This document shows positions 1 through 64,000 of a stretch of 64,000 nucleotides of DNA, one piece after another. The stretch is from a virus: positions 1 through 64,000 of the IMG/VR virus record IMGVR_UViG_3300042691_027063; one strand, written 5' to 3'. The notes under the pieces were generated by a model, which was not told the origin of the DNA, did no database searches, and saw only the letters and a list, made by a program, of their open reading frames with translations. Each line of letters begins with the position of its first letter. Positions within the stretch are counted from its first letter, which is position 1. The translations under genes were made by a program, and so were the position numbers.

Positions 1-3000
1 GCTTTCGGTATTTTCTATGATGAGCAAGTTGGTGACGCTATTGACGGTATTGACGCAACTCAAACATTTATATTTAGTGGTGACTTAAATACTACCACTT
101 TCCTAGTTACAAACTTCCTTCCTACTCAAGAAAAATTAAAAGTATACGATATCAAAACCGGACAGGTTTACAGATATCCAGCATTTCAAATTAACGGTAA
201 TACAATAACTTTCGATTCTGGAACATTTCTAGTTCCGGGCGAAACTGTTCAGTTAATTTTCGACCAAAGTGAAGGCGCTGCAATTGCCTCTTCTGTAGTA
301 GTAACTGGTACTGGCGGTGGAGCTGGTGACTTAGATACCCTACTTTCTCAAACATTTGACTCTTCTGCTTTGGGTGATTTTACTCAGACTGGTCTTGAGC
401 TTATTACAACAAATCCGTTGAATGGAACTCAGTCAGCTCGTCTTGTTCACCAAGCAGCTTCTAATCGTTCATTTAAACAAACAGTTGCTATTGCGCCTAA
501 ATTCCGTGGCGTAAACATGACAGCTTCTGTTGCAATTCGTTCATCTGCCTCTCAAGGTAACGTAACGATTGCATTCCGTGATGAAACCAACGGCGTTGAC
601 TATCCAAGTCAGCAGCTCCAGACTAACTCACAAGCCATTGCTTCGCTTGTAACAAACTCAACAATTACAGTGTCGGGCTTCTCTAACTCAAGCATTAACA
701 CGCTAAAAGTGGGCATGACCGTTACTGGTTCTGGTATCCAAACAGGTACAAGAATTGCGACTATCAACACTACAGCATTAACCATTACGCTTTCACAAGC
801 CGCTACAGCTTCTGCTACTGTTTCGCTTCGCTTCTCTGATTTGCCACGTACTTTACAACTTGGCTTCAATATTCCAGCAAACTGCTCAAGCTATTCTTAT
901 ACAATTTCTGCATTGCAAGAATCCGGTTCTCCAGAAACTTACATTGATGATGTTGTACTTAAGAACTACTGGCTTGGAATGAGTAATCAGGGACAAAGCA
1001 CCCTTTCTGTTCCAAGCATTACACAGCAATCTCAATACTTAGAACAATCTGGGAGTGTTGGAGTTGCTACAGTAACTGGAGCAGCTACTTCAACGGTTGG
1101 TACTGATATTTTCAGTTACAACTCTGGAACCGGGCTTTACACCGTACTTAAAGATGCTAACTTTACTTTAAATCTTTTGATGCGTAGTGCTTCTGCTGTT
1201 AAAATTGAACCTATTATTGTTGTAAATGGAGTTGATACAATATATAGCTCAAGTGATACCGCCGCAGGAAACTCATTTGCTAACTGCACATATTCTCAAA
1301 CTCTGCCAGTTGGAGCTACGTTCTCCTTTAGAAACTCAGTTGGAACTACAGATGTTAGACGCATTTCAATTAGTGCTGACGCTGTAACAACTTCACAAAT
1401 TACAACAAACGACCTCGTTCCAGCAAAAGCAGTGCTTGGCAACAGCACAATTGATATTCCTAACATGACAGCTTGGCAGGGATATACGCCAGCATTCCAA
1501 GGCTTTGGTACGCCAAGTGCTGTGGAGTTTGAGTGGAGACAAGTTGGAGAAAACGTAGAAATTCGTGGTAAGTTTACTGCTGGAGTAGTAACTACCGCTG
1601 AAGCTCGTGTTGGACTCCCTGTTGGATTAACTTCTGCTGGAACAAGTATTATTCCAAGTTTAACTTTGGCAGGCGATCACGTAAGAAATAACCAAGGCTC
1701 AACATACTTTAGAGGTTCAATATTAATAGAACCATCGGTGTCCTATATCACATTCGGCGCTCAAAGCTCAACTCAAAACGCTTTGACTAAAGTAATTGGG
1801 ACAAACCTTGTAAACAATAGTGACACAGTTTCATTAACTGCCTCTATCCCATGCGCAGGATTGTCAGCTACTGAGCAAATCGTAGTTTCTGGCACTCAAA
1901 GTGCATTGGTGGAAGAGGGTGATAGTAATTTGGAAATGTCGGATAGTTCATCTATTGCTGCAAATGCCATTTATACATTTTCTACAGTTACTAGGTCTAT
2001 AGGCGATGCCATTAGATATGAAAATGCCACAGGTAGATTCTATGCTACAAAAAATGGTACATTCTCAGCTTCGATGTGGGTTACTCCGGCATCTGTTTCT
2101 GGAGTACTACCGCAATTATATAGAGTTGTAAACGGAGCAACTTCTCTAATGTCAAGACAATTAGGAGTAGCTAGTACAGGTGGGATGACTCACGTATCTA
2201 GTTCCTTCTATTTAAATTCTGGGGATTATTTCTATTTTAGCAATGATAACAGTGGAGGGGCTGGTACAGTTCGTCAAATGGGCGTTACATACCAAGGCTC
2301 CCTAAAAGTCCTTAACACCAGCGCTGACCAAAAAATCACTATCCCAACTTCTGAGCTACGCTTTGAAGGTGCTAGTGCTAGAGGTACTGGAACAGAAACA
2401 GCAATTGTTCAATTCACTTCCATGACTAAGATTCGCGGTGATGCTTTCACAGTTGATAACAGTAATGGTACTGCTATTACTATGACGAAAGCTGGTAAAC
2501 TCGATGTGAGTTCTAGTTTAAGGAATAGTAATGGGAGTTGTAGAATATCTAGAAATCAAGCTATTAGAACAGCACTACCGACCTCTTCTGAAACTTTAGC
2601 CGGTGAATCTGGTGTTGCGCTTGATTCTACGATTGCTTGGTCTGGGTTTGTATCAGCCGGAGATGTAATTAGAATTTGTGCAGATAACACACCAACGTCT
2701 GCTGTAGCAAACAACCTAAACCTAGCTTTCCAAGAGCAAGACATTTCTGTTTCTGTAACCAACACATTGCCACAATTCTCGGAGTCTGACTCCTCGGTGA
2801 GAGTTGATACAGCTAATGGGTATGGATCAACCGCTACTAAGATTCGTAGATTTAGCAATATTAGGGATAATGTTGGTACAGATATTGAATACACAGATAG
2901 TGCGGCAAATGGTGCTAGTTTTACGGCAATGTCTAGCGGTATTTATATGATTAGTTATTCTGAACAAACAACATTAAATACAACACCTAGAATCGGTATC

Positions 3001-4644
3001 AGTAAAAATGCGTCATCACTTATTAATAATATTGATGATATATCAGCAAATGAAAGGTTAGCTATTTCTTCTGACGAAGGTGGTTCATCAGCAAGTAAAT
3101 ACATGTCAGTTTCTTGGCAAGGCTACTTGCAATCTGGTGATATAATTAGACCTCATTCTTCTGGACAAACAAATACTGTACCGGGAGGGGTAACATTTAC
3201 AATCTCCAAAGTCGGTAAGCCTAACGTAACTGGCGTAGATGTGACTCCATTTGTGAATGTGTCGCAGCCTGAACAAGGGGCCACTGTTAGAAATTATACA
3301 AGCTTACTGGCATCTAACGTATTTAATTTTAACACGGTTGTTGAGGATAAAAATATTAACAAATTTCTCAGCTACGATCCTACTACAGGTAAATGGACGG
3401 CTCTTAAAAGAGTGACAATTGATGTTTCTTTTTTTGTAATGACTATCAATGGAGTTAGTATATCTATTGATAAAAATGATAGCTCTCTAGCTATATCTGA
3501 TAGTGGAGGGGCTGCTGTAGGAGGATATCACAGAGCAAATGGATCAGCTAAAACGATACTTGAAGCCGGTGAAACTATTAGATTAAGAGCACTGGCAGCT
3601 CCGAGTACAATTTATTCAACCAATTATTTTTCTATAGAGGCTACAGCACTCTCCGACCAAATACTAACAGCACCTGAAACCTTCAGCACAGACACTGCAG
3701 CTTTGCAATATGCAAGCTCTACACAGTACACACTTAGTACTTTGGCGAATGCTCCTGTTGGTACTTTTATTACTTTTGTACACAGTGCAAATTCTAATAC
3801 TAGAACTCAAACAACAGCGAATCCTCCTTCTCAAAGTACTAGCGATATGAATGCAAATGGTATTATTTTGACTACAAGAGCGTATAATGCTGGTAGTAGC
3901 TCTGCTACTCCTTCTGCGTTTGCAATTCAAATTGGTAAAGGACTTAAGGGATTAAGTTTAAATCTTTACAAAAGTTCAGCTAAAACTGGCTCTGGTTCTT
4001 TAGATGGTATTCAATATGCATCTACTACATTTATAGGTGCTGCAGTTAAAAGTTATAACGAAAATACGGGAATACTATACATTGATACTGGATATCAAAC
4101 ATCAACTACAACTTCTGCCAACTTTGTATTTGATGATTTGACAACAGCAACTTCAGGCTACCTCGTAATCAACGCAAGCAAGAATGTTTCGCTCACGGGA
4201 ATGAATATTGAGCGAGTGGCAGCTAGAGGAATTAACACCGCAGGAACAGTAATGAACGCAACTGGTGTAACAATGCCAGTAACTGTTGTATTTGATACTC
4301 ATGGAGCCTTAAACACTAACGGAACTTTTACTGCTCCAGAAACTGGATATTATCAAATATCTGCTTCTATGTATTACTCAAATGCTACCTATGCCGTTGG
4401 TCAGGCTGTATATATTCAGGGTTTCAAAAATGGCGTTTTATACAGTACAAGTATGGTCTTCAGGGTTGGTGCTGCTACAACTACATTTATGGGAGCAGGA
4501 CCATATTCTGATCTAGTATTTTTAGGAAGAGGTGAAACTTTTCAAGTTAGGGGTGTAAACGAAAGAGGGGCTACGGCTCTTGATACTGGAACTACAGTTA
4601 ACTTTTTTTCAATTGCTAAAGTAAATATCGGTAAACAACAATGA
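1..4644 (+). CDS. Large modular tail fibre / receptor-binding protein (5' end lies upstream of the window)
   Basis: Frame is open from base 1 (GCT TTC GGT...), so the 370 start in the ORF track is internal. Ser/Thr/Gly-rich with repeated beta-sandwich modules; C-terminal C1q-like signature (VFDTHGALNTNGTFTAPETGYYQISASM). Confidence 0.75.
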   Translation, partial: AFGIFYDEQVGDAIDGIDATQTFIFSGDLNTTTFLVTNFLPTQEKLKVYDIKTGQVYRYPAFQINGNTITFDSGTFLVPGETVQLIFDQSEGAAIASSVVVTGTGGGAGDLDTLLSQTFDSSALGDFTQTGLELITTNPLNGTQSARLVHQAASNRSFKQTVAIAPKFRGVNMTASVAIRSSASQGNVTIAFRDETNGVDYPSQQLQTNSQAIASLVTNSTITVSGFSNSSINTLKVGMTVTGSGIQTGTRIATINTTALTITLSQAATASATVSLRFSDLPRTLQLGFNIPANCSSYSYTISALQESGSPETYIDDVVLKNYWLGMSNQGQSTLSVPSITQQSQYLEQSGSVGVATVTGAATSTVGTDIFSYNSGTGLYTVLKDANFTLNLLMRSASAVKIEPIIVVNGVDTIYSSSDTAAGNSFANCTYSQTLPVGATFSFRNSVGTTDVRRISISADAVTTSQITTNDLVPAKAVLGNSTIDIPNMTAWQGYTPAFQGFGTPSAVEFEWRQVGENVEIRGKFTAGVVTTAEARVGLPVGLTSAGTSIIPSLTLAGDHVRNNQGSTYFRGSILIEPSVSYITFGAQSSTQNALTKVIGTNLVNNSDTVSLTASIPCAGLSATEQIVVSGTQSALVEEGDSNLEMSDSSSIAANAIYTFSTVTRSIGDAIRYENATGRFYATKNGTFSASMWVTPASVSGVLPQLYRVVNGATSLMSRQLGVASTGGMTHVSSSFYLNSGDYFYFSNDNSGGAGTVRQMGVTYQGSLKVLNTSADQKITIPTSELRFEGASARGTGTETAIVQFTSMTKIRGDAFTVDNSNGTAITMTKAGKLDVSSSLRNSNGSCRISRNQAIRTALPTSSETLAGESGVALDSTIAWSGFVSAGDVIRICADNTPTSAVANNLNLAFQEQDISVSVTNTLPQFSESDSSVRVDTANGYGSTATKIRRFSNIRDNVGTDIEYTDSAANGASFTAMSSGIYMISYSEQTTLNTTPRIGISKNASSLINNIDDISANERLAISSDEGGSSASKYMSVSWQGYLQSGDIIRPHSSGQTNTVPGGVTFTISKVGKPNVTGVDVTPFVNVSQPEQGATVRNYTSLLASNVFNFNTVVEDKNINKFLSYDPTTGKWTALKRVTIDVSFFVMTINGVSISIDKNDSSLAISDSGGAAVGGYHRANGSAKTILEAGETIRLRALAAPSTIYSTNYFSIEATALSDQILTAPETFSTDTAALQYASSTQYTLSTLANAPVGTFITFVHSANSNTRTQTTANPPSQSTSDMNANGIILTTRAYNAGSSSATPSAFAIQIGKGLKGLSLNLYKSSAKTGSGSLDGIQYASTTFIGAAVKSYNENTGILYIDTGYQTSTTTSANFVFDDLTTATSGYLVINASKNVSLTGMNIERVAARGINTAGTVMNATGVTMPVTVVFDTHGALNTNGTFTAPETGYYQISASMYYSNATYAVGQAVYIQGFKNGVLYSTSMVFRVGAATTTFMGAGPYSDLVFLGRGETFQVRGVNERGATALDTGTTVNFFSIAKVNIGKQQ

Positions 4645-5366
4645 AATGGCTAGTATATCTACACTATAGATTAGACACTGGAGAATGTTTTTACATTGGT
4701 AAAGGTACTGAAAAACGTGCCCGAGCTAGGGATTGTCGCAATCCTATTTGGAAACGTATAGAAGCAAAAGCTGGTAGAAAAGTAGTAATTGTGCAATTTT
4801 TTGAAAAAGAGCAAGACGCTTTAGATTTTGAAGTTGACTTAATAGCTCGTTATAAACCTATCGCAAATATTTCTGCTGGTGGAGAAGGTGTTTCTGGCTT
4901 AAGGCACACAGAAGAAACAAAAGAAAAGTGTAGACAAGCTACTCTGAAACTAAGACAAGATTCAAAATGGCTTGAAAAAAACCTTAATAATATGAAAGAA
5001 GCTGTTTCTAAACCAGAATCAAAATCTAAAGTTTCAAAAGCTAGAAAAGCCTTCTTTAAAAATGAGCAAAATAGAAAGCACATGTCCATAAAGCAATCTG
5101 AGTTTATCAAAAATAATCCAGAACGTAATGCTAAAAGACAACAACTATCTATAGAAGCTAAACAAACTCCTGAGTATAGATTGCTATCATCAAGAGTTCA
5201 AGGCGGAAGAGATTTTTTAGTATTTAAAAATGGTAAATTAATTACAGAAGCTAGTATTCTTAATCAATTTGCTAGAGAACATAATTTACATGCTGCTGCA
5301 ATTCATCGTTGTTTAACTGGCAAACAAAAAGAACATAAAGGTTATACATTTAAATACAAGGACTAA
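4641..5366 (+). CDS. Free-standing GIY-YIG homing endonuclease with NUMOD3- and NUMOD1-like DNA-binding modules
   Basis: N-terminal LVYLH...FYIGKG, then R, E and N catalytic-type residues; SGLRHTEETKEK (NUMOD3-like); C-terminal IHRCLTGKQKEHKGYTFKY (NUMOD1/IENR1-like). Confidence 0.85.
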   Translation: MKWLVYLHYRLDTGECFYIGKGTEKRARARDCRNPIWKRIEAKAGRKVVIVQFFEKEQDALDFEVDLIARYKPIANISAGGEGVSGLRHTEETKEKCRQATLKLRQDSKWLEKNLNNMKEAVSKPESKSKVSKARKAFFKNEQNRKHMSIKQSEFIKNNPERNAKRQQLSIEAKQTPEYRLLSSRVQGGRDFLVFKNGKLITEASILNQFAREHNLHAAAIHRCLTGKQKEHKGYTFKYKD

Positions 5367-5369
5367 TAT

Positions 5370-5858
5370 ATGATTAAAATATCTATCAAAAAACAAGAAC
5401 AGATTACTAACCAAGGGCTTTTTCCAACAATGGAAGAAGCTCAAGCTTGGCTTGACAAGCACGAAGGTATGGGTACTTTTGGACAGAAAGCTATCTTTCA
5501 AGAGCAAGATGTTCTTGTAGCAGAAGAAGTTCGTGGTCCAGTTCAGGAACTTGCAACTCCGGCAGTTTATGATAACAATGGAAATGAGCTAGAACCAGCC
5601 ACATACACTCTAAATCCAGATGGAGTTATATCTCCTGCTATTTACGAGCGTAGAATTGTTATGGTTTCTCCTGCTCAGTATGAAGTTGTAATTGAGGATA
5701 TTTCTGCTCAAATTGCACAGGAAGAAGTTAATAAAGAAGCTCTTGAATTTCTTGCTAGTACTGACTGGATGATTGTCCGAGAAATGGAAACGGGTGTTGC
5801 TTGTCCAGCAGAAATTAAACAACAAAGAGCTGCTGCTAGAGCTAGAATTGTAAGATAA
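5370..5858 (+). CDS. Tail fibre assembly chaperone-like protein
   Basis: C-terminal LASTDW...P.EIKQQRAAAR motif typical of tail-fibre chaperones; lies just after the fibre gene. Confidence 0.55.
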   Translation: MIKISIKKQEQITNQGLFPTMEEAQAWLDKHEGMGTFGQKAIFQEQDVLVAEEVRGPVQELATPAVYDNNGNELEPATYTLNPDGVISPAIYERRIVMVSPAQYEVVIEDISAQIAQEEVNKEALEFLASTDWMIVREMETGVACPAEIKQQRAAARARIVR

Positions 5859-5870
5859 TAAGGAATAAAC

Positions 5871-6557
5871 ATGTCTCATCAAGAGCTTGTATATGGCTTA
5901 AATAAAACAGTCACTGGACCGGGTTCTCTCGGTATTGGTGATGTTAAAGATGAGTTTAAAGTCCGTTTTGTGATTTCTAATGCCACTCTAGCTAATGTTG
6001 TTAGAGTTCGGGCTAGAATTACTGGACAGGATATTTGGACAACAATTGTCGATTTAAATGGAAATGCAAATCAGTTGGTTGATGTATATGGATACGACCA
6101 AATTGAAGTAATTGTTCTTGTTTACTCTCCATCTGGTAACTACGTTAGAGTTGTTGCTCAAAGTTACGATGGTGCAAATGCTGCTATTAATATCGGTGGC
6201 AACCTTGTTGGGATAGCTGGAGAAATTAGCTTTATTTCTAGCGATTCTAGCGTTGAGATTGTTGCTGATCCTCAACAGGGAACAATTGATTTTAAAGCAA
6301 TAGGTGCTGCAGGGTCTTCTCCTTTTAAGCAAGAATTCCTTGTAAGTGACTGGGTTTCAGTTGGAAGTTTTTATGAGCTAACAATTTCTTCTGCAACTCA
6401 TGGAAAAACTGGTCCATCTGTTGAGATATACGAGTTAACTGGTGGAATTTATGAAGAAGTTGATGCGTCTATTACAGTAGATGCTTCAAATAATGTAATT
6501 ATTAATGTACCACAAACCCCAGACTTGCGCTTTGCTGGAAGGGTTATAATTATCTAA
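5871..6557 (+). CDS. Putative virion structural protein
   Basis: Beta-rich 228-aa ORF with AGGA RBS inside the structural module. Confidence 0.5.
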   Translation: MSHQELVYGLNKTVTGPGSLGIGDVKDEFKVRFVISNATLANVVRVRARITGQDIWTTIVDLNGNANQLVDVYGYDQIEVIVLVYSPSGNYVRVVAQSYDGANAAINIGGNLVGIAGEISFISSDSSVEIVADPQQGTIDFKAIGAAGSSPFKQEFLVSDWVSVGSFYELTISSATHGKTGPSVEIYELTGGIYEEVDASITVDASNNVIINVPQTPDLRFAGRVIII

Positions 6558-6567
6558 AGGAGATATT

Positions 6568-8511
6568 ATGTCAGATCAAAAGTTTAAAAGTAAAGTGCGT
6601 TTACAAGGAGGAGCCGTCCTTCCTCAATTGAGCACAGAAAAGGCATTGATTATCGATGCTAACGGGGAGATTGCTGATAGTTTAACGTCAGTTGCCGAAC
6701 TCGAAACCCTCTCAGGTGTTACTGGTCCAGTTCAAGATCAGTTAGATGACAAAGCACAGACCGATTTATCGAATCTTGTCACAGCTACAAGTGATATTAT
6801 AATTGATAGCAATGCAAACTTAAATCTTTCTGGTGATAAAATTTACATCACTTCAGATAATGCTGATCCAGAAGGTCCAGAAGTTTGGGTTCAGGGTCGA
6901 ATTTTAGCATCTAGCGATCTTACATTTACAAAAGCTGGTGCTAGTCCAATCGTAATTAGCGGCTTTGACGTTTTCGATGCTGCTGGACAGAGTGCTTCTC
7001 AAAGCTCTGAGATTTCAATTGCAACTGGTAATATTACAGACGCAACTTTAACTACAGAAGATATCCCGTCTGGTGATGTATCGATCAAAACTGGTGATGT
7101 TTCAGAAGGTGCTGGAATTTCTGGAGATATTAGCCTAGTCACTGGTCAATCAGTAAACGGTCGTGGTAATATCACTCTCGATGCTAACCAAGTTCTTGTA
7201 ACTACTAGCATAAATATGAGTGCTAACCAGATTAAAGACCTTGCTGACGCGACTGATCCAACAGATGCAGTAACAAAGCAACAGCTTGATGCACACATCA
7301 ATGCTGCTTCTGATGCACACGATGCTTCTGCTATCTCTGTATCTCCATCTGGAAACCTAGCTGCCACAGACGTTCAAGCTGCTCTTGTTGAGCTTCAGAG
7401 TGACGTAGACAGTCGAATTCTTAGCTCAGAGAAGGGTGCTGCTAATGGTGTAGCAACTCTTGATGCTGGCGGTAAAGTTCCTGTTTCTCAGCTTCCTAAC
7501 TCTGTAATGGAGTACCAGGGTGCTTGGAATGCTTCTACAAATACTCCATCTCTTTCTGATGGAACTGGTAACGCAGGTGACGTTTATCGTGTATCTGTTG
7601 CTGGTACGCCAACTGGATTCTCTGATCCAAGTATGTCTACAGCTTTTGCTGTTGGTGACTTTGTAATCTACTCTGGTTCTGTATGGCAAAAAGCTCCGGC
7701 TTCAGATGCAGTAATTTCTGTATTTGGTCGCCAAGGTGTTGTAACTGCTCAGTCTGGTGATTACTCTGCTTCTCAAATCACAAATACACCCGCTGGAAAC
7801 ATTTCTGCTACAGATGTTCAAGCTGCAATTAACGAACTCGATTCTGAAAAGTTTGCATCTGCTGACTTCGATTCAAGTTTCGATGCTCGTCTTGCAACAA
7901 AAACAACTGCCGACTTGACAGAAGGAACTTCTCTCTACTTCACAGAAGAAAGAGCTCAAGATGCAGTTGGTACAATTCTTGCAGATACCGATACTATCAA
8001 CCTGACTTATACCGATGGTACTCCAGAAATCAAAGCTGATGTAAAAACTCAACAATCTATTACTTCAGATGCTTCTGGTATTAAGCTTGTTGGTGACGCT
8101 GCTGCTCCTGGTAACTCAAAATACTACGGTACAGATTCTTCTGGAACTAAAGGATTTCACGATCTTCCAACAGGTGGATCAGCTAATGATATCCAAGAAG
8201 ACTCTTTTGCTATTGCCAACAATCAAGTTTCTGCAGCTAACGTAACTGGTCTTGCTTTTGCAGCCAACGTTCGTAGCTTCAAAGCTCTTGTCAGCGTTGA
8301 AATCGACGCAACTCTTGATCTTTTTGAAACTTTCGAACTTGTTGGTATTAAAAAGGGTGCTGGCTTTGAAATGGCTCAAAGTGCAGTTGGTGACGAGTCT
8401 GGTATAGTATTTACTATTACATCTGGCGGTCAAGTTCAATATACTTCTTCTAACTACGCTGGATTTGTTTCTGGAACTATCCGCTTCAGAGCAATAACAA
8501 CTAGCTTCTAA
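6568..8511 (+). CDS. Putative fibre/decoration structural protein
   Basis: Fibre-type motifs DLADATDPTDAVTKQQLD, GVATLDAGGKVP, VISVFGRQGVV, DLTEGTSLYFT; internal repeat P.GN..ATDVQAA; AGGAG RBS. Confidence 0.6.
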   Translation: MSDQKFKSKVRLQGGAVLPQLSTEKALIIDANGEIADSLTSVAELETLSGVTGPVQDQLDDKAQTDLSNLVTATSDIIIDSNANLNLSGDKIYITSDNADPEGPEVWVQGRILASSDLTFTKAGASPIVISGFDVFDAAGQSASQSSEISIATGNITDATLTTEDIPSGDVSIKTGDVSEGAGISGDISLVTGQSVNGRGNITLDANQVLVTTSINMSANQIKDLADATDPTDAVTKQQLDAHINAASDAHDASAISVSPSGNLAATDVQAALVELQSDVDSRILSSEKGAANGVATLDAGGKVPVSQLPNSVMEYQGAWNASTNTPSLSDGTGNAGDVYRVSVAGTPTGFSDPSMSTAFAVGDFVIYSGSVWQKAPASDAVISVFGRQGVVTAQSGDYSASQITNTPAGNISATDVQAAINELDSEKFASADFDSSFDARLATKTTADLTEGTSLYFTEERAQDAVGTILADTDTINLTYTDGTPEIKADVKTQQSITSDASGIKLVGDAAAPGNSKYYGTDSSGTKGFHDLPTGGSANDIQEDSFAIANNQVSAANVTGLAFAANVRSFKALVSVEIDATLDLFETFELVGIKKGAGFEMAQSAVGDESGIVFTITSGGQVQYTSSNYAGFVSGTIRFRAITTSF

Positions 8512-8693
8512 TGAAGTATTCAAAGCTTAAGAAAACAATTGGGCGTACAGCAGACGGGTCGGTTCCAACCGATCCTGAGCTGTATGCTCGTGTTAAAGCT
8601 GAAGCTAAGAAGAAGTTTGATAGATTTCCTTCGGCATACGCAAGTAGCTGGATTGTAAAGGAATATAAATCTCGTGGAGGGAAATACCGATGA
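8511..8693 (+). CDS. Small basic virus-conserved protein (N-terminal half of a DUF5872-like pair)
   Basis: LYARVKAEAKKKF..FPSAYAS.WIVKEYK.RGGKY motif; family name recalled, not searched. Confidence 0.55.
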   Translation: MKYSKLKKTIGRTADGSVPTDPELYARVKAEAKKKFDRFPSAYASSWIVKEYKSRGGKYR

Positions 8694-8950
8694 AAAAGGG
8701 TGGCTTAAAACGCTGGCATGCTGAAAAGTGGACCCTGGCTGATGGGTCAGAATGTGGCTCAAATAAAGATAAGAAAAACCCTGGAAAATGTCGTCCTTCT
8801 GTCAGAGTAAATGAAGATACTCCTAAGACCTGGGGAGAATTGTCCGAGTCAGAAAAAGCTAAGGCTAAAAGAGATAAAGCCCAGGCTAACAAGAAAAATC
8901 AACAATTTGGAAAGCTTCGTTTTATGCTTAAGCGAAGAAATAAAGATTAA
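8690..8950 (+). CDS. Small basic virus-conserved protein (C-terminal half of a DUF5872-like pair)
   Basis: GLKRW..EKW...CG...KCRPS.RV...TPKT..EL motif; ATGA overlap with the previous ORF. Confidence 0.55.
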   Translation: MKKGGLKRWHAEKWTLADGSECGSNKDKKNPGKCRPSVRVNEDTPKTWGELSESEKAKAKRDKAQANKKNQQFGKLRFMLKRRNKD

Positions 8951-8967
8951 CAACTTAGGGTAGAAAC
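8947..8967 (+). promoter_or_regulatory. Candidate phage late-promoter motif, copy 1 (TTAACAACTTA-N2-3-TAGAAAC)
   Basis: TTAACAACTTAGGGTAGAAAC at a gene junction; near-identical copies at 18177 and 63778 and a partial copy at 15641, all upstream of + strand genes. Confidence 0.6.
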
Positions 8968-9000
8968 ATTCACTACTCATTGCAATGGGAGATGTAAGTA

Positions 9001-9354
9001 ATGAAAAAGATTAGCGGAAATGCACAGAAGGCAAAACTTACTGCGCTTAGAGAGGCTAACAAGATGGCTCGCGATATGATGAAAGAAGACCTTTCTGGTC
9101 TTAAGAAAGTCACAATCGCTTCTGACTCCAAAGAGGGTCTTAAAGCTGGTCTTGAAAAAGCTGAAGAAATGATGGAAGGTGGGGAAGAAGAGGAAAAAGA
9201 TTGCTCTGAGTGCCCTGGCTGTCCTGAGTGTGAAGGCAAAGAAGAGTCTGAGGATTCTGAAGAAATGGAAGATGAGTCTGAAATGGACGAATCTGACATC
9301 GATGCCCAGATTGCTGAGCTTATGAAAATGAAGGAAAAGCTTAAGAAAGCCTAA
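9001..9354 (+). CDS. Acidic hypothetical protein with CxxCxxCxxC
   Basis: ORF track; Glu/Asp-rich C-terminal half; GGAG RBS. Confidence 0.6.
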   Translation: MKKISGNAQKAKLTALREANKMARDMMKEDLSGLKKVTIASDSKEGLKAGLEKAEEMMEGGEEEEKDCSECPGCPECEGKEESEDSEEMEDESEMDESDIDAQIAELMKMKEKLKKA

Positions 9355-9380
9355 CTCCTTCTCTGATACAGGAGTTGACA

Positions 9381-10580
9381 ATGGCTATTAAGCCCTACTA
9401 TACTTCAAATACTCTTATTGAAGCCGTCAAAAGAAAGATGGCTTTTCCTATTTCTCAAGTTACTTTTAGTAATGAGGATATTCTTCGTTTTGCTGATGAA
9501 GAGATGATGCTTGCTCAGGTTCCAAGCATTCTTCAATTCCACGAAGAGTATTTTGTACATACTCAAGAGGTTGCTTTGGTTCCAGGTAAGTCTAGGTATC
9601 CCATTCCTAGTCGTGCTATTGGGATGAAATTGCGTGATCTTTTCTTTAAAGATACACAAGGTCAACTTATTGAAATGTCTAAGGTTAATCCAGATGATCG
9701 TGCTTTATTTCAAGCAGAAAATTCGGTTAATCCAAACCCAGTTTATTACTATGTGGAAAATAATTCAATTATCTTGGTTCCAGAGGTTTCTCAAAACCCA
9801 CAAGGGTCTTTAGTTTTTTCTTATTACCTAAGACCGAACTCTCTTGTAACTGACGATAAAGCGGCGATTTGTTCTTCATTTTCCAAGACAATCACATTTG
9901 ATAATTCTAATTTAGTTGCTGGTGATTCTGTTACTGTAGATCAAATTACCGCGATCGCTGGTACTGATTTTGCAATTGGAACAAACAGTTCAATCACTGC
10001 GACAAATTTTACATCTTACTTAAACTCCCTTTCTGATCCAGATTTTACAGCGACAGTTGCTGGTTCAATCTGCACAATTACATACATTTCAAGATCAGTC
10101 AAAGTTTCATCTTCTTCAGCGGGAATGATTGTTCAAAGCTCTCTTACAATTAATTGCCCTTCTGTTCCATCTGAAATAACTGGTGGAAAACTTGTTGATT
10201 TCTTGCAAGCAGAAGCTGGACATTCAACATACTCCTTTGATGTAAAATTACCTCTAAACGCTGTTTCTGGAACAACAATAACTCTTTCTGAGTCCTTGAT
10301 TCCGGCTGACTTTGTTCCTGGTGATTATATTTGTCTTCAGTATGAGTGTATTATTCCACAGGTTCCTACTGATTTACATAACTTGTTAGCAGAAAGAACT
10401 TGTGCTAGAATTCTTGAGGCACTTGGGGATCAGGCTGGTCTTCAAACTGCAAACGCTAAGATTAGAGAGCTAGAAGGTTCTCAAGCTATGGTTCTAGATA
10501 ACCGAGTTGAGGGAAGTCCACAAAAAGTTCTTAATCGCCACAGCCTTTTACGATACGGAAAAATTAGACGAGGTAGATAA
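9381..10580 (+). CDS. Head-tail adaptor / tail tubular protein A-like
   Basis: AGGAG RBS favours the ATG at 9381. Helical N- and C-termini flank a beta region (GKSRYPIPSRAIG); lies directly upstream of the nozzle-like gene. Confidence 0.55.
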   Translation: MAIKPYYTSNTLIEAVKRKMAFPISQVTFSNEDILRFADEEMMLAQVPSILQFHEEYFVHTQEVALVPGKSRYPIPSRAIGMKLRDLFFKDTQGQLIEMSKVNPDDRALFQAENSVNPNPVYYYVENNSIILVPEVSQNPQGSLVFSYYLRPNSLVTDDKAAICSSFSKTITFDNSNLVAGDSVTVDQITAIAGTDFAIGTNSSITATNFTSYLNSLSDPDFTATVAGSICTITYISRSVKVSSSSAGMIVQSSLTINCPSVPSEITGGKLVDFLQAEAGHSTYSFDVKLPLNAVSGTTITLSESLIPADFVPGDYICLQYECIIPQVPTDLHNLLAERTCARILEALGDQAGLQTANAKIRELEGSQAMVLDNRVEGSPQKVLNRHSLLRYGKIRRGR

Positions 10581-13500
10581 TGGCTAGTACAGTTATGCTC
10601 AAAGCTTCGGGACTTCAAACGTCTCCAAATGAGCTTGAGCGTCAAGAAGGTGCATTAATCGAAGCCAAGAATGTCATTATTAAAAGAGATGGCATTATTG
10701 AGCAGCGTCGTGGATTCAATTTATACGGAACAGCTCTTCCTCAAATTTCTGACAGAGTTAAGCAACTCACTACTTACAGAAATCGTATCATTCGTCATTA
10801 CAATAATAAACTTCAATATGATTCAGATGGTTCTGGTACATTCTTAGAGTTTTCTGGTAATATCATGGAAACCCAAGAAGGGCTTAGAATGAAGTTTATC
10901 GAATCAAATGGTAACTTCTACTTTACTACTTCAGATGGAATTCAAAAAATTTCAGCAAAAAGTCCAAATGATTTCACAAGTGCGGAAGGCTATATTAAGC
11001 CAGCCGGAGCTGTAAAGGCTCTAGATTTAACTGGAACCCTACTTTATTCAGCAAACTCACAATCACAGTGGTTTCCTCAAGATTCTGCTGTAGCTTATCG
11101 AGTTCTTTGGGGTTATAAGGATGCTAATAATAATCTTGTTTTAGGTGCTCCATCACAAAGAGAAGTTGTAAGCAATCCAATGCTTGATCTTTTGTTACAA
11201 GATTATATGAGACTTCTCAATGTTTTAGATTCATTCGAGAACTCTCCTTTAACTTCCGCTAGAATTAATGATAAGAATTATATCTCAACCTTGGGAGTTA
11301 ATCTAACATCTACTGCAACTCAATTACAATCGAATCTTGTTGCTTTGACAACAAAAATAGATAACGATATTTTATACGCAAACCAGGCTTCCACAGCCCC
11401 ACTTCAAATGAACTCTGGTGCTGCGGTAATTTCTACTGGAACTTGCACAATAACATTTGCATCTGGTGATCCAACTCAGTATTTACAGCCAGGCTCTAAA
11501 ATTTTCCTGACTGGATTTGCTCCAGCAACTGAGACATTAGATGGCGAACAAACTGTAGTTACTGTAACTTCTACTACTATCACATTCAATACAACCGCCA
11601 CTGGTCCAGTTATTCTCTCTTCTGCTACAATTAATTCTGGAGAATATCGAGCTTTAACACAACCGTCTGTTCCTTCTAGTCCAGCAACAAATGGTCAGCT
11701 AGTTGAGATGCAGAATTATATTTCTGAAATTATTTCACTTTTAGCACAAGAGCCAACTACTGTGATTTCTACCACAGATCAAGCTCTTATTACTGAACTG
11801 GACGTAACAACAACAGCGACCACTCAACTATCTATAACAATTCCACAAGGAATAGACTCAAGTTATTTTTTCCAGGTTTATAGATCATCAATTGCTCAGG
11901 CAACTGGTGCTGCTACTTTTGATGACGTTGTTCCATCCGATGAATTACAGCTTGTTTATGAAGCTTATCCGACAAATGACGAGATAACCTCTGGAATTGT
12001 TGTATTTGAAGATATTACTCCAGATGCTTTTAGAGGGGCAAATCTTTATACAAATGCATCAACTGGTGAAGGTATTTTACAAGCAAACGATATCCCTCCA
12101 TTTGCTAAAGATATCAACAGATATCGAAATTCAGTATTTTATGCAAATACTAGAACTAGACATAGATTAGATTTAAATCTTCTTGGGGTAACCGAGATGA
12201 TTAATGATTTTGATAATGGGGATATACCAAAAGTAACAATTGCAAGTTCTAGTGCAAAAAACACCTATGAATTTATTTTGGGATTACAGCAAGTTGTAGA
12301 TGTTACGACTGTTGCCGATGTCGCTAATTCTTTGTCTGGTAAGTATTTTTTAATCAGTTCAACATCTAAAGATTACTATGTTTGGTTTAATACTGGAGCA
12401 TCTGGCGATCCAGCTATCGATGAGAGAACTGGGATCGAAGTAAAGATAAGTACAAACGCATCTGCTGTTCAGGTTGCACAAGCTTTATATAATAAACTAT
12501 CTACTTACTTATTTGATTTTATTGTAGAAATTGCTTCCAATCTTGTTACGATAAGAAACCTAGAATCTGGATATTGCCAAGAGGCTGAACATGGAAATAG
12601 TGGATTCATAGTAGATACAATAGTTTCTGGTACTGGAGAAGCAGTTCAGCCAGAAATCACTGAAATTAAGCCAGTTGCTGGTAATTTGTATGTATCTTCT
12701 GGTGCTGCTGACCACTTTTATATTTATTCAGCATTTGACCAAAAAGCATATTATGTTTGGTTTAAAAGAGCCTCGGCTGTAGACCCTGCTGTACCGGGAT
12801 TCATTCCAATTGAAATTGAAATAACAGGAACAGAAACTAAAGCAGATGTTGCTACTTTAATTGCTGCTGCTATGCCAACTGATGTTTTTTCTTGTTCTGT
12901 TGATGGAGATAATGTATTTATTACCAATGTTCAATCTGGTAAGTGCCAAGCAGCAAATGAGTTTGTTGCAAATCATGGATTTAAGGCTATTAGAATACAA
13001 GAAGGACTTTTGCAGGTTCTTCTTTCTCCAGTAACGTCTCCAGCACAAGCCGTAGACGAAACTGCTAGAAGTTTTGTTCGTGTTATAAATAAAAACATGG
13101 GCGGAGCTGTCTACGCTTATTACCTTTCTGGTAACTTCGATGTACCAGGAAAAATGAATTTAGAAGCAAGAGAATTAGATGCTTCTCAACAATTCTACGT
13201 TGTTGCGAATAATGATAATACTGGTATTTCATTTAATCCAGACATTGGACCTGAAATTGGTATTTTCAATATTACAGCAGGAGCTTCTCCAGAAATTTCA
13301 ACAACTGGTGCTCATTTATTAAAAACTGGTGACTTTGTAGTTATGACTGCAACTGATAGTATTCCTTCTGTTGATGGTCTATATGAGGTTACTGTAACAA
13401 GTCCAAGTACCTTTACTATAGAAGGTGTTTATACTATCGTTGGTGGTAGTTCTGGTGCTTTGATTAAAGCAACAAATGCGGTTTTTTCAGAAAATGAAGA

Positions 13501-15223
13501 AAAGATAAACAGAGTCTATTATTCAAAATTTAGTCAACCAGATGCTGTTCCTCTTTTGAACTTCTTTGATGTTGGTGCTGCGGATAAAGCTATTCTTAGA
13601 ATTGTTGCACTTAGAGATTCCCTCTTTGTATTTAAAGAAGACGGGCTATATCGTATTTCTGGTGAGAATGCTCCTTTTCAGTTAGAGCTATTCGATAACT
13701 CTCTAATTGCTATTGCCCCAGATTCTATTGCAGTTTGTAATAACATTATATACGCTTGGACCACACAAGGAATTCAAAGCCTTTCAGAGGGTGGTTCTAG
13801 AATCATTAGTAGAGCAATTGATAATATTATCTTAAGAATTCAGTCATCTAACTTCATTAATTTCAAGACAGCAACTTGGGGAGTTGGGTACGAATCCGAT
13901 AATGCTTATATCGTGTTTACTGTAAGTGACGAGGCTGATGAGGATGCAACAATTGCATATCGTTATTCAACTCTTACAAATTCATGGACCACCTACGATC
14001 TAACAAAGTTGGCTGGTGTTGTAAATCCAGCAGACGATAAGTTATATCTAGCATCTAGCGATGTTCCTTATATTGAACAGGAAAGAAAGACTTTTAGTAG
14101 GTTGGATTACACAGACCGAGAATTCACAAATGTCATTTCTGCAAATAAGCTTCTCGGAAATACAATAATTCTACCTTCTGTAACAAATATGTCAGTTGGG
14201 GATGTTATTGTTCAAGATCAAACTATTACTATGGAAGAGTTCAACATTCTTCTTAGAAAGCTCGATCTTGATACAGGAGTATCTGACTCGGATTATCTGT
14301 CCTCCTTGCAATTGGTTGCTGGTGGTAATCCTAGAGTTCAGCTAGAAGCACTTGCAAATAAACTAGATTCTGATGCCGGAGTTAATTATACTGGATTTTT
14401 TAGTGATATTTCTAATAAGTCTGGAGTGATAACTTCTATATCTCAGGCAGATTCAACAGTAATAACATCCGTAGGTCACGGTCTTTTGACTGGGCGTAAA
14501 GTTTTGATTGATAGCTCAGACTCAATTCCTTCAATAAATGGTTCACATATTGTTACAGTAATTGATGCGGATACTTTCAGTATTCCAATTCGAGTTACCA
14601 CAGCAGGAACTACTGGGAACTTTCAAACAGTTAATACAGACTTTGAAGACCTAAAAACTTGTTATAATAAAATTGTATCAGTTTTAAATACAGATACTGG
14701 GGTTTCTTTTAATAACTATAAACAAATCAATAATAATACAATTATGGAAGCTATTATTACTGATATTAATAGAATTACAAAGAAAATAACACTGAACTTG
14801 TCTTTGCAATTCCTAGTTGGAGAAATTACAGTTCACCAGGCTTTTGAGTCCGCTTTCACTTATAGTCCATCAACTTTAGGCGATCCTCTTATGCTTAAGC
14901 ACATGAGAGAGGCTACTATGATGTTTGAAAGTCGCGCTTTTACTGGCGGAACTCTTTCTTTCTCAACGGATTTATTACCAGAATTTCAGCCAGTTCCATT
15001 CAAAATGGACGGAAATGGAATCTTTGGACATACTCCTTTTGGTAGTGGGTTCTTTGGTGGAATTGGAAGTGCAGCACCGATGAGAACTTATATTCCGCGT
15101 CAGTGTCAAAGATGTCGATATATGGTCGTCAGATTCAGCCATAAAACAGCCAGGGAAGAATTCCGGGTAACTGGGATGTCTCTAACTGGTGAAATAGGTC
15201 AGTCAACAAGAGCTTATAGGTAA
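10580..15223 (+). CDS. Tail nozzle / tubular protein B (stabilisation protein)-like, with inserted repeat domains
   Basis: N-terminal GL...EAKNVII...G.IEQRRG; propeller-type segment RVYYSKFSQPDA...IVALRDSLFVFKEDGLYRISG; C-terminal CRYMVVRF; position typical of podovirus tails. Confidence 0.65.
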   Translation: MASTVMLKASGLQTSPNELERQEGALIEAKNVIIKRDGIIEQRRGFNLYGTALPQISDRVKQLTTYRNRIIRHYNNKLQYDSDGSGTFLEFSGNIMETQEGLRMKFIESNGNFYFTTSDGIQKISAKSPNDFTSAEGYIKPAGAVKALDLTGTLLYSANSQSQWFPQDSAVAYRVLWGYKDANNNLVLGAPSQREVVSNPMLDLLLQDYMRLLNVLDSFENSPLTSARINDKNYISTLGVNLTSTATQLQSNLVALTTKIDNDILYANQASTAPLQMNSGAAVISTGTCTITFASGDPTQYLQPGSKIFLTGFAPATETLDGEQTVVTVTSTTITFNTTATGPVILSSATINSGEYRALTQPSVPSSPATNGQLVEMQNYISEIISLLAQEPTTVISTTDQALITELDVTTTATTQLSITIPQGIDSSYFFQVYRSSIAQATGAATFDDVVPSDELQLVYEAYPTNDEITSGIVVFEDITPDAFRGANLYTNASTGEGILQANDIPPFAKDINRYRNSVFYANTRTRHRLDLNLLGVTEMINDFDNGDIPKVTIASSSAKNTYEFILGLQQVVDVTTVADVANSLSGKYFLISSTSKDYYVWFNTGASGDPAIDERTGIEVKISTNASAVQVAQALYNKLSTYLFDFIVEIASNLVTIRNLESGYCQEAEHGNSGFIVDTIVSGTGEAVQPEITEIKPVAGNLYVSSGAADHFYIYSAFDQKAYYVWFKRASAVDPAVPGFIPIEIEITGTETKADVATLIAAAMPTDVFSCSVDGDNVFITNVQSGKCQAANEFVANHGFKAIRIQEGLLQVLLSPVTSPAQAVDETARSFVRVINKNMGGAVYAYYLSGNFDVPGKMNLEARELDASQQFYVVANNDNTGISFNPDIGPEIGIFNITAGASPEISTTGAHLLKTGDFVVMTATDSIPSVDGLYEVTVTSPSTFTIEGVYTIVGGSSGALIKATNAVFSENEEKINRVYYSKFSQPDAVPLLNFFDVGAADKAILRIVALRDSLFVFKEDGLYRISGENAPFQLELFDNSLIAIAPDSIAVCNNIIYAWTTQGIQSLSEGGSRIISRAIDNIILRIQSSNFINFKTATWGVGYESDNAYIVFTVSDEADEDATIAYRYSTLTNSWTTYDLTKLAGVVNPADDKLYLASSDVPYIEQERKTFSRLDYTDREFTNVISANKLLGNTIILPSVTNMSVGDVIVQDQTITMEEFNILLRKLDLDTGVSDSDYLSSLQLVAGGNPRVQLEALANKLDSDAGVNYTGFFSDISNKSGVITSISQADSTVITSVGHGLLTGRKVLIDSSDSIPSINGSHIVTVIDADTFSIPIRVTTAGTTGNFQTVNTDFEDLKTCYNKIVSVLNTDTGVSFNNYKQINNNTIMEAIITDINRITKKITLNLSLQFLVGEITVHQAFESAFTYSPSTLGDPLMLKHMREATMMFESRAFTGGTLSFSTDLLPEFQPVPFKMDGNGIFGHTPFGSGFFGGIGSAAPMRTYIPRQCQRCRYMVVRFSHKTAREEFRVTGMSLTGEIGQSTRAYR

Positions 15224-15226
15224 TAT

Positions 15227-15640
15227 ATGCCACGTCTATCTAGCTATAAACGTATTGTTACAAATGACTATAAAGAGGAAGATAGGGAGCTAGTTGACCA
15301 GCTTTCTGGCTCGGTCAATGACTCTTTTAATGCTCTTTATTTCGCAGTAAATGGTCGTTTGAGTCTTTCAGAGAATATATTTTGTACAGTGAAGGATGTG
15401 GAAGTTACTGTAAATTCTTCTGGAGTTCCGACTTTTACAACATCTTTTGGGCTAAACAGTAGCTATTTGGTGATTGGTTGTCAAGTTATAAAGGTTGATA
15501 ATCTAACAAATTCATCTAGTTATCCAACTGGTCAGCCATTTATAACATTTGTTCAGAATGGAAATAGCGTAATTATTAATCATATCAGTAACTTACAACC
15601 TAATAATAGGTATTTAGTGCGAATTGTCGCATATGGCTAA
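15227..15640 (+). CDS. Small tail-associated protein
   Basis: 137-aa ORF between the nozzle and ejection genes. Confidence 0.5.
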   Translation: MPRLSSYKRIVTNDYKEEDRELVDQLSGSVNDSFNALYFAVNGRLSLSENIFCTVKDVEVTVNSSGVPTFTTSFGLNSSYLVIGCQVIKVDNLTNSSSYPTGQPFITFVQNGNSVIINHISNLQPNNRYLVRIVAYG

Positions 15641-15655
15641 TTAACAACTATTAGA
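15641..15655 (+). promoter_or_regulatory. Candidate late-promoter motif, partial copy
   Basis: TTAACAACTATTAGA in the intergenic gap before the 15682 ORF. Confidence 0.4.
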
Positions 15656-15681
15656 TGATATTATTATCTTTTTGAGGATTT

Positions 15682-18180
15682 ATGGCTTTAATACCCCCAC
15701 AAGGACAGCAACAAGAGCAGGAAGAAGATCAGAATCAACCGAAGATTCTCAATACTGCCGTTCCTAAAGGAACAGGCTTCACTAATTTGAATAGAGTCAT
15801 GCAAGCCAACCGTTCAAATAGACTTGGTTCTACCCTTGCCGGTGGTGTAGCAGGAGCTGCCCAGCAGTTTAAGGGTGGATTGCAGGGTTCACAACAAAGA
15901 TTCTTACAAGAGGCAAATAGAGCTAGACTTGATACTCCAGAGGCAGCAGCTAAAAGAGCTGAAGTTTTAGGTCGTTTTGATGATAGTAATGTTCAAGTCG
16001 ATGAGTCTAAATTCCAGGTTAGTAGTGGTTTGCAGCAAAAATATGCTTCTCAGCGATCTACCTTAGAAGAACAAAGACAGAAAGCACAAGATTTCCTTTC
16101 ACAAAATAAGGCTCTAATTGAGCAAAGAATTGCACAAGATCAAGCAGCTATCGATGATTTAAGAAAAAAGTACGAAGCGGCTAAGCAGAATCAGAGAGAA
16201 GTTCGTACGCCCGGTACTAACCAGTTACTTAGTATGGTGACTGGTGCTCAGTTTAAAAGAGATTTAAGTGCAAGAGAAGCGTCTTTGGCTTCCCTCAGAG
16301 GAACATTGGGTGCAATTACTGGAACAACCGCAGCACAAGAAAAAGATATTGTTGATAGACTTGCGGCAGTTGAAAAAGATTATGGAAGAATGACCGAAGC
16401 TGAAAAGCAAGCTTTCATTCAATCAGAAAGAGATAGAATTGTTGCCGAAAATCTTCCATCTGCAGAAGAGATGGAGAAATTTAGAAGATATCAAACTGGT
16501 GCATACACTGGTCCTAAAGAACTCCAAGATTTTCAAGCTTTAATTGGACAAGCTCAAGAAACTGAACAGCTCGGTCAATTGGCTCGTTCTACTGGCGGAA
16601 GAGAGGAACTTCTTAAACGCTTTGTAGGTGGTCGAGAATATACTCAAGGTCAGCGTGGCTTAGATACTGCAATTCTAGGTCAGGATCGTTCAAATCAATT
16701 ATCTCAAGCTTCTAAGCAAACTCTCGGTGCTGAACGTCAAACAAATCTAGCTAATAGACTTGCTTCTGCTCAAGCTCAAGATTTTGTAAATAAAGCTCGT
16801 GCTTTTGGTCAGGAAACAACTTCAATGATCGATAAGGCTAAAGAGCCTTTGATGGGTAGAGTTTCTGAGCAATTGAAATCAATGCAACAAAGTGAAGAAC
16901 AAAGAGCTAAAGATTTAACTCAGATTCAAGGAATCCTTCGCGGAGAAGGACAATATTCAAATCTTGATTCAATGTCAAGAACAGGTCTTGCTTTACAGTT
17001 AGCAGCAGATGCTGGCTACCTTAGTAATGAAGAAGCTCGCGGATTGCTTTCTCAAGGTGGGATTGTTCGCCGTGCTCAAAACCTCGGAGCTGATATAAAT
17101 GCTCTACTTGCTGAAAGATTCCAAAATACTGCCGGTGTTGGATTAAATGAACAAGCTGCTGCGACTTCAGATCAAGAAGCTCGTTTAAGAGCTCTCGACA
17201 GACTTGCAGGAAGAGTTGGAACAGATGTTGCTTTCTCTGGTCCAGAAACTTATCAAGCTGGAAGACTTGGACTCAATTTCGATAGTTTAGCACAAGAAAT
17301 TGCTAGACAAGAACAAGCAAAAATGCAACAGGATGCTGGGTTTGCACAAAGAATGGAGCAACAGAAATTAACTCCGCTTCAGCAGATTCTCGGAGGTGCA
17401 TTGACTACTGGCAGTGCGATTCAAGGTAGTACTGCTGGTGATGTTTTAACTGGTGCTGCTTTGTATGGTGGAGCTAGTAGTGCTTTGGGTGGCTTGGGTC
17501 TGGGTGCTGGTGGTGGAGCTGGCTTAACTGCTAGTGGAGCAATGGCTGGAGCAGCCCCTTATGCGCTTGCTGCTATGCTTGCTTCTGATCTTTTAACTGG
17601 AGGAGATGCAACGGCACAAGCAGTAGAAGGTGCAACTATGGCTGGAACTGGTGTTGCTAGATTAGGAAATGAAGGTCAAATGAAAATCATGGATGAATTG
17701 ATTAAACTTGGTGGAAGTAATGACGCTACTAAGAATTTGAGAAGATTAAACGAGTTCTATGGTCAATCTATTGGTAAAGGGATTGGTGAGGTTTCACAAA
17801 ATGCAATGACCACTGCTCAAGGTTTGCGTGATCTAACGCAATCTGGTAAAATTGACCAAGCTATCGCAAAGCTTTCGGGATATGATAACGCAGTTAGAGC
17901 TGTCCGGAATGTCGGAAAGTCAGTTTCTACTGCTCTTTTTGGTGGTAAGACTGGTAACTGGGCAACTCGAGATTACAATACCACAGATGTTGAAACTGGT
18001 AAGAGAGTAAAGATTGGTTCTTTTGCTAATAGATCATCCGATGAAATTATGCGCCAAATTCTTGGTAGACAGGTTCAAATGTCTGCTGCCAGGGGTAAAG
18101 GTGGAAATGAGGGTGCTAAGATGGTGAACGAGCTTCTAAAGTATTATAATGCCGCGTTAAAACGCGAAGGTAAAGCTTAA
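15682..18180 (+). CDS. Probable internal virion / DNA ejection protein
   Basis: Gln/Ala-rich coiled coil with a Gly/Ala-rich hydrophobic segment; follows the tail genes as in podoviruses. Confidence 0.55.
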   Translation: MALIPPQGQQQEQEEDQNQPKILNTAVPKGTGFTNLNRVMQANRSNRLGSTLAGGVAGAAQQFKGGLQGSQQRFLQEANRARLDTPEAAAKRAEVLGRFDDSNVQVDESKFQVSSGLQQKYASQRSTLEEQRQKAQDFLSQNKALIEQRIAQDQAAIDDLRKKYEAAKQNQREVRTPGTNQLLSMVTGAQFKRDLSAREASLASLRGTLGAITGTTAAQEKDIVDRLAAVEKDYGRMTEAEKQAFIQSERDRIVAENLPSAEEMEKFRRYQTGAYTGPKELQDFQALIGQAQETEQLGQLARSTGGREELLKRFVGGREYTQGQRGLDTAILGQDRSNQLSQASKQTLGAERQTNLANRLASAQAQDFVNKARAFGQETTSMIDKAKEPLMGRVSEQLKSMQQSEEQRAKDLTQIQGILRGEGQYSNLDSMSRTGLALQLAADAGYLSNEEARGLLSQGGIVRRAQNLGADINALLAERFQNTAGVGLNEQAAATSDQEARLRALDRLAGRVGTDVAFSGPETYQAGRLGLNFDSLAQEIARQEQAKMQQDAGFAQRMEQQKLTPLQQILGGALTTGSAIQGSTAGDVLTGAALYGGASSALGGLGLGAGGGAGLTASGAMAGAAPYALAAMLASDLLTGGDATAQAVEGATMAGTGVARLGNEGQMKIMDELIKLGGSNDATKNLRRLNEFYGQSIGKGIGEVSQNAMTTAQGLRDLTQSGKIDQAIAKLSGYDNAVRAVRNVGKSVSTALFGGKTGNWATRDYNTTDVETGKRVKIGSFANRSSDEIMRQILGRQVQMSAARGKGGNEGAKMVNELLKYYNAALKREGKA

Positions 18181-18196
18181 CAACTTATATAGAAAC
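18177..18196 (+). promoter_or_regulatory. Candidate late-promoter motif, copy 2
   Basis: TTAACAACTTATATAGAAAC followed by a GGAG RBS and the ATG at 18208. Confidence 0.6.
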
Positions 18197-18207
18197 GGAG
18201 ATATATA

Positions 18208-19200
18208 ATGGCGTGGGGTATGATCGCAGCTTCAGTAGCTGCACCGATTATTGGAGGGTTAGTAGGCAATATAGCTGCCCAGGGAGATCGCGATAAACAG
18301 CGTTCTGCAATGAAGGCTGCTTTAGCCGAGCTTAATCGCCTTGGCACTCCTCCTGATCTATCTAAAGAAATTTTATTGCAAGAACTTCAGCGTCAGGGTG
18401 TTTATACGCCACAGATGGAAGAAGAGATTGCTGTAGCTGAGTCTGAACTTGCTCAGGTAAAAGAAGACCCGGCTCTTAGAGAGGCTGGCATATCTGCTCT
18501 CCGTATGATGCAACAGCGAGCTAAAACTGGCTTGTCTGCAGAAGATCGTGCTGCTTTAAATCAGGTTCGTCAAGAAGTTCAAAGAGACGCAGAAGCTAAG
18601 CGTCAGCAAATTCTACAACAAATGCAGTCTCGTGGTATGGCTGGTTCTGGTCAAGAGCTCGCCATGCAATTACAGGCTGCTCAGGGTACAGCAGATCAGG
18701 CTGCAGCTGGATCGGATCAATTAATGGCTCAGGCTCAACAAAGAGCTTTGGCTGCATTAGGTCAGTCTTCTGATATGGCTGCAAATATGCGCAGACAAGA
18801 TTTTGACGTTGAGTCGGCTCGAGCTAGAGCATTGGATGAAAGAAATCGTTTTCTGGCTGAAAATTCAACGTCAAGACAAACTCGAAATGTTACAGCAATG
18901 AATCAGGCTCAAAGAGCTAATCTAGAAGAACAACAGAGAATTGCTGATTACAATACTCAGTTAAAGAATCAGGAAAAGCTTCGTCAAGCACAGGCTCAAA
19001 GAGATTTCTTCCAAGATAAGCTTGGTTTGGCTAGAGCTAAATCTGGAGCACTTTCAGGTCAAGCTGATTTTTACGGACAACAAGCACAACAAACCACTCA
19101 GCAATATGCTGGTATGGGTTCTGCGATTGGTGGCGGTATCACTGCTTATGGTCAACAACAACAGAGTAATAAACTATTAGACCTTCTCGCTAAGAAGTAA
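18208..19200 (+). CDS. Probable DNA ejection / pilot protein
   Basis: N-terminal MAWGMIAASVAAPIIGGLVG, Gln/Ala-rich helical body, SRGMAGSG motif, Gly-rich C-terminus. Confidence 0.6.
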   Translation: MAWGMIAASVAAPIIGGLVGNIAAQGDRDKQRSAMKAALAELNRLGTPPDLSKEILLQELQRQGVYTPQMEEEIAVAESELAQVKEDPALREAGISALRMMQQRAKTGLSAEDRAALNQVRQEVQRDAEAKRQQILQQMQSRGMAGSGQELAMQLQAAQGTADQAAAGSDQLMAQAQQRALAALGQSSDMAANMRRQDFDVESARARALDERNRFLAENSTSRQTRNVTAMNQAQRANLEEQQRIADYNTQLKNQEKLRQAQAQRDFFQDKLGLARAKSGALSGQADFYGQQAQQTTQQYAGMGSAIGGGITAYGQQQQSNKLLDLLAKK

Positions 19201-19208
19201 GGATAAGT

Positions 19209-20762
19209 ATGGATTTTGGTAAATTTCTTCGTCTAATTGGAAAGCAATCAGATGAGCTAGTTCCAGCCGCAACAAGACAAGTTGACGAGTTAGCAGAGGA
19301 AGCATTACCTGCTACTAGAAAGTCAACAATTCCAACAGAGGTTGGACCTGAAGTAATTGGTGAAGGTCAAAGCCGTGCCACCAAACAAGCGGCTGATGCA
19401 ATAGATGCTGAGTTTACTGAAATTACACCGACTACTGGGATGGAAGATATGACATTCCTTAATCGTATTGATCCTAGATTGGTAAATGCAGCTAAAGCTT
19501 TTGGTAAAGGCGGGGCTGTAGGAGCCGGTGCTGGTTATTTAGCCAGTGAAATTTTCCCTCCTGGAGAAGAAGAACAAGTTCAAATTCCATTTAGACCAGA
19601 AGAAAAAAAGATGGAACAGCCAACACAAGCTTCTGTTCCTGAACAAAAGGCAGCTGCTCCTCAGCCTATTTCACCGACACAAAGAAAAGTTTCTGTAGAT
19701 GTTGCTGAAAAAGTTCAACAAGCTACTCCTGAACAGGCAGAATCTGATTTTTTAAATGCTTTGATGGCTGGTCAGAGAGCAACAATCGACAATCAATTTT
19801 CCAATGCTCTTCTTAGAGCAGCAACTCAAGCCGGTGCAGCTATCGCTGGTTCTGGTGCTAGAGCTGATTACAACGTGGTCGATGCTCTTGATAAAACAGT
19901 AAGCCAGCCTGAGCAAATTGCTAAAACTGCAGTTGATGCAAAAAAAGCACAACAATCATTTGATAAGACTCGTCTTGAGCTACAAGATGAAGCCAAGCTT
20001 CGTGATCCAAATTCCAGTGCCTCAAAAATGGCTAAGAGAATCCTTAGTAAGTATGGACTAAATGTAAATACAGCAAAAGAAGCTCAGGATGCTGGAATTA
20101 ATATCCAGAATATCCTTTTACAGGAAATGGCTTCTCAAAGAGCAAAAGAGCTTGCTGAGATTCAATCAGGAAAGTCTGTCTCTAAAAAAACAACTGACTT
20201 TGTAAAGGGTGCTCAAAAGGCTCTTCTTAAGCCATACCAGGAGTTTCAGAAAGTAGATAATGCGTATAAATCATTGCAAACATTTGCCGATGATACAAAA
20301 ATGCAAGCCGGTCCAAAAGATGTAGCAATGCTTTATGATTTCATTAAAACCCTTGACCCTGGTTCTGTAGTTAGAGAGGGTGAAATTGCATTAACTAGAC
20401 AAGGTATGTCTCAATTAGAAGCTTTGGGATTAAAAATCAATAGAATCACTAAATCTGATTTGTTGACTCCTGAATTCCGTCAGGGTATTGCTCAAATTGC
20501 AAAAGCTAAGAGAGATCAAGCATTTGAAGCTTATAACCAGATTAGACAGCCTTATATACAAGAGGCGGAATCTGTTGGGCTAAAACCAGAAGATTTCGAT
20601 CGCTTTGATTACGGAGCTGGGGCAAAAACAGAAACTCCAGAGCCAGCTGGAAAAAAGACAGTAAAATTAGGTTCTTCAAAGAAACCTGGAACTATAGTAA
20701 CAACTAAGAGTGGTAAATCGTATCGTGTAAACGAAGATGGAATGACCGCCACGGAGTTATAA
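19209..20762 (+). CDS. Probable internal virion / ejection protein
   Basis: Helical protein with D.AMLYDFIKTLDPGSVVREGE motif, commonly seen in podovirus ejection proteins. Confidence 0.6.
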   Translation: MDFGKFLRLIGKQSDELVPAATRQVDELAEEALPATRKSTIPTEVGPEVIGEGQSRATKQAADAIDAEFTEITPTTGMEDMTFLNRIDPRLVNAAKAFGKGGAVGAGAGYLASEIFPPGEEEQVQIPFRPEEKKMEQPTQASVPEQKAAAPQPISPTQRKVSVDVAEKVQQATPEQAESDFLNALMAGQRATIDNQFSNALLRAATQAGAAIAGSGARADYNVVDALDKTVSQPEQIAKTAVDAKKAQQSFDKTRLELQDEAKLRDPNSSASKMAKRILSKYGLNVNTAKEAQDAGINIQNILLQEMASQRAKELAEIQSGKSVSKKTTDFVKGAQKALLKPYQEFQKVDNAYKSLQTFADDTKMQAGPKDVAMLYDFIKTLDPGSVVREGEIALTRQGMSQLEALGLKINRITKSDLLTPEFRQGIAQIAKAKRDQAFEAYNQIRQPYIQEAESVGLKPEDFDRFDYGAGAKTETPEPAGKKTVKLGSSKKPGTIVTTKSGKSYRVNEDGMTATEL

Positions 20763-22810
20763 TGGATGAGCTTAAAGATGAAGACATTGTTAGCGAAAGT
20801 GCAGCTGATGTATTATCAGACGATGATATTATTGCTGAATCTGAGCCGTCTTTTTTAGGAAAAGCTAGAGAAGTTGCACAAGAAGTTGCGGATAGCTCCG
20901 CGATTGAAAGTGCTCTTGACTTTTCTCGTGGAGTAGCTGGTGGCTTAACAATGAATGCTCTCGATGAGATCGGCGGGGCATTGGGTGCTGGTATTGAAAA
21001 GGGTATTGGTGCTCTTGGATTTGGTCCGGCTGCAGTAGATGCTCAGCTCAAAGCTCAAGGATTTACTGGGGATGTCGATAAATCATTTCTAGATACATAT
21101 CGCGAATATCAAAAGGGAATCGAATCTGAGATGAAAAAATCAGAGGAGCGATCTCCTTATCTTTCTATGGCAGGTCAAATTGCTGGTGGTGTAACTTCTG
21201 GTGTTGCTGCTGGTCAATTACTTGGTATTGGTGGTCAAGCTCAAAAATTAAAATCAATTTCAGATATTGCTCGTGATTCTGGTAAAGCTAAAGCCGCTAT
21301 GGAACTCCTTACTAGGGGAGCTACAACATATGCTAAATCCGCACCTCTTATTGCTGCAGAATCTGCTCTAACTTCCGAGGAGGCACTCCTGGGTGAAGGA
21401 GCTAGACCTATGGAACTAGCTAAAGATGTTGCTGGTGGTCTGGCATTTGGTTTACCTGCTATTATTGGCGGTCAGGCTGTTTCTGATGTAATTGCTCCTG
21501 CTGCCGGTCAAAAACTTGAAAAAGTTAGTCAAAGAGTTAATGAATTTGTAGAAGAATCTCCGTTGCTCCGACAAATGGGAATTGCTTATAAAAAGTATGG
21601 TCAGGAGGCTAAGGTCAGTCCTAGATCAGAAAAGGCTATTTTTGAAGGAGTTAAAGAGATTGAACAAGGAACTCCTTTTTCGCAAATTAACTTAAAACGA
21701 GCCACTGGTATCTCTGATAAAATTTTAAAAGCTGATAAAGAACTTGGTAAGCTTGTTGGGGATAGTTTGGACGAAGCATCTGCTGCTGGAATTAGAGTCG
21801 ATGCTGGAGATATTAGGCTTGGTGTTATAGATGACATTAAGACAGTAATGCAAGATTTGCCGGGAATTTTAGAAGATAAAAACTTCAATTCGTCAATTGG
21901 TAAAATACTTAATAGAAATTTAGACAATGCTAGCCCTAGAGAAATTAAGGCAGCAATCGATGATATTTCTAATACAATAGACAGAATTTCATCTTATAAA
22001 TATGCAACCCCAGAAATGGAAGAAGCTCCTAAGATTTTAAGAAAAATGCGAGCAGCTTTAGATCAAAGACTTAAGGACAGTGTTCCTTCTTATAAAGATG
22101 CTGCTGAAAGATTTTCTCAATTCCGTCGTTCTTATATTGAACAAGCAATTGCCGGTCCAAAAGACCCAGGGGTTGAAGATATTCTTTATGGTGATCTTAA
22201 AAAAGGTCAGTCTAAGCTTATCTCAGCATATGAGGACTTAGTAAGCAAAACTACCGCAGATGCTCAGTCAAATGAAGCCACCGAGGCTGCTTTTTCTAAA
22301 TTAAAAGAAGCAACAAAGCAATTTGAACAGTCAGAGCTAGCTAGACTTCAAGCTGGAAAGGCTAAGTCTCCAGTTATGCCTGGAGCAGACCAGTTCATGA
22401 AAGAGATCAGAGATGCCGCAGATGATGCAGCTGTGCGTCGTATGACTCGTAAAACACAGGAATCCCAAGGTGGATTGAATATTGGTGTTAAAGACGTTGT
22501 TGGCGTTGCCCAAACTGGTCGTGGAGCACTTTTAACTGCAGCAAATCTTGCCGGAAGAGCAACCGTAACACCAGCTGCTAAAGGTATTGCTAGGAAAACA
22601 AGAGCGATCTATAATGCTCCAGTAGAGACTTTACAAGGTCTTGCTGCAAAACTAGAGAAAGTTCCTGGTCTTAAAATGTACGGTAGGGCTCTTATGGATG
22701 GACTCGCTTCTGGTGATACGGCAAAAAGAAATGCTGCTTTATTTACAATTATGCAAAATCCTAACGCACGAGCATTGGTCGAGGCAGAGGATGAAGAACC
22801 TACTGAATAA
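20762..22810 (+). CDS. Probable internal virion / ejection protein
   Basis: RGVAGGLTMNALDEIGG...PYLSMAGQIAGG segment typical of DNA-transfer proteins; helical Ala-rich body. Confidence 0.6.
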   Translation: MDELKDEDIVSESAADVLSDDDIIAESEPSFLGKAREVAQEVADSSAIESALDFSRGVAGGLTMNALDEIGGALGAGIEKGIGALGFGPAAVDAQLKAQGFTGDVDKSFLDTYREYQKGIESEMKKSEERSPYLSMAGQIAGGVTSGVAAGQLLGIGGQAQKLKSISDIARDSGKAKAAMELLTRGATTYAKSAPLIAAESALTSEEALLGEGARPMELAKDVAGGLAFGLPAIIGGQAVSDVIAPAAGQKLEKVSQRVNEFVEESPLLRQMGIAYKKYGQEAKVSPRSEKAIFEGVKEIEQGTPFSQINLKRATGISDKILKADKELGKLVGDSLDEASAAGIRVDAGDIRLGVIDDIKTVMQDLPGILEDKNFNSSIGKILNRNLDNASPREIKAAIDDISNTIDRISSYKYATPEMEEAPKILRKMRAALDQRLKDSVPSYKDAAERFSQFRRSYIEQAIAGPKDPGVEDILYGDLKKGQSKLISAYEDLVSKTTADAQSNEATEAAFSKLKEATKQFEQSELARLQAGKAKSPVMPGADQFMKEIRDAADDAAVRRMTRKTQESQGGLNIGVKDVVGVAQTGRGALLTAANLAGRATVTPAAKGIARKTRAIYNAPVETLQGLAAKLEKVPGLKMYGRALMDGLASGDTAKRNAALFTIMQNPNARALVEAEDEEPTE

Positions 22811-23216
22811 AATTGGGAGCTTAGATGTGAAAGATTTTCTTGTTGGATTTATTGTTTCAACCGCAGCAATATTCGCACCAATCAAAGCTGTACTATTAGT
22901 TACGGGTCTCCTTATATTTGCCGATCTAATTACTGGAATTTTGGCAGCAAGAAAGAAAGGTCAAAAGATAACATCTGCCGGTCTCCGTCGTACTGTTACA
23001 AAAGTATGTGTTTATAATGTCGCAATTATGGTTGGTTTCTTGGCTGAAACATATATGCTAGAAGGCTTCATTCCTATTTCAAAAATTGCATCTGGTTTGA
23101 TAGCGGTTGTTGAACTTGCTAGCCTTTATGAAAATTTAAACGTAATTCACGGTAGTAATATATTCAAAGAGTTAATTGAAAGACTCGGCTCAGTTAATGA
23201 TAAACGAGATGAGTAA
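22791..23216 (+). CDS. Holin (toxin-secretion/phage lysis holin type)
   Basis: GAGG RBS before the ATG at 22791; several hydrophobic segments; DLITG...S.GLRR...K...E..S..EN signature. Confidence 0.75.
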   Translation: MKNLLNKIGSLDVKDFLVGFIVSTAAIFAPIKAVLLVTGLLIFADLITGILAARKKGQKITSAGLRRTVTKVCVYNVAIMVGFLAETYMLEGFIPISKIASGLIAVVELASLYENLNVIHGSNIFKELIERLGSVNDKRDE

Positions 23217-24094
23217 TGGAAGATAACAAGAAAAATCTAAAAGATGCTATTTCTAAAATTATCAAGAATGCTCAGTCCGGTGAATTCGGACTAGAGGGCA
23301 TTTCTCCTAGAACTGGTAACTTCATAGATGACGCTTATATTGCAAATAATCTTCAAGAAAGAGCTCTAGGTGAGCTTATGTTGGAACAATACAAAGGTAA
23401 AGTTCCAGGAAAGAAAACAAGTCTAAATGAGCTAAGAGATTTTGCTGAAGGGCTAAGAGAGCAATTCTCTCCAGATGTTAAGTCACTAATCCAAATACAG
23501 CCAGAATACGATACAATGGGGTCTTTTACTCCATCTAAAGATTTAATTGAGCTTAAAGCACGACAATCCCCACAGGATTTTGCCAGTACTTTAGCTCACG
23601 AAGCTTTACATAGTCGTGATTTAAGAAATAAAGATTATGGTGACTTAGTTAGTGTTGAGCCGGGACAAAGAACAAATAAAGCTTTACGTGCTTTGGAAGG
23701 TGCTTCTGACCTAGTAGATGAGACTGGTAAGGTTCTTGATCCAAAAAAGATGAGAGAGTTGGTTAGTTCGGCAGATATCAATGATATTAAAGAAGCTCTA
23801 CTTAAAGGTCACCACGGATTAAAAAGAGGAGCAACAATTGCTCAAGCTAATCTTCCGCGTATTCTCAAGGGGTTGCCTCTGAAAAGTATTGTTGGTGTTT
23901 TGGGTGGGGCGGCTTCTTTGGCTGCCGAAGCTGCGGATTCTGAAGAAGAAGGTAGTGCTTCAGAACAAGCTGCATTACTTCGTGAGATTGACGCTCAAAA
24001 ACAAATGAAGAAAATAGAAGAATCTACTTCTGTACCAAATGAAGTTAAGTTAAAAGCTCTTGAGTTATTCAAAAAGAACAAGCTTCCATTCTAA
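23216..24094 (+). CDS. Hypothetical protein with zincin-like HExxH motif
   Basis: MGSF...LIEL...STLAHEALHS; last gene of the + strand block. Confidence 0.5.
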   Translation: MEDNKKNLKDAISKIIKNAQSGEFGLEGISPRTGNFIDDAYIANNLQERALGELMLEQYKGKVPGKKTSLNELRDFAEGLREQFSPDVKSLIQIQPEYDTMGSFTPSKDLIELKARQSPQDFASTLAHEALHSRDLRNKDYGDLVSVEPGQRTNKALRALEGASDLVDETGKVLDPKKMRELVSSADINDIKEALLKGHHGLKRGATIAQANLPRILKGLPLKSIVGVLGGAASLAAEAADSEEEGSASEQAALLREIDAQKQMKKIEESTSVPNEVKLKALELFKKNKLPF

Positions 24095-24519
24095 AGTTCT
24101 TCGATAACCTCAGAATCATCTTCATCGTCCTCATTGTATTCTCCTGCTCCGTAAATGTATGCTTCTAATTCAGCATCGCTTCCTGCGTAATTAAGCGCGC
24201 CCTCTGCCTTCTCTCTTGTGTATATACAACGATTCCTTGAATTGTTTCTGTCAGTAATGCTTTTCTTTAACTCTGGGGTGTTATGCATGTTGTTTTTAAG
24301 GTTATTAGCGTCATACTTTGCGTTATTGTATTCATCCATAAACTTAGCAAGCCAGAGCTTTTCTTCGTTTGTTAGCTTGTGTAAATAACTATTAACATCC
24401 TCAATGTCTTCTTGGCGACGAGACATATTCTCAGTAGGTCTGAGTGATGCTAGTGGGTCTCTCCATCCGCGTTTAGCTTTAGCTTTTTTTCTTGTTCCGC
24501 CGCGCTTCAATGATGTCAT
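24091..24519 (-). CDS. Hypothetical protein
   Basis: ORF track; its stop codon overlaps the convergent + strand stop. Confidence 0.6.
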   Translation of the reverse strand: MTSLKRGGTRKKAKAKRGWRDPLASLRPTENMSRRQEDIEDVNSYLHKLTNEEKLWLAKFMDEYNNAKYDANNLKNNMHNTPELKKSITDRNNSRNRCIYTREKAEGALNYAGSDAELEAYIYGAGEYNEDDEDDSEVIEEL

Positions 24520-25165
24520 TTACTTGTTCCTCAGTAAAGTAGTTCTTTGATTCTTCATTAACCGAAAACCAAAGAGATCGGTTGCTATTGATTCGTTTAT
24601 GTTTAAAATTCTCCCTTAGCATTTGTATAAATGACTCGTAGGAGAATGCAGGTCTTTTATGTCTTTCACGACAAAAATCCTTATAAATCTCATATATAAC
24701 AAATCCAGGAACCCAAGCTTTACCTTTTCTAACATTCTTGGTTTCACAAAAAGTCATGAATCTGTTTTGATAGGTTTTAGACTTTGTTTTCTGTACTTTA
24801 TGTTCTGTAAATAATTTAAATATGTGATTTGATAGGGCAAATTGATCTTGGTTTATTTTATAAAAATTACCAGAATAGTTTCGGTAATGTCCTAAAAAAT
24901 TCCCAACAATTCTCTGAAAGGTTAATTCGTTCACTGGATCGTCAACGTGTCTTCTATAAAGCTTATATAGTAGTTTTTTTGATACAGTAAAATCACCTGG
25001 GATTATATTATAGTGCGACAAAAAAGGAACGACATTGTTTTCGTATTCCAGAATCTCTTCTGCTACGGTTTTTTCATCTACAAGTTCAATCTCTTCGCTT
25101 TCCATTGCAGCGACAAGTTCCTCGTAGGACATTTGACTTGGGAGTGTTTTTTTATTCTCAGACAT
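24479..25165 (-). CDS. Protein with two tandem winged-helix-like repeats (D5/P4-primase C-terminal type)
   Basis: Two repeats F.......G...V....LY..Y...  (FLSHYNIIPGDFTVSKKLLYKLY / FCETKNVRKGKAWVPGFVIYEIYKDFC); start reset to MSENKK. Confidence 0.45.
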   Translation of the reverse strand: MSENKKTLPSQMSYEELVAAMESEEIELVDEKTVAEEILEYENNVVPFLSHYNIIPGDFTVSKKLLYKLYRRHVDDPVNELTFQRIVGNFLGHYRNYSGNFYKINQDQFALSNHIFKLFTEHKVQKTKSKTYQNRFMTFCETKNVRKGKAWVPGFVIYEIYKDFCRERHKRPAFSYESFIQMLRENFKHKRINSNRSLWFSVNEESKNYFTEEQVNDIIEARRNKKKS

Positions 25166-25632
25166 TATCTTGATAAAGCCCCCGCACCATATACTGCAGC
25201 ACCTGTAACTATAACTCCTAGACCGAACCAAATATATTGCATTTTATCTGAGTTATTACGAACTTTAACAAGTCTTTCATTTTGTTGTCTATATAGCTCT
25301 AGTTCTTCATCTTTTAGCTTTATCATCGTTTTATGAAGCTTAAGCTGCTCTTCCTTAGAGTCAAGAATAATCTTTGTTTTATCTAATTCTAGAAGCTCTA
25401 CACGAACTTCCCTTGCCTTCTTTTCAGAAAACAAAAGCCCCGTAAATGGAGCTTCTGTTCCTTTCTTAATTTCAATAACATCTTGAGCTAAGCTATTTTG
25501 GCTTGTTACGACTATCAAAAAAGTCAACAAGGTCAGAATTACTGACTGGCTTAGCTTGTTCTTTTGTGATTTCTGCAACATCTTCTTTTTCCTGTTTAAT
25601 GACATTATTAATATCTTCTTTAATATTATCAA
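25165..25632 (-). CDS. Secreted/membrane coiled-coil protein (spanin-like; true start probably ~25530-25560)
   Basis: Signal-like segment, KGTEAPFTGLL motif, coiled coil, C-terminal transmembrane segment. Confidence 0.45.
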   Translation of the reverse strand: MIILKKILIMSLNRKKKMLQKSQKNKLSQSVILTLLTFLIVVTSQNSLAQDVIEIKKGTEAPFTGLLFSEKKAREVRVELLELDKTKIILDSKEEQLKLHKTMIKLKDEELELYRQQNERLVKVRNNSDKMQYIWFGLGVIVTGAAVYGAGALSR

Positions 25633-25759
25633 TCTTTGTGTTAATTACAGCACTTTTAATTTCTAGATTCTTTTGTCCATCATCCGCTTTCTTTTTTAGA
25701 AACTTAGAATATATTAAAACACCTAAAACGGCAGATAGACTCGCTATAATAATTTCCAT
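25493..25759 (-). CDS. N-terminally anchored coiled-coil membrane protein
   Basis: GAGGAG RBS; MEIIIASLSAVLGVLIY transmembrane segment followed by a coiled coil. Confidence 0.55.
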   Translation of the reverse strand: MEIIIASLSAVLGVLIYSKFLKKKADDGQKNLEIKSAVINTKIDNIKEDINNVIKQEKEDVAEITKEQAKPVSNSDLVDFFDSRNKPK

Positions 25760-25786
25760 TATATTACTCCTCAGTAGGTTTGTCAA
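25758..25786 (-). promoter_or_regulatory. sigma70-type promoter
   Basis: TTGACA-17 bp-TATAAT, perfect consensus. Confidence 0.65.
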
Positions 25787-26183
25787 GTTTTTTCTTGGAC
25801 TTTTTCTCTTTTTTAAAGTCGTGATATTCTTCTTTTTCTGATTTATAGAATTGACGCATTTCGTCTTCTAATCGAGTTTTGGCATCGTGACAAGCTACAC
25901 AAATTGCAGAAAATCCGTCCACATCACAAAATAGACGTTCAATATAATCATCGAAAGTAGTGAATCCTTTTTTGGGATCAACCACTGGAATTTTATGATC
26001 TAGTTGGATTTCTTTAGGTCCAAAGATTTCTTCACAAATTTCACATTTGTATTTACCACGCTCAACCCTGGCTCGAACCATTGCTTCGTTTCTAGGTCTC
26101 CAACGGAAAGAAGCAGAGCGAAGAACCCCCTTAACCCAAGTATTTCTATTAATCTTCTTTGACTTTTTTGGCTTATCACTCAT
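25764..26183 (-). CDS. HNH endonuclease with Zn-binding cysteines
   Basis: CEIC...QLDHKIPV...CVACHDAKT; start reset to MSDKPKK. Confidence 0.8.
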   Translation of the reverse strand: MSDKPKKSKKINRNTWVKGVLRSASFRWRPRNEAMVRARVERGKYKCEICEEIFGPKEIQLDHKIPVVDPKKGFTTFDDYIERLFCDVDGFSAICVACHDAKTRLEDEMRQFYKSEKEEYHDFKKEKKSKKKLDKPTEE

Positions 26184-26385
26184 TGTTAGCTCCATATATT
26201 GCAAACGAAACTGCAATACTGAATGATAATATAAGAGGCGATAAATAAACAAGGAACCCAAATGGTGCTGGTAAATCATAGGAAAGTGGAATGAGTGCTT
26301 TCATAGAATATGCGGTGAATGTAATTAAAATTGTAACTACACATACAAAGCCAAAAACCTTTAAGAATGTTTTTAAATATGTCAC
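26176..26385 (-). CDS. Small two-TM membrane protein
   Basis: Two hydrophobic segments. Confidence 0.5.
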   Translation of the reverse strand: MTYLKTFLKVFGFVCVVTILITFTAYSMKALIPLSYDLPAPFGFLVYLSPLILSFSIAVSFAIYGANNE

Positions 26386-26654
26386 TTTTTACTCCTTACA
26401 TTTCTATATCCACAACCCTTAGAACACAAATCTAAAGTTCCGTGTGGTAGTTCTGTTGATTTAACTTCGGCTCCACAATCAGGACATTCTTTTTTAATTT
26501 CAACTTTTTTAACTTTCTTTTCTTGTTGTGGCTCTTTTAGCTTTTCTAATTCTTTTTTAAGTCTTTTTATTTCAATTTCGTATGTATTGCATTTATCTTT
26601 TAATTCTTGAACCTGTCTTTTTAAAGCATATTCGCGATCGCTTGGTCTAGCCAC
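26382..26654 (-). CDS. Coiled-coil plus Zn-ribbon protein
   Basis: CPDCG...CSKGCGY. Confidence 0.6.
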   Translation of the reverse strand: MARPSDREYALKRQVQELKDKCNTYEIEIKRLKKELEKLKEPQQEKKVKKVEIKKECPDCGAEVKSTELPHGTLDLCSKGCGYRNVRSKK

Positions 26655-26663
26655 AATGCTCCT

Positions 26664-27089
26664 TTATTTACCAGTACTACCAAATCCTTTGTCACCTCTT
26701 TCTGTGGTAACTTCAAAATCATTCACTTCTTCAAATGGATATTGCCAAACCTCACAAAATACCCCCTGTGCAATACGGTCGCCCTTTTTGATATGATACG
26801 GGGTATGTCCAATGTTGTCAAGAATAATCTTAACCTCCCCCAAATAATCACAATCAATAGTTCCTGGGGAATTAGCCACTCGAATCTTTGTCTTTGCTGA
26901 CATTCCTGACCTTGGACGAACTTGTAGTTCTAGTCCAGCTGGAATTTGAAAAGCTAGTCCAGTTTCAACAATTTCAGTTTCACCTGGCATAACAATTACA
27001 TCTTTAACTGCATGAAAATCAAAGCCAGCTGCTCCAGATGTTTGATATTTTGGAATAATTGCATTTTCGTGTAATTTTTTAATTTTCAT
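26664..27089 (-). CDS. dut: Trimeric dUTPase
   Basis: All five motifs: AAGFDF, RPRSG, GTIDCDYLGE, RIAQ, RGDKGFGSTG. Confidence 0.95.
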   Translation of the reverse strand: MKIKKLHENAIIPKYQTSGAAGFDFHAVKDVIVMPGETEIVETGLAFQIPAGLELQVRPRSGMSAKTKIRVANSPGTIDCDYLGEVKIILDNIGHTPYHIKKGDRIAQGVFCEVWQYPFEEVNDFEVTTERGDKGFGSTGK

Positions 27090-27167
27090 TTCTCACCTAG
27101 ATATTCTTTTCTGTATGGGCACTGTGGGTTATTACAACATTTAAATGGACCACAAAATGGACATTTA

Positions 27168-27848
27168 TTAATATTCATATTTGAATTTACCCTTACCAGT
27201 TAAATCATTTTCTCTTGATTTATACCACAAAGTAACTTCATTTTGGAATACATGTAAAGCTTCTGTATTATGAAAAATTACGTCATATTCGTCGTCCTCT
27301 CCTGTATTCTCAGAAGAATGGTCTTCTTCTTTATCTACACTTGGACGCTTAATAAGACACATAATTGCACCGGCTTTAGAAAACACATCTCTTTCATTTT
27401 GGAATCGAACATCAGTAATAACAACATTACATTTTAGCTCAGCAATTTTATTCATAGCTAACGCAATCCAAATATCTTCTCTTACATTTTCCCTTAAGAG
27501 TTCTGTTCCAACAAGCTTTAGAATATCTCTAGGTGTTTCAAATTCTTCTCCAAAGTATTCTTCCATTCTTTCTCTGGCAGGATAGCTGATTTCAAATCCC
27601 CATTCTTGTTCGACAATTTCTCTAATTTTATCAACATGATGAAAGTCTAGGGTAATATTGTAATCGAGTTCTTTATCTTTTTTTGATTGATCCAGAAAGT
27701 CATTGTATGGAATTTTAAAAACGCGACTACACAAATCTCTTAGAGGATCAGCTAAAGCGATTCGAACGAATCCATGATTTTTAACTAGAACGTTTCCTGC
27801 AGTGTCTTTACCACTACCAGCTTTACCAGAAAAACAGACAACATTCAT
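27168..27848 (-). CDS. Deoxynucleoside monophosphate kinase
   Basis: P-loop GKAGSGKDT, ALADPLR, TPRDILKLVGTE..R, ITDVRFQNE, HSSE. Confidence 0.9.
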   Translation of the reverse strand: MNVVCFSGKAGSGKDTAGNVLVKNHGFVRIALADPLRDLCSRVFKIPYNDFLDQSKKDKELDYNITLDFHHVDKIREIVEQEWGFEISYPARERMEEYFGEEFETPRDILKLVGTELLRENVREDIWIALAMNKIAELKCNVVITDVRFQNERDVFSKAGAIMCLIKRPSVDKEEDHSSENTGEDDEYDVIFHNTEALHVFQNEVTLWYKSRENDLTGKGKFKYEY

Positions 27849-27887
27849 TACTCCCCCTTTGAATCAGCTTTGACAAGATACACGATC

Positions 27888-27916
27888 ATTATACAGAATA
27901 GTAGTGTGGTTGTCAA
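27888..27916 (-). promoter_or_regulatory. sigma70-type promoter upstream of the dNMP kinase
   Basis: TTGACA-17 bp-TATAAT, perfect consensus. Confidence 0.7.
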
Positions 27917-27992
27917 TCCAAATCCAAAAAGAATGTCATGCTTTTCGTATTCTTGTTTTTGTAATTCTGTTGTTTCTTTTATTAAAGTCATT

Positions 27993-28328
27993 CTAGTCAT
28001 TTGAAAAAAACTTCTCCGCTATTTGGTCTGACCACAAAACAATCTCTGGGGTGTGATATCCGATGATACTACAAAGAGTTTCCTCTACTTGATCTGGAGT
28101 TAAATCACTACTTGCAGTCAATGACATATGGTATAAAACATGTCCTAGTTCGTGTCTAATGTCAATAATTGACCAATCTGACTTACGAAAATGACATTCG
28201 TATGAATAAGGGATTGTGATTGCTGGTCTGTCTGATCCGTCAGAGTTATGCAATCTATTAAATTTTCGATCAGTCATTAGAATAAACTTCCAATTCCTTC
28301 CTTTAATAGGCACTACGATTTCTTTCAT
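27993..28328 (-). CDS. Small HExxH metalloprotein
   Basis: IRHELGH followed by EETLC. Confidence 0.55.
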   Translation of the reverse strand: MKEIVVPIKGRNWKFILMTDRKFNRLHNSDGSDRPAITIPYSYECHFRKSDWSIIDIRHELGHVLYHMSLTASSDLTPDQVEETLCSIIGYHTPEIVLWSDQIAEKFFSND

Positions 28329-28331
28329 ATG

Positions 28332-29288
28332 TTACACCTTCATTGACTTTCTTTTTTCTTTAGTCAACAGATTTTCAGTGTCACGATGTTCTTTTCCGCA
28401 AATTACACACACATGTTTTTTATATTTAGCTCGGTTTGTATAATGGAAGCCAGCTTCTTTAAACTCGCTAGAACCGCAGCTACATCGAGAAATAAAGTCA
28501 TTATTATACACATTAAAGTTAATTGTCTTGTCCCAAGGAGCGAGCTTTGTGTATAATTCTTCGAGACTAAGAACATCGTATTTATTATATTCTTCCATTT
28601 CTTTCCATGCTTCTAAATTTCCAACCATACACTCTTTCCACAGGCTGAATCCTTCAAACTTTTTATGCTTGGACTTTTTGTATTTAACACAAAGTTTATC
28701 AGTCATATACTCTAGCTTATTGCTTGTAAACCCGAATCGAGCTCTAGCAATTCTGGCTGTGTCAATGTGACGAAAGCTACTTGGAGGTGGGAATCCGTGC
28801 TGAATAAAACGAGCATTTAGCTTTGGGATATCAAATTTAATGCCGTTTTGTGTAAGAACGATATCTGCTTCATCTAGTAAGTCCCAGATAACTCTTAAGA
28901 TTTTAGAGTCATCTTCGATATTTTTTTCGTTACGCTGGTCCATATACATAACTTGATCTTCTGGGGAGCCAAGCCATTTTGCTGACCAGCTAAGGATATA
29001 CCAATCGCTGTGTAATTGATTTAAAGCTACGTTATTCTCCCAAAGTGACCAGACATAGCCGAGCATTGGTGCTGTTTCAATGTCTAGTAGTAGAATCTTA
29101 GGACCAGTTACTGCGTTTGTTTCGCCTTCTTCTTTACGAGATTCCCGATAATACGCTTTTCTAAGGGCATTTGCTGTCATTCCCTTGAAATTCTTGGCGA
29201 TTTCATTCCAGGTATGACCTTCTAGCCTAAGTGCGAACAAAAGCTCTAACTGTTCTTTTGTTAGCTTATTTTTCTTAGTTTTTATCAT
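28332..29288 (-). CDS. RNase H-fold (DnaQ/YprB-like) 3'-5' exonuclease with N-terminal HTH and C-terminal Zn ribbon
   Basis: LLDIET, QNGIKFDIP, HIDT, NKLEY, YNKYDV; CSCG...CVICG. Confidence 0.85.
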   Translation of the reverse strand: MIKTKKNKLTKEQLELLFALRLEGHTWNEIAKNFKGMTANALRKAYYRESRKEEGETNAVTGPKILLLDIETAPMLGYVWSLWENNVALNQLHSDWYILSWSAKWLGSPEDQVMYMDQRNEKNIEDDSKILRVIWDLLDEADIVLTQNGIKFDIPKLNARFIQHGFPPPSSFRHIDTARIARARFGFTSNKLEYMTDKLCVKYKKSKHKKFEGFSLWKECMVGNLEAWKEMEEYNKYDVLSLEELYTKLAPWDKTINFNVYNNDFISRCSCGSSEFKEAGFHYTNRAKYKKHVCVICGKEHRDTENLLTKEKRKSMKV

Positions 29289-29558
29289 TTAAGAATTCCT
29301 TATATTAAGCGTTACTAAAATTTCTTCTTTCTTTGCAATAACTTGTTGCACATCTTTAAACTCAGTGTAAAGTTCAGAGATGCGTCTTTTAACACTACTA
29401 TACTTTTGGAACTTTGTCAAGTTATTTATTGCAGTTTTTAAACATTTCTCTAATTCTTTTAATGTTTTTATTTCTTTAGAGAGTTCCTCTATTTTCTTTT
29501 TTGCGTTTCTTTCTTCTCTTTTTTGAGCAAGATCGATTACATTCATTCTTTGTCCCAC
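29289..29558 (-). CDS. Coiled-coil hypothetical protein
   Basis: ORF track. Confidence 0.5.
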   Translation of the reverse strand: MGQRMNVIDLAQKREERNAKKKIEELSKEIKTLKELEKCLKTAINNLTKFQKYSSVKRRISELYTEFKDVQQVIAKKEEILVTLNIRNS

Positions 29559-29767
29559 CCATCTTCAATGATAATTGCACTGTCTGCTTGATTAACTACA
29601 AATCCATTCTGAAGAACAAATGTAGGAACAACGCTAATTTTCTTTGATGGTGGCTTAAATCCAGCGGACTCGATTGCATTTAGGATTAACTCTGGAAGTT
29701 GATCTCTTTCAAAGTCGGGATTATCTGTGATATTTTTAATGATTTGAATTGCTTCGCTTTTTTTCAT
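29543..29767 (-). CDS. MKRS...GMLPP...W family small protein, copy 1
   Basis: MKKSEA...IESAGFKPP...GWDKE; paralogous to 30799, 35991 and 36193. Confidence 0.6.
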   Translation of the reverse strand: MKKSEAIQIIKNITDNPDFERDQLPELILNAIESAGFKPPSKKISVVPTFVLQNGFVVNQADSAIIIEDGWDKE

Positions 29768-29991
29768 TCTTTAACCCTTGTAACTTCAATTGCATTATAT
29801 AGAACCTTTTCTTTGTTACCATATAGTACATGCTCACAATCTAAGCCAACGGCTTGATATGGTCCATTTACAAAGTTATCGCAGTAGTAAGTTCCTTGTA
29901 CTGTACGAACCAAATAATCCGATTTAACTTCTGGAGTTGTTGCACAGGAAATTAAAGATAATAAAATTAAATACTTCATATCACCACCCAA
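29764..29991 (-). CDS. Small lipoprotein
   Basis: MKYLILLSLISC lipobox-like signal. Confidence 0.55.
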   Translation of the reverse strand: MGGDMKYLILLSLISCATTPEVKSDYLVRTVQGTYYCDNFVNGPYQAVGLDCEHVLYGNKEKVLYNAIEVTRVKE

Positions 29992-30240
29992 AATAAACTT
30001 TGGCTACATGTCCTAGTATTACAATCATAAAAGGAGCACCCATTGTAGCAACGAATCTTAGAAAGTCAACTCTAAGCTTCCATTTTTCATAGGGTGTCAT
30101 TTGTTCGAAATCTTGTTTGATACACATAAAACATTTAGCCTCGATATCGGTTCAATAAATATTTACATATCTCAAAGTCAATTGGTTTTTTGAGATATAC
30201 ACATTCTTTAACATAATTTCGAAAGGATGTCAAGTATATA

Positions 30241-30438
30241 TTATTCATAAATCCCAATATTGTTTAAACTTCCATCTTCATTGAAGTAAAATTCAGCAAC
30301 AAATCCGATATATCCACTGACTTTCCCATTATTATCACTTATTGTAATAATTTTTCTATCACCTTCTTCGGTGATTTTAGGTATATATCCTATTGAAACA
30401 AGCATTTCTGTTAAATTATCAAGATGTGTTTTATTCAT
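30241..30438 (-). CDS. Hypothetical protein
   Basis: ORF track; AGGA RBS immediately after RNA motif copy A. Confidence 0.55.
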   Translation of the reverse strand: MNKTHLDNLTEMLVSIGYIPKITEEGDRKIITISDNNGKVSGYIGFVAEFYFNEDGSLNNIGIYE

Positions 30439-30455
30439 ATTTTTTCTTCCTAAGT

Positions 30456-30539
30456 AAAAAGCGAGCCGCTACCTCACAACTTCTACAGCTAACCCCCTAC
30501 GTCGTCATGCAACTTCAAGGTCTATAAGGTATGTGACAC
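30456..30539 (-). ncRNA. Unassigned repeated RNA motif, copy A
   Basis: GUGUCACAUACC-46 nt hairpin insert-AGUUGUGAGGU-AGCG GCU CGCU-UUUU. Confidence 0.65.
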
Positions 30540-30798
30540 ACTTTGTAAGTTTAAGGTTATTCGCTGCGGTTACAAACTAACAAACTCCCGCCCCGCTATC
30601 CTACCTTGAGTCGGCGTAGGACACCCAACAGCAATAGCATATAGCTACCACCAAGTAAGAAGTCTCTCCTTCCTGTCACCAACTTGAGCTGATCAGTCTC
30701 TAAGGCTATTGGTCGCCCCATCCCTACTCGATCTTCACTTGCTAAACGTAAAGCCGAAGCCATACTAACTACACAAGGAGTGGACCCTCGGGCTAGTC
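30540..30798 (-). ncRNA. Putative structured non-coding RNA, contiguous with motif copy A
   Basis: About 260 nt with no ORF of 60 aa or more, GC-richer than its flanks, with multiple hairpins (GGC UUCG GCU; UGGUAGC/GCUAUUG; UCCUAC/GUAGGA; UUUGUAA/UUACAAA). Confidence 0.5.
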
Positions 30799-30999
30799 TT
30801 ATTTTGATTTCTTCTCTTTACTCCAGCTAAGGTTATCCTTAGCTTTTCCACATTCCCAACAAAACTCACCTTTCTTTTGCGGAGGCAACATGCCAAGCTT
30901 TTCAAAAACTTCAAGCATTCTCTCAACTTGCTCCACGTTAACGCAAACTGTGTTTAAGTCGTGGTTTAAAGCTTTTTTAATCATAGTGCTACGTTTCAT
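30799..30999 (-). CDS. MKRS...GMLPP...W family small protein, copy 2
   Basis: MKRSTM...FEKLGMLPP...SWSKE. Confidence 0.6.
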   Translation of the reverse strand: MKRSTMIKKALNHDLNTVCVNVEQVERMLEVFEKLGMLPPQKKGEFCWECGKAKDNLSWSKEKKSK

Positions 31000-31182
31000 A
31001 CTACTCTTCCAATTCTGGTAAATCTTTTGCTAATTCTTGCATATAACCAAACTCAATAAATCCTACCACAAATGTTCCGTTAATTATAAAAGCTGCTACA
31101 TTTTCTGCAGGTACTTTTGATTTAATTTCTCTTCTACCGATATGTCTACCAGTTTCAGCATCTTTTATTATAATATATTCTT

Positions 31183-31470
31183 TCATACTAATCCTTTTGT
31201 TCTAAGATATTTAAAATGCTCATTTCTAAATGCCTCCTGTTCTTCCGAAGAAAGAAATCCTACACAATAAATTAAAGTAGGATACAGATATGGGGGTATT
31301 TCTTGAGGAGGTCTTTTACATTGAACAATCTCATACTCAGGAGTAAATCCCCCTCTATAATAATATTCCCCCTTAGCCACAACCATAGCGATATTATGAG
31401 TAGCATACGATCCTAAATCGTACCAATCCTTATCGATGATTCTTTTTTTGAAAAGAACCTTATGACTCAT
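31183..31470 (-). CDS. Hypothetical protein
   Basis: ORF track; AGGAG RBS. Confidence 0.5.
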   Translation of the reverse strand: MSHKVLFKKRIIDKDWYDLGSYATHNIAMVVAKGEYYYRGGFTPEYEIVQCKRPPQEIPPYLYPTLIYCVGFLSSEEQEAFRNEHFKYLRTKGLV

Positions 31471-31624
31471 TCTTCTTCACTCCTTGCCATAGCTCCAGAT
31501 ACAAACCAACACACAGCAAGGAGAGGAATTGTATACCAACCAAAACATAAGGTGAGTGCTGCAATTGCTCCAATAAATAATGGAAGTGTCATAATAAACT
31601 CTTCGCTCATAACCCTCCTAATTA

Positions 31625-31805
31625 TCCAGAACAATGCCAGTTACTGGTCCAATTATAACTATTCCAATAACCGCTGCGGGAGAAAATATACAGGCAACTC
31701 CCCAAGAAATCCACATTACACTTACCGCCGTGTATTTATTCATAACCATCCTATGTGTACAAGTTCACTAGCCGCCATAACTCTCATTCGCTTACGCCTA
31801 GTCTG
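31625..31805 (-). ncRNA. Putative structured leader/small RNA downstream of a sigma70 promoter
   Basis: Hairpins ACUAG/CUAGU, UACAC/GUGUA, GGGAG/CUCCC and CGGUUAUUGG/CCAGUAACUG; G-U pairs favour the - strand. Confidence 0.4.
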
Positions 31806-31810
31806 CAAGT

Positions 31811-31840
31811 ATAATATCATGGTTTTTGCCTGCATGTCAA
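31811..31840 (-). promoter_or_regulatory. sigma70-type promoter with extended -10
   Basis: TTGACA-18 bp-TATTAT preceded by TGn. Confidence 0.55.
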
Positions 31841-31900
31841 GCTCGTAGCATCCAGTGAATAGAAGTAGCTCGTTGTTCTTTGGGCAGTAGAGTATTTCGG

Positions 31901-32119
31901 TCATTTTTTAAGAACCTTTAAAAACTCTTTAGCTTGCTGTTTAACCGTTCCCTCAACTAATTTAGGAGGATTGTTTTGTGTAAAAAATTCAAGAAACGCA
32001 ATCGTCTCATCAAGGCTAGTGTCACATTCTTGAATTAGAATGGAAACTTCTTTATGATCCATAAGTTCTGGATTAAAAAGACCTCCAGCTTGTAAATAAT
32101 TTTTTATCTTACTCTTCAT
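31901..32119 (-). CDS. Hypothetical protein
   Basis: YLQAGGLFNPELMDH motif; AGGAG RBS. Confidence 0.6.
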   Translation of the reverse strand: MKSKIKNYLQAGGLFNPELMDHKEVSILIQECDTSLDETIAFLEFFTQNNPPKLVEGTVKQQAKEFLKVLKK

Positions 32120-32264
32120 TTCTCACTCCTATTAAAAAGGATTTAAAGGCTGGTCTATGCTCGCTCTCAACCATTTACCCAAGCCTCTGTTAGCCGCTTG
32201 GCACCTACCGTTTATCTAGAATTAGCTCGCAACCAAAAGGCTGCAAGCCAAACGGCTCCTAGAA

Positions 32265-34448
32265 TCATCCTACATTATACTGAGACATATTGTCAAGCGA
32301 ATTTTTAAGAATAGCGTATTTTTTCTTTAGGCTATAGTTAGTGAAAAGATCATCAACTGGTAGGATTGTTTCAAAGGTTTGACTGGTCATATACAGTTTT
32401 TTAAGCAGAGTTGCTTTATCGTGGTCATTATTGTAATTTTCGACTAGGGAAAGCGATCCATCTTCTTTGTAATATAGATAGATTTTATCTCCCTCAACAT
32501 AGTTAGAACCAGCTAGAGCATCTCTGACTTTAGCTTCGTTAGTTCTTTCGTTCTTAAGAATCTTGTCTGTAATTGTCTTCTTATGTGACCATCGAATAAT
32601 GTCCTTGACATTCATAATTTCAAGAATATACTCATTGTAAAGATCGATGCATTTATCATGGATTACAGAGGTTTCTTTGTTATTCAAGATAATGTCAATT
32701 ACACGCTGAATGAACTCCTTAAGAGCTGGTTCTTTTTGGGTAGCTTTAATTGCAGACCCCTTATACTTAAGTTTTTTACCATCCCAAAGGATATAGTTTT
32801 TAGCTTTAACTACGATAAAAGTAGGATAAAATCCATCATCTTCCCAAGAAATTTTGTCAGGAGTTAAGGCATTAATTCCATCAATAATGAAGTTCTTTTC
32901 ATCTTCTGACATATCTTCTTGATCCGCCCGACATACAGAAACAGAGTCAGTATCACAGTTAACTAATGTATAATTATTTTCTGCAGACCACTCAATCGCT
33001 CCAGTTAAAATTTCACGACCTTTCGCAGTAATAAATGCTGCTTTAGATGGAGAGTTAAATAGAAGTCCGGCAGTTCCTAGAAATCCATAGCAAGAGTTAA
33101 TGAAGATTTTTTCAGCTGCTTGCATATCGTCGTAATATTTGTCTGTCTTTGCTAGCTTTTTGTGCTCCAAACGACGGGCAGTAAAAGTCGAAACGAGGGT
33201 TTTAAAGTATTCTCTTGGGTCTTTATCTTTGTCAAAGACTTCATACTGAATCATGATAGAAGGGTAAAGAGATGCAACGTCGAGCTTGAAAACGTTACGG
33301 TAGATTCCCGGATTTCCAATAGAGATAGCACCCTCGTATTCTTCAGCTTCGCTTGCTTTTGGTAGGCTGTGTCTATCCTGTAAATAAGCTCGCATCATGA
33401 TGGTATTGATCTGACCACCAGTGGCAGATTCAAACATCATCTGGAAGGGTTTAGCAACGCTCTGAGTCATATAAAAGAATGGTGCGATCATTAGGTCATA
33501 AAGAGCCAGCGCATCGTCGGCATCGTCTTTACAATATTCTTTAATTACTTCCCAATGATCTGCTTTTTCGTAATTGAAGCGGATTTGACTTGCATCATAG
33601 AAAACTCGTCCTGGCTTTTCTAGTCCCTCTTGTGCGATGATTTTCTTAAGTCCGTATGATTCATACTTACGACCAACATCATATCGGTAAGAAAGAAACA
33701 TTGTGTCAATGATTTCTCTTCCCCAAATATGACATTTATGGTAATGAAGGTCTTTTGTCCCGTCTACTCTAAATTTTGACTCGTATTCTTCAATTTCAAT
33801 TGGGTTGTCGTTTCTCCCCAATGTAAGATTCCTTCCATACAATGTAGCGCAGTGGTTAAGGTAAGGTATGTCAAACCCAAAGATATTGTGACCGATAATA
33901 ATAGAAGGATCGACTTCTTGAACCCACTTACACCATGCTTCAATCATATCTCCATTGTTTTCATATTCGTCGTATGCGAATAGCTTTTTCTGAACCCCAT
34001 CTACTGAACGAAATGTGTTTGAAATTAAAAGAACTTTTGACTCACTGTCATGAGAAAGCCCGACAGTTTCAATATCAAAAGAAAGAACAGAAACTTCATT
34101 GGCTTTTAATCCTTTGAAGTATGTATAGCCATCTTTTACCATCAATGCTTCTTTTGCATTTTTGATTGAAAAGATATCTCTTGCGTAGTTTTTCTTTCTG
34201 TAATCTAGGAATTCATCTCGATTAGTGAATTGCTTGCCCCACTTGTAATAAAGATCGCCATCTAATCTATTAAAAGATTTGTCGAGATTATACGGTGCAA
34301 GAACCCAAAACTTATTTGGGACAATCTTTACATCTTTTAATCCATCTGGGAATTCACGAAATAGATAAGCTTTTTCATTTTCAACCTCAATTGATACAAT
34401 GTATTCAACATCTGATTTTCCATAAATCAATCGAGCCTCTTTATTCAT
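32265..34448 (-). CDS. polB: Family B DNA polymerase with proofreading exonuclease
   Basis: Exo I FDIET, Exo II HNIFGFD, Exo III YCKDD; polymerase motifs DVASLYPS, KIFINSCYG and DTDS. Confidence 0.95.
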   Translation of the reverse strand: MNKEARLIYGKSDVEYIVSIEVENEKAYLFREFPDGLKDVKIVPNKFWVLAPYNLDKSFNRLDGDLYYKWGKQFTNRDEFLDYRKKNYARDIFSIKNAKEALMVKDGYTYFKGLKANEVSVLSFDIETVGLSHDSESKVLLISNTFRSVDGVQKKLFAYDEYENNGDMIEAWCKWVQEVDPSIIIGHNIFGFDIPYLNHCATLYGRNLTLGRNDNPIEIEEYESKFRVDGTKDLHYHKCHIWGREIIDTMFLSYRYDVGRKYESYGLKKIIAQEGLEKPGRVFYDASQIRFNYEKADHWEVIKEYCKDDADDALALYDLMIAPFFYMTQSVAKPFQMMFESATGGQINTIMMRAYLQDRHSLPKASEAEEYEGAISIGNPGIYRNVFKLDVASLYPSIMIQYEVFDKDKDPREYFKTLVSTFTARRLEHKKLAKTDKYYDDMQAAEKIFINSCYGFLGTAGLLFNSPSKAAFITAKGREILTGAIEWSAENNYTLVNCDTDSVSVCRADQEDMSEDEKNFIIDGINALTPDKISWEDDGFYPTFIVVKAKNYILWDGKKLKYKGSAIKATQKEPALKEFIQRVIDIILNNKETSVIHDKCIDLYNEYILEIMNVKDIIRWSHKKTITDKILKNERTNEAKVRDALAGSNYVEGDKIYLYYKEDGSLSLVENYNNDHDKATLLKKLYMTSQTFETILPVDDLFTNYSLKKKYAILKNSLDNMSQYNVG

Positions 34449-35029
34449 ACTATCTCCAAAATTAAATTATTACTTTTTTTTAAATTTTCATTTTCTGTAA
34501 TAATTCTAAGGTTCCAGGGAACATGCAATCCACATACATTTTTTCCTTGTAGTGGTATTATATGATCAACATTATGTCTTGTTCCGGTGGATATTGTCAA
34601 GTGTTTACTTTCTTTATATAAAAGTTCAATTTCTTTAAGTTGTTCTAATGAAAGCCATTTAGGAGTTGCGTTTAATTTTATTCCTCTTCTCTTATTGACT
34701 TTTGCTGTCAATTTCCACGGATATTTTTTAGCATAATTTTTGTTATTATTTTTAACCTTTTCTGGATATTTTTTAGCCCATTTTTCAAAAACATACTTAG
34801 ATTTTTCTGGATTTCTTTTTCTCCATTTCCTAGAATATTCAGCATACTTTTCTTTATTTTTAATCTTGTATTCTTTTTGTTTGTTTTTTATTTTATCCTT
34901 ATTTTCATCCCTGTACTTTTTTTTGCATTTTTTACAATCACAAGCATAACCGGATTTTTGGTTTTTATCTTTATGAAAAAAAGTAATGTCTAATAATAAC
35001 TTACACTTACTACAATATTTTTGGTTCAT
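34445..35029 (-). CDS. Free-standing HNH homing endonuclease
   Basis: CSKC...CKKC Zn finger, Lys-rich repeats, ATPKW...HNVDHIIPLQGKNVCGLHVPWNL...EN..KSN. Confidence 0.9.
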   Translation of the reverse strand: MNQKYCSKCKLLLDITFFHKDKNQKSGYACDCKKCKKKYRDENKDKIKNKQKEYKIKNKEKYAEYSRKWRKRNPEKSKYVFEKWAKKYPEKVKNNNKNYAKKYPWKLTAKVNKRRGIKLNATPKWLSLEQLKEIELLYKESKHLTISTGTRHNVDHIIPLQGKNVCGLHVPWNLRIITENENLKKSNNLILEIV

Positions 35030-35286
35030 AAATTAGCTTATCATACTTCATTAATGTTTCCCCTCAATTTCAGCTTGTAGAGCTTGCATTGCTAGACCAA
35101 ACCAATTGTCATCACCATCATTGATAGTAATTTCAAAGTCGCCATTGATCTGAAACTTTTCCTGCATTTCTTGTGGTGTGTAGAATTCGCCTTTATACTC
35201 AATAAGGCGATTCATGTCTTTAAATTTAATAACTTTCATAATATCCTTTTATTGGACTGGATTAAACGTTCAGCGTCCAATAAGAA

Positions 35287-35315
35287 ATAGTAGCATGTAT
35301 TTTGGAGTTTGTCAA
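35287..35315 (-). promoter_or_regulatory. sigma70-type promoter with extended -10, upstream of the HNH-polB cluster
   Basis: TTGACA-17 bp-TACTAT with TGn. Confidence 0.65.
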
Positions 35316-35363
35316 GATTAAATAATATATCAAAAGTGATATTCTACTTTTGTATAGAGTATA

Positions 35364-35510
35364 TTATTTATCTTTATATTTAGGTTTTTTGCTGCCGTGC
35401 TTTTTATATTTCTTATTACATCCCTTATGTGGAGGACATATTGCGCAATGAATTCCGCTTTTTAGCTTATGTTTGATTTTTAGGACTCGGCTATTTGTTT
35501 CTTCTTTCAT
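35364..35510 (-). CDS. 48-aa basic Cys/His microprotein (not in ORF track)
   Basis: Translated by hand: MKEETNSRVLKIKHKLKSGIHCAICPPHKGCNKKYKKHGSKKPKYKDK; starts directly after RNA motif copy B. Confidence 0.45.
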   Translation of the reverse strand: MKEETNSRVLKIKHKLKSGIHCAICPPHKGCNKKYKKHGSKKPKYKDK

Positions 35511-35511
35511 A

Positions 35512-35552
35512 GAAAATGACTAGCAGCCACCTCACAACTGGGTATGTGACAC
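35512..35552 (-). ncRNA. Unassigned repeated RNA motif, copy B (minimal form)
   Basis: GUGUCACAUACC-C-AGUUGUGA-GGUGGCU GCU AGUCAUU-UU. Confidence 0.65.
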
Positions 35553-35990
35553 CTCGGGGGGATTAGAAAACGCGGAGACTGACTCCGTAGCGAGAAGCTA
35601 CATTCTTAACTGTTTTGACAGGACGATGAATAATTGCAGCAATACTTTTTGCTGTTAGCGTTCCAGCATTAAATAGAATAAAATTTACAGTTCCTGGTGT
35701 TAGTTTTTTACCAAGTTTGGTTGCTTTACCATTTACATTAGAAAAACGACGCATAGATACTCCTTTGTTTGGTTTACTAATCATATATTACTTCTTCTTA
35801 GTTGTCAACTTCTTTTTTGGTTTTTTGAATTCAAGCAAGTTCTTAGCTGGATTTTCAGATGCAAGAACCCAATCTTCAGCCATTACATCAGCTTGGCTAT
35901 ATCCAATTCCTCCCACCATGGGTACAATATATACGAAATTGTCATGTTTTCGCTTATGTGGCTTTCCTGTTTTAATCGCCTCTATTAATG

Positions 35991-36206
35991 TCATTCGTCC
36001 TCCCAATAGTGATCTTCGCCTGTAAGTATGTTCATGGGTGCTTTTGGTGGCAACATACCAAATTCTTCTATAAACTCTAAAATTTGCGAAGCGTCGCTAT
36101 ATTGTGCTGTTTCAAATTCAGAAATAGCAGTAGCTCCATTATCTTTACCTAAATCTAAGTGTATTAATTTTGATAGAATTAATTCAACAGCTTCACTTCT
36201 CTTCAT
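35991..36206 (-). CDS. MKRS...GMLPP...W family small protein, copy 3
   Basis: MKRSEAV...IEEFGMLPP...YWEDE. Confidence 0.6.
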   Translation of the reverse strand: MKRSEAVELILSKLIHLDLGKDNGATAISEFETAQYSDASQILEFIEEFGMLPPKAPMNILTGEDHYWEDE

Positions 36207-36390
36207 CTTCAGGCTCCCATTTATGTGCATATCTAACGTGCTCTAAATCAAAAATGAAATTTGGATCATGCTCTGGAGGAAGCATTCCTATATTTTCTAA
36301 TGTTCTTAAAACATCTTCACAAGTTTCGTAAGAAACTCCAATCGGTCCTAATCTTTTAAATATAAACTCCACAGCTAAACTACGTTTCAT
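36193..36390 (-). CDS. MKRS...GMLPP...W family small protein, copy 4
   Basis: MKRSLAV...LENIGMLPP...KWEPE. Confidence 0.6.
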   Translation of the reverse strand: MKRSLAVEFIFKRLGPIGVSYETCEDVLRTLENIGMLPPEHDPNFIFDLEHVRYAHKWEPEDEEK

Positions 36391-36591
36391 TTTTTCTCTT
36401 TAATTTTCTTTTTCTGTGTTTTTGTGATTTTCTTTTTTTCTTATTTTTAAATAACTTAGAAACCTCTTCGCAGTCATCTAAAAATTGAGTCCCACTATTA
36501 ATCTTTCCACTTTTTCTATCTTTTTCAAATTCATCCAAAATCCTCTTACTGTGTAAAGCTAAAATTTTGTGCATATCTTCAATATCGGACA

Positions 36592-38523
36592 TTATTCCCA
36601 CCCGTCCTTCGATCCTTCTTTTGTTGCATCTTTTAATTTCATAAGCTGTTTAAGCTCATCTTTCTCATGATCTTCCAAAGTGAAGATTTCGCCAGTCTTA
36701 CCATGCCATCCCATTTCGAAGCGATCTAGTTCACCCAAGTCATTTTTAAGAATATTAATTACCATGTATTTATCAAGCTCTTTCGTAGCTGGTGTGTAAA
36801 ATGGACGACTGAGACTAATAATTCCTCGGAATGATTGATACAAGAAAGAACTTCCTTTAATAGAAGTATATGATTTGATCTCTGTATCTGGTCCCCCACC
36901 TAGAGCAAACTTGTTCGGCTGACATAGAGTGATTGCTGCAACGTCTAGGTCATTAACCATATCCTGAATTTGGCTTGCAACTTTCTTACTTGCTGCAGTA
37001 TCTTCTGATACATCACACTGAATACGCTCGAAATAGTCGAACATAACCATCTTTACTTTCTGACCAGTCTTAGCTTCTACCGAAAGAACGTAGTTTTTAA
37101 TATCTTCAACTGTGGCAGAGCTACGATCATAGAACCAAACATTACCATAATGCTTTCTAACAAGGTCAGTGATCTTCTTTCCTCGTCCTTCTTTAAATTC
37201 CTTATATACATCTTCTCTTGAAAGACCTGTGACGTTATATACAACCTTCTCAAAAAGACGATTACGGTGCATATCCAAGCTTGCAAACACTGTTGGAATA
37301 CCTTGCTCTGAGTTATAACGTAAGATTTTAAGAGCCAATGCCGTTTTACCTGCACCGGCAGCAGCAACCACCCCAATATTACTACCTACAGTAATTGGAA
37401 TTGTCTTGTCTAGCTCAGGAATACCTGTTTTAATTGTATTCTTTTCAATATGCTTCAAGTAGTGGGTGAAGCCAGCTTCAATTCCATCTAAAGTTGCTGG
37501 ACCTTCTTCTTCGTGAGTAGTAATACCCATCTTTTTAGCGTACTGAGCTAGCCAGTTATTTGGATCGCGAGTTGTAAATTGACCGCCCTTCCAGTTAGGA
37601 CCATATACTTGATTGATAATTAGATCAATTTCGCGCTCAGGAAATACATCTTCTCCAGTTCTTTGTGATTGAAGCTCTGCTGCGCCAGAAAGCATACCCT
37701 TTGTCACTTCGTATGGGTAATTTAGATTGTGTAGGGTTGATGCTAGGCATAGCATCGAGTGATTTCTCTCCCCACTACGGAAAAATCCATTCATCAAAAG
37801 CCAGCGAACTTCATCAATTCCTTTAGGACGAGCCTTCATATCGATTGTTGAAATATCGAATGTTAGTTCCTGCGCAATTGTCTCAATTGTCTTTTCTGCC
37901 ATTGGCTTTAGGTCTTTCAAATCATTTGGAAGCTGGGCAATCTTAATCATTCGTTCAACTTTCCTTGGTGTTTTAGCCATTAGCTTAATATCATCTAGTG
38001 TTGTGTTAGCAAGTTCCTCTGGAGTCAAAGGAATTTTGTAAAGCCCCGACTTTTGGTGTTTTGTGTTTGCAATTCTTACAATACGGTTAGGGTCATTCAC
38101 CACAGTATCGAATGTTTTTAGGTCTCCCGCAATCTCAAACACAATTGACTTGAACTTGTCTGGTGTGATATTCTCATCTAGCTCAAGTTCCAAGCTAAAT
38201 CCCTTATTGCCAGTGAAATAGCAGGAAATTTGATCCTCCTCAAAGCCTCTTGTAAGGAGTCGGTTGGCTGTTTCCAGAGCATCTTGACGAGCTAGCTCAA
38301 TATCATCCTTGCTGTCAAAATCAAAGTAAAGTGTGTTTGTTAGAGTGTCGCGGATACCGCTGACAGTTCCAGTTTCTTCAATTTGTTTCTTTTGATTCTC
38401 ATTGTACTTATACAAACTACGATACCAGTCTGAGCTTTTTGTAATTAGCTTAGAAAGGTCTGAGTTTTCTGGTACAAGTTTTGGTTTTGATCCGAGTCCG
38501 TTGCGAATGTTTAAATACATCAT
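36592..38523 (-). CDS. Primase-helicase fusion (AEP primase + PriCT + SF4/DnaB-like helicase)
   Basis: AEP motifs YFDFD, FTGNKGF and FD...RIVRIANT; PriCT GERN; helicase IKTG..ELD, AGAGKT, FDY, SIKGS, KN..GE; GAGGGG RBS before 38523. Confidence 0.88.
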   Translation of the reverse strand: MMYLNIRNGLGSKPKLVPENSDLSKLITKSSDWYRSLYKYNENQKKQIEETGTVSGIRDTLTNTLYFDFDSKDDIELARQDALETANRLLTRGFEEDQISCYFTGNKGFSLELELDENITPDKFKSIVFEIAGDLKTFDTVVNDPNRIVRIANTKHQKSGLYKIPLTPEELANTTLDDIKLMAKTPRKVERMIKIAQLPNDLKDLKPMAEKTIETIAQELTFDISTIDMKARPKGIDEVRWLLMNGFFRSGERNHSMLCLASTLHNLNYPYEVTKGMLSGAAELQSQRTGEDVFPEREIDLIINQVYGPNWKGGQFTTRDPNNWLAQYAKKMGITTHEEEGPATLDGIEAGFTHYLKHIEKNTIKTGIPELDKTIPITVGSNIGVVAAAGAGKTALALKILRYNSEQGIPTVFASLDMHRNRLFEKVVYNVTGLSREDVYKEFKEGRGKKITDLVRKHYGNVWFYDRSSATVEDIKNYVLSVEAKTGQKVKMVMFDYFERIQCDVSEDTAASKKVASQIQDMVNDLDVAAITLCQPNKFALGGGPDTEIKSYTSIKGSSFLYQSFRGIISLSRPFYTPATKELDKYMVINILKNDLGELDRFEMGWHGKTGEIFTLEDHEKDELKQLMKLKDATKEGSKDGWE

Positions 38524-38556
38524 ATCCCCTCTTATGAAAGCTAAGGTCACTTTGGA

Positions 38557-38585
38557 ATATTATAATATAATCTTATTTTTGTCAA
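38557..38585 (-). promoter_or_regulatory. sigma70-type promoter upstream of the primase-helicase
   Basis: TTGACA-17 bp-TAATAT. Confidence 0.6.
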
Positions 38586-39187
38586 GCGTTAAATTTATTC
38601 ATTATGAAATTAAAAATAATCGCAGTATTTAGTGCATCGCTTTCTGCCCAATGTGATCCATACTGCTTTCCATTGTATTTAGTTGGCTGAAACTCAAGTC
38701 CAAGTTTTCTAAGGCTTTTCCCAAGTCCTCCCTGTGCTTTCAATCCAGCCTTGACTGCGTACAATTGGAATAGAACTTTAGCGTTGATCGTTGATCTAGC
38801 AAGTCCCGTTGCAATTCTAAACTCATCTTCAGACAAGCTAAGTTCATTTCTAAGACAATTGATATCACCAGAACCCCACTCCACAATCTGTCTGCTAGTA
38901 TTGTAGAATTCTCTCAGCCATTTAATGCTAGATACAACATCTACTAGAGTATTACTTGAATCATTAACTTGAAAGTCTTGAATTCCAGTTAGTGTTTTAA
39001 TGAAGTTACTTAGTGGATATTCATATGAAACAAAGATCGTTCTCGATTCTAGAACTGTAATTTCAGTTCCAAGCTCAAATACAACAAGTCCAACTTGAAT
39101 AATTCTTTCTTGTTCTACAGCGGAATCTGGAGTTTGTGGGTTTGTTTTTGGTTGTTCTAGTTCTAGATCGATTGCGATAAATCTCAT
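38582..39187 (-). CDS. DEDDh 3'-5' exonuclease
   Basis: IDLE, IIQVG, LTGI, WGSGD, HWAESDA.NT. Confidence 0.88.
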   Translation of the reverse strand: MRFIAIDLELEQPKTNPQTPDSAVEQERIIQVGLVVFELGTEITVLESRTIFVSYEYPLSNFIKTLTGIQDFQVNDSSNTLVDVVSSIKWLREFYNTSRQIVEWGSGDINCLRNELSLSEDEFRIATGLARSTINAKVLFQLYAVKAGLKAQGGLGKSLRKLGLEFQPTKYNGKQYGSHWAESDALNTAIIFNFIMNKFNA

Positions 39188-39193
39188 GCTGAC

Positions 39194-39222
39194 ATAATAG
39201 CGTATAAATTGGATGTTGTCAA
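39194..39222 (-). promoter_or_regulatory. sigma70-type promoter
   Basis: TTGACA-17 bp-TATTAT, just upstream of the exonuclease ATG (near-leaderless). Confidence 0.55.
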
Positions 39223-39228
39223 GAAAAT

Positions 39229-39251
39229 AAAAAAGCCGGTTTTACCCGGCT
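39229..39251 (-). terminator. Intrinsic terminator
   Basis: AGCCGG-GUAAAA-CCGGCU followed by UUUUU, just after the 39257 stop. Confidence 0.75.
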
Positions 39252-39256
39252 CTTCT

Positions 39257-39541
39257 TTAGTTGTCTGTTACTTTGATTGCCTCGAAGGCTACAAACCCAG
39301 GCATGTTCTCGATACGCTCGATCGCTCGTTTGTATGTCTCTTCTGACATCTTCTCTCTATTAGCTTCCAAGCTAGCTTTTTTTAGCTGTTTGTTTTCAAG
39401 CCAGAGACGATCTCCTTTTTTAAAAGTAACATCTTCGCTGAACTTAATATAGAACTCGCGAATCAAATTACCCTTCTCATCTCGGTACTTAAGTTTGTCT
39501 TCGTCTTTTTTAATCACAGTCGCAACTTGTCGTCTAGCCAT
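39257..39541 (-). CDS. Hypothetical protein (possible ssDNA-binding protein)
   Basis: Located in the recombination cluster; function inferred only from position. Confidence 0.45.
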   Translation of the reverse strand: MARRQVATVIKKDEDKLKYRDEKGNLIREFYIKFSEDVTFKKGDRLWLENKQLKKASLEANREKMSEETYKRAIERIENMPGFVAFEAIKVTDN

Positions 39542-39986
39542 TGTTTTCCTCCGTTGTTTTCAATAGTTCCTGCTCTTGTTCTTCTGTAAGCTTGGCTTCA
39601 GCCGCAGCTACAATCTGTTCAAGATTATCCTTATAAACACTCATTTGCATAATGAACTTAGCTTCAATTAGAAAGTTAGCCAGTTGCATTACTGAATGCT
39701 CTGCTTCATTTGCAGCCTTAACGCTATCCTTTTCAAGCGGATAGAAAATAAGGTAATCTAGGATACGACGAAGACTGCGCTTTGATAGCTTTGGTACAGC
39801 CATTTTGTAGTATGGTCCGTACATCGCATAAGCGGTAGCCGCCATCTCTGCTGGATCGTCTGCTCGCTCTTGAGCAGCCTTCACCATGAAGTCTTCTACT
39901 TCTTTACCTGTTAAGCCTAAATCGGCTAGATCGACCGGCTTTTCTTCTACTTCTTCAACACTTTCCACATTTGTTTCTTCTGACAT
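39534..39986 (-). CDS. Acidic helical hypothetical protein
   Basis: ORF track; GGAG RBS. Confidence 0.55.
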   Translation of the reverse strand: MSEETNVESVEEVEEKPVDLADLGLTGKEVEDFMVKAAQERADDPAEMAATAYAMYGPYYKMAVPKLSKRSLRRILDYLIFYPLEKDSVKAANEAEHSVMQLANFLIEAKFIMQMSVYKDNLEQIVAAAEAKLTEEQEQELLKTTEENNG

Positions 39987-39988
39987 TT

Positions 39989-40537
39989 TTAGCTCCAAGA
40001 GTCTTCTGACCCAGTTGTTTCGACCTTATTTACATTAACTACTTCTTTTTTATTTGCTGCAACTCCGAAACCCTTTTTAGGTGCTTCGACTTTAGGTTGC
40101 TCAACTACCACAGGCTTGTTATTATTGACATTGTTGTTTTTAAATCCGTCGCTGGATGCGTCATTGTCTTCAGTTGGAAGACCAGTCAATGCCTGTAGCT
40201 GATATCTCTTCAAGTATGATTGGGCTGCTCCTGCTCGTTGTGCTTCATTACAACCTCGCATCTCAGGAATTCCTGTAGAGCCAGTTGAACCAATATACTG
40301 ACCAGATGAATGAATAAGTAGAGTTGTAACCTTTACTGTATTAGCATCCGAATCTTCAATCAGTTGAGTGAAGCTAATTCCATGCTTGTTAAGTGCTGGC
40401 TTTACAGCTTCAATAACTGCACCTAGATCAGCGTACTTGTAAGCGTGTGCTTTGCTATCTTTAATAGCAGAAGTCATTTCTGTTTGTGCCTTAACCAAGG
40501 CTGTTGCTAGTTCATTAATGTTTTCTGATTTAATCAT
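39989..40537 (-). CDS. erf: ERF-family ssDNA annealing protein
   Basis: LATALVKAQ, YKYADL, LIHSSGQ, GAAQSYLKRY.L.A..G...EDND. Confidence 0.88.
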   Translation of the reverse strand: MIKSENINELATALVKAQTEMTSAIKDSKAHAYKYADLGAVIEAVKPALNKHGISFTQLIEDSDANTVKVTTLLIHSSGQYIGSTGSTGIPEMRGCNEAQRAGAAQSYLKRYQLQALTGLPTEDNDASSDGFKNNNVNNNKPVVVEQPKVEAPKKGFGVAANKKEVVNVNKVETTGSEDSWS

Positions 40538-40865
40538 ATATTTCCCTCCCTATATTAATAAATAGCTCGCTTTACTAGACGACCATCGGCTTGTGGTGCT
40601 GGTTCAGTTTCTCTAATTGGTCGAAGACGTAGCATCAAATAAGTCGAATTATTAGCTGTGAACTGATAATCGAATACATAACCATTGCTCAACAATTCGT
40701 TAACCTCTGTCAATGTTTCATCGGACAGCTTTACGATTTTTGTCATTTAACATCCTTTGTGATAAAATATAAATTCGGATTCTCATGCGAGAATTGAAAT
40801 CTTTGAAAATCAAATCTCCTGTGCATAATACATCAGGAGATGGTATGTTGTCAACAATTTTATTT

Positions 40866-41123
40866 TCATTCTGTTGCATATACGCCTTTTTTCACTAGGT
40901 TAAGTTCTAATTCGTATTTGGCATCCCATAGGTTTTCACCTTCGTAAATAACTTTTGGTGCTCCAGTTGCTAAGGTTTTGCTATTAACTGGGATTTCTAC
41001 AACCTTTCGACGCTTTCCTTCTCCCTTTACAATAGTTAAAGCGATTGTATCGAAGCTTTGTTCGTTTTCAACTGCCCCACCAAAATCATCCACTTCCTCT
41101 TTTTTATTCTTTGCTTTACTCAT
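40866..41123 (-). CDS. Hypothetical protein
   Basis: ORF track; AGGAG RBS. Confidence 0.5.
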   Translation of the reverse strand: MSKAKNKKEEVDDFGGAVENEQSFDTIALTIVKGEGKRRKVVEIPVNSKTLATGAPKVIYEGENLWDAKYELELNLVKKGVYATE

Positions 41124-42208
41124 TTTTGCTCCTTTTTTGTACAAACAAGCCCAGTCATATCTTTATTATTATGACAGTAGTTATAATATGGACATTTTAC
41201 TTTTCCGTTATATCTAATACAAGATTCCCTGTTTTCCTCGAACTCTCCTGCCGTAATTCTAGCATTTACTATATTAAACTTTTCTAAAACTTCCTGCATC
41301 TTTTCTTCTGGTATTTCATCTACAATATACTGAATAACTGCTTCTGGATAAATTTTGTAATTAAATGCACCATTACATCTTTTGTTATTGATTTTATTTG
41401 TGCAGGTTTTTACATTTGTACCAGAGTCGTCGTGACCACAAACTGAACATATCTTTTCTCTATTCTTTTTAATTCCCTTATGGAGCACAACATAGCCAGC
41501 TTTTTTCATGTCTGGATACTTGCTTCTAAGAAAAAACTTATATAAAGCTAATTGATCTGACTCTACGACGGAATTCTTATCGTAGTATTTTGTTGTGGTT
41601 TTTAGGTCAATTACAACCGCCCCGTTGATTCCTTTAAGGCGCAAGACGAAATCGGCTTTACCATTTACCTTATTACCGTCACCATCTTCTAGCTCAATGA
41701 CTTCTTGACAAGATAGAACCTCCTCGACATTAGAATCAACCCACTCAATGAATTTATTAACAAGGAATGTCCCTTTGCGATAAAGAGAAATCCAGTTACA
41801 ATAAGCTAGTCTTGTTGCGTCTTCTTCTGATTTTTCTTCTTTTTTGGAAAGAGATTCAAAGAGAGACCGTACACTTTCAAATGGTGTATCTTTAAGAATA
41901 AATTCGTTATCGGATTGAACGAGAAGCTCATAATCAAAGTCAGTAGGTAGATACTTAACCTCTGTACTAAGTTGAAGGTCGATGGTTTGTCCATTATGTT
42001 CTACCTCTTTCCACTTTTGCTTAAAGATTTCTTTTGCTCTAAGTGGATTTCTTTCTTTAATATAATCTTCACAAGCGGCATCTATTGCCGATCCATAGAT
42101 AAGTTGACTTGATAATTCAACTGGTCGAATCTTTTCGATGTAGTATAATTGATACTCTTTTCCGCAGGTTAGATATCTATTTACTGACGAGTGTGATAGT
42201 GAATTCAT
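41120..42208 (-). CDS. PD-(D/E)xK exonuclease (RecB/Cas4-like)
   Basis: LSHSS...C, GKADFV...IDLKT, QLALY, C-terminal C...CPY...C cluster; adjacent to ERF. Confidence 0.85.
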   Translation of the reverse strand: MNSLSHSSVNRYLTCGKEYQLYYIEKIRPVELSSQLIYGSAIDAACEDYIKERNPLRAKEIFKQKWKEVEHNGQTIDLQLSTEVKYLPTDFDYELLVQSDNEFILKDTPFESVRSLFESLSKKEEKSEEDATRLAYCNWISLYRKGTFLVNKFIEWVDSNVEEVLSCQEVIELEDGDGNKVNGKADFVLRLKGINGAVVIDLKTTTKYYDKNSVVESDQLALYKFFLRSKYPDMKKAGYVVLHKGIKKNREKICSVCGHDDSGTNVKTCTNKINNKRCNGAFNYKIYPEAVIQYIVDEIPEEKMQEVLEKFNIVNARITAGEFEENRESCIRYNGKVKCPYYNYCHNNKDMTGLVCTKKEQK

Positions 42209-42705
42209 TTGTATCTCTCTTCGTCCCAATGTAGTTTTATACAGTCACCAGTCTTGCAACCAAAATACTCATTAACATATTTTTGGTAATTAATGACATA
42301 GCTTATACCTAAAAACTTAGCAGCTTGCATTATGCTTGGAGGTGCGTCGTGTTCATAGTTTAGTACACAATGACCAAGTTCGTGCATAATTAATTCGTCT
42401 TTATGATAGAGCTTTGCTTTTTCCCAGAATCTTCTATCTATCTCTACTCTGTTAATTAAGTAGTAACAAACTCCAGCTGTTCCTTCATCTAAGTCCGCGA
42501 ATTGAATTTCTGTTTCTCTGACCTTACCAATATACCTATCTAATCCAAACCTGTGTAAATTTTGAATATATTCTTCGACAAAAGGAGAAAAGCTAGATTG
42601 CTTCAGCCCGTTCGTCGAGGGTTTTGTTTCCATTAATAAGCTTAATACTGCGGAAAATATTAAAATGTGCAGAACCCTTGATATCATTGCAGCCCTTACA
42701 TACAA
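42205..42705 (-). CDS. Secreted zincin metallopeptidase-like protein
   Basis: N-terminal hydrophobic segment; HELGHCVLNYEH plus SIM Met-turn. Confidence 0.7.
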   Translation of the reverse strand: MYVRAAMISRVLHILIFSAVLSLLMETKPSTNGLKQSSFSPFVEEYIQNLHRFGLDRYIGKVRETEIQFADLDEGTAGVCYYLINRVEIDRRFWEKAKLYHKDELIMHELGHCVLNYEHDAPPSIMQAAKFLGISYVINYQKYVNEYFGCKTGDCIKLHWDEERYK

Positions 42706-42913
42706 GTCTCAGATTAGCTTGAGCATGAGTTCCACCCTTTGAGATTGGGATAAAGTGGTCAATCGTTGCTAGGTCTGGACAGTTTTTATTTTCAGTGTGA
42801 AGATTTCTTTTTCCACAATACTCACAAACATAAACTCCATTATTTTTTTCAAGATTGCGGAGTCTAATTACTTTTTTATTCTTATGAAAATTACCGCTAT
42901 ATCCCTTAGCCAT
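42593..42913 (-). CDS. HNH endonuclease
   Basis: CEYCG...TIDHFIPISKGG...NL..VCKGCN..KG. Confidence 0.88.
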   Translation of the reverse strand: MAKGYSGNFHKNKKVIRLRNLEKNNGVYVCEYCGKRNLHTENKNCPDLATIDHFIPISKGGTHAQANLRLVCKGCNDIKGSAHFNIFRSIKLINGNKTLDERAEAI

Positions 42914-43319
42914 AGTCTTTCCCTTTGTGTTTAGATTTTCTAGTGTAATCCTTCTTAGATTTCATTACACTATTAGGTTTTTTTGCAACCGGCTTCCTAG
43001 TCTTTGGAATCGGTATAGTCAGTTTAAATGATTTCTTCATGGTTGTCAAGTCCTAAAAGCATTTATAAATGCTTTTTTATTTACAGCAACTGAACAAAAA
43101 GCCGAATTAGTACATCCTGTTATTCTTTTTACAATGAAAGTATCATCATAGAATTCGATAAATAGACCGTTACTAAATTTCCTAATTCTATCTTGACTAT
43201 TATAGTATGAAATAAAGCCCTCATTACCTCCATATTCTTTCCATACTCTAACCCTAGATAGATCCCATTTATCTGGATAATACAGTCTCCAGTCGCAACC
43301 TGAGAAAAAGCAAAGTAAT

Positions 43320-43742
43320 TTAATTAGAAATAATTTCATGGTTGTCAAGCTTTATGTTTTTTAAAATAACTTCATATATAGGTTTGTTTAGTTTTAACAT
43401 TTCTTTTTTCATATTTGCCGATCCCTTTGAATCTCCATCCCATATTAAAAGTAAAGCATCTGCATATTCTGCCATTTCTTTGTTCCTTATAGGACCAGCT
43501 GCTTTACCGTGTTTGTCCCATTCTGCAGGAAATTCTTTATATCTTCCAAAAAAATGTTTATCGTATACAGTTGGTCCTGTGCTTTCACATAGTCTCTTTG
43601 CTGCAAAATCTATTCCAGATGCCCCACCAGAAACAACTTCTGAAATTTCACAAACTCGTCCAGCTAAATAAAAATTTAAAACGTTATGTAGGAATGTATG
43701 ATGAATCTTAAAATTCCTACTTCCAGCAATAATTAATTTCAT
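43320..43742 (-). CDS. SLOG-superfamily (DUF2493/YspA-like) protein
   Basis: IIAGSR, VSGGASGID, AEWDKHGKAAGPIRN.EM, WDG.SKGS. Confidence 0.85.
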   Translation of the reverse strand: MKLIIAGSRNFKIHHTFLHNVLNFYLAGRVCEISEVVSGGASGIDFAAKRLCESTGPTVYDKHFFGRYKEFPAEWDKHGKAAGPIRNKEMAEYADALLLIWDGDSKGSANMKKEMLKLNKPIYEVILKNIKLDNHEIISN

Positions 43743-44026
43743 AAATTATTTCCTATATAATATAGAAAATTACTAATATAATTATACAAATAACGAGTTC
43801 ACCAAGGAACCATTTATCTGAAAAGGATAATTTCATTTCTTCTCCAAGATACATCTCTCAAGAGCTTTGTGTTTTACTAAATTAGTTTTATTATTTACAC
43901 AATGGATATATGATTGTTGGCATGATAACTGTTTTCTAGCTACATCATTAATATAAGAATATCTTGCGTTCTCATCGTTTGTTGCTGTTACTTGGCATAA
44001 CATAGCAATTGCAATAAAAAAATCCA

Positions 44027-44740
44027 TTATAGTTTCTCCTTAATCGGATGATCATCTGGAAAATAAAGATTACATTGATTGTCAAAATCTCCAAATTTAT
44101 TCATTAGAAAATTGACAATTCTATCTGCTAACTTTGGACTTCTCATGAGTTTCTTAAGTTTGAATCCCAACATTACTGTTGTTTTCTCTTTTCGAAATAT
44201 AGTAAATAAGCTAGCGATGATAAAATACAAAGTCCTAATAAGCCCAGGTGACCGATTAGCACATCTGTAATAGAAGTATTGTTGTTCAGGGCGATGCCAA
44301 AAAGCAAGGCTCCAGATAGCTGGATACTTAACGACAGCGGTTCTAGGATTTTCTTCATTTGCTAAACCCTCATATGCTTCGATTACATCGTTGATTACAA
44401 GCTTGCGAAATGGAGCAGGCGTGAATCCTTCTATATCACAATACTGGAAGTAATTCTTTTCACCGAACTCAACAATATCAGCAGCGTATGTTACATCTAG
44501 TCCAGCAAGTCCAACATACTCATCGTGGCTGATTGGAATATGATATCCACCAGGATGACGAGAAATAGCTTTTTCATCTAAGCTATTGACTTCATTACTA
44601 ATAACTGAGTCAAATTCAACTGGCAGTCCAACCATTGATGCATAGAAGCTATAGATGTATGCATTGTTTGTTGGATATGGATTAGTTTCTGTTACTGGTT
44701 TGATATGCCATCTTCCATGTTTGTCAATGTAATTACTCAT
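44027..44740 (-). CDS. Hypothetical protein
   Basis: 237-aa ORF with AGGAG RBS; SHDE motif and C-terminal YFPDDHPI. Confidence 0.6.
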   Translation of the reverse strand: MSNYIDKHGRWHIKPVTETNPYPTNNAYIYSFYASMVGLPVEFDSVISNEVNSLDEKAISRHPGGYHIPISHDEYVGLAGLDVTYAADIVEFGEKNYFQYCDIEGFTPAPFRKLVINDVIEAYEGLANEENPRTAVVKYPAIWSLAFWHRPEQQYFYYRCANRSPGLIRTLYFIIASLFTIFRKEKTTVMLGFKLKKLMRSPKLADRIVNFLMNKFGDFDNQCNLYFPDDHPIKEKL

Positions 44741-44757
44741 ATTTTTCTCCTAATTGA

Positions 44758-44786
44758 AAGATAACACAAAGAAAAAGATTTGTCAA
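44758..44786 (-). promoter_or_regulatory. sigma70-type promoter with extended -10
   Basis: TTGACA-17 bp-TATCTT with TGn. Confidence 0.55.
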
Positions 44787-45100
44787 TTAGAATTTTTCTT
44801 TATTAAAATCAGATTATTATGGAAAGCACCGGCTTTTTCATTTTTATCTTTTCTTGCTTTTTGAATATCTTTTTTTGTGAAGTCCATAACTTCTATGTAC
44901 TTATCTAGAATTTCGTAAAGGTCAGCGAGCTCTTCTAATAATTCTTCTCTTGTCTTTGAGTTAATAACTTCGTTAAGTTCTTCTTGTACTTTCTCTATGG
45001 CATACATAGGGACACTGTATTTATCCGCAATTTCAATTTCCAAGGTTCTACCCTGTTCTTTTGCAATATCTGGAATTTTATCTCTAATTAGTTTTTTCAT
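44783..45100 (-). CDS. MazG-like (PRA-PH family) NTP pyrophosphohydrolase
   Basis: KLIRDKIP...KVQEELNE...EELADLYE...R..K...AGAF. Confidence 0.85.
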   Translation of the reverse strand: MKKLIRDKIPDIAKEQGRTLEIEIADKYSVPMYAIEKVQEELNEVINSKTREELLEELADLYEILDKYIEVMDFTKKDIQKARKDKNEKAGAFHNNLILIKKNSN

Positions 45101-45404
45101 ATTACTTTTTTACCTAAAAGCATTTTCCACAAAAGCCTACCAATTACAAATCCAATAGCATACACGAATATTTCGTAGTTCACTTTAATTCCTTTACCTT
45201 AGATGCATCAATCATAAGCTTCAATGAATTATTAATTACTTCACCATTAGCTAAAGCTAGAACATCTTCAATTGCTTGACAATATCCTTCGTTATAAATT
45301 TCTTCTACGTCTTTCTTTGTGTATGGGAGAGAATACTGATATTGTTTGAGAACTTGATCTAAAGTCATATATGCTCCTTAGCCTCTTCATTGAAGCTAAG
45401 GAGA

Positions 45405-45433
45405 AAGATACATTATAATTATTCGTTTGTCAA
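45405..45433 (-). promoter_or_regulatory. sigma70-type promoter
   Basis: TTGACA-17 bp-TATCTT; predicted start site falls inside the 45374-45403 hairpin. Confidence 0.5.
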
Positions 45434-45754
45434 GGAGAATGTTTCATTGATGTGTTTAATTAGCTCTTCTTCTGTCTTTACTCCAACAATTCGACTTACC
45501 TCGTGTCCGTCTTTCTGAAATACAAGAGTTGGAATACCTCTGATATTATGTCTACTTGGAGCGTCTTTATCTTTATCAATGTCAATATCCTGTAACTCGA
45601 CTCCAGTCTTTTCTGCTGCAGCTTTTACAATCGGAGCCATTTGCTGACAAGGTGGACACCATCTAGCTGAAAACTTTAGAATGACATTCTTTGCATTTGC
45701 TGACATAGGTAAAACTCCTAGAAATAAAATTAATGCTAACTTCCTACTGTCCAT
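45419..45754 (-). CDS. Thioredoxin
   Basis: FSARWCPPC active site, IRGIPTL cis-Pro motif; GAGG RBS before MDSRK. Confidence 0.9.
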   Translation of the reverse strand: MDSRKLALILFLGVLPMSANAKNVILKFSARWCPPCQQMAPIVKAAAEKTGVELQDIDIDKDKDAPSRHNIRGIPTLVFQKDGHEVSRIVGVKTEEELIKHINETFSLTNE

Positions 45755-46290
45755 ATAACCTCGTTGTAATCGTATGGCGGTAGCTTTTCTTTCCCATCCA
45801 CACACATTGCTTTATCAAGAAATCTAAGCCTGTACTGAGGTGCTATATGGAAATTGCCTTCTTCGCTTTTAATACAGTGATACATCTTCCAGTGAATAGG
45901 GTGTCTAGATAGATCGTACTTACCAACACAATCTATAGTAAATAGATACTCTCCTTTGATTATCTCTCCACTGAATAGCTTAAGAGACACTGGCATATAT
46001 AGTAACAAGTCGTATTGTATTACATCGATTTCGCTAGATATTGAATCCCACATCTGACAATCGTTTAAATCTCTTTTAACAGCGTTGTCTTTAAATGATA
46101 TAGCATGGGCAGGGAGTCCAGTAAAAAGCGCACCATCACCCAATAGAACCTGAAATTGAAAGGCTTGGTTCTGTATGCTTCTCACACCTACTAAATGTCC
46201 GACAGTAAACTCCCCATGTCCTGTCTTCTGACCAAACAAGAATTCATTCCTTACATATACTTGAATAGGAGGTAGATTTTTATTTGTCAT
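45736..46290 (-). CDS. Conserved phage hypothetical protein
   Basis: NLPP...VR.EFL...GA....LP.HA...Q.WD...G.YLFTID. Confidence 0.65.
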   Translation of the reverse strand: MTNKNLPPIQVYVRNEFLFGQKTGHGEFTVGHLVGVRSIQNQAFQFQVLLGDGALFTGLPAHAISFKDNAVKRDLNDCQMWDSISSEIDVIQYDLLLYMPVSLKLFSGEIIKGEYLFTIDCVGKYDLSRHPIHWKMYHCIKSEEGNFHIAPQYRLRFLDKAMCVDGKEKLPPYDYNEVIWTVGS

Positions 46291-46440
46291 TTTTAATTAA
46301 TAAAGCTCTTATGAACATATAAGCAGAAGCAAATCCAAGACCCAATCCAAAAAGATTAAATCTAGTATCTAGAAGTAGAATATTCCCAATGCAAAGAATA
46401 TATCCGCAGGTTGTGTAATACATTTTCTCTTGTAGTTTTG

Positions 46441-46806
46441 TCATTGGTAATCCATAAAGTAAACTCGTTTTGCTCCAGCTAAAAGCTTAAGCACATACTG
46501 ACAACCATCTTTAAGCAAGACAACTTCTTTTTCTTCTCCTTGCTCATAAATTGCAGCAACATCAAAAATCTCATCTTTCATCCTCCCAACTGCAATCTTT
46601 CTTCCGATTGATTTGTTGTAGTTATCCTTAACAGAACAAGCAGCTTTTCCGATCTTAGCTTCTAGCTGGTCCCCAAGCTGGAGTTCTTTAAACATATCTA
46701 CTGGAATTTCTTCCATGGCAATAGTTTCTCCACCTCTAGCGGAGAGTTCAATTTCTCCATCTTTTCTAAATCGAGCAAACCTAGCATGAAAAAATTGTAT
46801 ATTCAT
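46441..46806 (-). CDS. Hypothetical protein
   Basis: GGET...A.CS.KDNYNK.IGR.IA motif. Confidence 0.6.
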   Translation of the reverse strand: MNIQFFHARFARFRKDGEIELSARGGETIAMEEIPVDMFKELQLGDQLEAKIGKAACSVKDNYNKSIGRKIAVGRMKDEIFDVAAIYEQGEEKEVVLLKDGCQYVLKLLAGAKRVYFMDYQ

Positions 46807-46823
46807 TTCTTTCCTTTTTAGCA

Positions 46824-46852
46824 ATCATATTATAGATTTAATTATTTGTCAA
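46824..46852 (-). promoter_or_regulatory. sigma70-type promoter
   Basis: TTGACA-17 bp-TATGAT. Confidence 0.6.
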
Positions 46853-47863
46853 GTATTTTTTCCAATATTTAATTGTTTCATCTTTTATCTTGACATTTTT
46901 TTCTACAGCAATTAGTGTGTCAGATGCTTTTGAAAAATAACTGACTGTGTATTTGCCGTAGTCTTTGCCCTTATATCGAAGGTTTAATCTTACATAAAAA
47001 CTATTAATGTCAATGTGATACGTATTCATTAAAAATCCTGCATATCTTGAATCCGTTTATCAATAAAAAAGATTTGGTTTTTAAAACTGATTCTTTGATC
47101 TTCGGTTAGATTATCGAATGTATAATAAAACAAAGTATCTAGTTCTTGTCTAAGGGTTCTCAGTTCGCTCAGTGTCATCTTCAATCCTTTTGATCGATGG
47201 TTCCTTGTGCCAAGCTGATGCTCGACCGTCTATATTAAATACCACAAGACTGTCGAAGTTGTCAAACTTTACTGATAAAAATAATCCATTTGCTGAAATA
47301 GAATGAACCTTTCCTTCATTACCAAATAAGGCAATTACTCTGTCTCCCGGCTGAAAGGGCTGCTCTTTCTCTTGGTGTTTGTCTGATATTAAATCCACTA
47401 AGGTAGATTGTTCCATACATTGATCCTTCTGTGATAATCCGTGTGCTGTACATGGAGGAATCGTCAAAGTGATGACTTCTTTCATAGGGAATTGTATATG
47501 ATATCGATGTAAGTGATTCTGATCCTAATGGTTCGATGCGAAGTTGTCGATTAGAAGCTCGTCGAATCATTTCTTCTCGGTCTCTTCTTGACTGTTCTAA
47601 CCTTCTTTCTTCTGCTTCTCTTTCTTGTCTTCGATTGCGGAACATATTTCGAATTGCATTTACAAAAGGCATTTTAAGCTCCAATATATCTTAATACCAT
47701 AATAAAGAAAACCAATACGATGATGTTTTTAATCATCGAGTTTGGTCAGAACGAACTGCTTCAATCCATTCTTTTTCTTCTTTGGTTAACTGCTCTGTTG
47801 TACTACAAGATGTAGTGATAAGAAATGTTACTGCTAAAAAAATTGGAATAATCATAAAACTCC

Positions 47864-49717
47864 TTAAACGATTTCGCAAATTCCGCCAGCCGAACAAGCC
47901 AATTGTTCTGCGCGATTAGTATTATCTTCGAACTCCATTACCTTTGTCAAGTCAATTTCGTTAACCATCTTATTATATTTTTCAAAAGTAGCTTTGTCAG
48001 TGTCCTCGAAAGGTGCCTGTTGATAAACAGCATCAGAGAAAGGTAGGAGACTAACAGCAGCATACTGGAAACGATCTTCCCATAGTCGAGCTAGAAGAGT
48101 ATCAATTTCTTCTGGCTTGTAATTAATAGTGCAGCTTACGTTATGTGTATTCTCTCCTGATCTGTGACCAGGAAGTACCCAATTATTGTAGTAATGTTTC
48201 ACTCGATCGAAGAGACTAAGAGCTGACTCTTGATGACGAGTAATTGCACCTGCTGGAGATTCCTGTGGGATAGTAACTACAACGCCACTTGGACTAAAAA
48301 TGTCAGCCTCTACTAGCTCTGGGATAACTTTACTCAAATATCGAGCAAGTTCATCATCTTTATTCATTCGTACACGACGCAAGTAATACTCACTGTGGCG
48401 AGCGTGGATTCCCGAGCTAGACCCAAGAACGCAAGAAGCCGTTCCTTCAGGCTTAATAGCAGTAGTTCTTGCGGCGATATTGATACCAATTTTGCGGGCA
48501 TATTTTTCGTTGACTTCAAGTACCGTTCTAGCCGCAGCTTGGAGCTGATCGGCAGATAACCCGGGGGAATCCGCGATACCAGTGAAGGAGCAACCAATAA
48601 GTGCTTCTTGTTCAGTAACTGTTCTCCATCTTTCTGAAAGATAAGGGAAATCAGTGAAGCCAGCCTGGAGAGTTCCCAGAAGTGCGGCTGCATATACACG
48701 ATTGTGAAAGTCTTTGTCATTCTTGATGCCAGTTAGATTTGTAGTGGTAAGATTGCAGAACTGATTCGATCGAAGACCGATCTCTGCACATGGGTTTGTT
48801 CCCCAATCCATATCATTAGTGAATACAAAACCGGGTTCGCCAGCGTTAGAAGCAATACACATATCAAAAACGTGCTTAAACTCTTCATAAGTAACCTCGT
48901 GTCTTGGTAATACTGCACTATTGTTAGCTCTGGCTCTGTGAGGATGACGCTCCCACCAGTTACCATGCTTACATGTTAGCATATCATTGTCGTCTCTGTC
49001 GAATAAAGCGATAAGTGCTGCTCTACGAATACCTCCAGATAGTACACAGTCTGCAATCAGACAAATCATATCGTGAGTTTCTAGAGTTGTTAGCTTTCTT
49101 CCTACCGCTTTCTTTAGAATAGCTTCTACTTTTTCAAGCATTGCTTTAAGAGGCTCAGGTCCAGGAGCTTTTGCTCCAGTAGTTACAAGATAAGAACCCT
49201 TCTGACGGACTCTGCTGAAGTCAAATACAGGTCTAATAGCACCGAATAGATATGCGGAGATAAGTTGGTTAAGCGATTCAGCCCAGCCTTCAATGGAGTC
49301 ATGAACAACATAGATTCCTTCCTCTTTTGGTTGACGTACAGTAGGTAGTTGTCCTACGTGACGTTTTTGTACTGAATATCCAAAGCCAGTTCCTGATAGT
49401 AGTAGGAACAAAGCTTCCGCAAAGATACGCGGATATGTAATGTTTGCAAATGAACAGTTAAATAGTCGGACATTATTTCTAAAGATAGCTTCCCCTCCAA
49501 ACTGTAGGGAACGCATAGATGGCATTACGTTAAAGTCATGTAGTTGTTTACCAGCTTTAAGAATATCTCGACTTAGCTTTGGGTATTTATCAAGAAACAT
49601 ATGAAGGTTTCTATTCAATGTTTCTTCTAAAGTCTCTCGTCGATTCAAATGATTTAAATGTTTAGCGTATGTACGATATGCAACAATTTCTGACAATAGA
49701 CGATTAGACTTATTCAC
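47864..49717 (-). CDS. nrdJ: Class II (adenosylcobalamin-dependent, monomeric RTPR-type) ribonucleotide reductase
   Basis: FNC, GGIRRAA, TNPCAEI...QFCNL, TAIKPEGT, C-terminal CSAGGICE redox pair; no small-subunit gene nearby. Confidence 0.92.
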   Translation of the reverse strand: MNKSNRLLSEIVAYRTYAKHLNHLNRRETLEETLNRNLHMFLDKYPKLSRDILKAGKQLHDFNVMPSMRSLQFGGEAIFRNNVRLFNCSFANITYPRIFAEALFLLLSGTGFGYSVQKRHVGQLPTVRQPKEEGIYVVHDSIEGWAESLNQLISAYLFGAIRPVFDFSRVRQKGSYLVTTGAKAPGPEPLKAMLEKVEAILKKAVGRKLTTLETHDMICLIADCVLSGGIRRAALIALFDRDDNDMLTCKHGNWWERHPHRARANNSAVLPRHEVTYEEFKHVFDMCIASNAGEPGFVFTNDMDWGTNPCAEIGLRSNQFCNLTTTNLTGIKNDKDFHNRVYAAALLGTLQAGFTDFPYLSERWRTVTEQEALIGCSFTGIADSPGLSADQLQAAARTVLEVNEKYARKIGINIAARTTAIKPEGTASCVLGSSSGIHARHSEYYLRRVRMNKDDELARYLSKVIPELVEADIFSPSGVVVTIPQESPAGAITRHQESALSLFDRVKHYYNNWVLPGHRSGENTHNVSCTINYKPEEIDTLLARLWEDRFQYAAVSLLPFSDAVYQQAPFEDTDKATFEKYNKMVNEIDLTKVMEFEDNTNRAEQLACSAGGICEIV

Positions 49718-49977
49718 AGTTCTCCTTATAGATATGGTTTAATTAGATAAGCAATTAGAAGAGCCGAGTTAATCCACATTCCAACAAATCCAAGCAAAAT
49801 AAGAACAGCTAATAGATTTGGAATAACGCCAGTTACCACAAATCCAGGCTTACTTAAATCAATCTTCAGTGCCGAGACATATAGAGTTAGTGCAACTCTT
49901 CCTCCATAATATAACACAACACTAGCTAAAGTTGCAAGTAAAAAGATATTCATAATTCATTTTCCAATGTTACTTAT

Positions 49978-50379
49978 TTAGCCATCACCATTACTTAAAA
50001 GTTCTTCCATTTTTTTCTTCAAAGCAAGCTCTGATTCTGTTGGACCTCTAGTGAAATCTTCATCCATGATGATAGTACCCTCTTCTTCTTTCGAAGCTGA
50101 TTTCTTAACTGGCTTTGGTTTTTCAATATTAACAACGGTTACATTTTTTCTACTAGCCTCAACCTTAGCTTTCTGTTCCTTCATTTTCTTTTCGTTGTCA
50201 AAAGCAGCAGAATAATATTCAATGCTAGAAATTGCTTCTAGTAGCTCTGCTTTATTGACAACCATACGACCTTGACCTAATCGCAAAAGAAGGAAGTCGG
50301 GGTCTTCTGTTACTCGTTGAACAATTACTTCTTCGCCTTCTTCATTTGTATTAACATAGACAGTTAATTCTTTTCTCAT
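49978..50379 (-). CDS. Hypothetical protein
   Basis: ORF track; GGAG RBS. Confidence 0.55.
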   Translation of the reverse strand: MRKELTVYVNTNEEGEEVIVQRVTEDPDFLLLRLGQGRMVVNKAELLEAISSIEYYSAAFDNEKKMKEQKAKVEASRKNVTVVNIEKPKPVKKSASKEEEGTIIMDEDFTRGPTESELALKKKMEELLSNGDG

Positions 50380-51394
50380 TTAGTTCTCCTCTATATTTGA
50401 TTCACATTGAAATTGAACAGAATCCATTTGGTAATCCTCGAACAAATGTGGTCCCATAACTACACTTTCTTTTTGTCTTGAAATAGACCAGTCTTTATGA
50501 ATATTTGTTAAAGAGTTATAGGAAATAAAACAATAATCATATTTAGATGTTAGCTGTTGAAATTTAATCATTTTGTAACCGCCCTGAAATTAACAAACTC
50601 AGAACCTGAATCTGTTTTTTCAATTATATGTCTACCTTCCCAGGAGTATCCCTTTTCTGATGTTTTATTTTCCTCTGAAATGTAAATAGCAAAGTTGTAG
50701 TGATATTCCGATTTATCGAGTGGCAACATATATTGTGTAATTTCAATCATACTGGATGTCCCATAATATCATCTTCCTCTGTTTCATTATACTCATCTCG
50801 ATTGACGTTGTAAAGTAAATTCTCATACATCTTATGAATTACTTTATTACCATCAATATTCAATACTCTAGAGTTATTTGAATGTGGTTCTAGAATTTCT
50901 AAAGGTCTTAAATCATTGAAGTCTTTTACCTTACACTCAGGAAATAGTTCATTGAATGTTCCAACTGTCTGGACTTCTAAGTTGTCGAACTTATTAATTC
51001 TTTCACCAATTGTATAAAATTTAGATTTCATATTTAAATGCTCCTTTGTCTAAAAGCCACTCTTGATTTTCAAACTTTTCTTTTTCTATTACTGAAAATT
51101 TAAGGTCTATACCTTGCTTTAATAAATTACTTAACCAACTATATCGATTTTGAAATAAGATCATTTATCAACCTCTTCCTTTTTAGCCTGACATTTGCGA
51201 CAGGTTATATATTTATTATTACTGAAATAAGAATCTTCGTACCATTCGTGCTTACATTTAGGAGTTTCTTCTAGTTCAAAATATCCCCAATCATCTGGGT
51301 TGATATAGTAAGGATCGTATTCTCTGTCCCACTTAGTACCAGAAAAAAGCTTTTCAATTTCTTCATCTGTTAGCGTAATTGGTTTATGCATATA

Positions 51395-51958
51395 CTACCT
51401 CAATTCATATACATATCGTAATTTTCTTTCTTGTTTTAAAACAGATGCTTCGCCTTTTTTAATTGCATCTTGAATTCTCTTAGCGTCTTTAGAGTACTCA
51501 CCATCTTTCTTTTGATATAGCTGTCTAATATGGTAGTATCTATCTCCCCACTTTACAACCCTAGCATTATTCTTTTCTAAGCCATCGAACTTGAAGTTAG
51601 TTGCTTTATATATTGTTCCTTGGTGACCTTTATTTGGATCAGCAAATGTTATAACTCTAGTATATCTCTTTTTCTTTAAGTGTCTAAGAGTAGCACCTAG
51701 AAAGAAACTCTCTGTGTTCTTCGGGGTATCGTCAATTAAACAGAATCTACGAAGCTCTAAATCGTTCATGTCACAGTTTGCCCCACAAGGCTGACCATAG
51801 ATAGCTACCCCACAAAGTTCTCCAAATTCGCTCAACAAAAGAAAAACTTCCTTTTGTTTCATTGATCTACAACTCTTAGAGTAATGCCACTTTTCTACAA
51901 AGTCAATAGTATTCTTTGAAAGGATCGATCCTACTGGCACGATTTTATATCTCATCAA
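51395..51958 (-). CDS. Mom-family (GNAT-fold) DNA adenine modification enzyme
   Basis: HYSK, GVAIYG.P, ELRRFC, NTESFFLG, ITFADP..GHQGTIYKATNF, KLRYVY. Confidence 0.8.
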   Translation of the reverse strand: MMRYKIVPVGSILSKNTIDFVEKWHYSKSCRSMKQKEVFLLLSEFGELCGVAIYGQPCGANCDMNDLELRRFCLIDDTPKNTESFFLGATLRHLKKKRYTRVITFADPNKGHQGTIYKATNFKFDGLEKNNARVVKWGDRYYHIRQLYQKKDGEYSKDAKRIQDAIKKGEASVLKQERKLRYVYELR

Positions 51959-53747
51959 TCTCCCCAGATTTTTGTATAGCTATCTTTAAATTGATTACTA
52001 AAATCTATTGATGCATATCCAGTTGTTCCATTATATCTAGGAAATGATGTTATTTCTCCATTCCATGTAATAAAGAAAAGGTCTTGACCACACATATCAT
52101 TAGTGTTTTTATATTGAGAAATTCTAAGCATTGAAGTCTCCAATTTCAACATGATCTAAAAACTTCGAAGACACTGTACTGTGACTTCTAGGAACTCCGT
52201 TTTGTAAGTAGTGGAGGATTCCATCTTTTACAAAGTCAAAACAAAGCTGATCTCTTTGGTTAGGCGTTTTAATATATTGAAGTATTTTAATCATTGAAGA
52301 CTCCTATTAGATTATATCCAATTAGCTCATCATATTTATAGTGCATCGAATAGATAATACCTCTATTTTGATAATAAAGAGTATCACCTATAAGCTTATC
52401 AAGCATAAGCTCAAACTGTCCAAAATTGACTTGGATGATCTTCATTGTAAGTTCCTGTAATTAATATGATTTTAAATTTTTATTGAAGCGATGTTCATTT
52501 TTTACTTGACAGCATTTTCTTGACGTGATATATAACAACTATGCACAGTATATAATTGAAAGATGGTTGATTTAAGGACAGGTATATTCAAATTTTACTC
52601 TTGACTTTGTGAAATATTCTTTATAGTCTGGTCTAGTTATATTTCCTTCCTCAAAACCATGTATAGTATTTCTACTATACTTAAACCAAATATCCTTTCT
52701 CCTTACTATAGTAAAGGAAAGTGAGTTATATCCTACATCGCTACCATACTGAAAAATGTATATCATTATTTACTCCATATTAAATTATAGAATTTACTTT
52801 CTACTATAAAACCAATGGATACATAACATCCGCCTAAGTCCTCTGTTTTTTTATTAGGATATTTATAAAAACTTCTATCTAATTCCTTATTGTATGAAAT
52901 AAAACAGAGGTGAAACTCCGAACTTTTACGAACGCACTGATCGAATCTCATCATAAACTTTAACTCCTAATTCCTTGAGTCTAGCTCTACAATTAATCTT
53001 AGCTTGCTTTATACTGGAAGCTTGACCTATAATAATTACTGACAAATTGTGATCTATAATTCTGTAAGTGAAATCGTTTTGATTTATTAGAGCTTGTAGG
53101 ATTGTATTTTTAGAGACAATGAATTGCTGAGATGCAAGTATGTTTGGGGCTTTATCTAAGGGCTTATATTGAATCCTCGTCATTGTCAAAACCTCCTTCA
53201 TAGAGTTCAACAAATCTATCTTCACCAACACAGAACAAAACCTTATCTCTGTTAACAGTTGCGAGATATGCTTGACTTTGTTTTTCAGGTGAATTAACTA
53301 GAACTTGCTCAAAAGCAAAGGCTAAACATTCTTCAGCAGATAAAGATTTATAAGAGCTATTTAGCTGAATTTCCTCAACTTGATCCTCAATCGCTCTTAA
53401 TAGTTCCTTTACTTTTTTATTTCTCATTTTACCTTGTGGTCATAAATAACCAAATCCAGAATATTGGAAATGAAAGATAAAAAATAATACCATAGAAAGC
53501 CAAACTTGTCAAGGCATTAGCTACTCTAAATCCAATAATCTTACAAAAGAAGAGCAAGATAATTGCTCCAGCAATAACGTATCTCATTTGATCCTTGTAT
53601 AAAATATATTATATTCTTTATCATAGCTATAGGAAGCTAGTATTTGTCCTGTTTTTAATGTACTAACTTTTTCTTGTAAACAAGCAAACTGCAAGCACCA
53701 TACTGTCTTCTCTTTAGCCATAGCTTTATATTGTTTTATAATAAACA

Positions 53748-54068
53748 TTAATGCAATCCTTCTTTCTTAGCTGGTTTACTTGGCATATCCAACTCAATTC
53801 CAAGTTCACTAGAAAGCTCGTCAAATATATCTTCCGTAAGTTCGATAAGCTTAATAGGTTCATTCTGCTCACTAATTATATTAGCAAACTCACTTTCAAA
53901 AACAGAAAAAGCTTTCTTCATCAAGTCCATAGTTTTATTGTATGGGTCTTTTTCAAATTCAAGCTCGTCCTCTTTTTCCATAAGCTCGGCGGCTGCATCT
54001 GAAAATAATCCAAATGCTTGAGTCATCATTGTGAGAAGAAGTAACTGTGCTTTTTCTTTATCATTCAT
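53748..54068 (-). CDS. Acidic hypothetical protein
   Basis: ORF track. Confidence 0.5.
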   Translation of the reverse strand: MNDKEKAQLLLLTMMTQAFGLFSDAAAELMEKEDELEFEKDPYNKTMDLMKKAFSVFESEFANIISEQNEPIKLIELTEDIFDELSSELGIELDMPSKPAKKEGLH

Positions 54069-54396
54069 TGTTTAATCCTAGTGAAGAAGTATGTTTCTTT
54101 TTTTCTAAGTCTGCGATGACTTGACCGACCGCTAGTACTCCAGCTATAAAGATATTCGTTAAAGTTTTTTCCTTTGTAAAATGTTAAATCTCTGAAATTA
54201 AAATCGAAGCTTTTTCTTTGTGCAATTAACATATCAATCCTTTATGTATTTAAATTCTCTACAAACTGGTGGTTTCATTATCCAACTATTAATATACCAC
54301 CAGTTATAAATACTTCTATCATTTTCTACCGATGTTCCGCAATTCCCAATTAGTAATAAAAACTTAAATCTAATTCTTTCATTTACTCCAATTTCT

Positions 54397-55152
54397 TTAT
54401 GGTCGAACTGGTAAATTCTCATTGATGTACTCCTTCATTGCAACTACCCAACGCTGGGCATTATTAGAGTTCAATCCTGGTGCTGAGTTTACTTCACAAA
54501 CAAAGAAGTTACCATCCTTATCTCGAATCAAATCTACTCCACCAAATAATAAACCAAGAGCATTTACTGCATCAATTGCAATTTTTTGACCGACTTCATT
54601 ACATCGACTTCTTGTAGGATTGACGAGACTAAAGTGGCAGTTATGTGACTTGAATAAAGCGGGTCGTTCGTAGTTTTCTTCATTGATATTATTAGGAATC
54701 TTTTCGTAAATGGCTACGATCTTGGAATTGAAGACATGAACTCGATACTCTCTCCTCTTATTTGGAATTGGCTTAGAGGCATACTGATCTGTTACTGGAT
54801 TGAAGTCATTACCATAACGAACTTCACCTTGTCTCGATCTGATATAGTAGTTATTAGTTGTATCTTTTACTGAATCAATGCTAGTTAATTCTGTAGTAAA
54901 TACAGGCATTGGAATATTTGCAGCAGAAAGTAATTGCATCATTCTTAGTTTATTGCTAGCGTTTAATACCGCCTCTGCTGTATTAAGTTCTAGTCTAGCT
55001 GTAGTCCTATTGAATACCTCAGAGCTACCCCAACGAATAAGAACATCTAATTTAGCACGACGCTGTGTTTTCTTTCTAGGACAGGAAAGAATCTGACGAA
55101 GAAGCTTTCCAGTGTTGGATGATTTAGAATGGTAGGCAATCATTGTTTTCAT
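54397..55152 (-). CDS. ATP-grasp ligase (RimK/YheCD-like)
   Basis: IRWG, ASNKL, REYRVHV, ALGLLFGGVDL, CEVNSAPG. Confidence 0.9.
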   Translation of the reverse strand: MKTMIAYHSKSSNTGKLLRQILSCPRKKTQRRAKLDVLIRWGSSEVFNRTTARLELNTAEAVLNASNKLRMMQLLSAANIPMPVFTTELTSIDSVKDTTNNYYIRSRQGEVRYGNDFNPVTDQYASKPIPNKRREYRVHVFNSKIVAIYEKIPNNINEENYERPALFKSHNCHFSLVNPTRSRCNEVGQKIAIDAVNALGLLFGGVDLIRDKDGNFFVCEVNSAPGLNSNNAQRWVVAMKEYINENLPVRP

Positions 55153-55501
55153 TTTTAACCTTCGCTTCTAACTTAGCTGTGAAACTATATCGATGTTTCT
55201 CTATCGATTCATTATAGAAATCTTTTTTATTAATCTGTTTGATTAAACAAATATGATTAAGAATTCTACCAAAAGACAATTCGTACACAATGAGACGAGA
55301 ATGGTCTCTCATTTTATACTGAACGATTTCCATATTAGTTCACCTTATAAAGTTCAATAAGTTGATCGTCAAAAACCCAACCACTAATACTGTCACATCC
55401 AAGACTCCCCCACCTATCATCGTATTTATTTTTAATCCAAAATAATAATTGTCTTGGTCTACTATAGAAAGAGTTATTTTTTAATTGACATATCTTCATA
55501 T

Positions 55502-56710
55502 TTATCCTTTAGCTTCTCCATAAGCAGAATTAAATACAAATTCAATCTCATCTACAACATCTTGGAAATCATCGAACTGCCAAGTATCTTGACGAAGATG
55601 AGTTGGAAGACATTCATACATATAAGAAAAATTACATCCGAACTCAGCGTCATACTCATATAGTCGATCGATCAATGGTTCGTCAACGTCATAAAGGAAA
55701 TCGAAAAGATCGGCGATGTTATAGAACTGTTCTCTTTCTGAGACCTGCGATAATACCTGAGTCTCTTCTCTCTCTGATTCTTTCTTCGAGGGTTTTGAAG
55801 GATTCATTGGTAGAAGGTAAGCTTGACTTTTTTTTTCTGGCTGACTTGCTTTTCCAGACATACGCTCCCAATCGAATCCGCCGTAGTAATTGCCTCGGCT
55901 ATTGAGAACCGAATCATTTAGCTGCGTTTGAGAAATAAGCTGACCAGTTACAGCATTGAATCGGAATAACTTATTTTCTTTAATCATTGATGGTTTTGTA
56001 AATTCAAGTCCGAGCTTTGTTGCTGTTGATGTGATGATGTCGGTAGTCGTTGCCATTACTATTCCGAATCCTTCGATTTGTGAATAATATAACCCCGCAT
56101 CATTACGAATAACGTCAAGAATGCGAGTGCCGTCAGAGTCCCGAGTAAGAATACCAAACGCCCAATAACCAGAAAGAGTGTTAAGCCAAGCTTGCGCATT
56201 GGAAATATCCTTACCTACGTTATGATTGATATATGATTGCAACGCTGCCTCTGAATCGCAAGTAGAAATTTTATTAAGTCCAAGTGTAAAAGAGTTACTG
56301 ATAACTCCGTTATGTACTAGAGAATGATCTGCGTCAACGAATGGGTGTGTATTGGCGAACTCTTTTCCACAGGTAGCATAACGTGTGTGCATTGTTACTG
56401 TCGTAACATTTTCAAATGTCGGAACATCTACACCAAACAAAGAATAGTTTTGATCGATGTTAGTATATTTAGACAAATGCTTTTTATATGCAAGAAGTTC
56501 TTTAGCAATCTTCTCATCTCTAATTGCGTCTCGATCAAAGAACAAATCGTTATCATGCCATCGCTCAGTAAAGAAGTTACCATCATTCTTTACTGCACTA
56601 TAACCAATTCCCATGTTGTTACCAACAGACATTGGAACCTTAGCTTCTAGCATAAATTTTTCAGTTAGCGATGGATTCTTAAGACCTGTCATAAGTAATA
56701 ATCGACACAT
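55502..56710 (-). CDS. Class II (Ntn) glutamine amidotransferase
   Basis: N-terminal M-C nucleophile, HTRYAT, NTHPF, HNGVI, CDSE, G.WAF. Confidence 0.9.
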   Translation of the reverse strand: MCRLLLMTGLKNPSLTEKFMLEAKVPMSVGNNMGIGYSAVKNDGNFFTERWHDNDLFFDRDAIRDEKIAKELLAYKKHLSKYTNIDQNYSLFGVDVPTFENVTTVTMHTRYATCGKEFANTHPFVDADHSLVHNGVISNSFTLGLNKISTCDSEAALQSYINHNVGKDISNAQAWLNTLSGYWAFGILTRDSDGTRILDVIRNDAGLYYSQIEGFGIVMATTTDIITSTATKLGLEFTKPSMIKENKLFRFNAVTGQLISQTQLNDSVLNSRGNYYGGFDWERMSGKASQPEKKSQAYLLPMNPSKPSKKESEREETQVLSQVSEREQFYNIADLFDFLYDVDEPLIDRLYEYDAEFGCNFSYMYECLPTHLRQDTWQFDDFQDVVDEIEFVFNSAYGEAKG

Positions 56711-56956
56711 CAATAATTTCCTTTGTTTAATTTGATAATAGATATAATTCCATTTCTTAGAGTTATCTTTTGTTTTAAACCATTTGGTTGAAGCATATCA
56801 TAATCTTTTGATATGACCATACCATTTAAGTATAAAGTAGAAGATGTAATTTCACTACAAGCGTCAGAATATAGCGGGTCTGGTAGACTGAGAGTCAATA
56901 GCAGAGTGTTCTGGAATATCTCTACTCCAGAACCTCTGTAATAAAAGAACTTGATT

Positions 56957-58363
56957 TTAGGCTGCTTCGAACTCTTCGTTGCCGTTCTCATCGATTCGAG
57001 ATGAAACGTAGTCCATAGCAACTTTAGGGATAGATGGAGCCACCGAAGAAAGTTCCGTAATTGTCTCCATTTTCTTTGTAATAAGTTGAGCATTGTTCAC
57101 TACTCCGATAAGAAACTTACACCAGTTAATAATCTGAACACAGTTTACTGTACCCTCGTGAACTCGAATCTCAAGAGTTTGGAACTTCTTAAATGCGTGA
57201 GTGTTAATAACGCTATATCTTTCAGAATCGTTACGCTCCTGTGTTACTTTGAAAGAAGAGTTTTTATTTGGTTTACAGTATGTATTTAGCTGTCTATACT
57301 CAGGTTGAGCTTTACGCATTAGACTCATTGTGTTAAACAATGCAGCGTATGAAGTCTCTGCGTTTCGAGTTCTGTGATCGAGATGAACGTGCAATCCACA
57401 AGATCGGTTTACAAGTGCATTGATTTCCTTGTCCCGTAGAACTTTTTGGATTCGCATTAGGACATTTTCTAGCTCATCTTCCGAGACTAAAACTCGAATT
57501 TCGCAAGAGAAATAATTCGGTGCATCTACATTGATCGAACCATCATCTGTAACATTGACATACTTATGAAGGCGAGCTTCGATGAATTTCTTCTTAAGCT
57601 TGTCACGACCACCCTTAACGATACACTCAATCTCGATACCAACATATTTTTTATTTGGATCGGAAGGAACTTTGTTTTGCTCAATAAAAGTAACAAGTCC
57701 TTGCTCAAAGATTTTACCATAAACATTGGATTCAACATTGATGCCACCCAACTTACGAACCTTAACACCTTGAACTTCTTTGACTGTCTCTTTTAGAACA
57801 TTAGCTCTACGCTGTTCTGTGATAAGAGAGGCAAGGTGCATCTCTAACTCTTCTTTTTTGTCAGCTAGAGAAGTCTCAACTTCTACAACTCGCTTGAGCT
57901 TATCAACATAAAACTTTGTAGTTGCTGGATTTAGAGCAGATGAGATGGCGAGTTCAATTTTCTCAATCTCAGCAGCGTTCGCCTTCATTGTCCGACCATT
58001 TGGCTTATACTTTAGAGCCAAACGCTCACGCTTTTGACGAAGAAGTGAAAGCTCTGTTTGCAATTGACTCACATCAATCTTATCTTCAATCTTTCGATAA
58101 GCAATGGTTCGTTTACATACAGCAGGTTGACAATCTGCAACTCTGAGAATTGGATTTCCTTGAACCTCTGGAACATTGAGAACTTCTACCTCAATGATTT
58201 CACCATGATAGCTATGCTTATCAGTTCTAAGAACTTTGAAAAGCCAATCACGCATAATACCAACATAACCTAGCTGACCGAAATGACCATCTAGTTTGAA
58301 ATTTTCAGCGAACATAGATGGATTAAGACGGATAACAGAACCAACTTTAATTTGATTTGACAT
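56957..58363 (-). CDS. COOH-NH2 ligase (putative amidoligase) with N-terminal coiled-coil extension
   Basis: GIEIE, DDGSI, CEI, CGLHVHLD, RYSVIN, TLEIRVHEGT; GGAGG RBS. Confidence 0.88.
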   Translation of the reverse strand: MSNQIKVGSVIRLNPSMFAENFKLDGHFGQLGYVGIMRDWLFKVLRTDKHSYHGEIIEVEVLNVPEVQGNPILRVADCQPAVCKRTIAYRKIEDKIDVSQLQTELSLLRQKRERLALKYKPNGRTMKANAAEIEKIELAISSALNPATTKFYVDKLKRVVEVETSLADKKEELEMHLASLITEQRRANVLKETVKEVQGVKVRKLGGINVESNVYGKIFEQGLVTFIEQNKVPSDPNKKYVGIEIECIVKGGRDKLKKKFIEARLHKYVNVTDDGSINVDAPNYFSCEIRVLVSEDELENVLMRIQKVLRDKEINALVNRSCGLHVHLDHRTRNAETSYAALFNTMSLMRKAQPEYRQLNTYCKPNKNSSFKVTQERNDSERYSVINTHAFKKFQTLEIRVHEGTVNCVQIINWCKFLIGVVNNAQLITKKMETITELSSVAPSIPKVAMDYVSSRIDENGNEEFEAA

Positions 58364-58439
58364 AGACAATACCTCCGAGTTATGTCAATTATTATTTACA
58401 TTTTCATTGGAGTCAATACCCCAAATTTTACCTTCATGT

Positions 58440-58853
58440 TCAAGTACGTTTTGCTCGAACCATTCTTTTAGTTCTTGCTCTGATTTTCTTTCGAGTTCGA
58501 GTTGAAGAAATAGATTTAATTTCCATACCTTTTTTGACTGGAACACTTTTGATTCTTCCATTTTTCCTCATCTCTACTGGGATTGTTATTTGATTAATAA
58601 ATTCAATACAATTGGTCGGTATGCTATGAATAGCATTTATGTTATATTTATTTGAGAAAAAAGAAGGAGTCAATCTACCTAGAGTCATAATCTCAATAGG
58701 AATATCTTCACCTTCCTCGTCATCCCAAATTTCATCTGTATAAGTATCGTTTCTTTTAATATAAAACTCAAGTTCTTTATTAGGAGAAACTCCACCATAT
58801 AACTCATCACAAGTAGACTCATCAAGTATCTGAGCTAGAGTTATTTTTTCCAT
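58440..58853 (-). CDS. Hypothetical protein
   Basis: ORF track; GGAG RBS. Confidence 0.5.
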   Translation of the reverse strand: MEKITLAQILDESTCDELYGGVSPNKELEFYIKRNDTYTDEIWDDEEGEDIPIEIMTLGRLTPSFFSNKYNINAIHSIPTNCIEFINQITIPVEMRKNGRIKSVPVKKGMEIKSISSTRTRKKIRARTKRMVRAKRT

Positions 58854-59254
58854 TTAAATCTCCAGTATAAAAAGTGAATCTATTTGGCTCATCTTCTGTT
58901 GCATTTTTTAGTTTACGTTCTTGTTTAATTGGTGTTTTTCTTCCTTCATCTTTCCAAGTATAATAGTCACTTAGTACACATCTAAATTTAAGATGTGCTC
59001 CTTTTACCCAACTTTTATCATCCTTGTATTGAGCTATCTTCATTTTTTAACCCTTTAAGATTATACCTAAAGTCAGATTTTTCCGTATAAATGTACATAC
59101 CAGACGAGACTAACATCGTCTTTTTGCTTTCACAATTATACCAAGTTCCTTTTTTGTGATCTTTATTTATAACAATCACATTAAATCCTAAATGCGATTG
59201 CCAAATATATTTTCCGTCGATCGGAGTTTGATCGAAGTAAATCATAATCCTCCT

Positions 59255-59340
59255 AAATAGTGACGAGCCGTCACCTCACAACTACTTTCCTGTCATCCAA
59301 CAACAGAGGTCAGTAACCTTACGAGTTAGGTATGTGACAC
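59255..59340 (-). ncRNA. Unassigned repeated RNA motif, copy C
   Basis: GUGUCACAUACC-45 nt two-hairpin insert-AGUUGUGA-GGUGACG GCU CGUCACU-AUUU, then AGGAGG RBS. Confidence 0.65.
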
Positions 59341-59353
59341 CTAGCATTTTATA

Positions 59354-59617
59354 TTAGGCTTTCAGCTTCTCAGTAGAAAGCTTGTCCGCATTTTCATTAA
59401 TAAAATCGGCTAACTCAGGAGCCGAAAAAAGATCAGCTAACTTTTGAGCTTGATTAACATACAAGCTAACTGGAAATCTTGAGTTCAATCCGTAGATAAG
59501 AAGGTTCCCTTTATCACCTACCTTAACAGTCAATCCTCCGATTCTCTTAGTTGGAATCAAAGCCTTCATTTCCTTGAGCTTTGCTTCTAGTGCCTTGATT
59601 TCTTCTTTAGTTGTCAT
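59354..59617 (-). CDS. Conserved small protein
   Basis: LTVKVGDKG.L.IYGL.SRFPVSLY..Q motif; AGGAG RBS. Confidence 0.65.
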   Translation of the reverse strand: MTTKEEIKALEAKLKEMKALIPTKRIGGLTVKVGDKGNLLIYGLNSRFPVSLYVNQAQKLADLFSAPELADFINENADKLSTEKLKA

Positions 59618-60066
59618 TTTCTTTCTCCTTTTTTTCAAAGCGAAATCTGCTTTGATTGTATTGATTAACAAATAAATAGTTATCTATTCCATTCGGACAA
59701 TTAACTTTCTCAAATAGGTTAGTTCTATATTTAGAATTAACGTCTATACAAACAAATAGCAACGAAGATTTTTCATCTGCCCATCCATCTGGTATCCTCT
59801 GTTTTAAAATCATGTGATTCATTTTTACCTCTAGTTGAAGCAATAAAATCTGTTAAGTAGCTTCTTGAGTCTCTATAACCATTTTTATTAAATATCCCCC
59901 AAGGTCTTGAACAAAAAGATTTATCCTTTTCATCAAAATCAAAGCCAAAGTTATAATTAGCATTAGCGTCGTTTCTAGTTCCGAATTGGTATATTTTAAA
60001 CATATTATATCTCACTTAATATCACTAACCCTATGTAAAATAAAACACAGTAACCCAATAACTCGA

Positions 60067-60318
60067 TCATTGAATCTTCCAATTGAGACAGTCTGTCAAG
60101 CTATAATCATAACCTCGCCAGTTACCACCTCTTTGAATCATGTTTAGTTCGCTCATAGTTTTAAGTAATTGTCTTACTTTAGTTTCAGACAATCCGCTTC
60201 TAACTACAAGTCCAGACAATGTTAGAGTCCGATACTTTTTGAGCGTATGATAGAGAAGAAACATGGAAGCACCATAGTTTCTAGCCATCTCTAACTCTAA
60301 ATCATTCATACCATGCAC
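60067..60318 (-). CDS. Winged helix-turn-helix DNA-binding protein
   Basis: LTLSGLVVRSGLSETKVRQLLKTM...MIQR.G...Y.L. Confidence 0.75.
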   Translation of the reverse strand: MHGMNDLELEMARNYGASMFLLYHTLKKYRTLTLSGLVVRSGLSETKVRQLLKTMSELNMIQRGGNWRGYDYSLTDCLNWKIQ

Positions 60319-60538
60319 CTTGGTAAGTAAAGCCTAAATTTTTCTGCAAGTTACGCAACATTTTTTGCTGCTGTGGAGAAAGTTCAGGCTTTGTATAAAC
60401 TTTCTCAGGTTGATTGTAAATAGCCTTTAAGCTAGCATCATAGCCCGCTTTGTTGCTATTTTTACCCAAGTCCTTTGCATTTTTTGAATTCAATTTTTCA
60501 GGTGGCTTAGGGAAGATTTTCTTTCTTGATTTTGCCAT
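60302..60538 (-). CDS. Basic hypothetical protein
   Basis: ORF track; AGGAG RBS. Confidence 0.5.
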   Translation of the reverse strand: MAKSRKKIFPKPPEKLNSKNAKDLGKNSNKAGYDASLKAIYNQPEKVYTKPELSPQQQKMLRNLQKNLGFTYQGAWYE

Positions 60539-60903
60539 AACCTACTCCTTAATTATAGCATCTTCCTTGATGCAAAATTGACCATTCGTGGTCTTGATTA
60601 ATACACCACCAGCTTGGAAACATTTAGAATCCACCTTAAGCGTTTTGTATACAAAAAAGCCGAGAATAAAAACGAAAAGCATAGACAAAACTACTATGCC
60701 GATTCTATTAATCATTGTTTTTCCTCAACCATATAGTTAAGTAATAGCTCGTCACACTTCTTAAGTTCAGAAATATATGCCTGAGTAAGAAGCCAATCAC
60801 GCTCAGAATATATCTGAATCTTTGTCTCAAGTAAAGAGATATGTTCTACTAGTTTTTCTTTTGGCATTGTTTCTATATATAACATAGATACCTCCAGTAT
60901 TAT

Positions 60904-64000: not shown

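Follow-up and report, generated by a model that had tools for sequence, protein, structure and literature searches.

Three intergenic sites in a phage genome carry the same pair of short boxes on the same strand, each just before a gene, and they raise the question of what kind of element is repeated there and what it might do. A preliminary description made from the sequence had proposed an RNA motif and offered a menu of functions (a terminator or antiterminator, a protein- or ligand-binding element, a processing site, a ribozyme); our analysis partly supports that interpretation and singles out none of the functions on the menu. The window referred to throughout is the whole stretch of 64,000 nt that was analyzed. 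Its carrier is an uncultured freshwater phage of ~96 kb, in which the elements lie between early genes.

Copies in the window and relatives elsewhere

By exact search of the 64,000-nt window, box 1 (GTGTCACATACC) and box 2 (AGTTGTGAGGT) each occur three times, on the minus strand only; the chance expectation for an exact 12-mer is ~0.008. The whole 95,647-bp (95.6-kb) record holds no further box copies, and other box matches with up to two mismatches are about as numerous as chance predicts for box 2. Searching the window with a covariance model, all filters disabled, returned the three copies at 53 to 76 bits and no fourth (next best, 8.6 bits). The coordinates of the preliminary description were confirmed, as were its inserts of 46, 1, and 45 nt between the boxes and its terminal hairpins (AGCG/CGCU, GGUGGCU/AGUCAUU, and GGUGACG/CGUCACU, each with a GCU loop), while copy 2, placed there at 35512-35552, is indeed present but runs from ~35553 to 35511. 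The parts are listed below, hp1 and hp2 being the first and second hairpins.

30456..30543, minus strand: copy 1, whole element (75.9 bits), in the order hp1, 46-nt insert, box 2, hp2, U5 run
30528..30539 (30539-30528), minus strand: copy 1, box 1, GUGUCACAUACC; loop GUCACAU at 30537-30531
30471..30481 (30481-30471), minus strand: copy 1, box 2, AGUUGUGAGGU; UGUGA at 30478-30474, predicted to pair with the hp1 loop
30460..30470, minus strand: copy 1, hp2, AGCG-GCU-CGCU; -2.0 kcal/mol alone
35511..35553, minus strand: copy 2, minimal form of the element (53.2 bits), with a U-rich tail at its end
35553-35541, minus strand: copy 2, hp1; stem GGU 35553-35551, loop GUCACAU 35550-35544, stem ACC 35543-35541
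35552-35541, minus strand: copy 2, box 1
35540, minus strand: copy 2, insert, a single C (1 nt)
35539-35529, minus strand: copy 2, box 2
35531-35515, minus strand: copy 2, hp2, GGUGGCU-GCU-AGUCAUU
59255..59342, minus strand: copy 3, whole element (65 bits)
59342-59328, minus strand: copy 3, hp1; AGGU 59342-59339, loop 59338-59332, ACCU 59331-59328
59340-59329, minus strand: copy 3, box 1, separated from box 2 by the 45-nt insert
59283-59273, minus strand: copy 3, box 2
59275-59259, minus strand: copy 3, hp2, GGUGACG-GCU-CGUCACU, then AUUU

All three copies end 1 to 18 nt before a start codon. A conserved non-coding stretch of ~300 nt ends, on its 3' side, with copy 1, which is followed by an ATG at 30438; the gene after copy 2 starts with the ATG at 35510; and copy 3 is followed by a Shine-Dalgarno sequence, AGGAGG, and an ATG at 59245.

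The element recurs in about 30 related contigs. We gathered 33 distinct instances, which come from over 25 further contigs in IMG/VR and metagenomes and from two small bacterial MAG genomes, with one to three good copies per genome. Some 20 core nucleotides are invariant and the stems are variable. The inserts, first described as unrelated, are not so throughout: they fall into homologous classes common to several sites and several phages. Searches of Rfam 15 gave no match for the window at the gathering score, none for its three loci even at an E value of ≤5, and only tRNA for the relatives; at the bacterial locus the element itself was unmatched, and two matches (E = 3.4 and 9.2) lie 65 to 110 nt upstream on the opposite strand. 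The element, a distinct family, is absent from the RNA catalogue searched (Rfam 15); the preliminary description had likewise matched it to no known riboswitch or ribozyme.

Predicted fold

Comparative evidence makes the element a structured RNA that would act in cis, with the predicted form of an H-type pseudoknot, an optional domain in loop 3, and a downstream hairpin. Box 1 and the G before it make up hp1, with a GGU/ACC stem and a G-UCACA-U loop. Because box 1 is itself a hairpin, which the preliminary description had missed, the UCACA/UGUGA pairing it proposed between the boxes would be a pseudoknot and not a plain stem. Stem 1 would consist of GGU/ACC plus a variable fourth pair, and stem 2 of the UCACA in the hp1 loop with the UGUGA in box 2; loop 1 is a single nucleotide, the invariant G before UCACA, and the third loop (loop 3) holds the insert of 1 to 66 nt, at least 10 nt long in most copies.

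GGU and ACC are paired in 31 to 33 of the 33 instances and the fourth pair in 19. Stem 1 covaries (U-A to C-G and G-C to A-U, with A-U, U-A, C-G, or G-U at the fourth pair), and of its 132 cells, 115 are paired (shuffle mean, 106), a value that 5 of 5,000 shuffles reach. The hp1 loop reads GUCACAU in 32 instances and GUCACCU in one, and UCACA/UGUGA pairing is possible in all 33. Only the relative L055 departs from an otherwise unchanging loop and box 2: its loop has A to C, accompanied by U to G in box 2. The energy of its duplex is -7.4 kcal/mol, while the two mixed combinations give -3.7 and -4.3, and the chance that a single box-2 substitution restores pairing is roughly 1 in 33. This natural compensatory double change gives stem 2 thin support from one variant lineage.

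The conserved spacer, (A)AGUUGUGAG, is 10 nt long in the minimal copy, and hp2 (at least 3 bp) begins 1 to 5 nt 3' of UGUGA in 33 of 33 instances. Its closing pair may be G-C, A-U, U-A, or C-G, its GCU loop is conserved, which hints at a bound protein, and its G-U pairs occur on this strand only; together with the covarying stems and the uniform gene orientation of all copies, these bear out the earlier reading of a strand-specific, RNA-level motif. The hairpin is short (3 to 5 bp in most copies) and weak: the three copies of the window have energies of -2.0, -3.7, and -7.5 kcal/mol, and the relative L027 has +1.2 kcal/mol. A U-run (at least five U in 8 nt) follows it in about half of the 33 instances (~11 to 13 of 25, versus ~2 expected by chance); the U-rich run noted earlier is not conserved. 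Intrinsic (Rho-independent) terminators, like about half of the copies, have a G+C-rich hairpin and then a U-run, but here the stems are short, the loop is conserved, the U-run is often absent, and a gene often begins a few bases after the element with no promoter between. With hp2 this weak and the U-run missing from roughly every second copy, the element looks unlike an ordinary terminator, and the plain hairpin-plus-U-run reading is weakened. A pistol-like closing helix (P2), formed by the segment before the pseudoknot 3' strand and the segment after the last hairpin, was tested separately and gained no support: own pairs averaged -2.72 kcal/mol versus -2.54 for cross pairs (permutation P = 0.29), and Rfam gave no pistol match.

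Position among genes

The element either follows the stop codon of the preceding gene by 2 to 33 nt or closes a non-coding RNA; it is usually 17 to 45 nt from the next start codon and always in the gene direction. Most phage copies end 1 to 45 nt from a start codon; five loci (L075, L078, L080, L085, and L088) have none within 80 to 230 nt. A non-coding RNA is closed by the element in four phages and the two bacterial MAGs, and at the MAG locus L078 the element closes a ~470-nt promoter-to-terminator unit, with a ruvA promoter behind it. In two relatives, a TATAAT box lies ~25 to 30 nt before the element. Three further features of the window bear on this setting.

35563..35751, minus strand: gene for a 63-aa helix-turn-helix (HTH) protein, directly upstream of copy 2
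35780..35808, minus strand: sigma-70-like promoter, TTGACA-17-TATGAT, ~28 nt before the HTH gene
61898-61952, minus strand: match to the hammerhead type III ribozyme, sub-threshold but full-length (36.1 bits; E = 8.5e-6)

Given the promoter position, the unit runs promoter, HTH gene, element, next gene. The pairing of an HTH gene (LuxR/GerE/sigma-4 type) with the element is kept in more than 20 related contigs, whereas the downstream gene varies, and genes downstream of the element are mutually unrelated and have no common function. To judge from the probable hammerhead, which lies in the same early transcript, this phage may make wider use of RNA devices that define the 5' ends of its messages.

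A candidate roadblock and its alternatives

The pseudoknot topology brings in an analogue absent from the earlier menu, the two-hairpin knot of coremin and xrRNA-WCC (PMC6546385, PMC10321173). Plant viruses use the coremin knot to stop RNA-degrading enzymes, and a defining property of coremin is that it halts Xrn1, a 5'-3' exoribonuclease, in vitro. Coremin (xrRNA-C) occurs in beny-, cucumo-, and other RNA viruses (PMC6546385, PMC10520033, PMC10321173); its minimal stalling site has hairpins of 3 and 4 bp around a highly conserved 10-nt spacer, with only structure conserved in the second hairpin (PMC6546385). The first-hairpin loop has the consensus YGAD (4 nt) or YGNNAD (6 nt) (PMC6546385, PMC10520033), and loops of 5 to 8 nt are also functional (PMC10520033). 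In xrRNA-WCC, the loop-to-spacer pseudoknot is canonical, its first loop is a single nucleotide (a conserved G), and one nucleotide separates the pseudoknot from the second hairpin; a hairpin directly 3' of a pseudoknot is unusual among pseudoknots (PMC10321173).

Our element likewise has a 5' hairpin of 3 to 4 bp and two short hairpins around a conserved spacer of ~10 nt, with hp2 almost directly after the spacer and its stem conserved in structure only, and like coremin it is found in untranslated or intergenic regions, often in several copies. The hp1 loop would interact with the 3' part of the spacer as in both knots, and as in xrRNA-WCC by canonical antiparallel pairing with a single G as loop 1, for which L055 provides one variant lineage. 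The differences are equally clear: the loop GUCACAU begins with G and not Y; the spacer AGUUGUGAG lacks the CUAC in which the coremin spacer ends; stem 2 is longer, with 5 bp against roughly 3 in coremin; hp1 and spacer are separated by inserts (at most 66 nt), which coremin lacks; and the hp2 loop GCU is conserved, whereas that of coremin is variable. The carrier, moreover, is a DNA phage of bacteria, and exoribonuclease resistance of the element is putative. Judged by sequence and predicted fold, the resemblance to coremin is one of architecture only, the defining sequence features being absent.

Our tentative preference, at a probability of roughly 0.35, is that the element serves as a roadblock or boundary on the RNA, shielding the message behind it or insulating that message. 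On the model of the two-hairpin knot found, in its coremin and Watson-Crick forms, in eukaryotic RNA viruses, it would form a mechanical barrier or mark a boundary on the long transcripts of the early and middle regions. The knot would halt an agent moving 5' to 3' along the RNA, which might be an exoribonuclease (RNase J, for example), RNase E scanning from the 5' end, a ribosome, or Rho. Loop 3 tolerates an optional hairpin domain, which reaches ~60 nt. The cistron behind it would keep a defined, protected 5' end or be insulated from the preceding unit. The minimal copy (35553-35515) supports this reading, with its 3-bp hairpin, 7-nt loop, conserved spacer of ~10 nt, and second short hairpin. 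Going beyond the conserved motif, its two hairpins, the one compensatory change between loop and box 2, and the placement at gene boundaries, we infer both the roadblock function and the identity of the enzyme blocked. To our knowledge, Xrn1 is absent from bacteria, and we know of no demonstrated prokaryotic exoribonuclease-resistant knot. Counting against a roadblock, the best-conserved neighbor is the upstream HTH gene and not the downstream gene; given that linkage and the closing of non-coding RNAs, a 3'-end role fits at least as well as downstream protection.

A signal of the nut or put kind is an unlikely alternative, in which the nascent RNA fold, with or without a protein of phage or host on the GCU-loop hairpin, would modify RNA polymerase for read-through of terminators farther along the early or middle operon, or would tune a leaky terminator at the element. 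In lambda PR-cro-nutR and HK022 putR, a promoter and a small HTH gene precede the RNA signal, which the order of sigma-70-like promoter, small HTH gene, element, and next genes parallels; the TATAAT boxes of the two relatives recall nutL and putL. Those sites are also cis-acting RNAs in early phage transcripts, two or three per genome (compare one to three good copies here), in which a conserved single-stranded box is followed, as in boxA-boxB, by a small hairpin with a fixed loop and variable stem, and the excess of U-runs agrees with such a role. However, a lambda-type nut site has a boxA consensus (CGCUCUUA-like) and then a boxB hairpin with a GNRA-like pentaloop, neither of which is in any of the three window copies, and the element adds a pseudoknot. 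Among the larger proteins and immediate neighbors scanned, none was N- or Q-like, nor did a NusG-like gene turn up. At 30539 the element closes a non-coding RNA and does not lie behind a promoter-proximal gene, the U-run is missing in about half of instances, and the hairpins are probably too weak for efficient termination; the effect on polymerase would be hypothetical.

More doubtful is a translational operator or coupling device, in which the pseudoknot lies beside a Shine-Dalgarno-like GAGG and initiation of the next gene would be controlled by a bound protein or by the ribosome that completes the preceding gene. E. coli rpsO/S15 and the T4 gene 32 leader are pseudoknot operators and offer precedents, each a small H-type pseudoknot upstream of or overlapping the ribosome-binding region. 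The closeness of most phage copies to a start codon fits; in at least five copies, the box-2 GAGGU is the sole Shine-Dalgarno-like sequence, with the hairpin shortening its effective distance to the AUG, and four of these have a C-rich, anti-SD-like tract (CCUCC, CCCCCC) between the upstream stop and hp1. Yet GAGG is replaced by GAGAGU, GAGUGU, GAGUU, or GAGCC in ~10 of 33 instances, many copies have a separate, better-placed Shine-Dalgarno sequence 3' of the hairpin, and the five loci far from any start codon do not fit. The precedents also serve a single cognate gene and its own product, whereas the element precedes unrelated genes and closes non-coding RNAs.

The upstream linkage lends some appeal to a 3'-end module, though we consider it slightly less probable still; it would end and stabilize whichever RNA lies upstream, an HTH message or a non-coding one, by blocking 3'-5' exonucleases or binding a 3'-end chaperone. 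The HTH gene is kept while the downstream gene changes, the element closes the ~300-nt conserved non-coding stretch in four phages and the ~470-nt unit at L078, and U-runs are enriched 3' of the hairpin. But many copies lack the U-run, analogous known knots are directional, acting from the 5' side, and the gene after copy 2 starts 2 nt past the extended hairpin without a promoter of its own, so transcription must cross the element there.

We regard a ligand-sensing riboswitch or a new self-cleaving ribozyme as improbable. An invariant core of ~20 nucleotides with variable stems and an optional peripheral domain is the usual pattern in aptamers and small ribozymes, and the pseudoknot adjoins a hairpin and U-run that look like an expression platform. 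The same early transcript also contains the probable hammerhead, and the neighborhood of known ribozymes has yielded new classes before. Still, the downstream genes share no function, a mutually exclusive aptamer-hairpin pairing was not found, the conserved hairpin loop is unusual for an expression platform, and no ribozyme or riboswitch family matched at an E value of ≤5 to 10.

A double-stranded DNA site (an HTH operator, a phage-specific promoter, or a recombination hotspot for cassette shuffling) is very improbable: the HTH gene adjoins the best-conserved copy, TCACA...TGTGA is an inverted repeat, and different genes stand behind the element in different phages as recombination there would predict, but half-site spacing ranges from 8 to >70 bp, both stems covary with G-U pairs that become A-C mismatches on the other strand, all copies follow the gene orientation, and no -10-like element lies at a fixed distance. 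The PeSL (promoter-early stem-loop) cassettes of T4-type phages, which consist of a promoter and a simple stem-loop and shuffle gene cassettes, are similarly short conserved regulatory sequences at early-region gene boundaries with different genes behind them in different phages; the element differs in that it lacks a promoter consensus and its conserved part is a predicted pseudoknot.

Three copies in the phage genome and their relatives

The element consists of two invariant boxes, an insert between them and a second hairpin at its end. The boxes lie in the genome of this uncultured freshwater phage as follows:

30539-30528, minus strand: box 1, GTGTCACATACC, of copy 1, exact match
30481-30471, minus strand: box 2, AGTTGTGAGGT, of copy 1, exact match
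35552-35541, minus strand: box 1 of copy 2, the minimal form, exact match
35539-35529, minus strand: box 2 of copy 2, exact match
59340-59329, minus strand: box 1 of copy 3, exact match
59283-59273, minus strand: box 2 of copy 3, exact match

Inserts of 46, 1 and 45 nt separate the boxes of copies 1, 2 and 3, and a start codon follows 1 to 18 nt beyond each copy (ATG at 30438, 35510 and 59245), so that the preliminary description of three copies with identical boxes, on the minus strand and before genes, holds. These are the only exact copies of the boxes. The window covers bases 1-64000 of a 95,647-bp IMG/VR virus record that is rated complete, and a search of the full record gave the paired pattern no more than three times; box 2 with up to two mismatches gave 18 matches versus 16.8 expected by chance. 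A covariance model, which had been suggested as a check and was run unfiltered over the window, scored the three copies at 75.9, 65.0 and 53.2 bits and the next best site at 8.6 bits. With a model derived from 12 copies, each of 10 related records, divergent ones included, yielded one to three good hits. Exact-pattern scans of IMG/VR identified other viral contigs that carry both boxes, 11 to 66 nt apart.

As a search handle independent of the motif sequence, we used the conserved gene for a 63-aa helix-turn-helix (HTH) protein upstream of the copy at 35552. About 25 loci were obtained from its homologues in viral and metagenome collections. The element starts 8-31 nt past the HTH stop codon in nearly all of these, and the gene behind it varies (encoding, for example, a membrane protein of 50 aa with two helices, a dUTPase-like protein or a zinc-ribbon peptide). 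The element is absent beside the two most distant HTH homologues (47% identity). We treated a box match at a Lysinibacillus locus (L076) as chance because it lies in apparent coding sequence and the hairpin is missing. In total, 33 distinct instances were tabulated. The element can serve as a marker of a phage family, uncultured and from fresh water, with sizes of about 60-95 kb.

Rfam 15 gave no match on the window at the gathering score, and the three loci gave none at E <= 5, in keeping with the initial failure to recognize a known riboswitch or ribozyme; on the relatives, it matched tRNAs alone. A search of the published literature for the box sequences returned unrelated primers only.

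A compact fold with a variable insert

Box 1 and the preceding base form a hairpin of GGU, the loop GUCACAU and ACC. The three core pairs of this stem (stem 1) are nearly invariant, and the exceptions compensate (U-A to C-G in relative L055; G-C to A-U in relatives L029 and L073), while a fourth pair is A-U, U-A, C-G or G-U in 19 of the 33 instances. Overall, 115 of 132 cells are paired versus a shuffled-partner mean of 106, and a count as high was seen in 5 of 5000 shuffles.

The preliminary description had also proposed that UCACA, in the loop of this hairpin, pairs with UGUGA of box 2 (stem 2). Pairing is possible in all instances, and both sequences are invariant in 32 of 33, so covariation is normally not visible. 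The sole double change is found in L055, where the loop reads UCACC, box 2 reads GGUGA and the fifth pair is retained; the duplex energy of this pair is -7.4 kcal/mol, compared with -5.3 for the common pair, and the two mixed combinations have -3.7 and -4.3. After the loop change, about 1 in 33 single box 2 substitutions would restore pairing, and L055 is a natural compensatory change that supports stem 2 from one lineage. Comparison of the instances, with stem 2 covariation drawn from that one lineage, argues that the hairpin and its loop-to-downstream pairing are an H-type pseudoknot. Loop 1 would be an invariant G, loop 2 one U and loop 3 at least four nucleotides, with the "swappable insert" situated in loop 3. 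H-type pseudoknots tolerate additional domains in this loop.

The inserts, first described as unrelated, are not random, as recurring classes are common to sites and relatives. Class A has a UCU-rich loop on a hairpin stem (NNUNCG / CGNANN), with CUUACUGGUAAA as its tail; in class B, AUCUUGA and UAGGGAU flank an inner hairpin whose loop is CUAGA. Class B is present in the copy at 30539 and, among relatives, downstream of the HTH gene. A coding insert was ruled out because the lengths (1, 11, 24, 33-37, 45, 46 and up to 66 nt) do not keep to multiples of three; box 2 also has UGA in one frame. For a hammerhead-like fold considered for the copy 3 insert, Rfam gave no match at E <= 5.

The second hairpin, claimed at the end of each copy and present in all three in the window, begins one to five nt past UGUGA. 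Most instances have the loop GCU, and the others have GCUA, GCA or one of a few further loops that contain GC. The stem closes with G-C, A-U, U-A or C-G and also varies in its deeper pairs. Because each of these hairpins was picked by its pairing, the paired fraction is circular, unlike the stem variety, and the varied stems around a fixed GCU loop at a fixed place provide non-circular, comparative support for the hairpin. A closing helix of a pistol- or terminator-like kind, joining the A-rich sequence upstream of box 2 to the U-rich tail, was convincing by eye in several copies and was rejected by permutation (p = 0.29).

Gene boundaries and the helix-turn-helix unit

Genes on the minus strand form a block from about 24.4 to 63 kb, and the remaining genome is on the plus strand and structural. 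The features around the copies are the following:

32265-34448, minus strand: family B DNA polymerase
36592-38550, minus strand: DnaB-like helicase
within about 24.4-63 kb, minus strand: ribonucleotide reductase and PD-(D/E)XK nuclease
35808-35780, minus strand: sigma-70-like promoter TTGACA-17-TATGAT, 28 nt before the HTH gene
35563-35751, minus strand: gene for the 63-aa HTH protein, heading its own sigma-70-type unit
rest of the genome, plus strand: portal, tail fibres and large virion proteins

The polymerase shares just 27-29% identity with the nearest named phages, and megablast with 7 kb around two copies found no nucleotide match in GenBank phages. Sequencing runs containing the DNA are labelled freshwater metagenome or, mostly, fungus metagenome, and none is recorded as RNA. 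Sigma-70-like promoters and AGGAGG-type ribosome sites were found in the genome. The same minus-strand block holds, at 54397-58369, consecutive genes for an amidoligase_2 (PF12224), a glutamine amidotransferase (PF13522) and a RimK-like ATP-grasp protein (PF08443), with very small ORFs between them.

In about half of the relatives, the HTH gene is likewise preceded, at 20-33 nt, by a promoter of this kind. The unit thus starts with the promoter, followed by the HTH gene, the element and the next gene. Among PHROG families, the HTH protein matches number 323, "transcriptional regulator, D5-like" (E 2e-6); it has no Pfam match and, in a profile search, no PDB sequence match. Its predicted fold is a beta-hairpin and three helices (pLDDT 84), with weak fold matches (E about 0.3), mostly to LuxR/GerE/NarL-type and sigma region 4 domains. 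Metagenome homologues form 138 protein clusters, of which the 120 listed carry neither a functional name nor a Pfam match. The element also flags this conserved small HTH regulator of unassigned role. Just past the HTH stop, about half of the loci carry C-rich tracts (CCUCC, CCCCCC; for example, window 35562-35554 and relatives L036, L040 and L042-L044); their possible pairing partners are the box 2 GAGG and the Shine-Dalgarno sequence of the next gene, and they may be a translational-coupling device. Beginning 2 nt past the extended hairpin of copy 2 is a gene for a 48-aa lysine-rich peptide with a zinc-ribbon-like CxxC...C motif (35367-35510, minus strand).

Candidate functions

We rank first, with a probability of roughly one in three (0.35), the possibility that the element is a directional roadblock or boundary element, because it combines a build like that of coremin (xrRNA-C, the two-hairpin exoribonuclease-resistant knot of eukaryotic RNA viruses), a gene-boundary position and weak hairpins. 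The minimal coremin stalling site has hairpins of 3 and 4 bp with a highly conserved 10-nt spacer between them; the first hairpin requires a YGAD loop, and the second is required and variable in sequence (PMC6546385). First-hairpin loops of 5-8 nt are also functional, and the motif can halt scanning ribosomes (PMC10520033). In Watson-Crick coremin, loop and spacer pair canonically in a pseudoknot whose one-nt first loop is a conserved G, the second hairpin lies one nt on, and a hairpin directly after a pseudoknot has been called unusual (PMC10321173). The minimal copy (35553-35515) shares this two-hairpin/pseudoknot architecture, whereas the defining YGAD and CUAC of coremin are missing; for this reason, we do not file the element as a coremin member. 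Such a roadblock might protect the downstream message or might close the upstream RNA. A roadblock would be a prokaryotic counterpart of exoribonuclease-resistant knots, so far known only from eukaryotic RNA viruses, and would mean that DNA phages set message boundaries and lifetimes with protein-free RNA folds.

Control of the polymerase by a nut/put-like site comes second and is unlikely; in its favour, a TATAAT box lies 25-30 nt upstream of the element in two relatives. A translational operator or coupling role is rather improbable; in its favour, GAGGU of box 2 is the sole ribosome-binding site of the 48-aa peptide gene.

We are more doubtful of a 3'-end module. The U-run described after the hairpin (at least 5 U in 8 nt) is indeed enriched, following about 11-13 of the first 25 instances versus about two by chance; it is not part of the conserved core and is mostly missing from copies with the GGCGA-GCUA-UCGCC hairpin. 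The U-run thus appears to be selected in many copies yet lies outside the core, and the element is therefore probably not simply a terminator. The second hairpin is also weak (in the window, -2.0, -3.7 and -7.5 kcal/mol; in the commonest form, -3.7; in relative L027, +1.2), which makes a plain terminator less likely.

There is a small chance that the invariant core of about 20 nt is an active site or binding pocket, of a new self-cleaving ribozyme class or of a pseudoknot riboswitch for an infection-relevant small molecule. The element would then cut or gate early transcripts at gene boundaries, alongside a candidate hammerhead 2.5 kb upstream. A relaxed Rfam search of 61500-62800 matched Hammerhead_3 (RF00008) at full length at 61898-61952 on the minus strand (36.1 bits, E 8.5e-6), missed at default thresholds because it is below the gathering score of 48.5; no second hammerhead was found in that interval, 62227-62278 included. 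The match is circumstantial support for a phage that sets message 5' ends via RNA devices. Both hairpins contain G-U pairs, which fix the strand, as first proposed, and a DNA site is very hard to credit.

Regardless of what it does, a minimal size of about 40 nt, sharp limits, a modular build and natural variants that already point to key mutants make the element, which is not in Rfam, an easy target for structure probing and for decay and transcription assays. It may also be useful as a part in synthetic operons.

When prokaryotes were scanned at one genome per species, the boxes turned up in two small metagenome-assembled genomes (0.9 and 1.1 Mb), one copy each, with a different second hairpin (AGGG ... 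CCCU, GCA-containing loop); one of the two is labelled Patescibacteria. At both loci (L078, 497-965, and L075, about 1750-2150, both plus strand), the boxes end a long non-coding region with a second shared block, GCCUUUCUAUUGA. The element at L078 ends a promoter-to-terminator unit of about 470 nt, whose U6 terminator is just upstream of a ruvA promoter. The region may be a new bacterial non-coding RNA or a mobile-element remnant. A housekeeping RNA of Patescibacteria was rejected, as the boxes occur in 1 of 401 genomes, the source of the locus itself, and 400 others are without them; homology outside the element between the long RNAs of phage and bacteria was also rejected, as the boxes alone match.

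In the phage, the copy at 30539 ends a stretch of about 300 nt without a convincing ORF (30540-30800, minus strand). It is kept in three other phage contigs (L017, L029 and L084) at 80-97% identity in blocks, with a variable middle, and some versions begin after a TATAAT box; the stretch has no Rfam match. GOLLD, ROOL, RNase P, tmRNA and SRP were rejected as identities of this stretch or of the bacterial loci, with no Rfam match. The stretch looks like a larger phage non-coding RNA with the element as its 3' domain. In L029, the variable middle holds an 84-nt tRNA-Val (anticodon AAC; 1343-1426, plus strand), detected by ARAGORN and scoring 43.8 bits with the Rfam tRNA model.

Follow-up and report, generated by a model that had tools for sequence, protein, structure and literature searches.

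Gene organization of the early block

The virus record IMGVR_UViG_3300042691_027063 comprises 95.6 kb, and the window analysed here is its first 64,000 nucleotides. The microgenes form a block that opens a short way downstream of the early/late divergence and reaches the RNR gene; the replication genes come after it. The 17 ORFs whose N-termini had been listed in a sequence-only reading of the window were all found, on the minus strand, including six (m03, m05, m06, m09, m10 and m13, each below 60 aa) that escape the cutoff of the ORF track. The start and stop codons of microgenes and neighbours overlap as that reading described. The features of the block are as follows.

50380..50571, minus: m01, 63 aa, MIKFQQ...
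50568..50750, minus: m02, 60 aa, MIEITQY...
51021..51164, minus: m03, 47 aa, MILFQN...
51395..51958, minus: Mom-family protein (PF25680, E 7e-31), present in genome G003, absent from G001 and G002
51955..52131, minus: m04, 58 aa, MLRISQY...; 7 contigs carry it as a called 58-aa protein; the longest ORF begins 21 nt further upstream
52124..52294, minus: m05, 56 aa, MIKILQY...; IGDFNA ending is GGAG plus the ATG of m04
52287..52445, minus: m06, 52 aa, MKIIQV...; lacks the mid motif; IGVFND ending is AGGAG plus the ATG of m05
52572..52766, minus: m07, 64 aa, MIYIFQY...
52766..52954, minus: m08, 61-62 aa, (M)MRFDQC...; weak match to m01
52926..53183, minus: an 18th ORF with the N-terminal motif, 85 aa, MTRIQY...
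53584..53748, minus: m09, 54 aa, MFIIKQY...; YTRIK ending is AGGA plus the ATGA of the next gene
54065..54232, minus: m10, 55 aa, MLIAQR...; FTRIKQ ending is AGGA plus the ATG of the next gene
54234..54422, minus: m11, 62 aa, MRIYQF...; 26-nt overlap with the ATP-grasp end
54397..55152, minus: RimK-like ATP-grasp ligase, with family members on both sides in 4/4 genomes
55124..55333, minus: m12, 69 aa, MEIVQY...; 29-nt overlap with the ATP-grasp start
55335..55499, minus: m13, 54 aa, MKICQL...; GATase on one side, ATP-grasp on the other
55502..56713, minus: class-II glutamine amidotransferase (GATase_6); the true start is probably an ATG giving Met-Cys
56957..58369, minus: Amidoligase_2 (PF12224), a backbone gene and the query for finding related phages
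58822..59043, minus: m14, 73 aa, MKIAQY...; orthologues P0006 and P0015, 84-88%
59018..59245, minus: m15, 75 aa, MIYFDQT...; orthologue P0011, 55%
59607..59822, minus: m16, 68-71 aa, (MNH)MILKQR...; SD (GAGG) ahead of the MNH start
59773..60003, minus: m17, 76 aa, MFKIYQF...; own-frame codon usage best; called as a protein on 9 contigs

Glutamine occupies position 5 or 6 in all 17 microproteins, moving to position 8 in m16 if the SD-preceded MNH start is used. The MTRIQY ORF has an orthologue in relatives (MTRIKY; 32% identity, E 4e-11) and, being a conserved orthologous gene there, was excluded as a hypervariable member; it would be either a slow-evolving relative of the microprotein family or unrelated to it. 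Own-frame codon usage is the best in 16 of the 17 microgenes, and an SD-like 4-mer precedes 14 of them, as compared to 21% of all ATGs. Junction overlaps aside, the microgenes are tightly packed and non-overlapping on the coding strand. That the microgenes are real is indicated by their codon usage and Shine-Dalgarno sites and by orthologues whose dN/dS is below 1 (see below).

N-terminal signature of the microproteins

The signature consists of Met, hydrophobic residues, Gln at position 5-6 and, after 7-16 residues, [Y/L]-x-F. Together these elements span about 25 residues as one module, made up of M-[I/K]-I-h-Q-[Y/F], a loop of 10-14 residues and [Y/L]-x-F-x-h-h, while the rest of the 36-85-aa protein is hypervariable. 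M-x3-4-Q followed by [hydrophobic]-x-F is carried by 16 of 39 small ORFs on the minus strand of the 50.3-60.0 kb region; when the remainder of the 95.6-kb genome is read in six frames, 3 of 299 fit (Fisher p 3e-14), which bears out the motif as enriched over other small ORFs. The mid motif, which is independent of the membership rule (Gln alone), lies 7-16 residues past Gln in 16 of 18 sequences, against 5.1 ± 1.9 in composition-preserving shuffles (the observed count was reached in 0 of 5000). Leave-one-out HMMs also support the family, placing 9 of 18 members first among 194 ORFs, and a weak signal is left after removal of the N-terminal motif (Fisher combined p 8e-7).

In an alignment of 64 sequences, the conserved columns are Gln (more than 90% conserved), the mid Phe and a C-terminal Phe only; the residues at +2 to +8 from Gln vary. 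Gln is encoded by both CAA and CAG, and Ile by ATT, ATA and ATC. Since these synonymous codons vary, the conservation is at the protein level, and a nucleotide-level repeat behind the motif is ruled out. The surfaces of the microproteins are diverse, as evident from the spread of pI (4.8-10.5) and the content of aromatic residues (16.6%); the same pI range rules out uniformly acidic DNA mimics.

That the ORFs are spurious, untranslated products of chance in AT-rich DNA is very unlikely, close to being excluded. Insignificant pairwise similarity among the members, the lack of matching database families and low ESMFold and AF2 confidence would agree with such an artefact, but the motif enrichment, the outcome of the shuffles, codon usage, SD sites, tight coding-strand packing and conserved orthologues all argue against it.

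C-terminal endings and translational coupling

Shared C-terminal endings had been taken as evidence of a family with a shared fold. This interpretation failed, as in TRIK, IGDFNA/IGVFND and LELIY the codons double as the ribosome-binding site and start codon of the following cistron. At the 3' ends of the microgenes, the coding sequence also contains the SD and ATG of the gene downstream, so that the C-terminal residues are constrained and the genes are chained into one coupled polycistron. Overlapping translation signals can thus give microproteins a false appearance of C-terminal conservation, which calls for caution when families are defined by motifs. The C-terminus itself is different in every member, and the hallmark of a Pup- or ubiquitin-like tag (invariant C-terminal Gly-Gly, Gln or Glu) was not found among them. 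Acidic C-termini were considered as RimK- or Pup-type ligation sites and rejected, the bias being explained by the embedded purine-rich SD sequences.

Distribution and evolution in related phages

The same family occurs on at least six distantly related virus contigs. It is confined, in each of four genomes, to one syntenic early block (amidoligase, GATase, ATP-grasp, Mom where present, and RNR), and at least four genomes have 10-20 copies each, in agreement with the proposed expansion. The signature density is 0.36 per kb, always on the enzyme strand, at 6 loci with full-length amidoligase homologues, as compared to 0.043 per kb at 154 other, unrelated amidoligase loci (8.5-fold), where the motif stays at background density. 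The closest relatives are Logan contigs with an amidoligase at 54-57% identity and a 1026-bp contig carrying P0006 and P0011, the orthologues of m14 and m15, together.

Only about 25 N-terminal residues can be aligned between genomes (hhalign P 0.0016, probability 16%, a weak match), and the window HMM gave no cross-genome matches over 160 related loci (iterated) or in five related records; the cross-genome family therefore rests on the short motif and synteny. Searches with the ATP-grasp protein and the m15 alignment detected no related loci in viral contigs, nor did the m14 alignment in metagenome contigs.

The proposed rapid diversification is supported by two close relatives, where dN of the microproteins is 0.08-0.23 as compared to 0.005-0.03 for the enzymes, i.e. 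10-40 times greater. Orthologous microgenes keep their frame, with dN/dS of 0.25-0.70, and signature positions differ at 12% as compared to 33% elsewhere (p 1e-5), showing that the signature is under purifying selection while the remainder varies. A dN/dS below 1 is no direct proof of positive selection, and the raised dS of the microgenes (0.26-0.47 vs 0.05-0.13) could mean allele exchange instead of faster substitution. In relatives, some neighbouring microgenes are tandem paralogues of each other (E 2e-11 and 5e-11), which supports a paralogue family and shows that it grows by local tandem duplication.

Nearly every backbone junction is filled by microgenes, in numbers that differ between genomes. 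This pattern would also be expected if the microgenes acted mainly in cis, as junction cassettes tuning the coupling or stoichiometry of backbone genes or as selfish insertions, their peptides being barely functional. The provision of the SD and start of the next gene by their 3' ends is consistent with such a role, as is the finding that promoter-like sites are not enriched, which fits one long coupled transcript. It is nevertheless quite improbable: Gln, Ile and Phe are kept through synonymous codon changes, signature positions are more constrained than the rest at dN/dS below 1, and backbone genes in relatives also directly adjoin each other, spacer-free.

Database and structure searches

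When the nucleotide sequence of the region was searched for near-identical stretches in 50,697 phage records, no match was obtained, and Pfam and PHROGs gave none for the 17 members. When all 64 members were searched, none matched Pfam or PADLOC at E<=0.01, and a single weak match (E 0.005) was to a PHROG without assigned function. The best E value of the PDB profile search was 1.5. An exhaustive HMM search of the window profile against 1.84 billion representatives returned only the phage's own proteins and the orthologues P0006 and P0011, and word-indexed searches with two family profiles returned lineage members only, all named 'hypothetical'. ESM Atlas held no relative outside the lineage; its own model has a pLDDT of 0.37, and feature matches below 0.85 are uninformative. 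The family is not previously described, with no relative outside the lineage in Pfam, PHROGs, PADLOC, PDB, ESM Atlas or the 1.84 billion proteins.

The AlphaFold2 model of m14 (17 sequences; pLDDT 66) is mostly beta, with strands at residues 2-7 and 18-23, and that of m04 (64 sequences; pLDDT 59) is without the N-terminal strand. With the m14 model, the best hits of Foldseek against PDB (E 4.4) and of a wide VIA-align search (Z 3.1) were meaningless. Neither model gives a confident fold; the 'one small beta scaffold' suggested earlier is not shown by them, and at this model confidence a hairpin or scaffold is an inference.

Association with the interleaved enzyme genes

The microproteins may instead be partners of the interleaved enzymes (amidoligase, GATase and ATP-grasp) or their substrates, the N-terminal module serving as a RiPP-like leader and the variable tail or the invariant Gln being modified. 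Several observations point this way: besides the members on both sides of the ATP-grasp gene, one member follows the GATase gene in 4/4 genomes, the highly conserved Gln is encoded beside a glutamine amidotransferase, and a conserved N-terminus with a hypervariable remainder recalls leader/core precursor families. Multi-copy RiPP precursor families include the prochlorosin type and the precursors of ATP-grasp graspetides. Like these, the microproteins are many short paralogues near an ATP-grasp ligase; unlike them, they show much weaker conservation in the leader-like part, measure 36-85 aa and are predicted to be beta-rich, their genes are scattered among unrelated ones, and the family is missing from other amidoligase/ATP-grasp cassettes.

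The substrate idea is weakened by the background motif density at the 154 other amidoligase loci and by members equally flanking many unrelated genes (Mom, p94, p133, membrane proteins and RNR). The enzyme cassette is also reported from other phage groups, so that it would work without such microgenes; G001 and G002 keep the family without Mom. The variable part has no conserved core motif, the graspetide core (conserved Thr/Ser/Lys and Asp/Glu for macrocyclisation) being absent from the 64-sequence alignment, and the hint of RimK-type tailing is accounted for by the SD sequences. On balance, this relationship is considered unlikely.

A functional link to the three ligase/amidotransferase genes would likewise predict the constant interleaving with them, which in this respect counts against a reading of the microproteins as binders of host proteins.

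Comparison with capsid-targeting signals

A further explanation is that the motif at the N-terminus would target proteins to the capsid or virion, as the T4 CTS does, loading diverse small proteins for co-injection with the DNA. T4 IPII and IPIII start with MKTYQEFIAE (NC_000866), in which Gln5 follows an aromatic residue, near to MRIYQF and MFKIYQF, and a trypsin-like peptidase is encoded beside the portal gene, between terminase and portal. Targeting in the T4 CTS is carried by residues 4 and 7 (PMC9026906). Met1, Gln5 and a hydrophobic position 4 are common to both, but the aromatic residue is at 6, not 7, and the likeness spans 5-6 residues only. No conserved cleavage motif follows the N-terminal strand: the prohead-protease site (I/L-x-E) was not found, nor any conserved Glu or fixed residue at positions 8-10. 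The second motif 7-16 residues on suggests a folded module rather than a 10-residue tag, and the microgenes lie in the early unit, distant from the structural genes. The phage, whose portal and adaptor are of SU10 and P22 type, is unrelated to T4. Virion targeting is thus regarded as rather improbable.

The internal proteins of T4 (IPI, IPII and IPIII, from a variable IP locus; IPI has an anti-restriction role, PMC3012670, PMC9026906) resemble the microproteins as otherwise unrelated small proteins with a short motif from Met1 and Gln5 that vary between related phages. They differ in numbering about 3 copies as compared to 10-20 here, in lacking the second motif and in having I/L-x-E; the present genes are scattered through an early enzyme operon.

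The module of about 25 residues might also be a universal docking handle bringing hypervariable tails to one machine, either the ATP-grasp/amidoligase/GATase enzymes or the assembling virion, a proposal we regard as doubtful. If true for the enzymes, the phage would encode a combinatorial system that modifies or tags peptides, with 10-20 ribosomal substrates; if true for the virion, a non-T4 podovirus would have a cargo system resembling the CTS. It is possible that the microproteins are linked to the ligases or carry a capsid-targeting signal of the T4 type.

Putative function and significance

The microproteins are most likely diversified early host-takeover or anti-defence binders, a putative function in which belief and doubt are about balanced. 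As part of this best explanation, the microORFs are real, translationally coupled genes of one lineage-specific family and lie in the first ~13 kb of the long leftward early transcription unit of the phage. The N-terminal module may be a beta-hairpin, as one weak model suggests, and would provide a constant framework or docking handle, while the variable remainder would supply diverse binding surfaces. The proteins would act right after infection as small binders or inhibitors of host proteins, in takeover or anti-defence, and an arms race would drive their turnover.

Known small anti-defence proteins of phages (anti-CRISPR etc.) are similar in size, early position, lack of detectable homologues and rapid turnover; their families, however, do not usually comprise 10-20 paralogues with a common framework per genome, and, apart from the one weak PHROG match, no member matched any model of PADLOC, Pfam or PHROG. 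Large lytic phages of the T4 type have hyperplastic early regions, in which many small, fast-turnover ORFs lie between conserved genes. The present block is alike in its small early ORFs without assigned function among backbone genes, with number and content varying between relatives. In hyperplastic regions, however, the ORFs are mostly unrelated and separated by promoter/terminator cassettes, whereas here one family with a common N-terminal module is chained by start/stop overlap.

Most host-takeover and anti-defence functions still awaiting discovery are expected in the early regions of phages, where the small ORFs are usually singletons, beyond comparative analysis. The present lineage gives more than 70 natural variants that share a signature and lie in a conserved genomic frame; their rate differences can be measured and duplications are clear, and the lineage therefore offers a tractable system for how phages generate and turn over small effectors. 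If the module docks on the adjacent ligases or on the capsid, a new delivery or modification system would be revealed.

Shared signature and coding status

The sequence-only reading had described 17 hyper-divergent microproteins with a glutamine near the N-terminus (m01-m17, numbered by rising coordinate on the minus strand). All 17 ORFs were found as written, six of them being shorter than 60 aa, and the term 'hyper-divergent' is apt since pairwise BLAST similarity among the members is essentially nil. The signature, taken as M-x(3,4)-Q plus [hydrophobic]-x-F, was matched by 16 of the 39 small minus-strand ORFs at 50.3-60.0 kb as compared to 3 of 299 in the remainder of the genome when all six frames are read (p 3e-14). 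The second motif, which played no role in the Gln-based membership rule, lies 7-16 residues past the Gln in 16 of 18 members (the 17 and the MTRIQY gene, which also carries the motif); composition-keeping shuffles gave 5.1 ± 1.9, and 0/5000 reached 16. Leave-one-out HMMs ranked 9 of the 18 members first among 194 ORFs, and a weak residual signal persisted after the N-terminal motif was cut away (combined p 8e-7, a lenient value as the background ORFs are mostly non-coding). The conserved Gln has CAA in some members and CAG in others, and Ile appears as ATT, ATA or ATC; the conservation therefore resides in the protein and does not stem from a DNA repeat.

It is very unlikely that the microproteins are artefacts rather than real genes. 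Codon usage, scored against long genes, is best in the ORF's own frame in 16 of the 17, and a Shine-Dalgarno (SD)-like tetramer lies 4-17 nt upstream in 14 of the 17, as against 21% of all ATGs on the same strand. The microgenes tile the coding strand gaplessly, and the start/stop overlaps with their neighbours reported earlier are present as ATGA-type junctions. Reading frames also stay open in relatives (m14 orthologues 84-88%, m15 orthologue 55%, apparently on one 1-kb contig), and four orthologous microprotein pairs between two related contigs display dN/dS values of 0.25-0.70.

Shared C-terminal endings, earlier regarded as evidence of a family, are instead dual-coded with the SD and start of the next cistron. 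The end of m09, ACA AGG ATC AAA TGA, reads ...TRIK-stop and at the same time gives the following gene its AGGA and its ATGA start, and the m10 ending is dual-coded likewise. The end of m06 (ATA GGA GTC TTC AAT GAT TAA) holds GGAG and the ATG of m05, and that of m05 (ATT GGA GAC TTC AAT GCT TAG) holds GGAG and the ATG of m04. The recurrent ending F-K-L-E-L-I-Y of the related virus record G003 is TTY AAA CTG GAG CTT ATA CTA TGA, in which the Glu codon is GAG in 8/8 cases, or is replaced by AGG; this is an SD correctly spaced from the overlapping ATG. Because the endings encode the SD and ATG of the next gene, translational coupling accounts for the later half of the 'strand' at the C-terminus as well as for the acidic bias there; only the F-x-L part of the 'strand' lies upstream of the SD. 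The database protein P0004, encoded on a 1.5-kb contig, is a variant of m09 (window 53584-53748) that runs past the TGA to 75 aa; the bypassed TGA is the stop overlapping the ATG of the next gene, which makes P0004 a natural variant with an altered coupling junction.

An alignment of 64 sequences has only Met1, Gln and the central Phe in columns above 90%, and the C-terminal Phe above 70%. Anchored counts gave M-[I/K]-I-h-Q-[Y/F], 10-14 variable residues, and [Y/L]-x-F-x-[F/I/L]-[Y/I/W]-x-D. The median member is 54 aa long, with 16.6% aromatic residues, 2.2% Ala and a pI range of 4.8-10.5. AF2 yielded pLDDT 66 for m14 with 17 sequences (strands at residues 2-7 and 18-23) and pLDDT 59, pTM 0.21 for m04 with 64 sequences, and an ESM Atlas model had pLDDT 0.37; Foldseek and VIA-align gave no structural relative above noise. 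Owing to these low-confidence models and the lack of a structural match, the single small scaffold proposed earlier is unproven as a common fold, and what all members certainly share is a module of ~25 residues. No relative outside the lineage was recorded in Pfam, PHROGs, PADLOC and PDB sequences, nor did HMMER, run exhaustively over 1.84 billion representatives, return one.

Lineage distribution and turnover

The amidoligase (PF12224) has metagenome homologues at 30-57% identity, and their alignment (A5) led to the retrieval of 160 loci, six with a full-length homologue (L111, L086, L082, L001, L118 and L081). The two-part signature occurs at 0.36 per kb in these six versus 0.043 per kb in the remaining 154, and all of its hits in the six but one lie on the enzyme strand. 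Three whole records were fetched, G001 (81.5 kb), G002 (82.1 kb) and G003 (87.3 kb). In these and in the window's genome alike, members are confined to one block with a conserved backbone order of p105, amidoligase, GATase, ATP-grasp, p87, MTRI[Q/K]Y gene, Mom (in the window and G003 only), p94, p133 and ribonucleotide reductase (RNR), whose identity to the window's proteins ranges from ~31% (amidoligase) to 77% (RNR). Almost every junction holds members (0-5 per junction), and curated counts are ~18 for G001, ~9 for G002 and ~18 for G003. No orthologue of any window member was recognisable by HMM in G001-G003 or the related loci, and in a profile-profile comparison across genomes the alignment did not extend beyond the first 25 columns (P 0.0016, probability 16%). 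The family is thus a lineage hallmark, but its sequences have turned over beyond recognition on a backbone that is retained.

The invariable interleaving of members with the ATP-grasp, GATase and amidoligase genes would fit microproteins that serve as substrates of these enzymes. This is unlikely, however, as the family is absent from the 154 other amidoligase loci and unrelated genes are also flanked by members.

The MTRIQY gene (window 52926-53231, minus strand; 85-101 aa, internal ATG) begins MTRIKY or MTTRIKY in the three relatives and shows 32% identity to its G003 counterpart (E 4e-11); it may be a family founder that has evolved slowly, or unrelated. The amidoligase and GATase genes, separated in the window by 243 nt (56714-56956), abut in the relatives or have one family member between them (G001); this stretch, overlapped by a 93-aa ORF without SD (56710-56991), may be a decayed member. 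Proteins of ~160 aa within the early block of G001 (67649-68134, minus strand) and G002 (34871-35353, plus strand) are absent from the window; their N-terminal motif presumably resembles that of NUMOD4 homing endonucleases, and local rearrangement could arise from them. The Mom-family gene (window 51395-51958, minus strand; PF25680, E 7e-31) has 57% identity in G003 and no match in G001 or G002, and hence the DNA-modification content of the block varies within the lineage.

Rates were compared between L118 and L081.

Divergence of backbone genes and microproteins between loci L118 and L081
Amidoligase, GATase, ATP-grasp, RNR: aa identity 96-99%; dN 0.005-0.03; dS ~0.06-0.13 (RNR 0.43); dN/dS ~0.07-0.11
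Four microproteins: aa identity 84, 67, 70, 85%; dN 0.08-0.23; dS 0.26-0.47; dN/dS 0.25-0.70

Allele exchange may be a further cause of the higher microprotein dS. Six orthologous pairs differ at 12% of signature positions versus 33% of the rest (p 1e-5); that the microgenes are purely cis-acting or selfish elements is improbable. In G003 and L118, neighbouring paralogues have kept a clear relationship (E 2e-11 and 5e-11); members are therefore born by tandem duplication and then diverge rapidly.

Genomic setting and possible function

The window covers the first 64 kb of a virus record of 95,647 bp, to which none of 50,697 deposited phage genomes is closely related, and its family-B DNA polymerase has only ~28% identity to the closest cultured phages. 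Plus-strand genes, including an SU10-type adaptor, occupy 0.4-24 kb, and all genes of 24-63 kb lie on the minus strand (RNR, DnaB-type helicase, PolB, nuclease); the other 32 kb encode terminase, a trypsin-like peptidase, an SU10/P22-type portal and very large proteins. This layout and gene content place the microprotein block in the promoter-proximal third of a long early unit that runs leftward, with the replication genes lying downstream of the block. The trypsin-like serine peptidase (PF13365, E 5e-15; genome 67112-67870, plus strand, L177:3112-3870), between the large terminase and the portal, is an unusual candidate head-maturation or virion protease. Sigma-70-like promoter matches at window 49500-64000 are not enriched (42 versus 54.8 expected) and the SD sequences are strong and regular, which argues that the early transcript is a single long coupled one and that initiation in the host is SD-led. 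Two terminator-like hairpins share a core:

Window 59406-59425, minus strand: terminator-like hairpin, core GGCTCCTGAG then T-run
Window 61586-61617, minus strand: terminator-like hairpin, same core GGCTCCTGAG then T-run

The internal proteins of T4 are described as diverse defence proteins having only the capsid targeting sequence (CTS) in common (PMC3012670; PMC9026906). T4 IPII and IPIII begin MKTYQEFIAE, to which the microprotein N-termini can be likened. An analogous targeting role is nevertheless doubtful, since the microproteins are without a cleavage motif and possess a second conserved motif of their own after the Gln.

Position, copy number, turnover and the pattern of conserved framework and variable rest suggest, as the most likely function and with moderate confidence, that the microproteins are small immediate-early binders, diversified as a set, which would act in host takeover or anti-defence; the N-terminal module would serve as a constant framework and the remainder as a variable surface.
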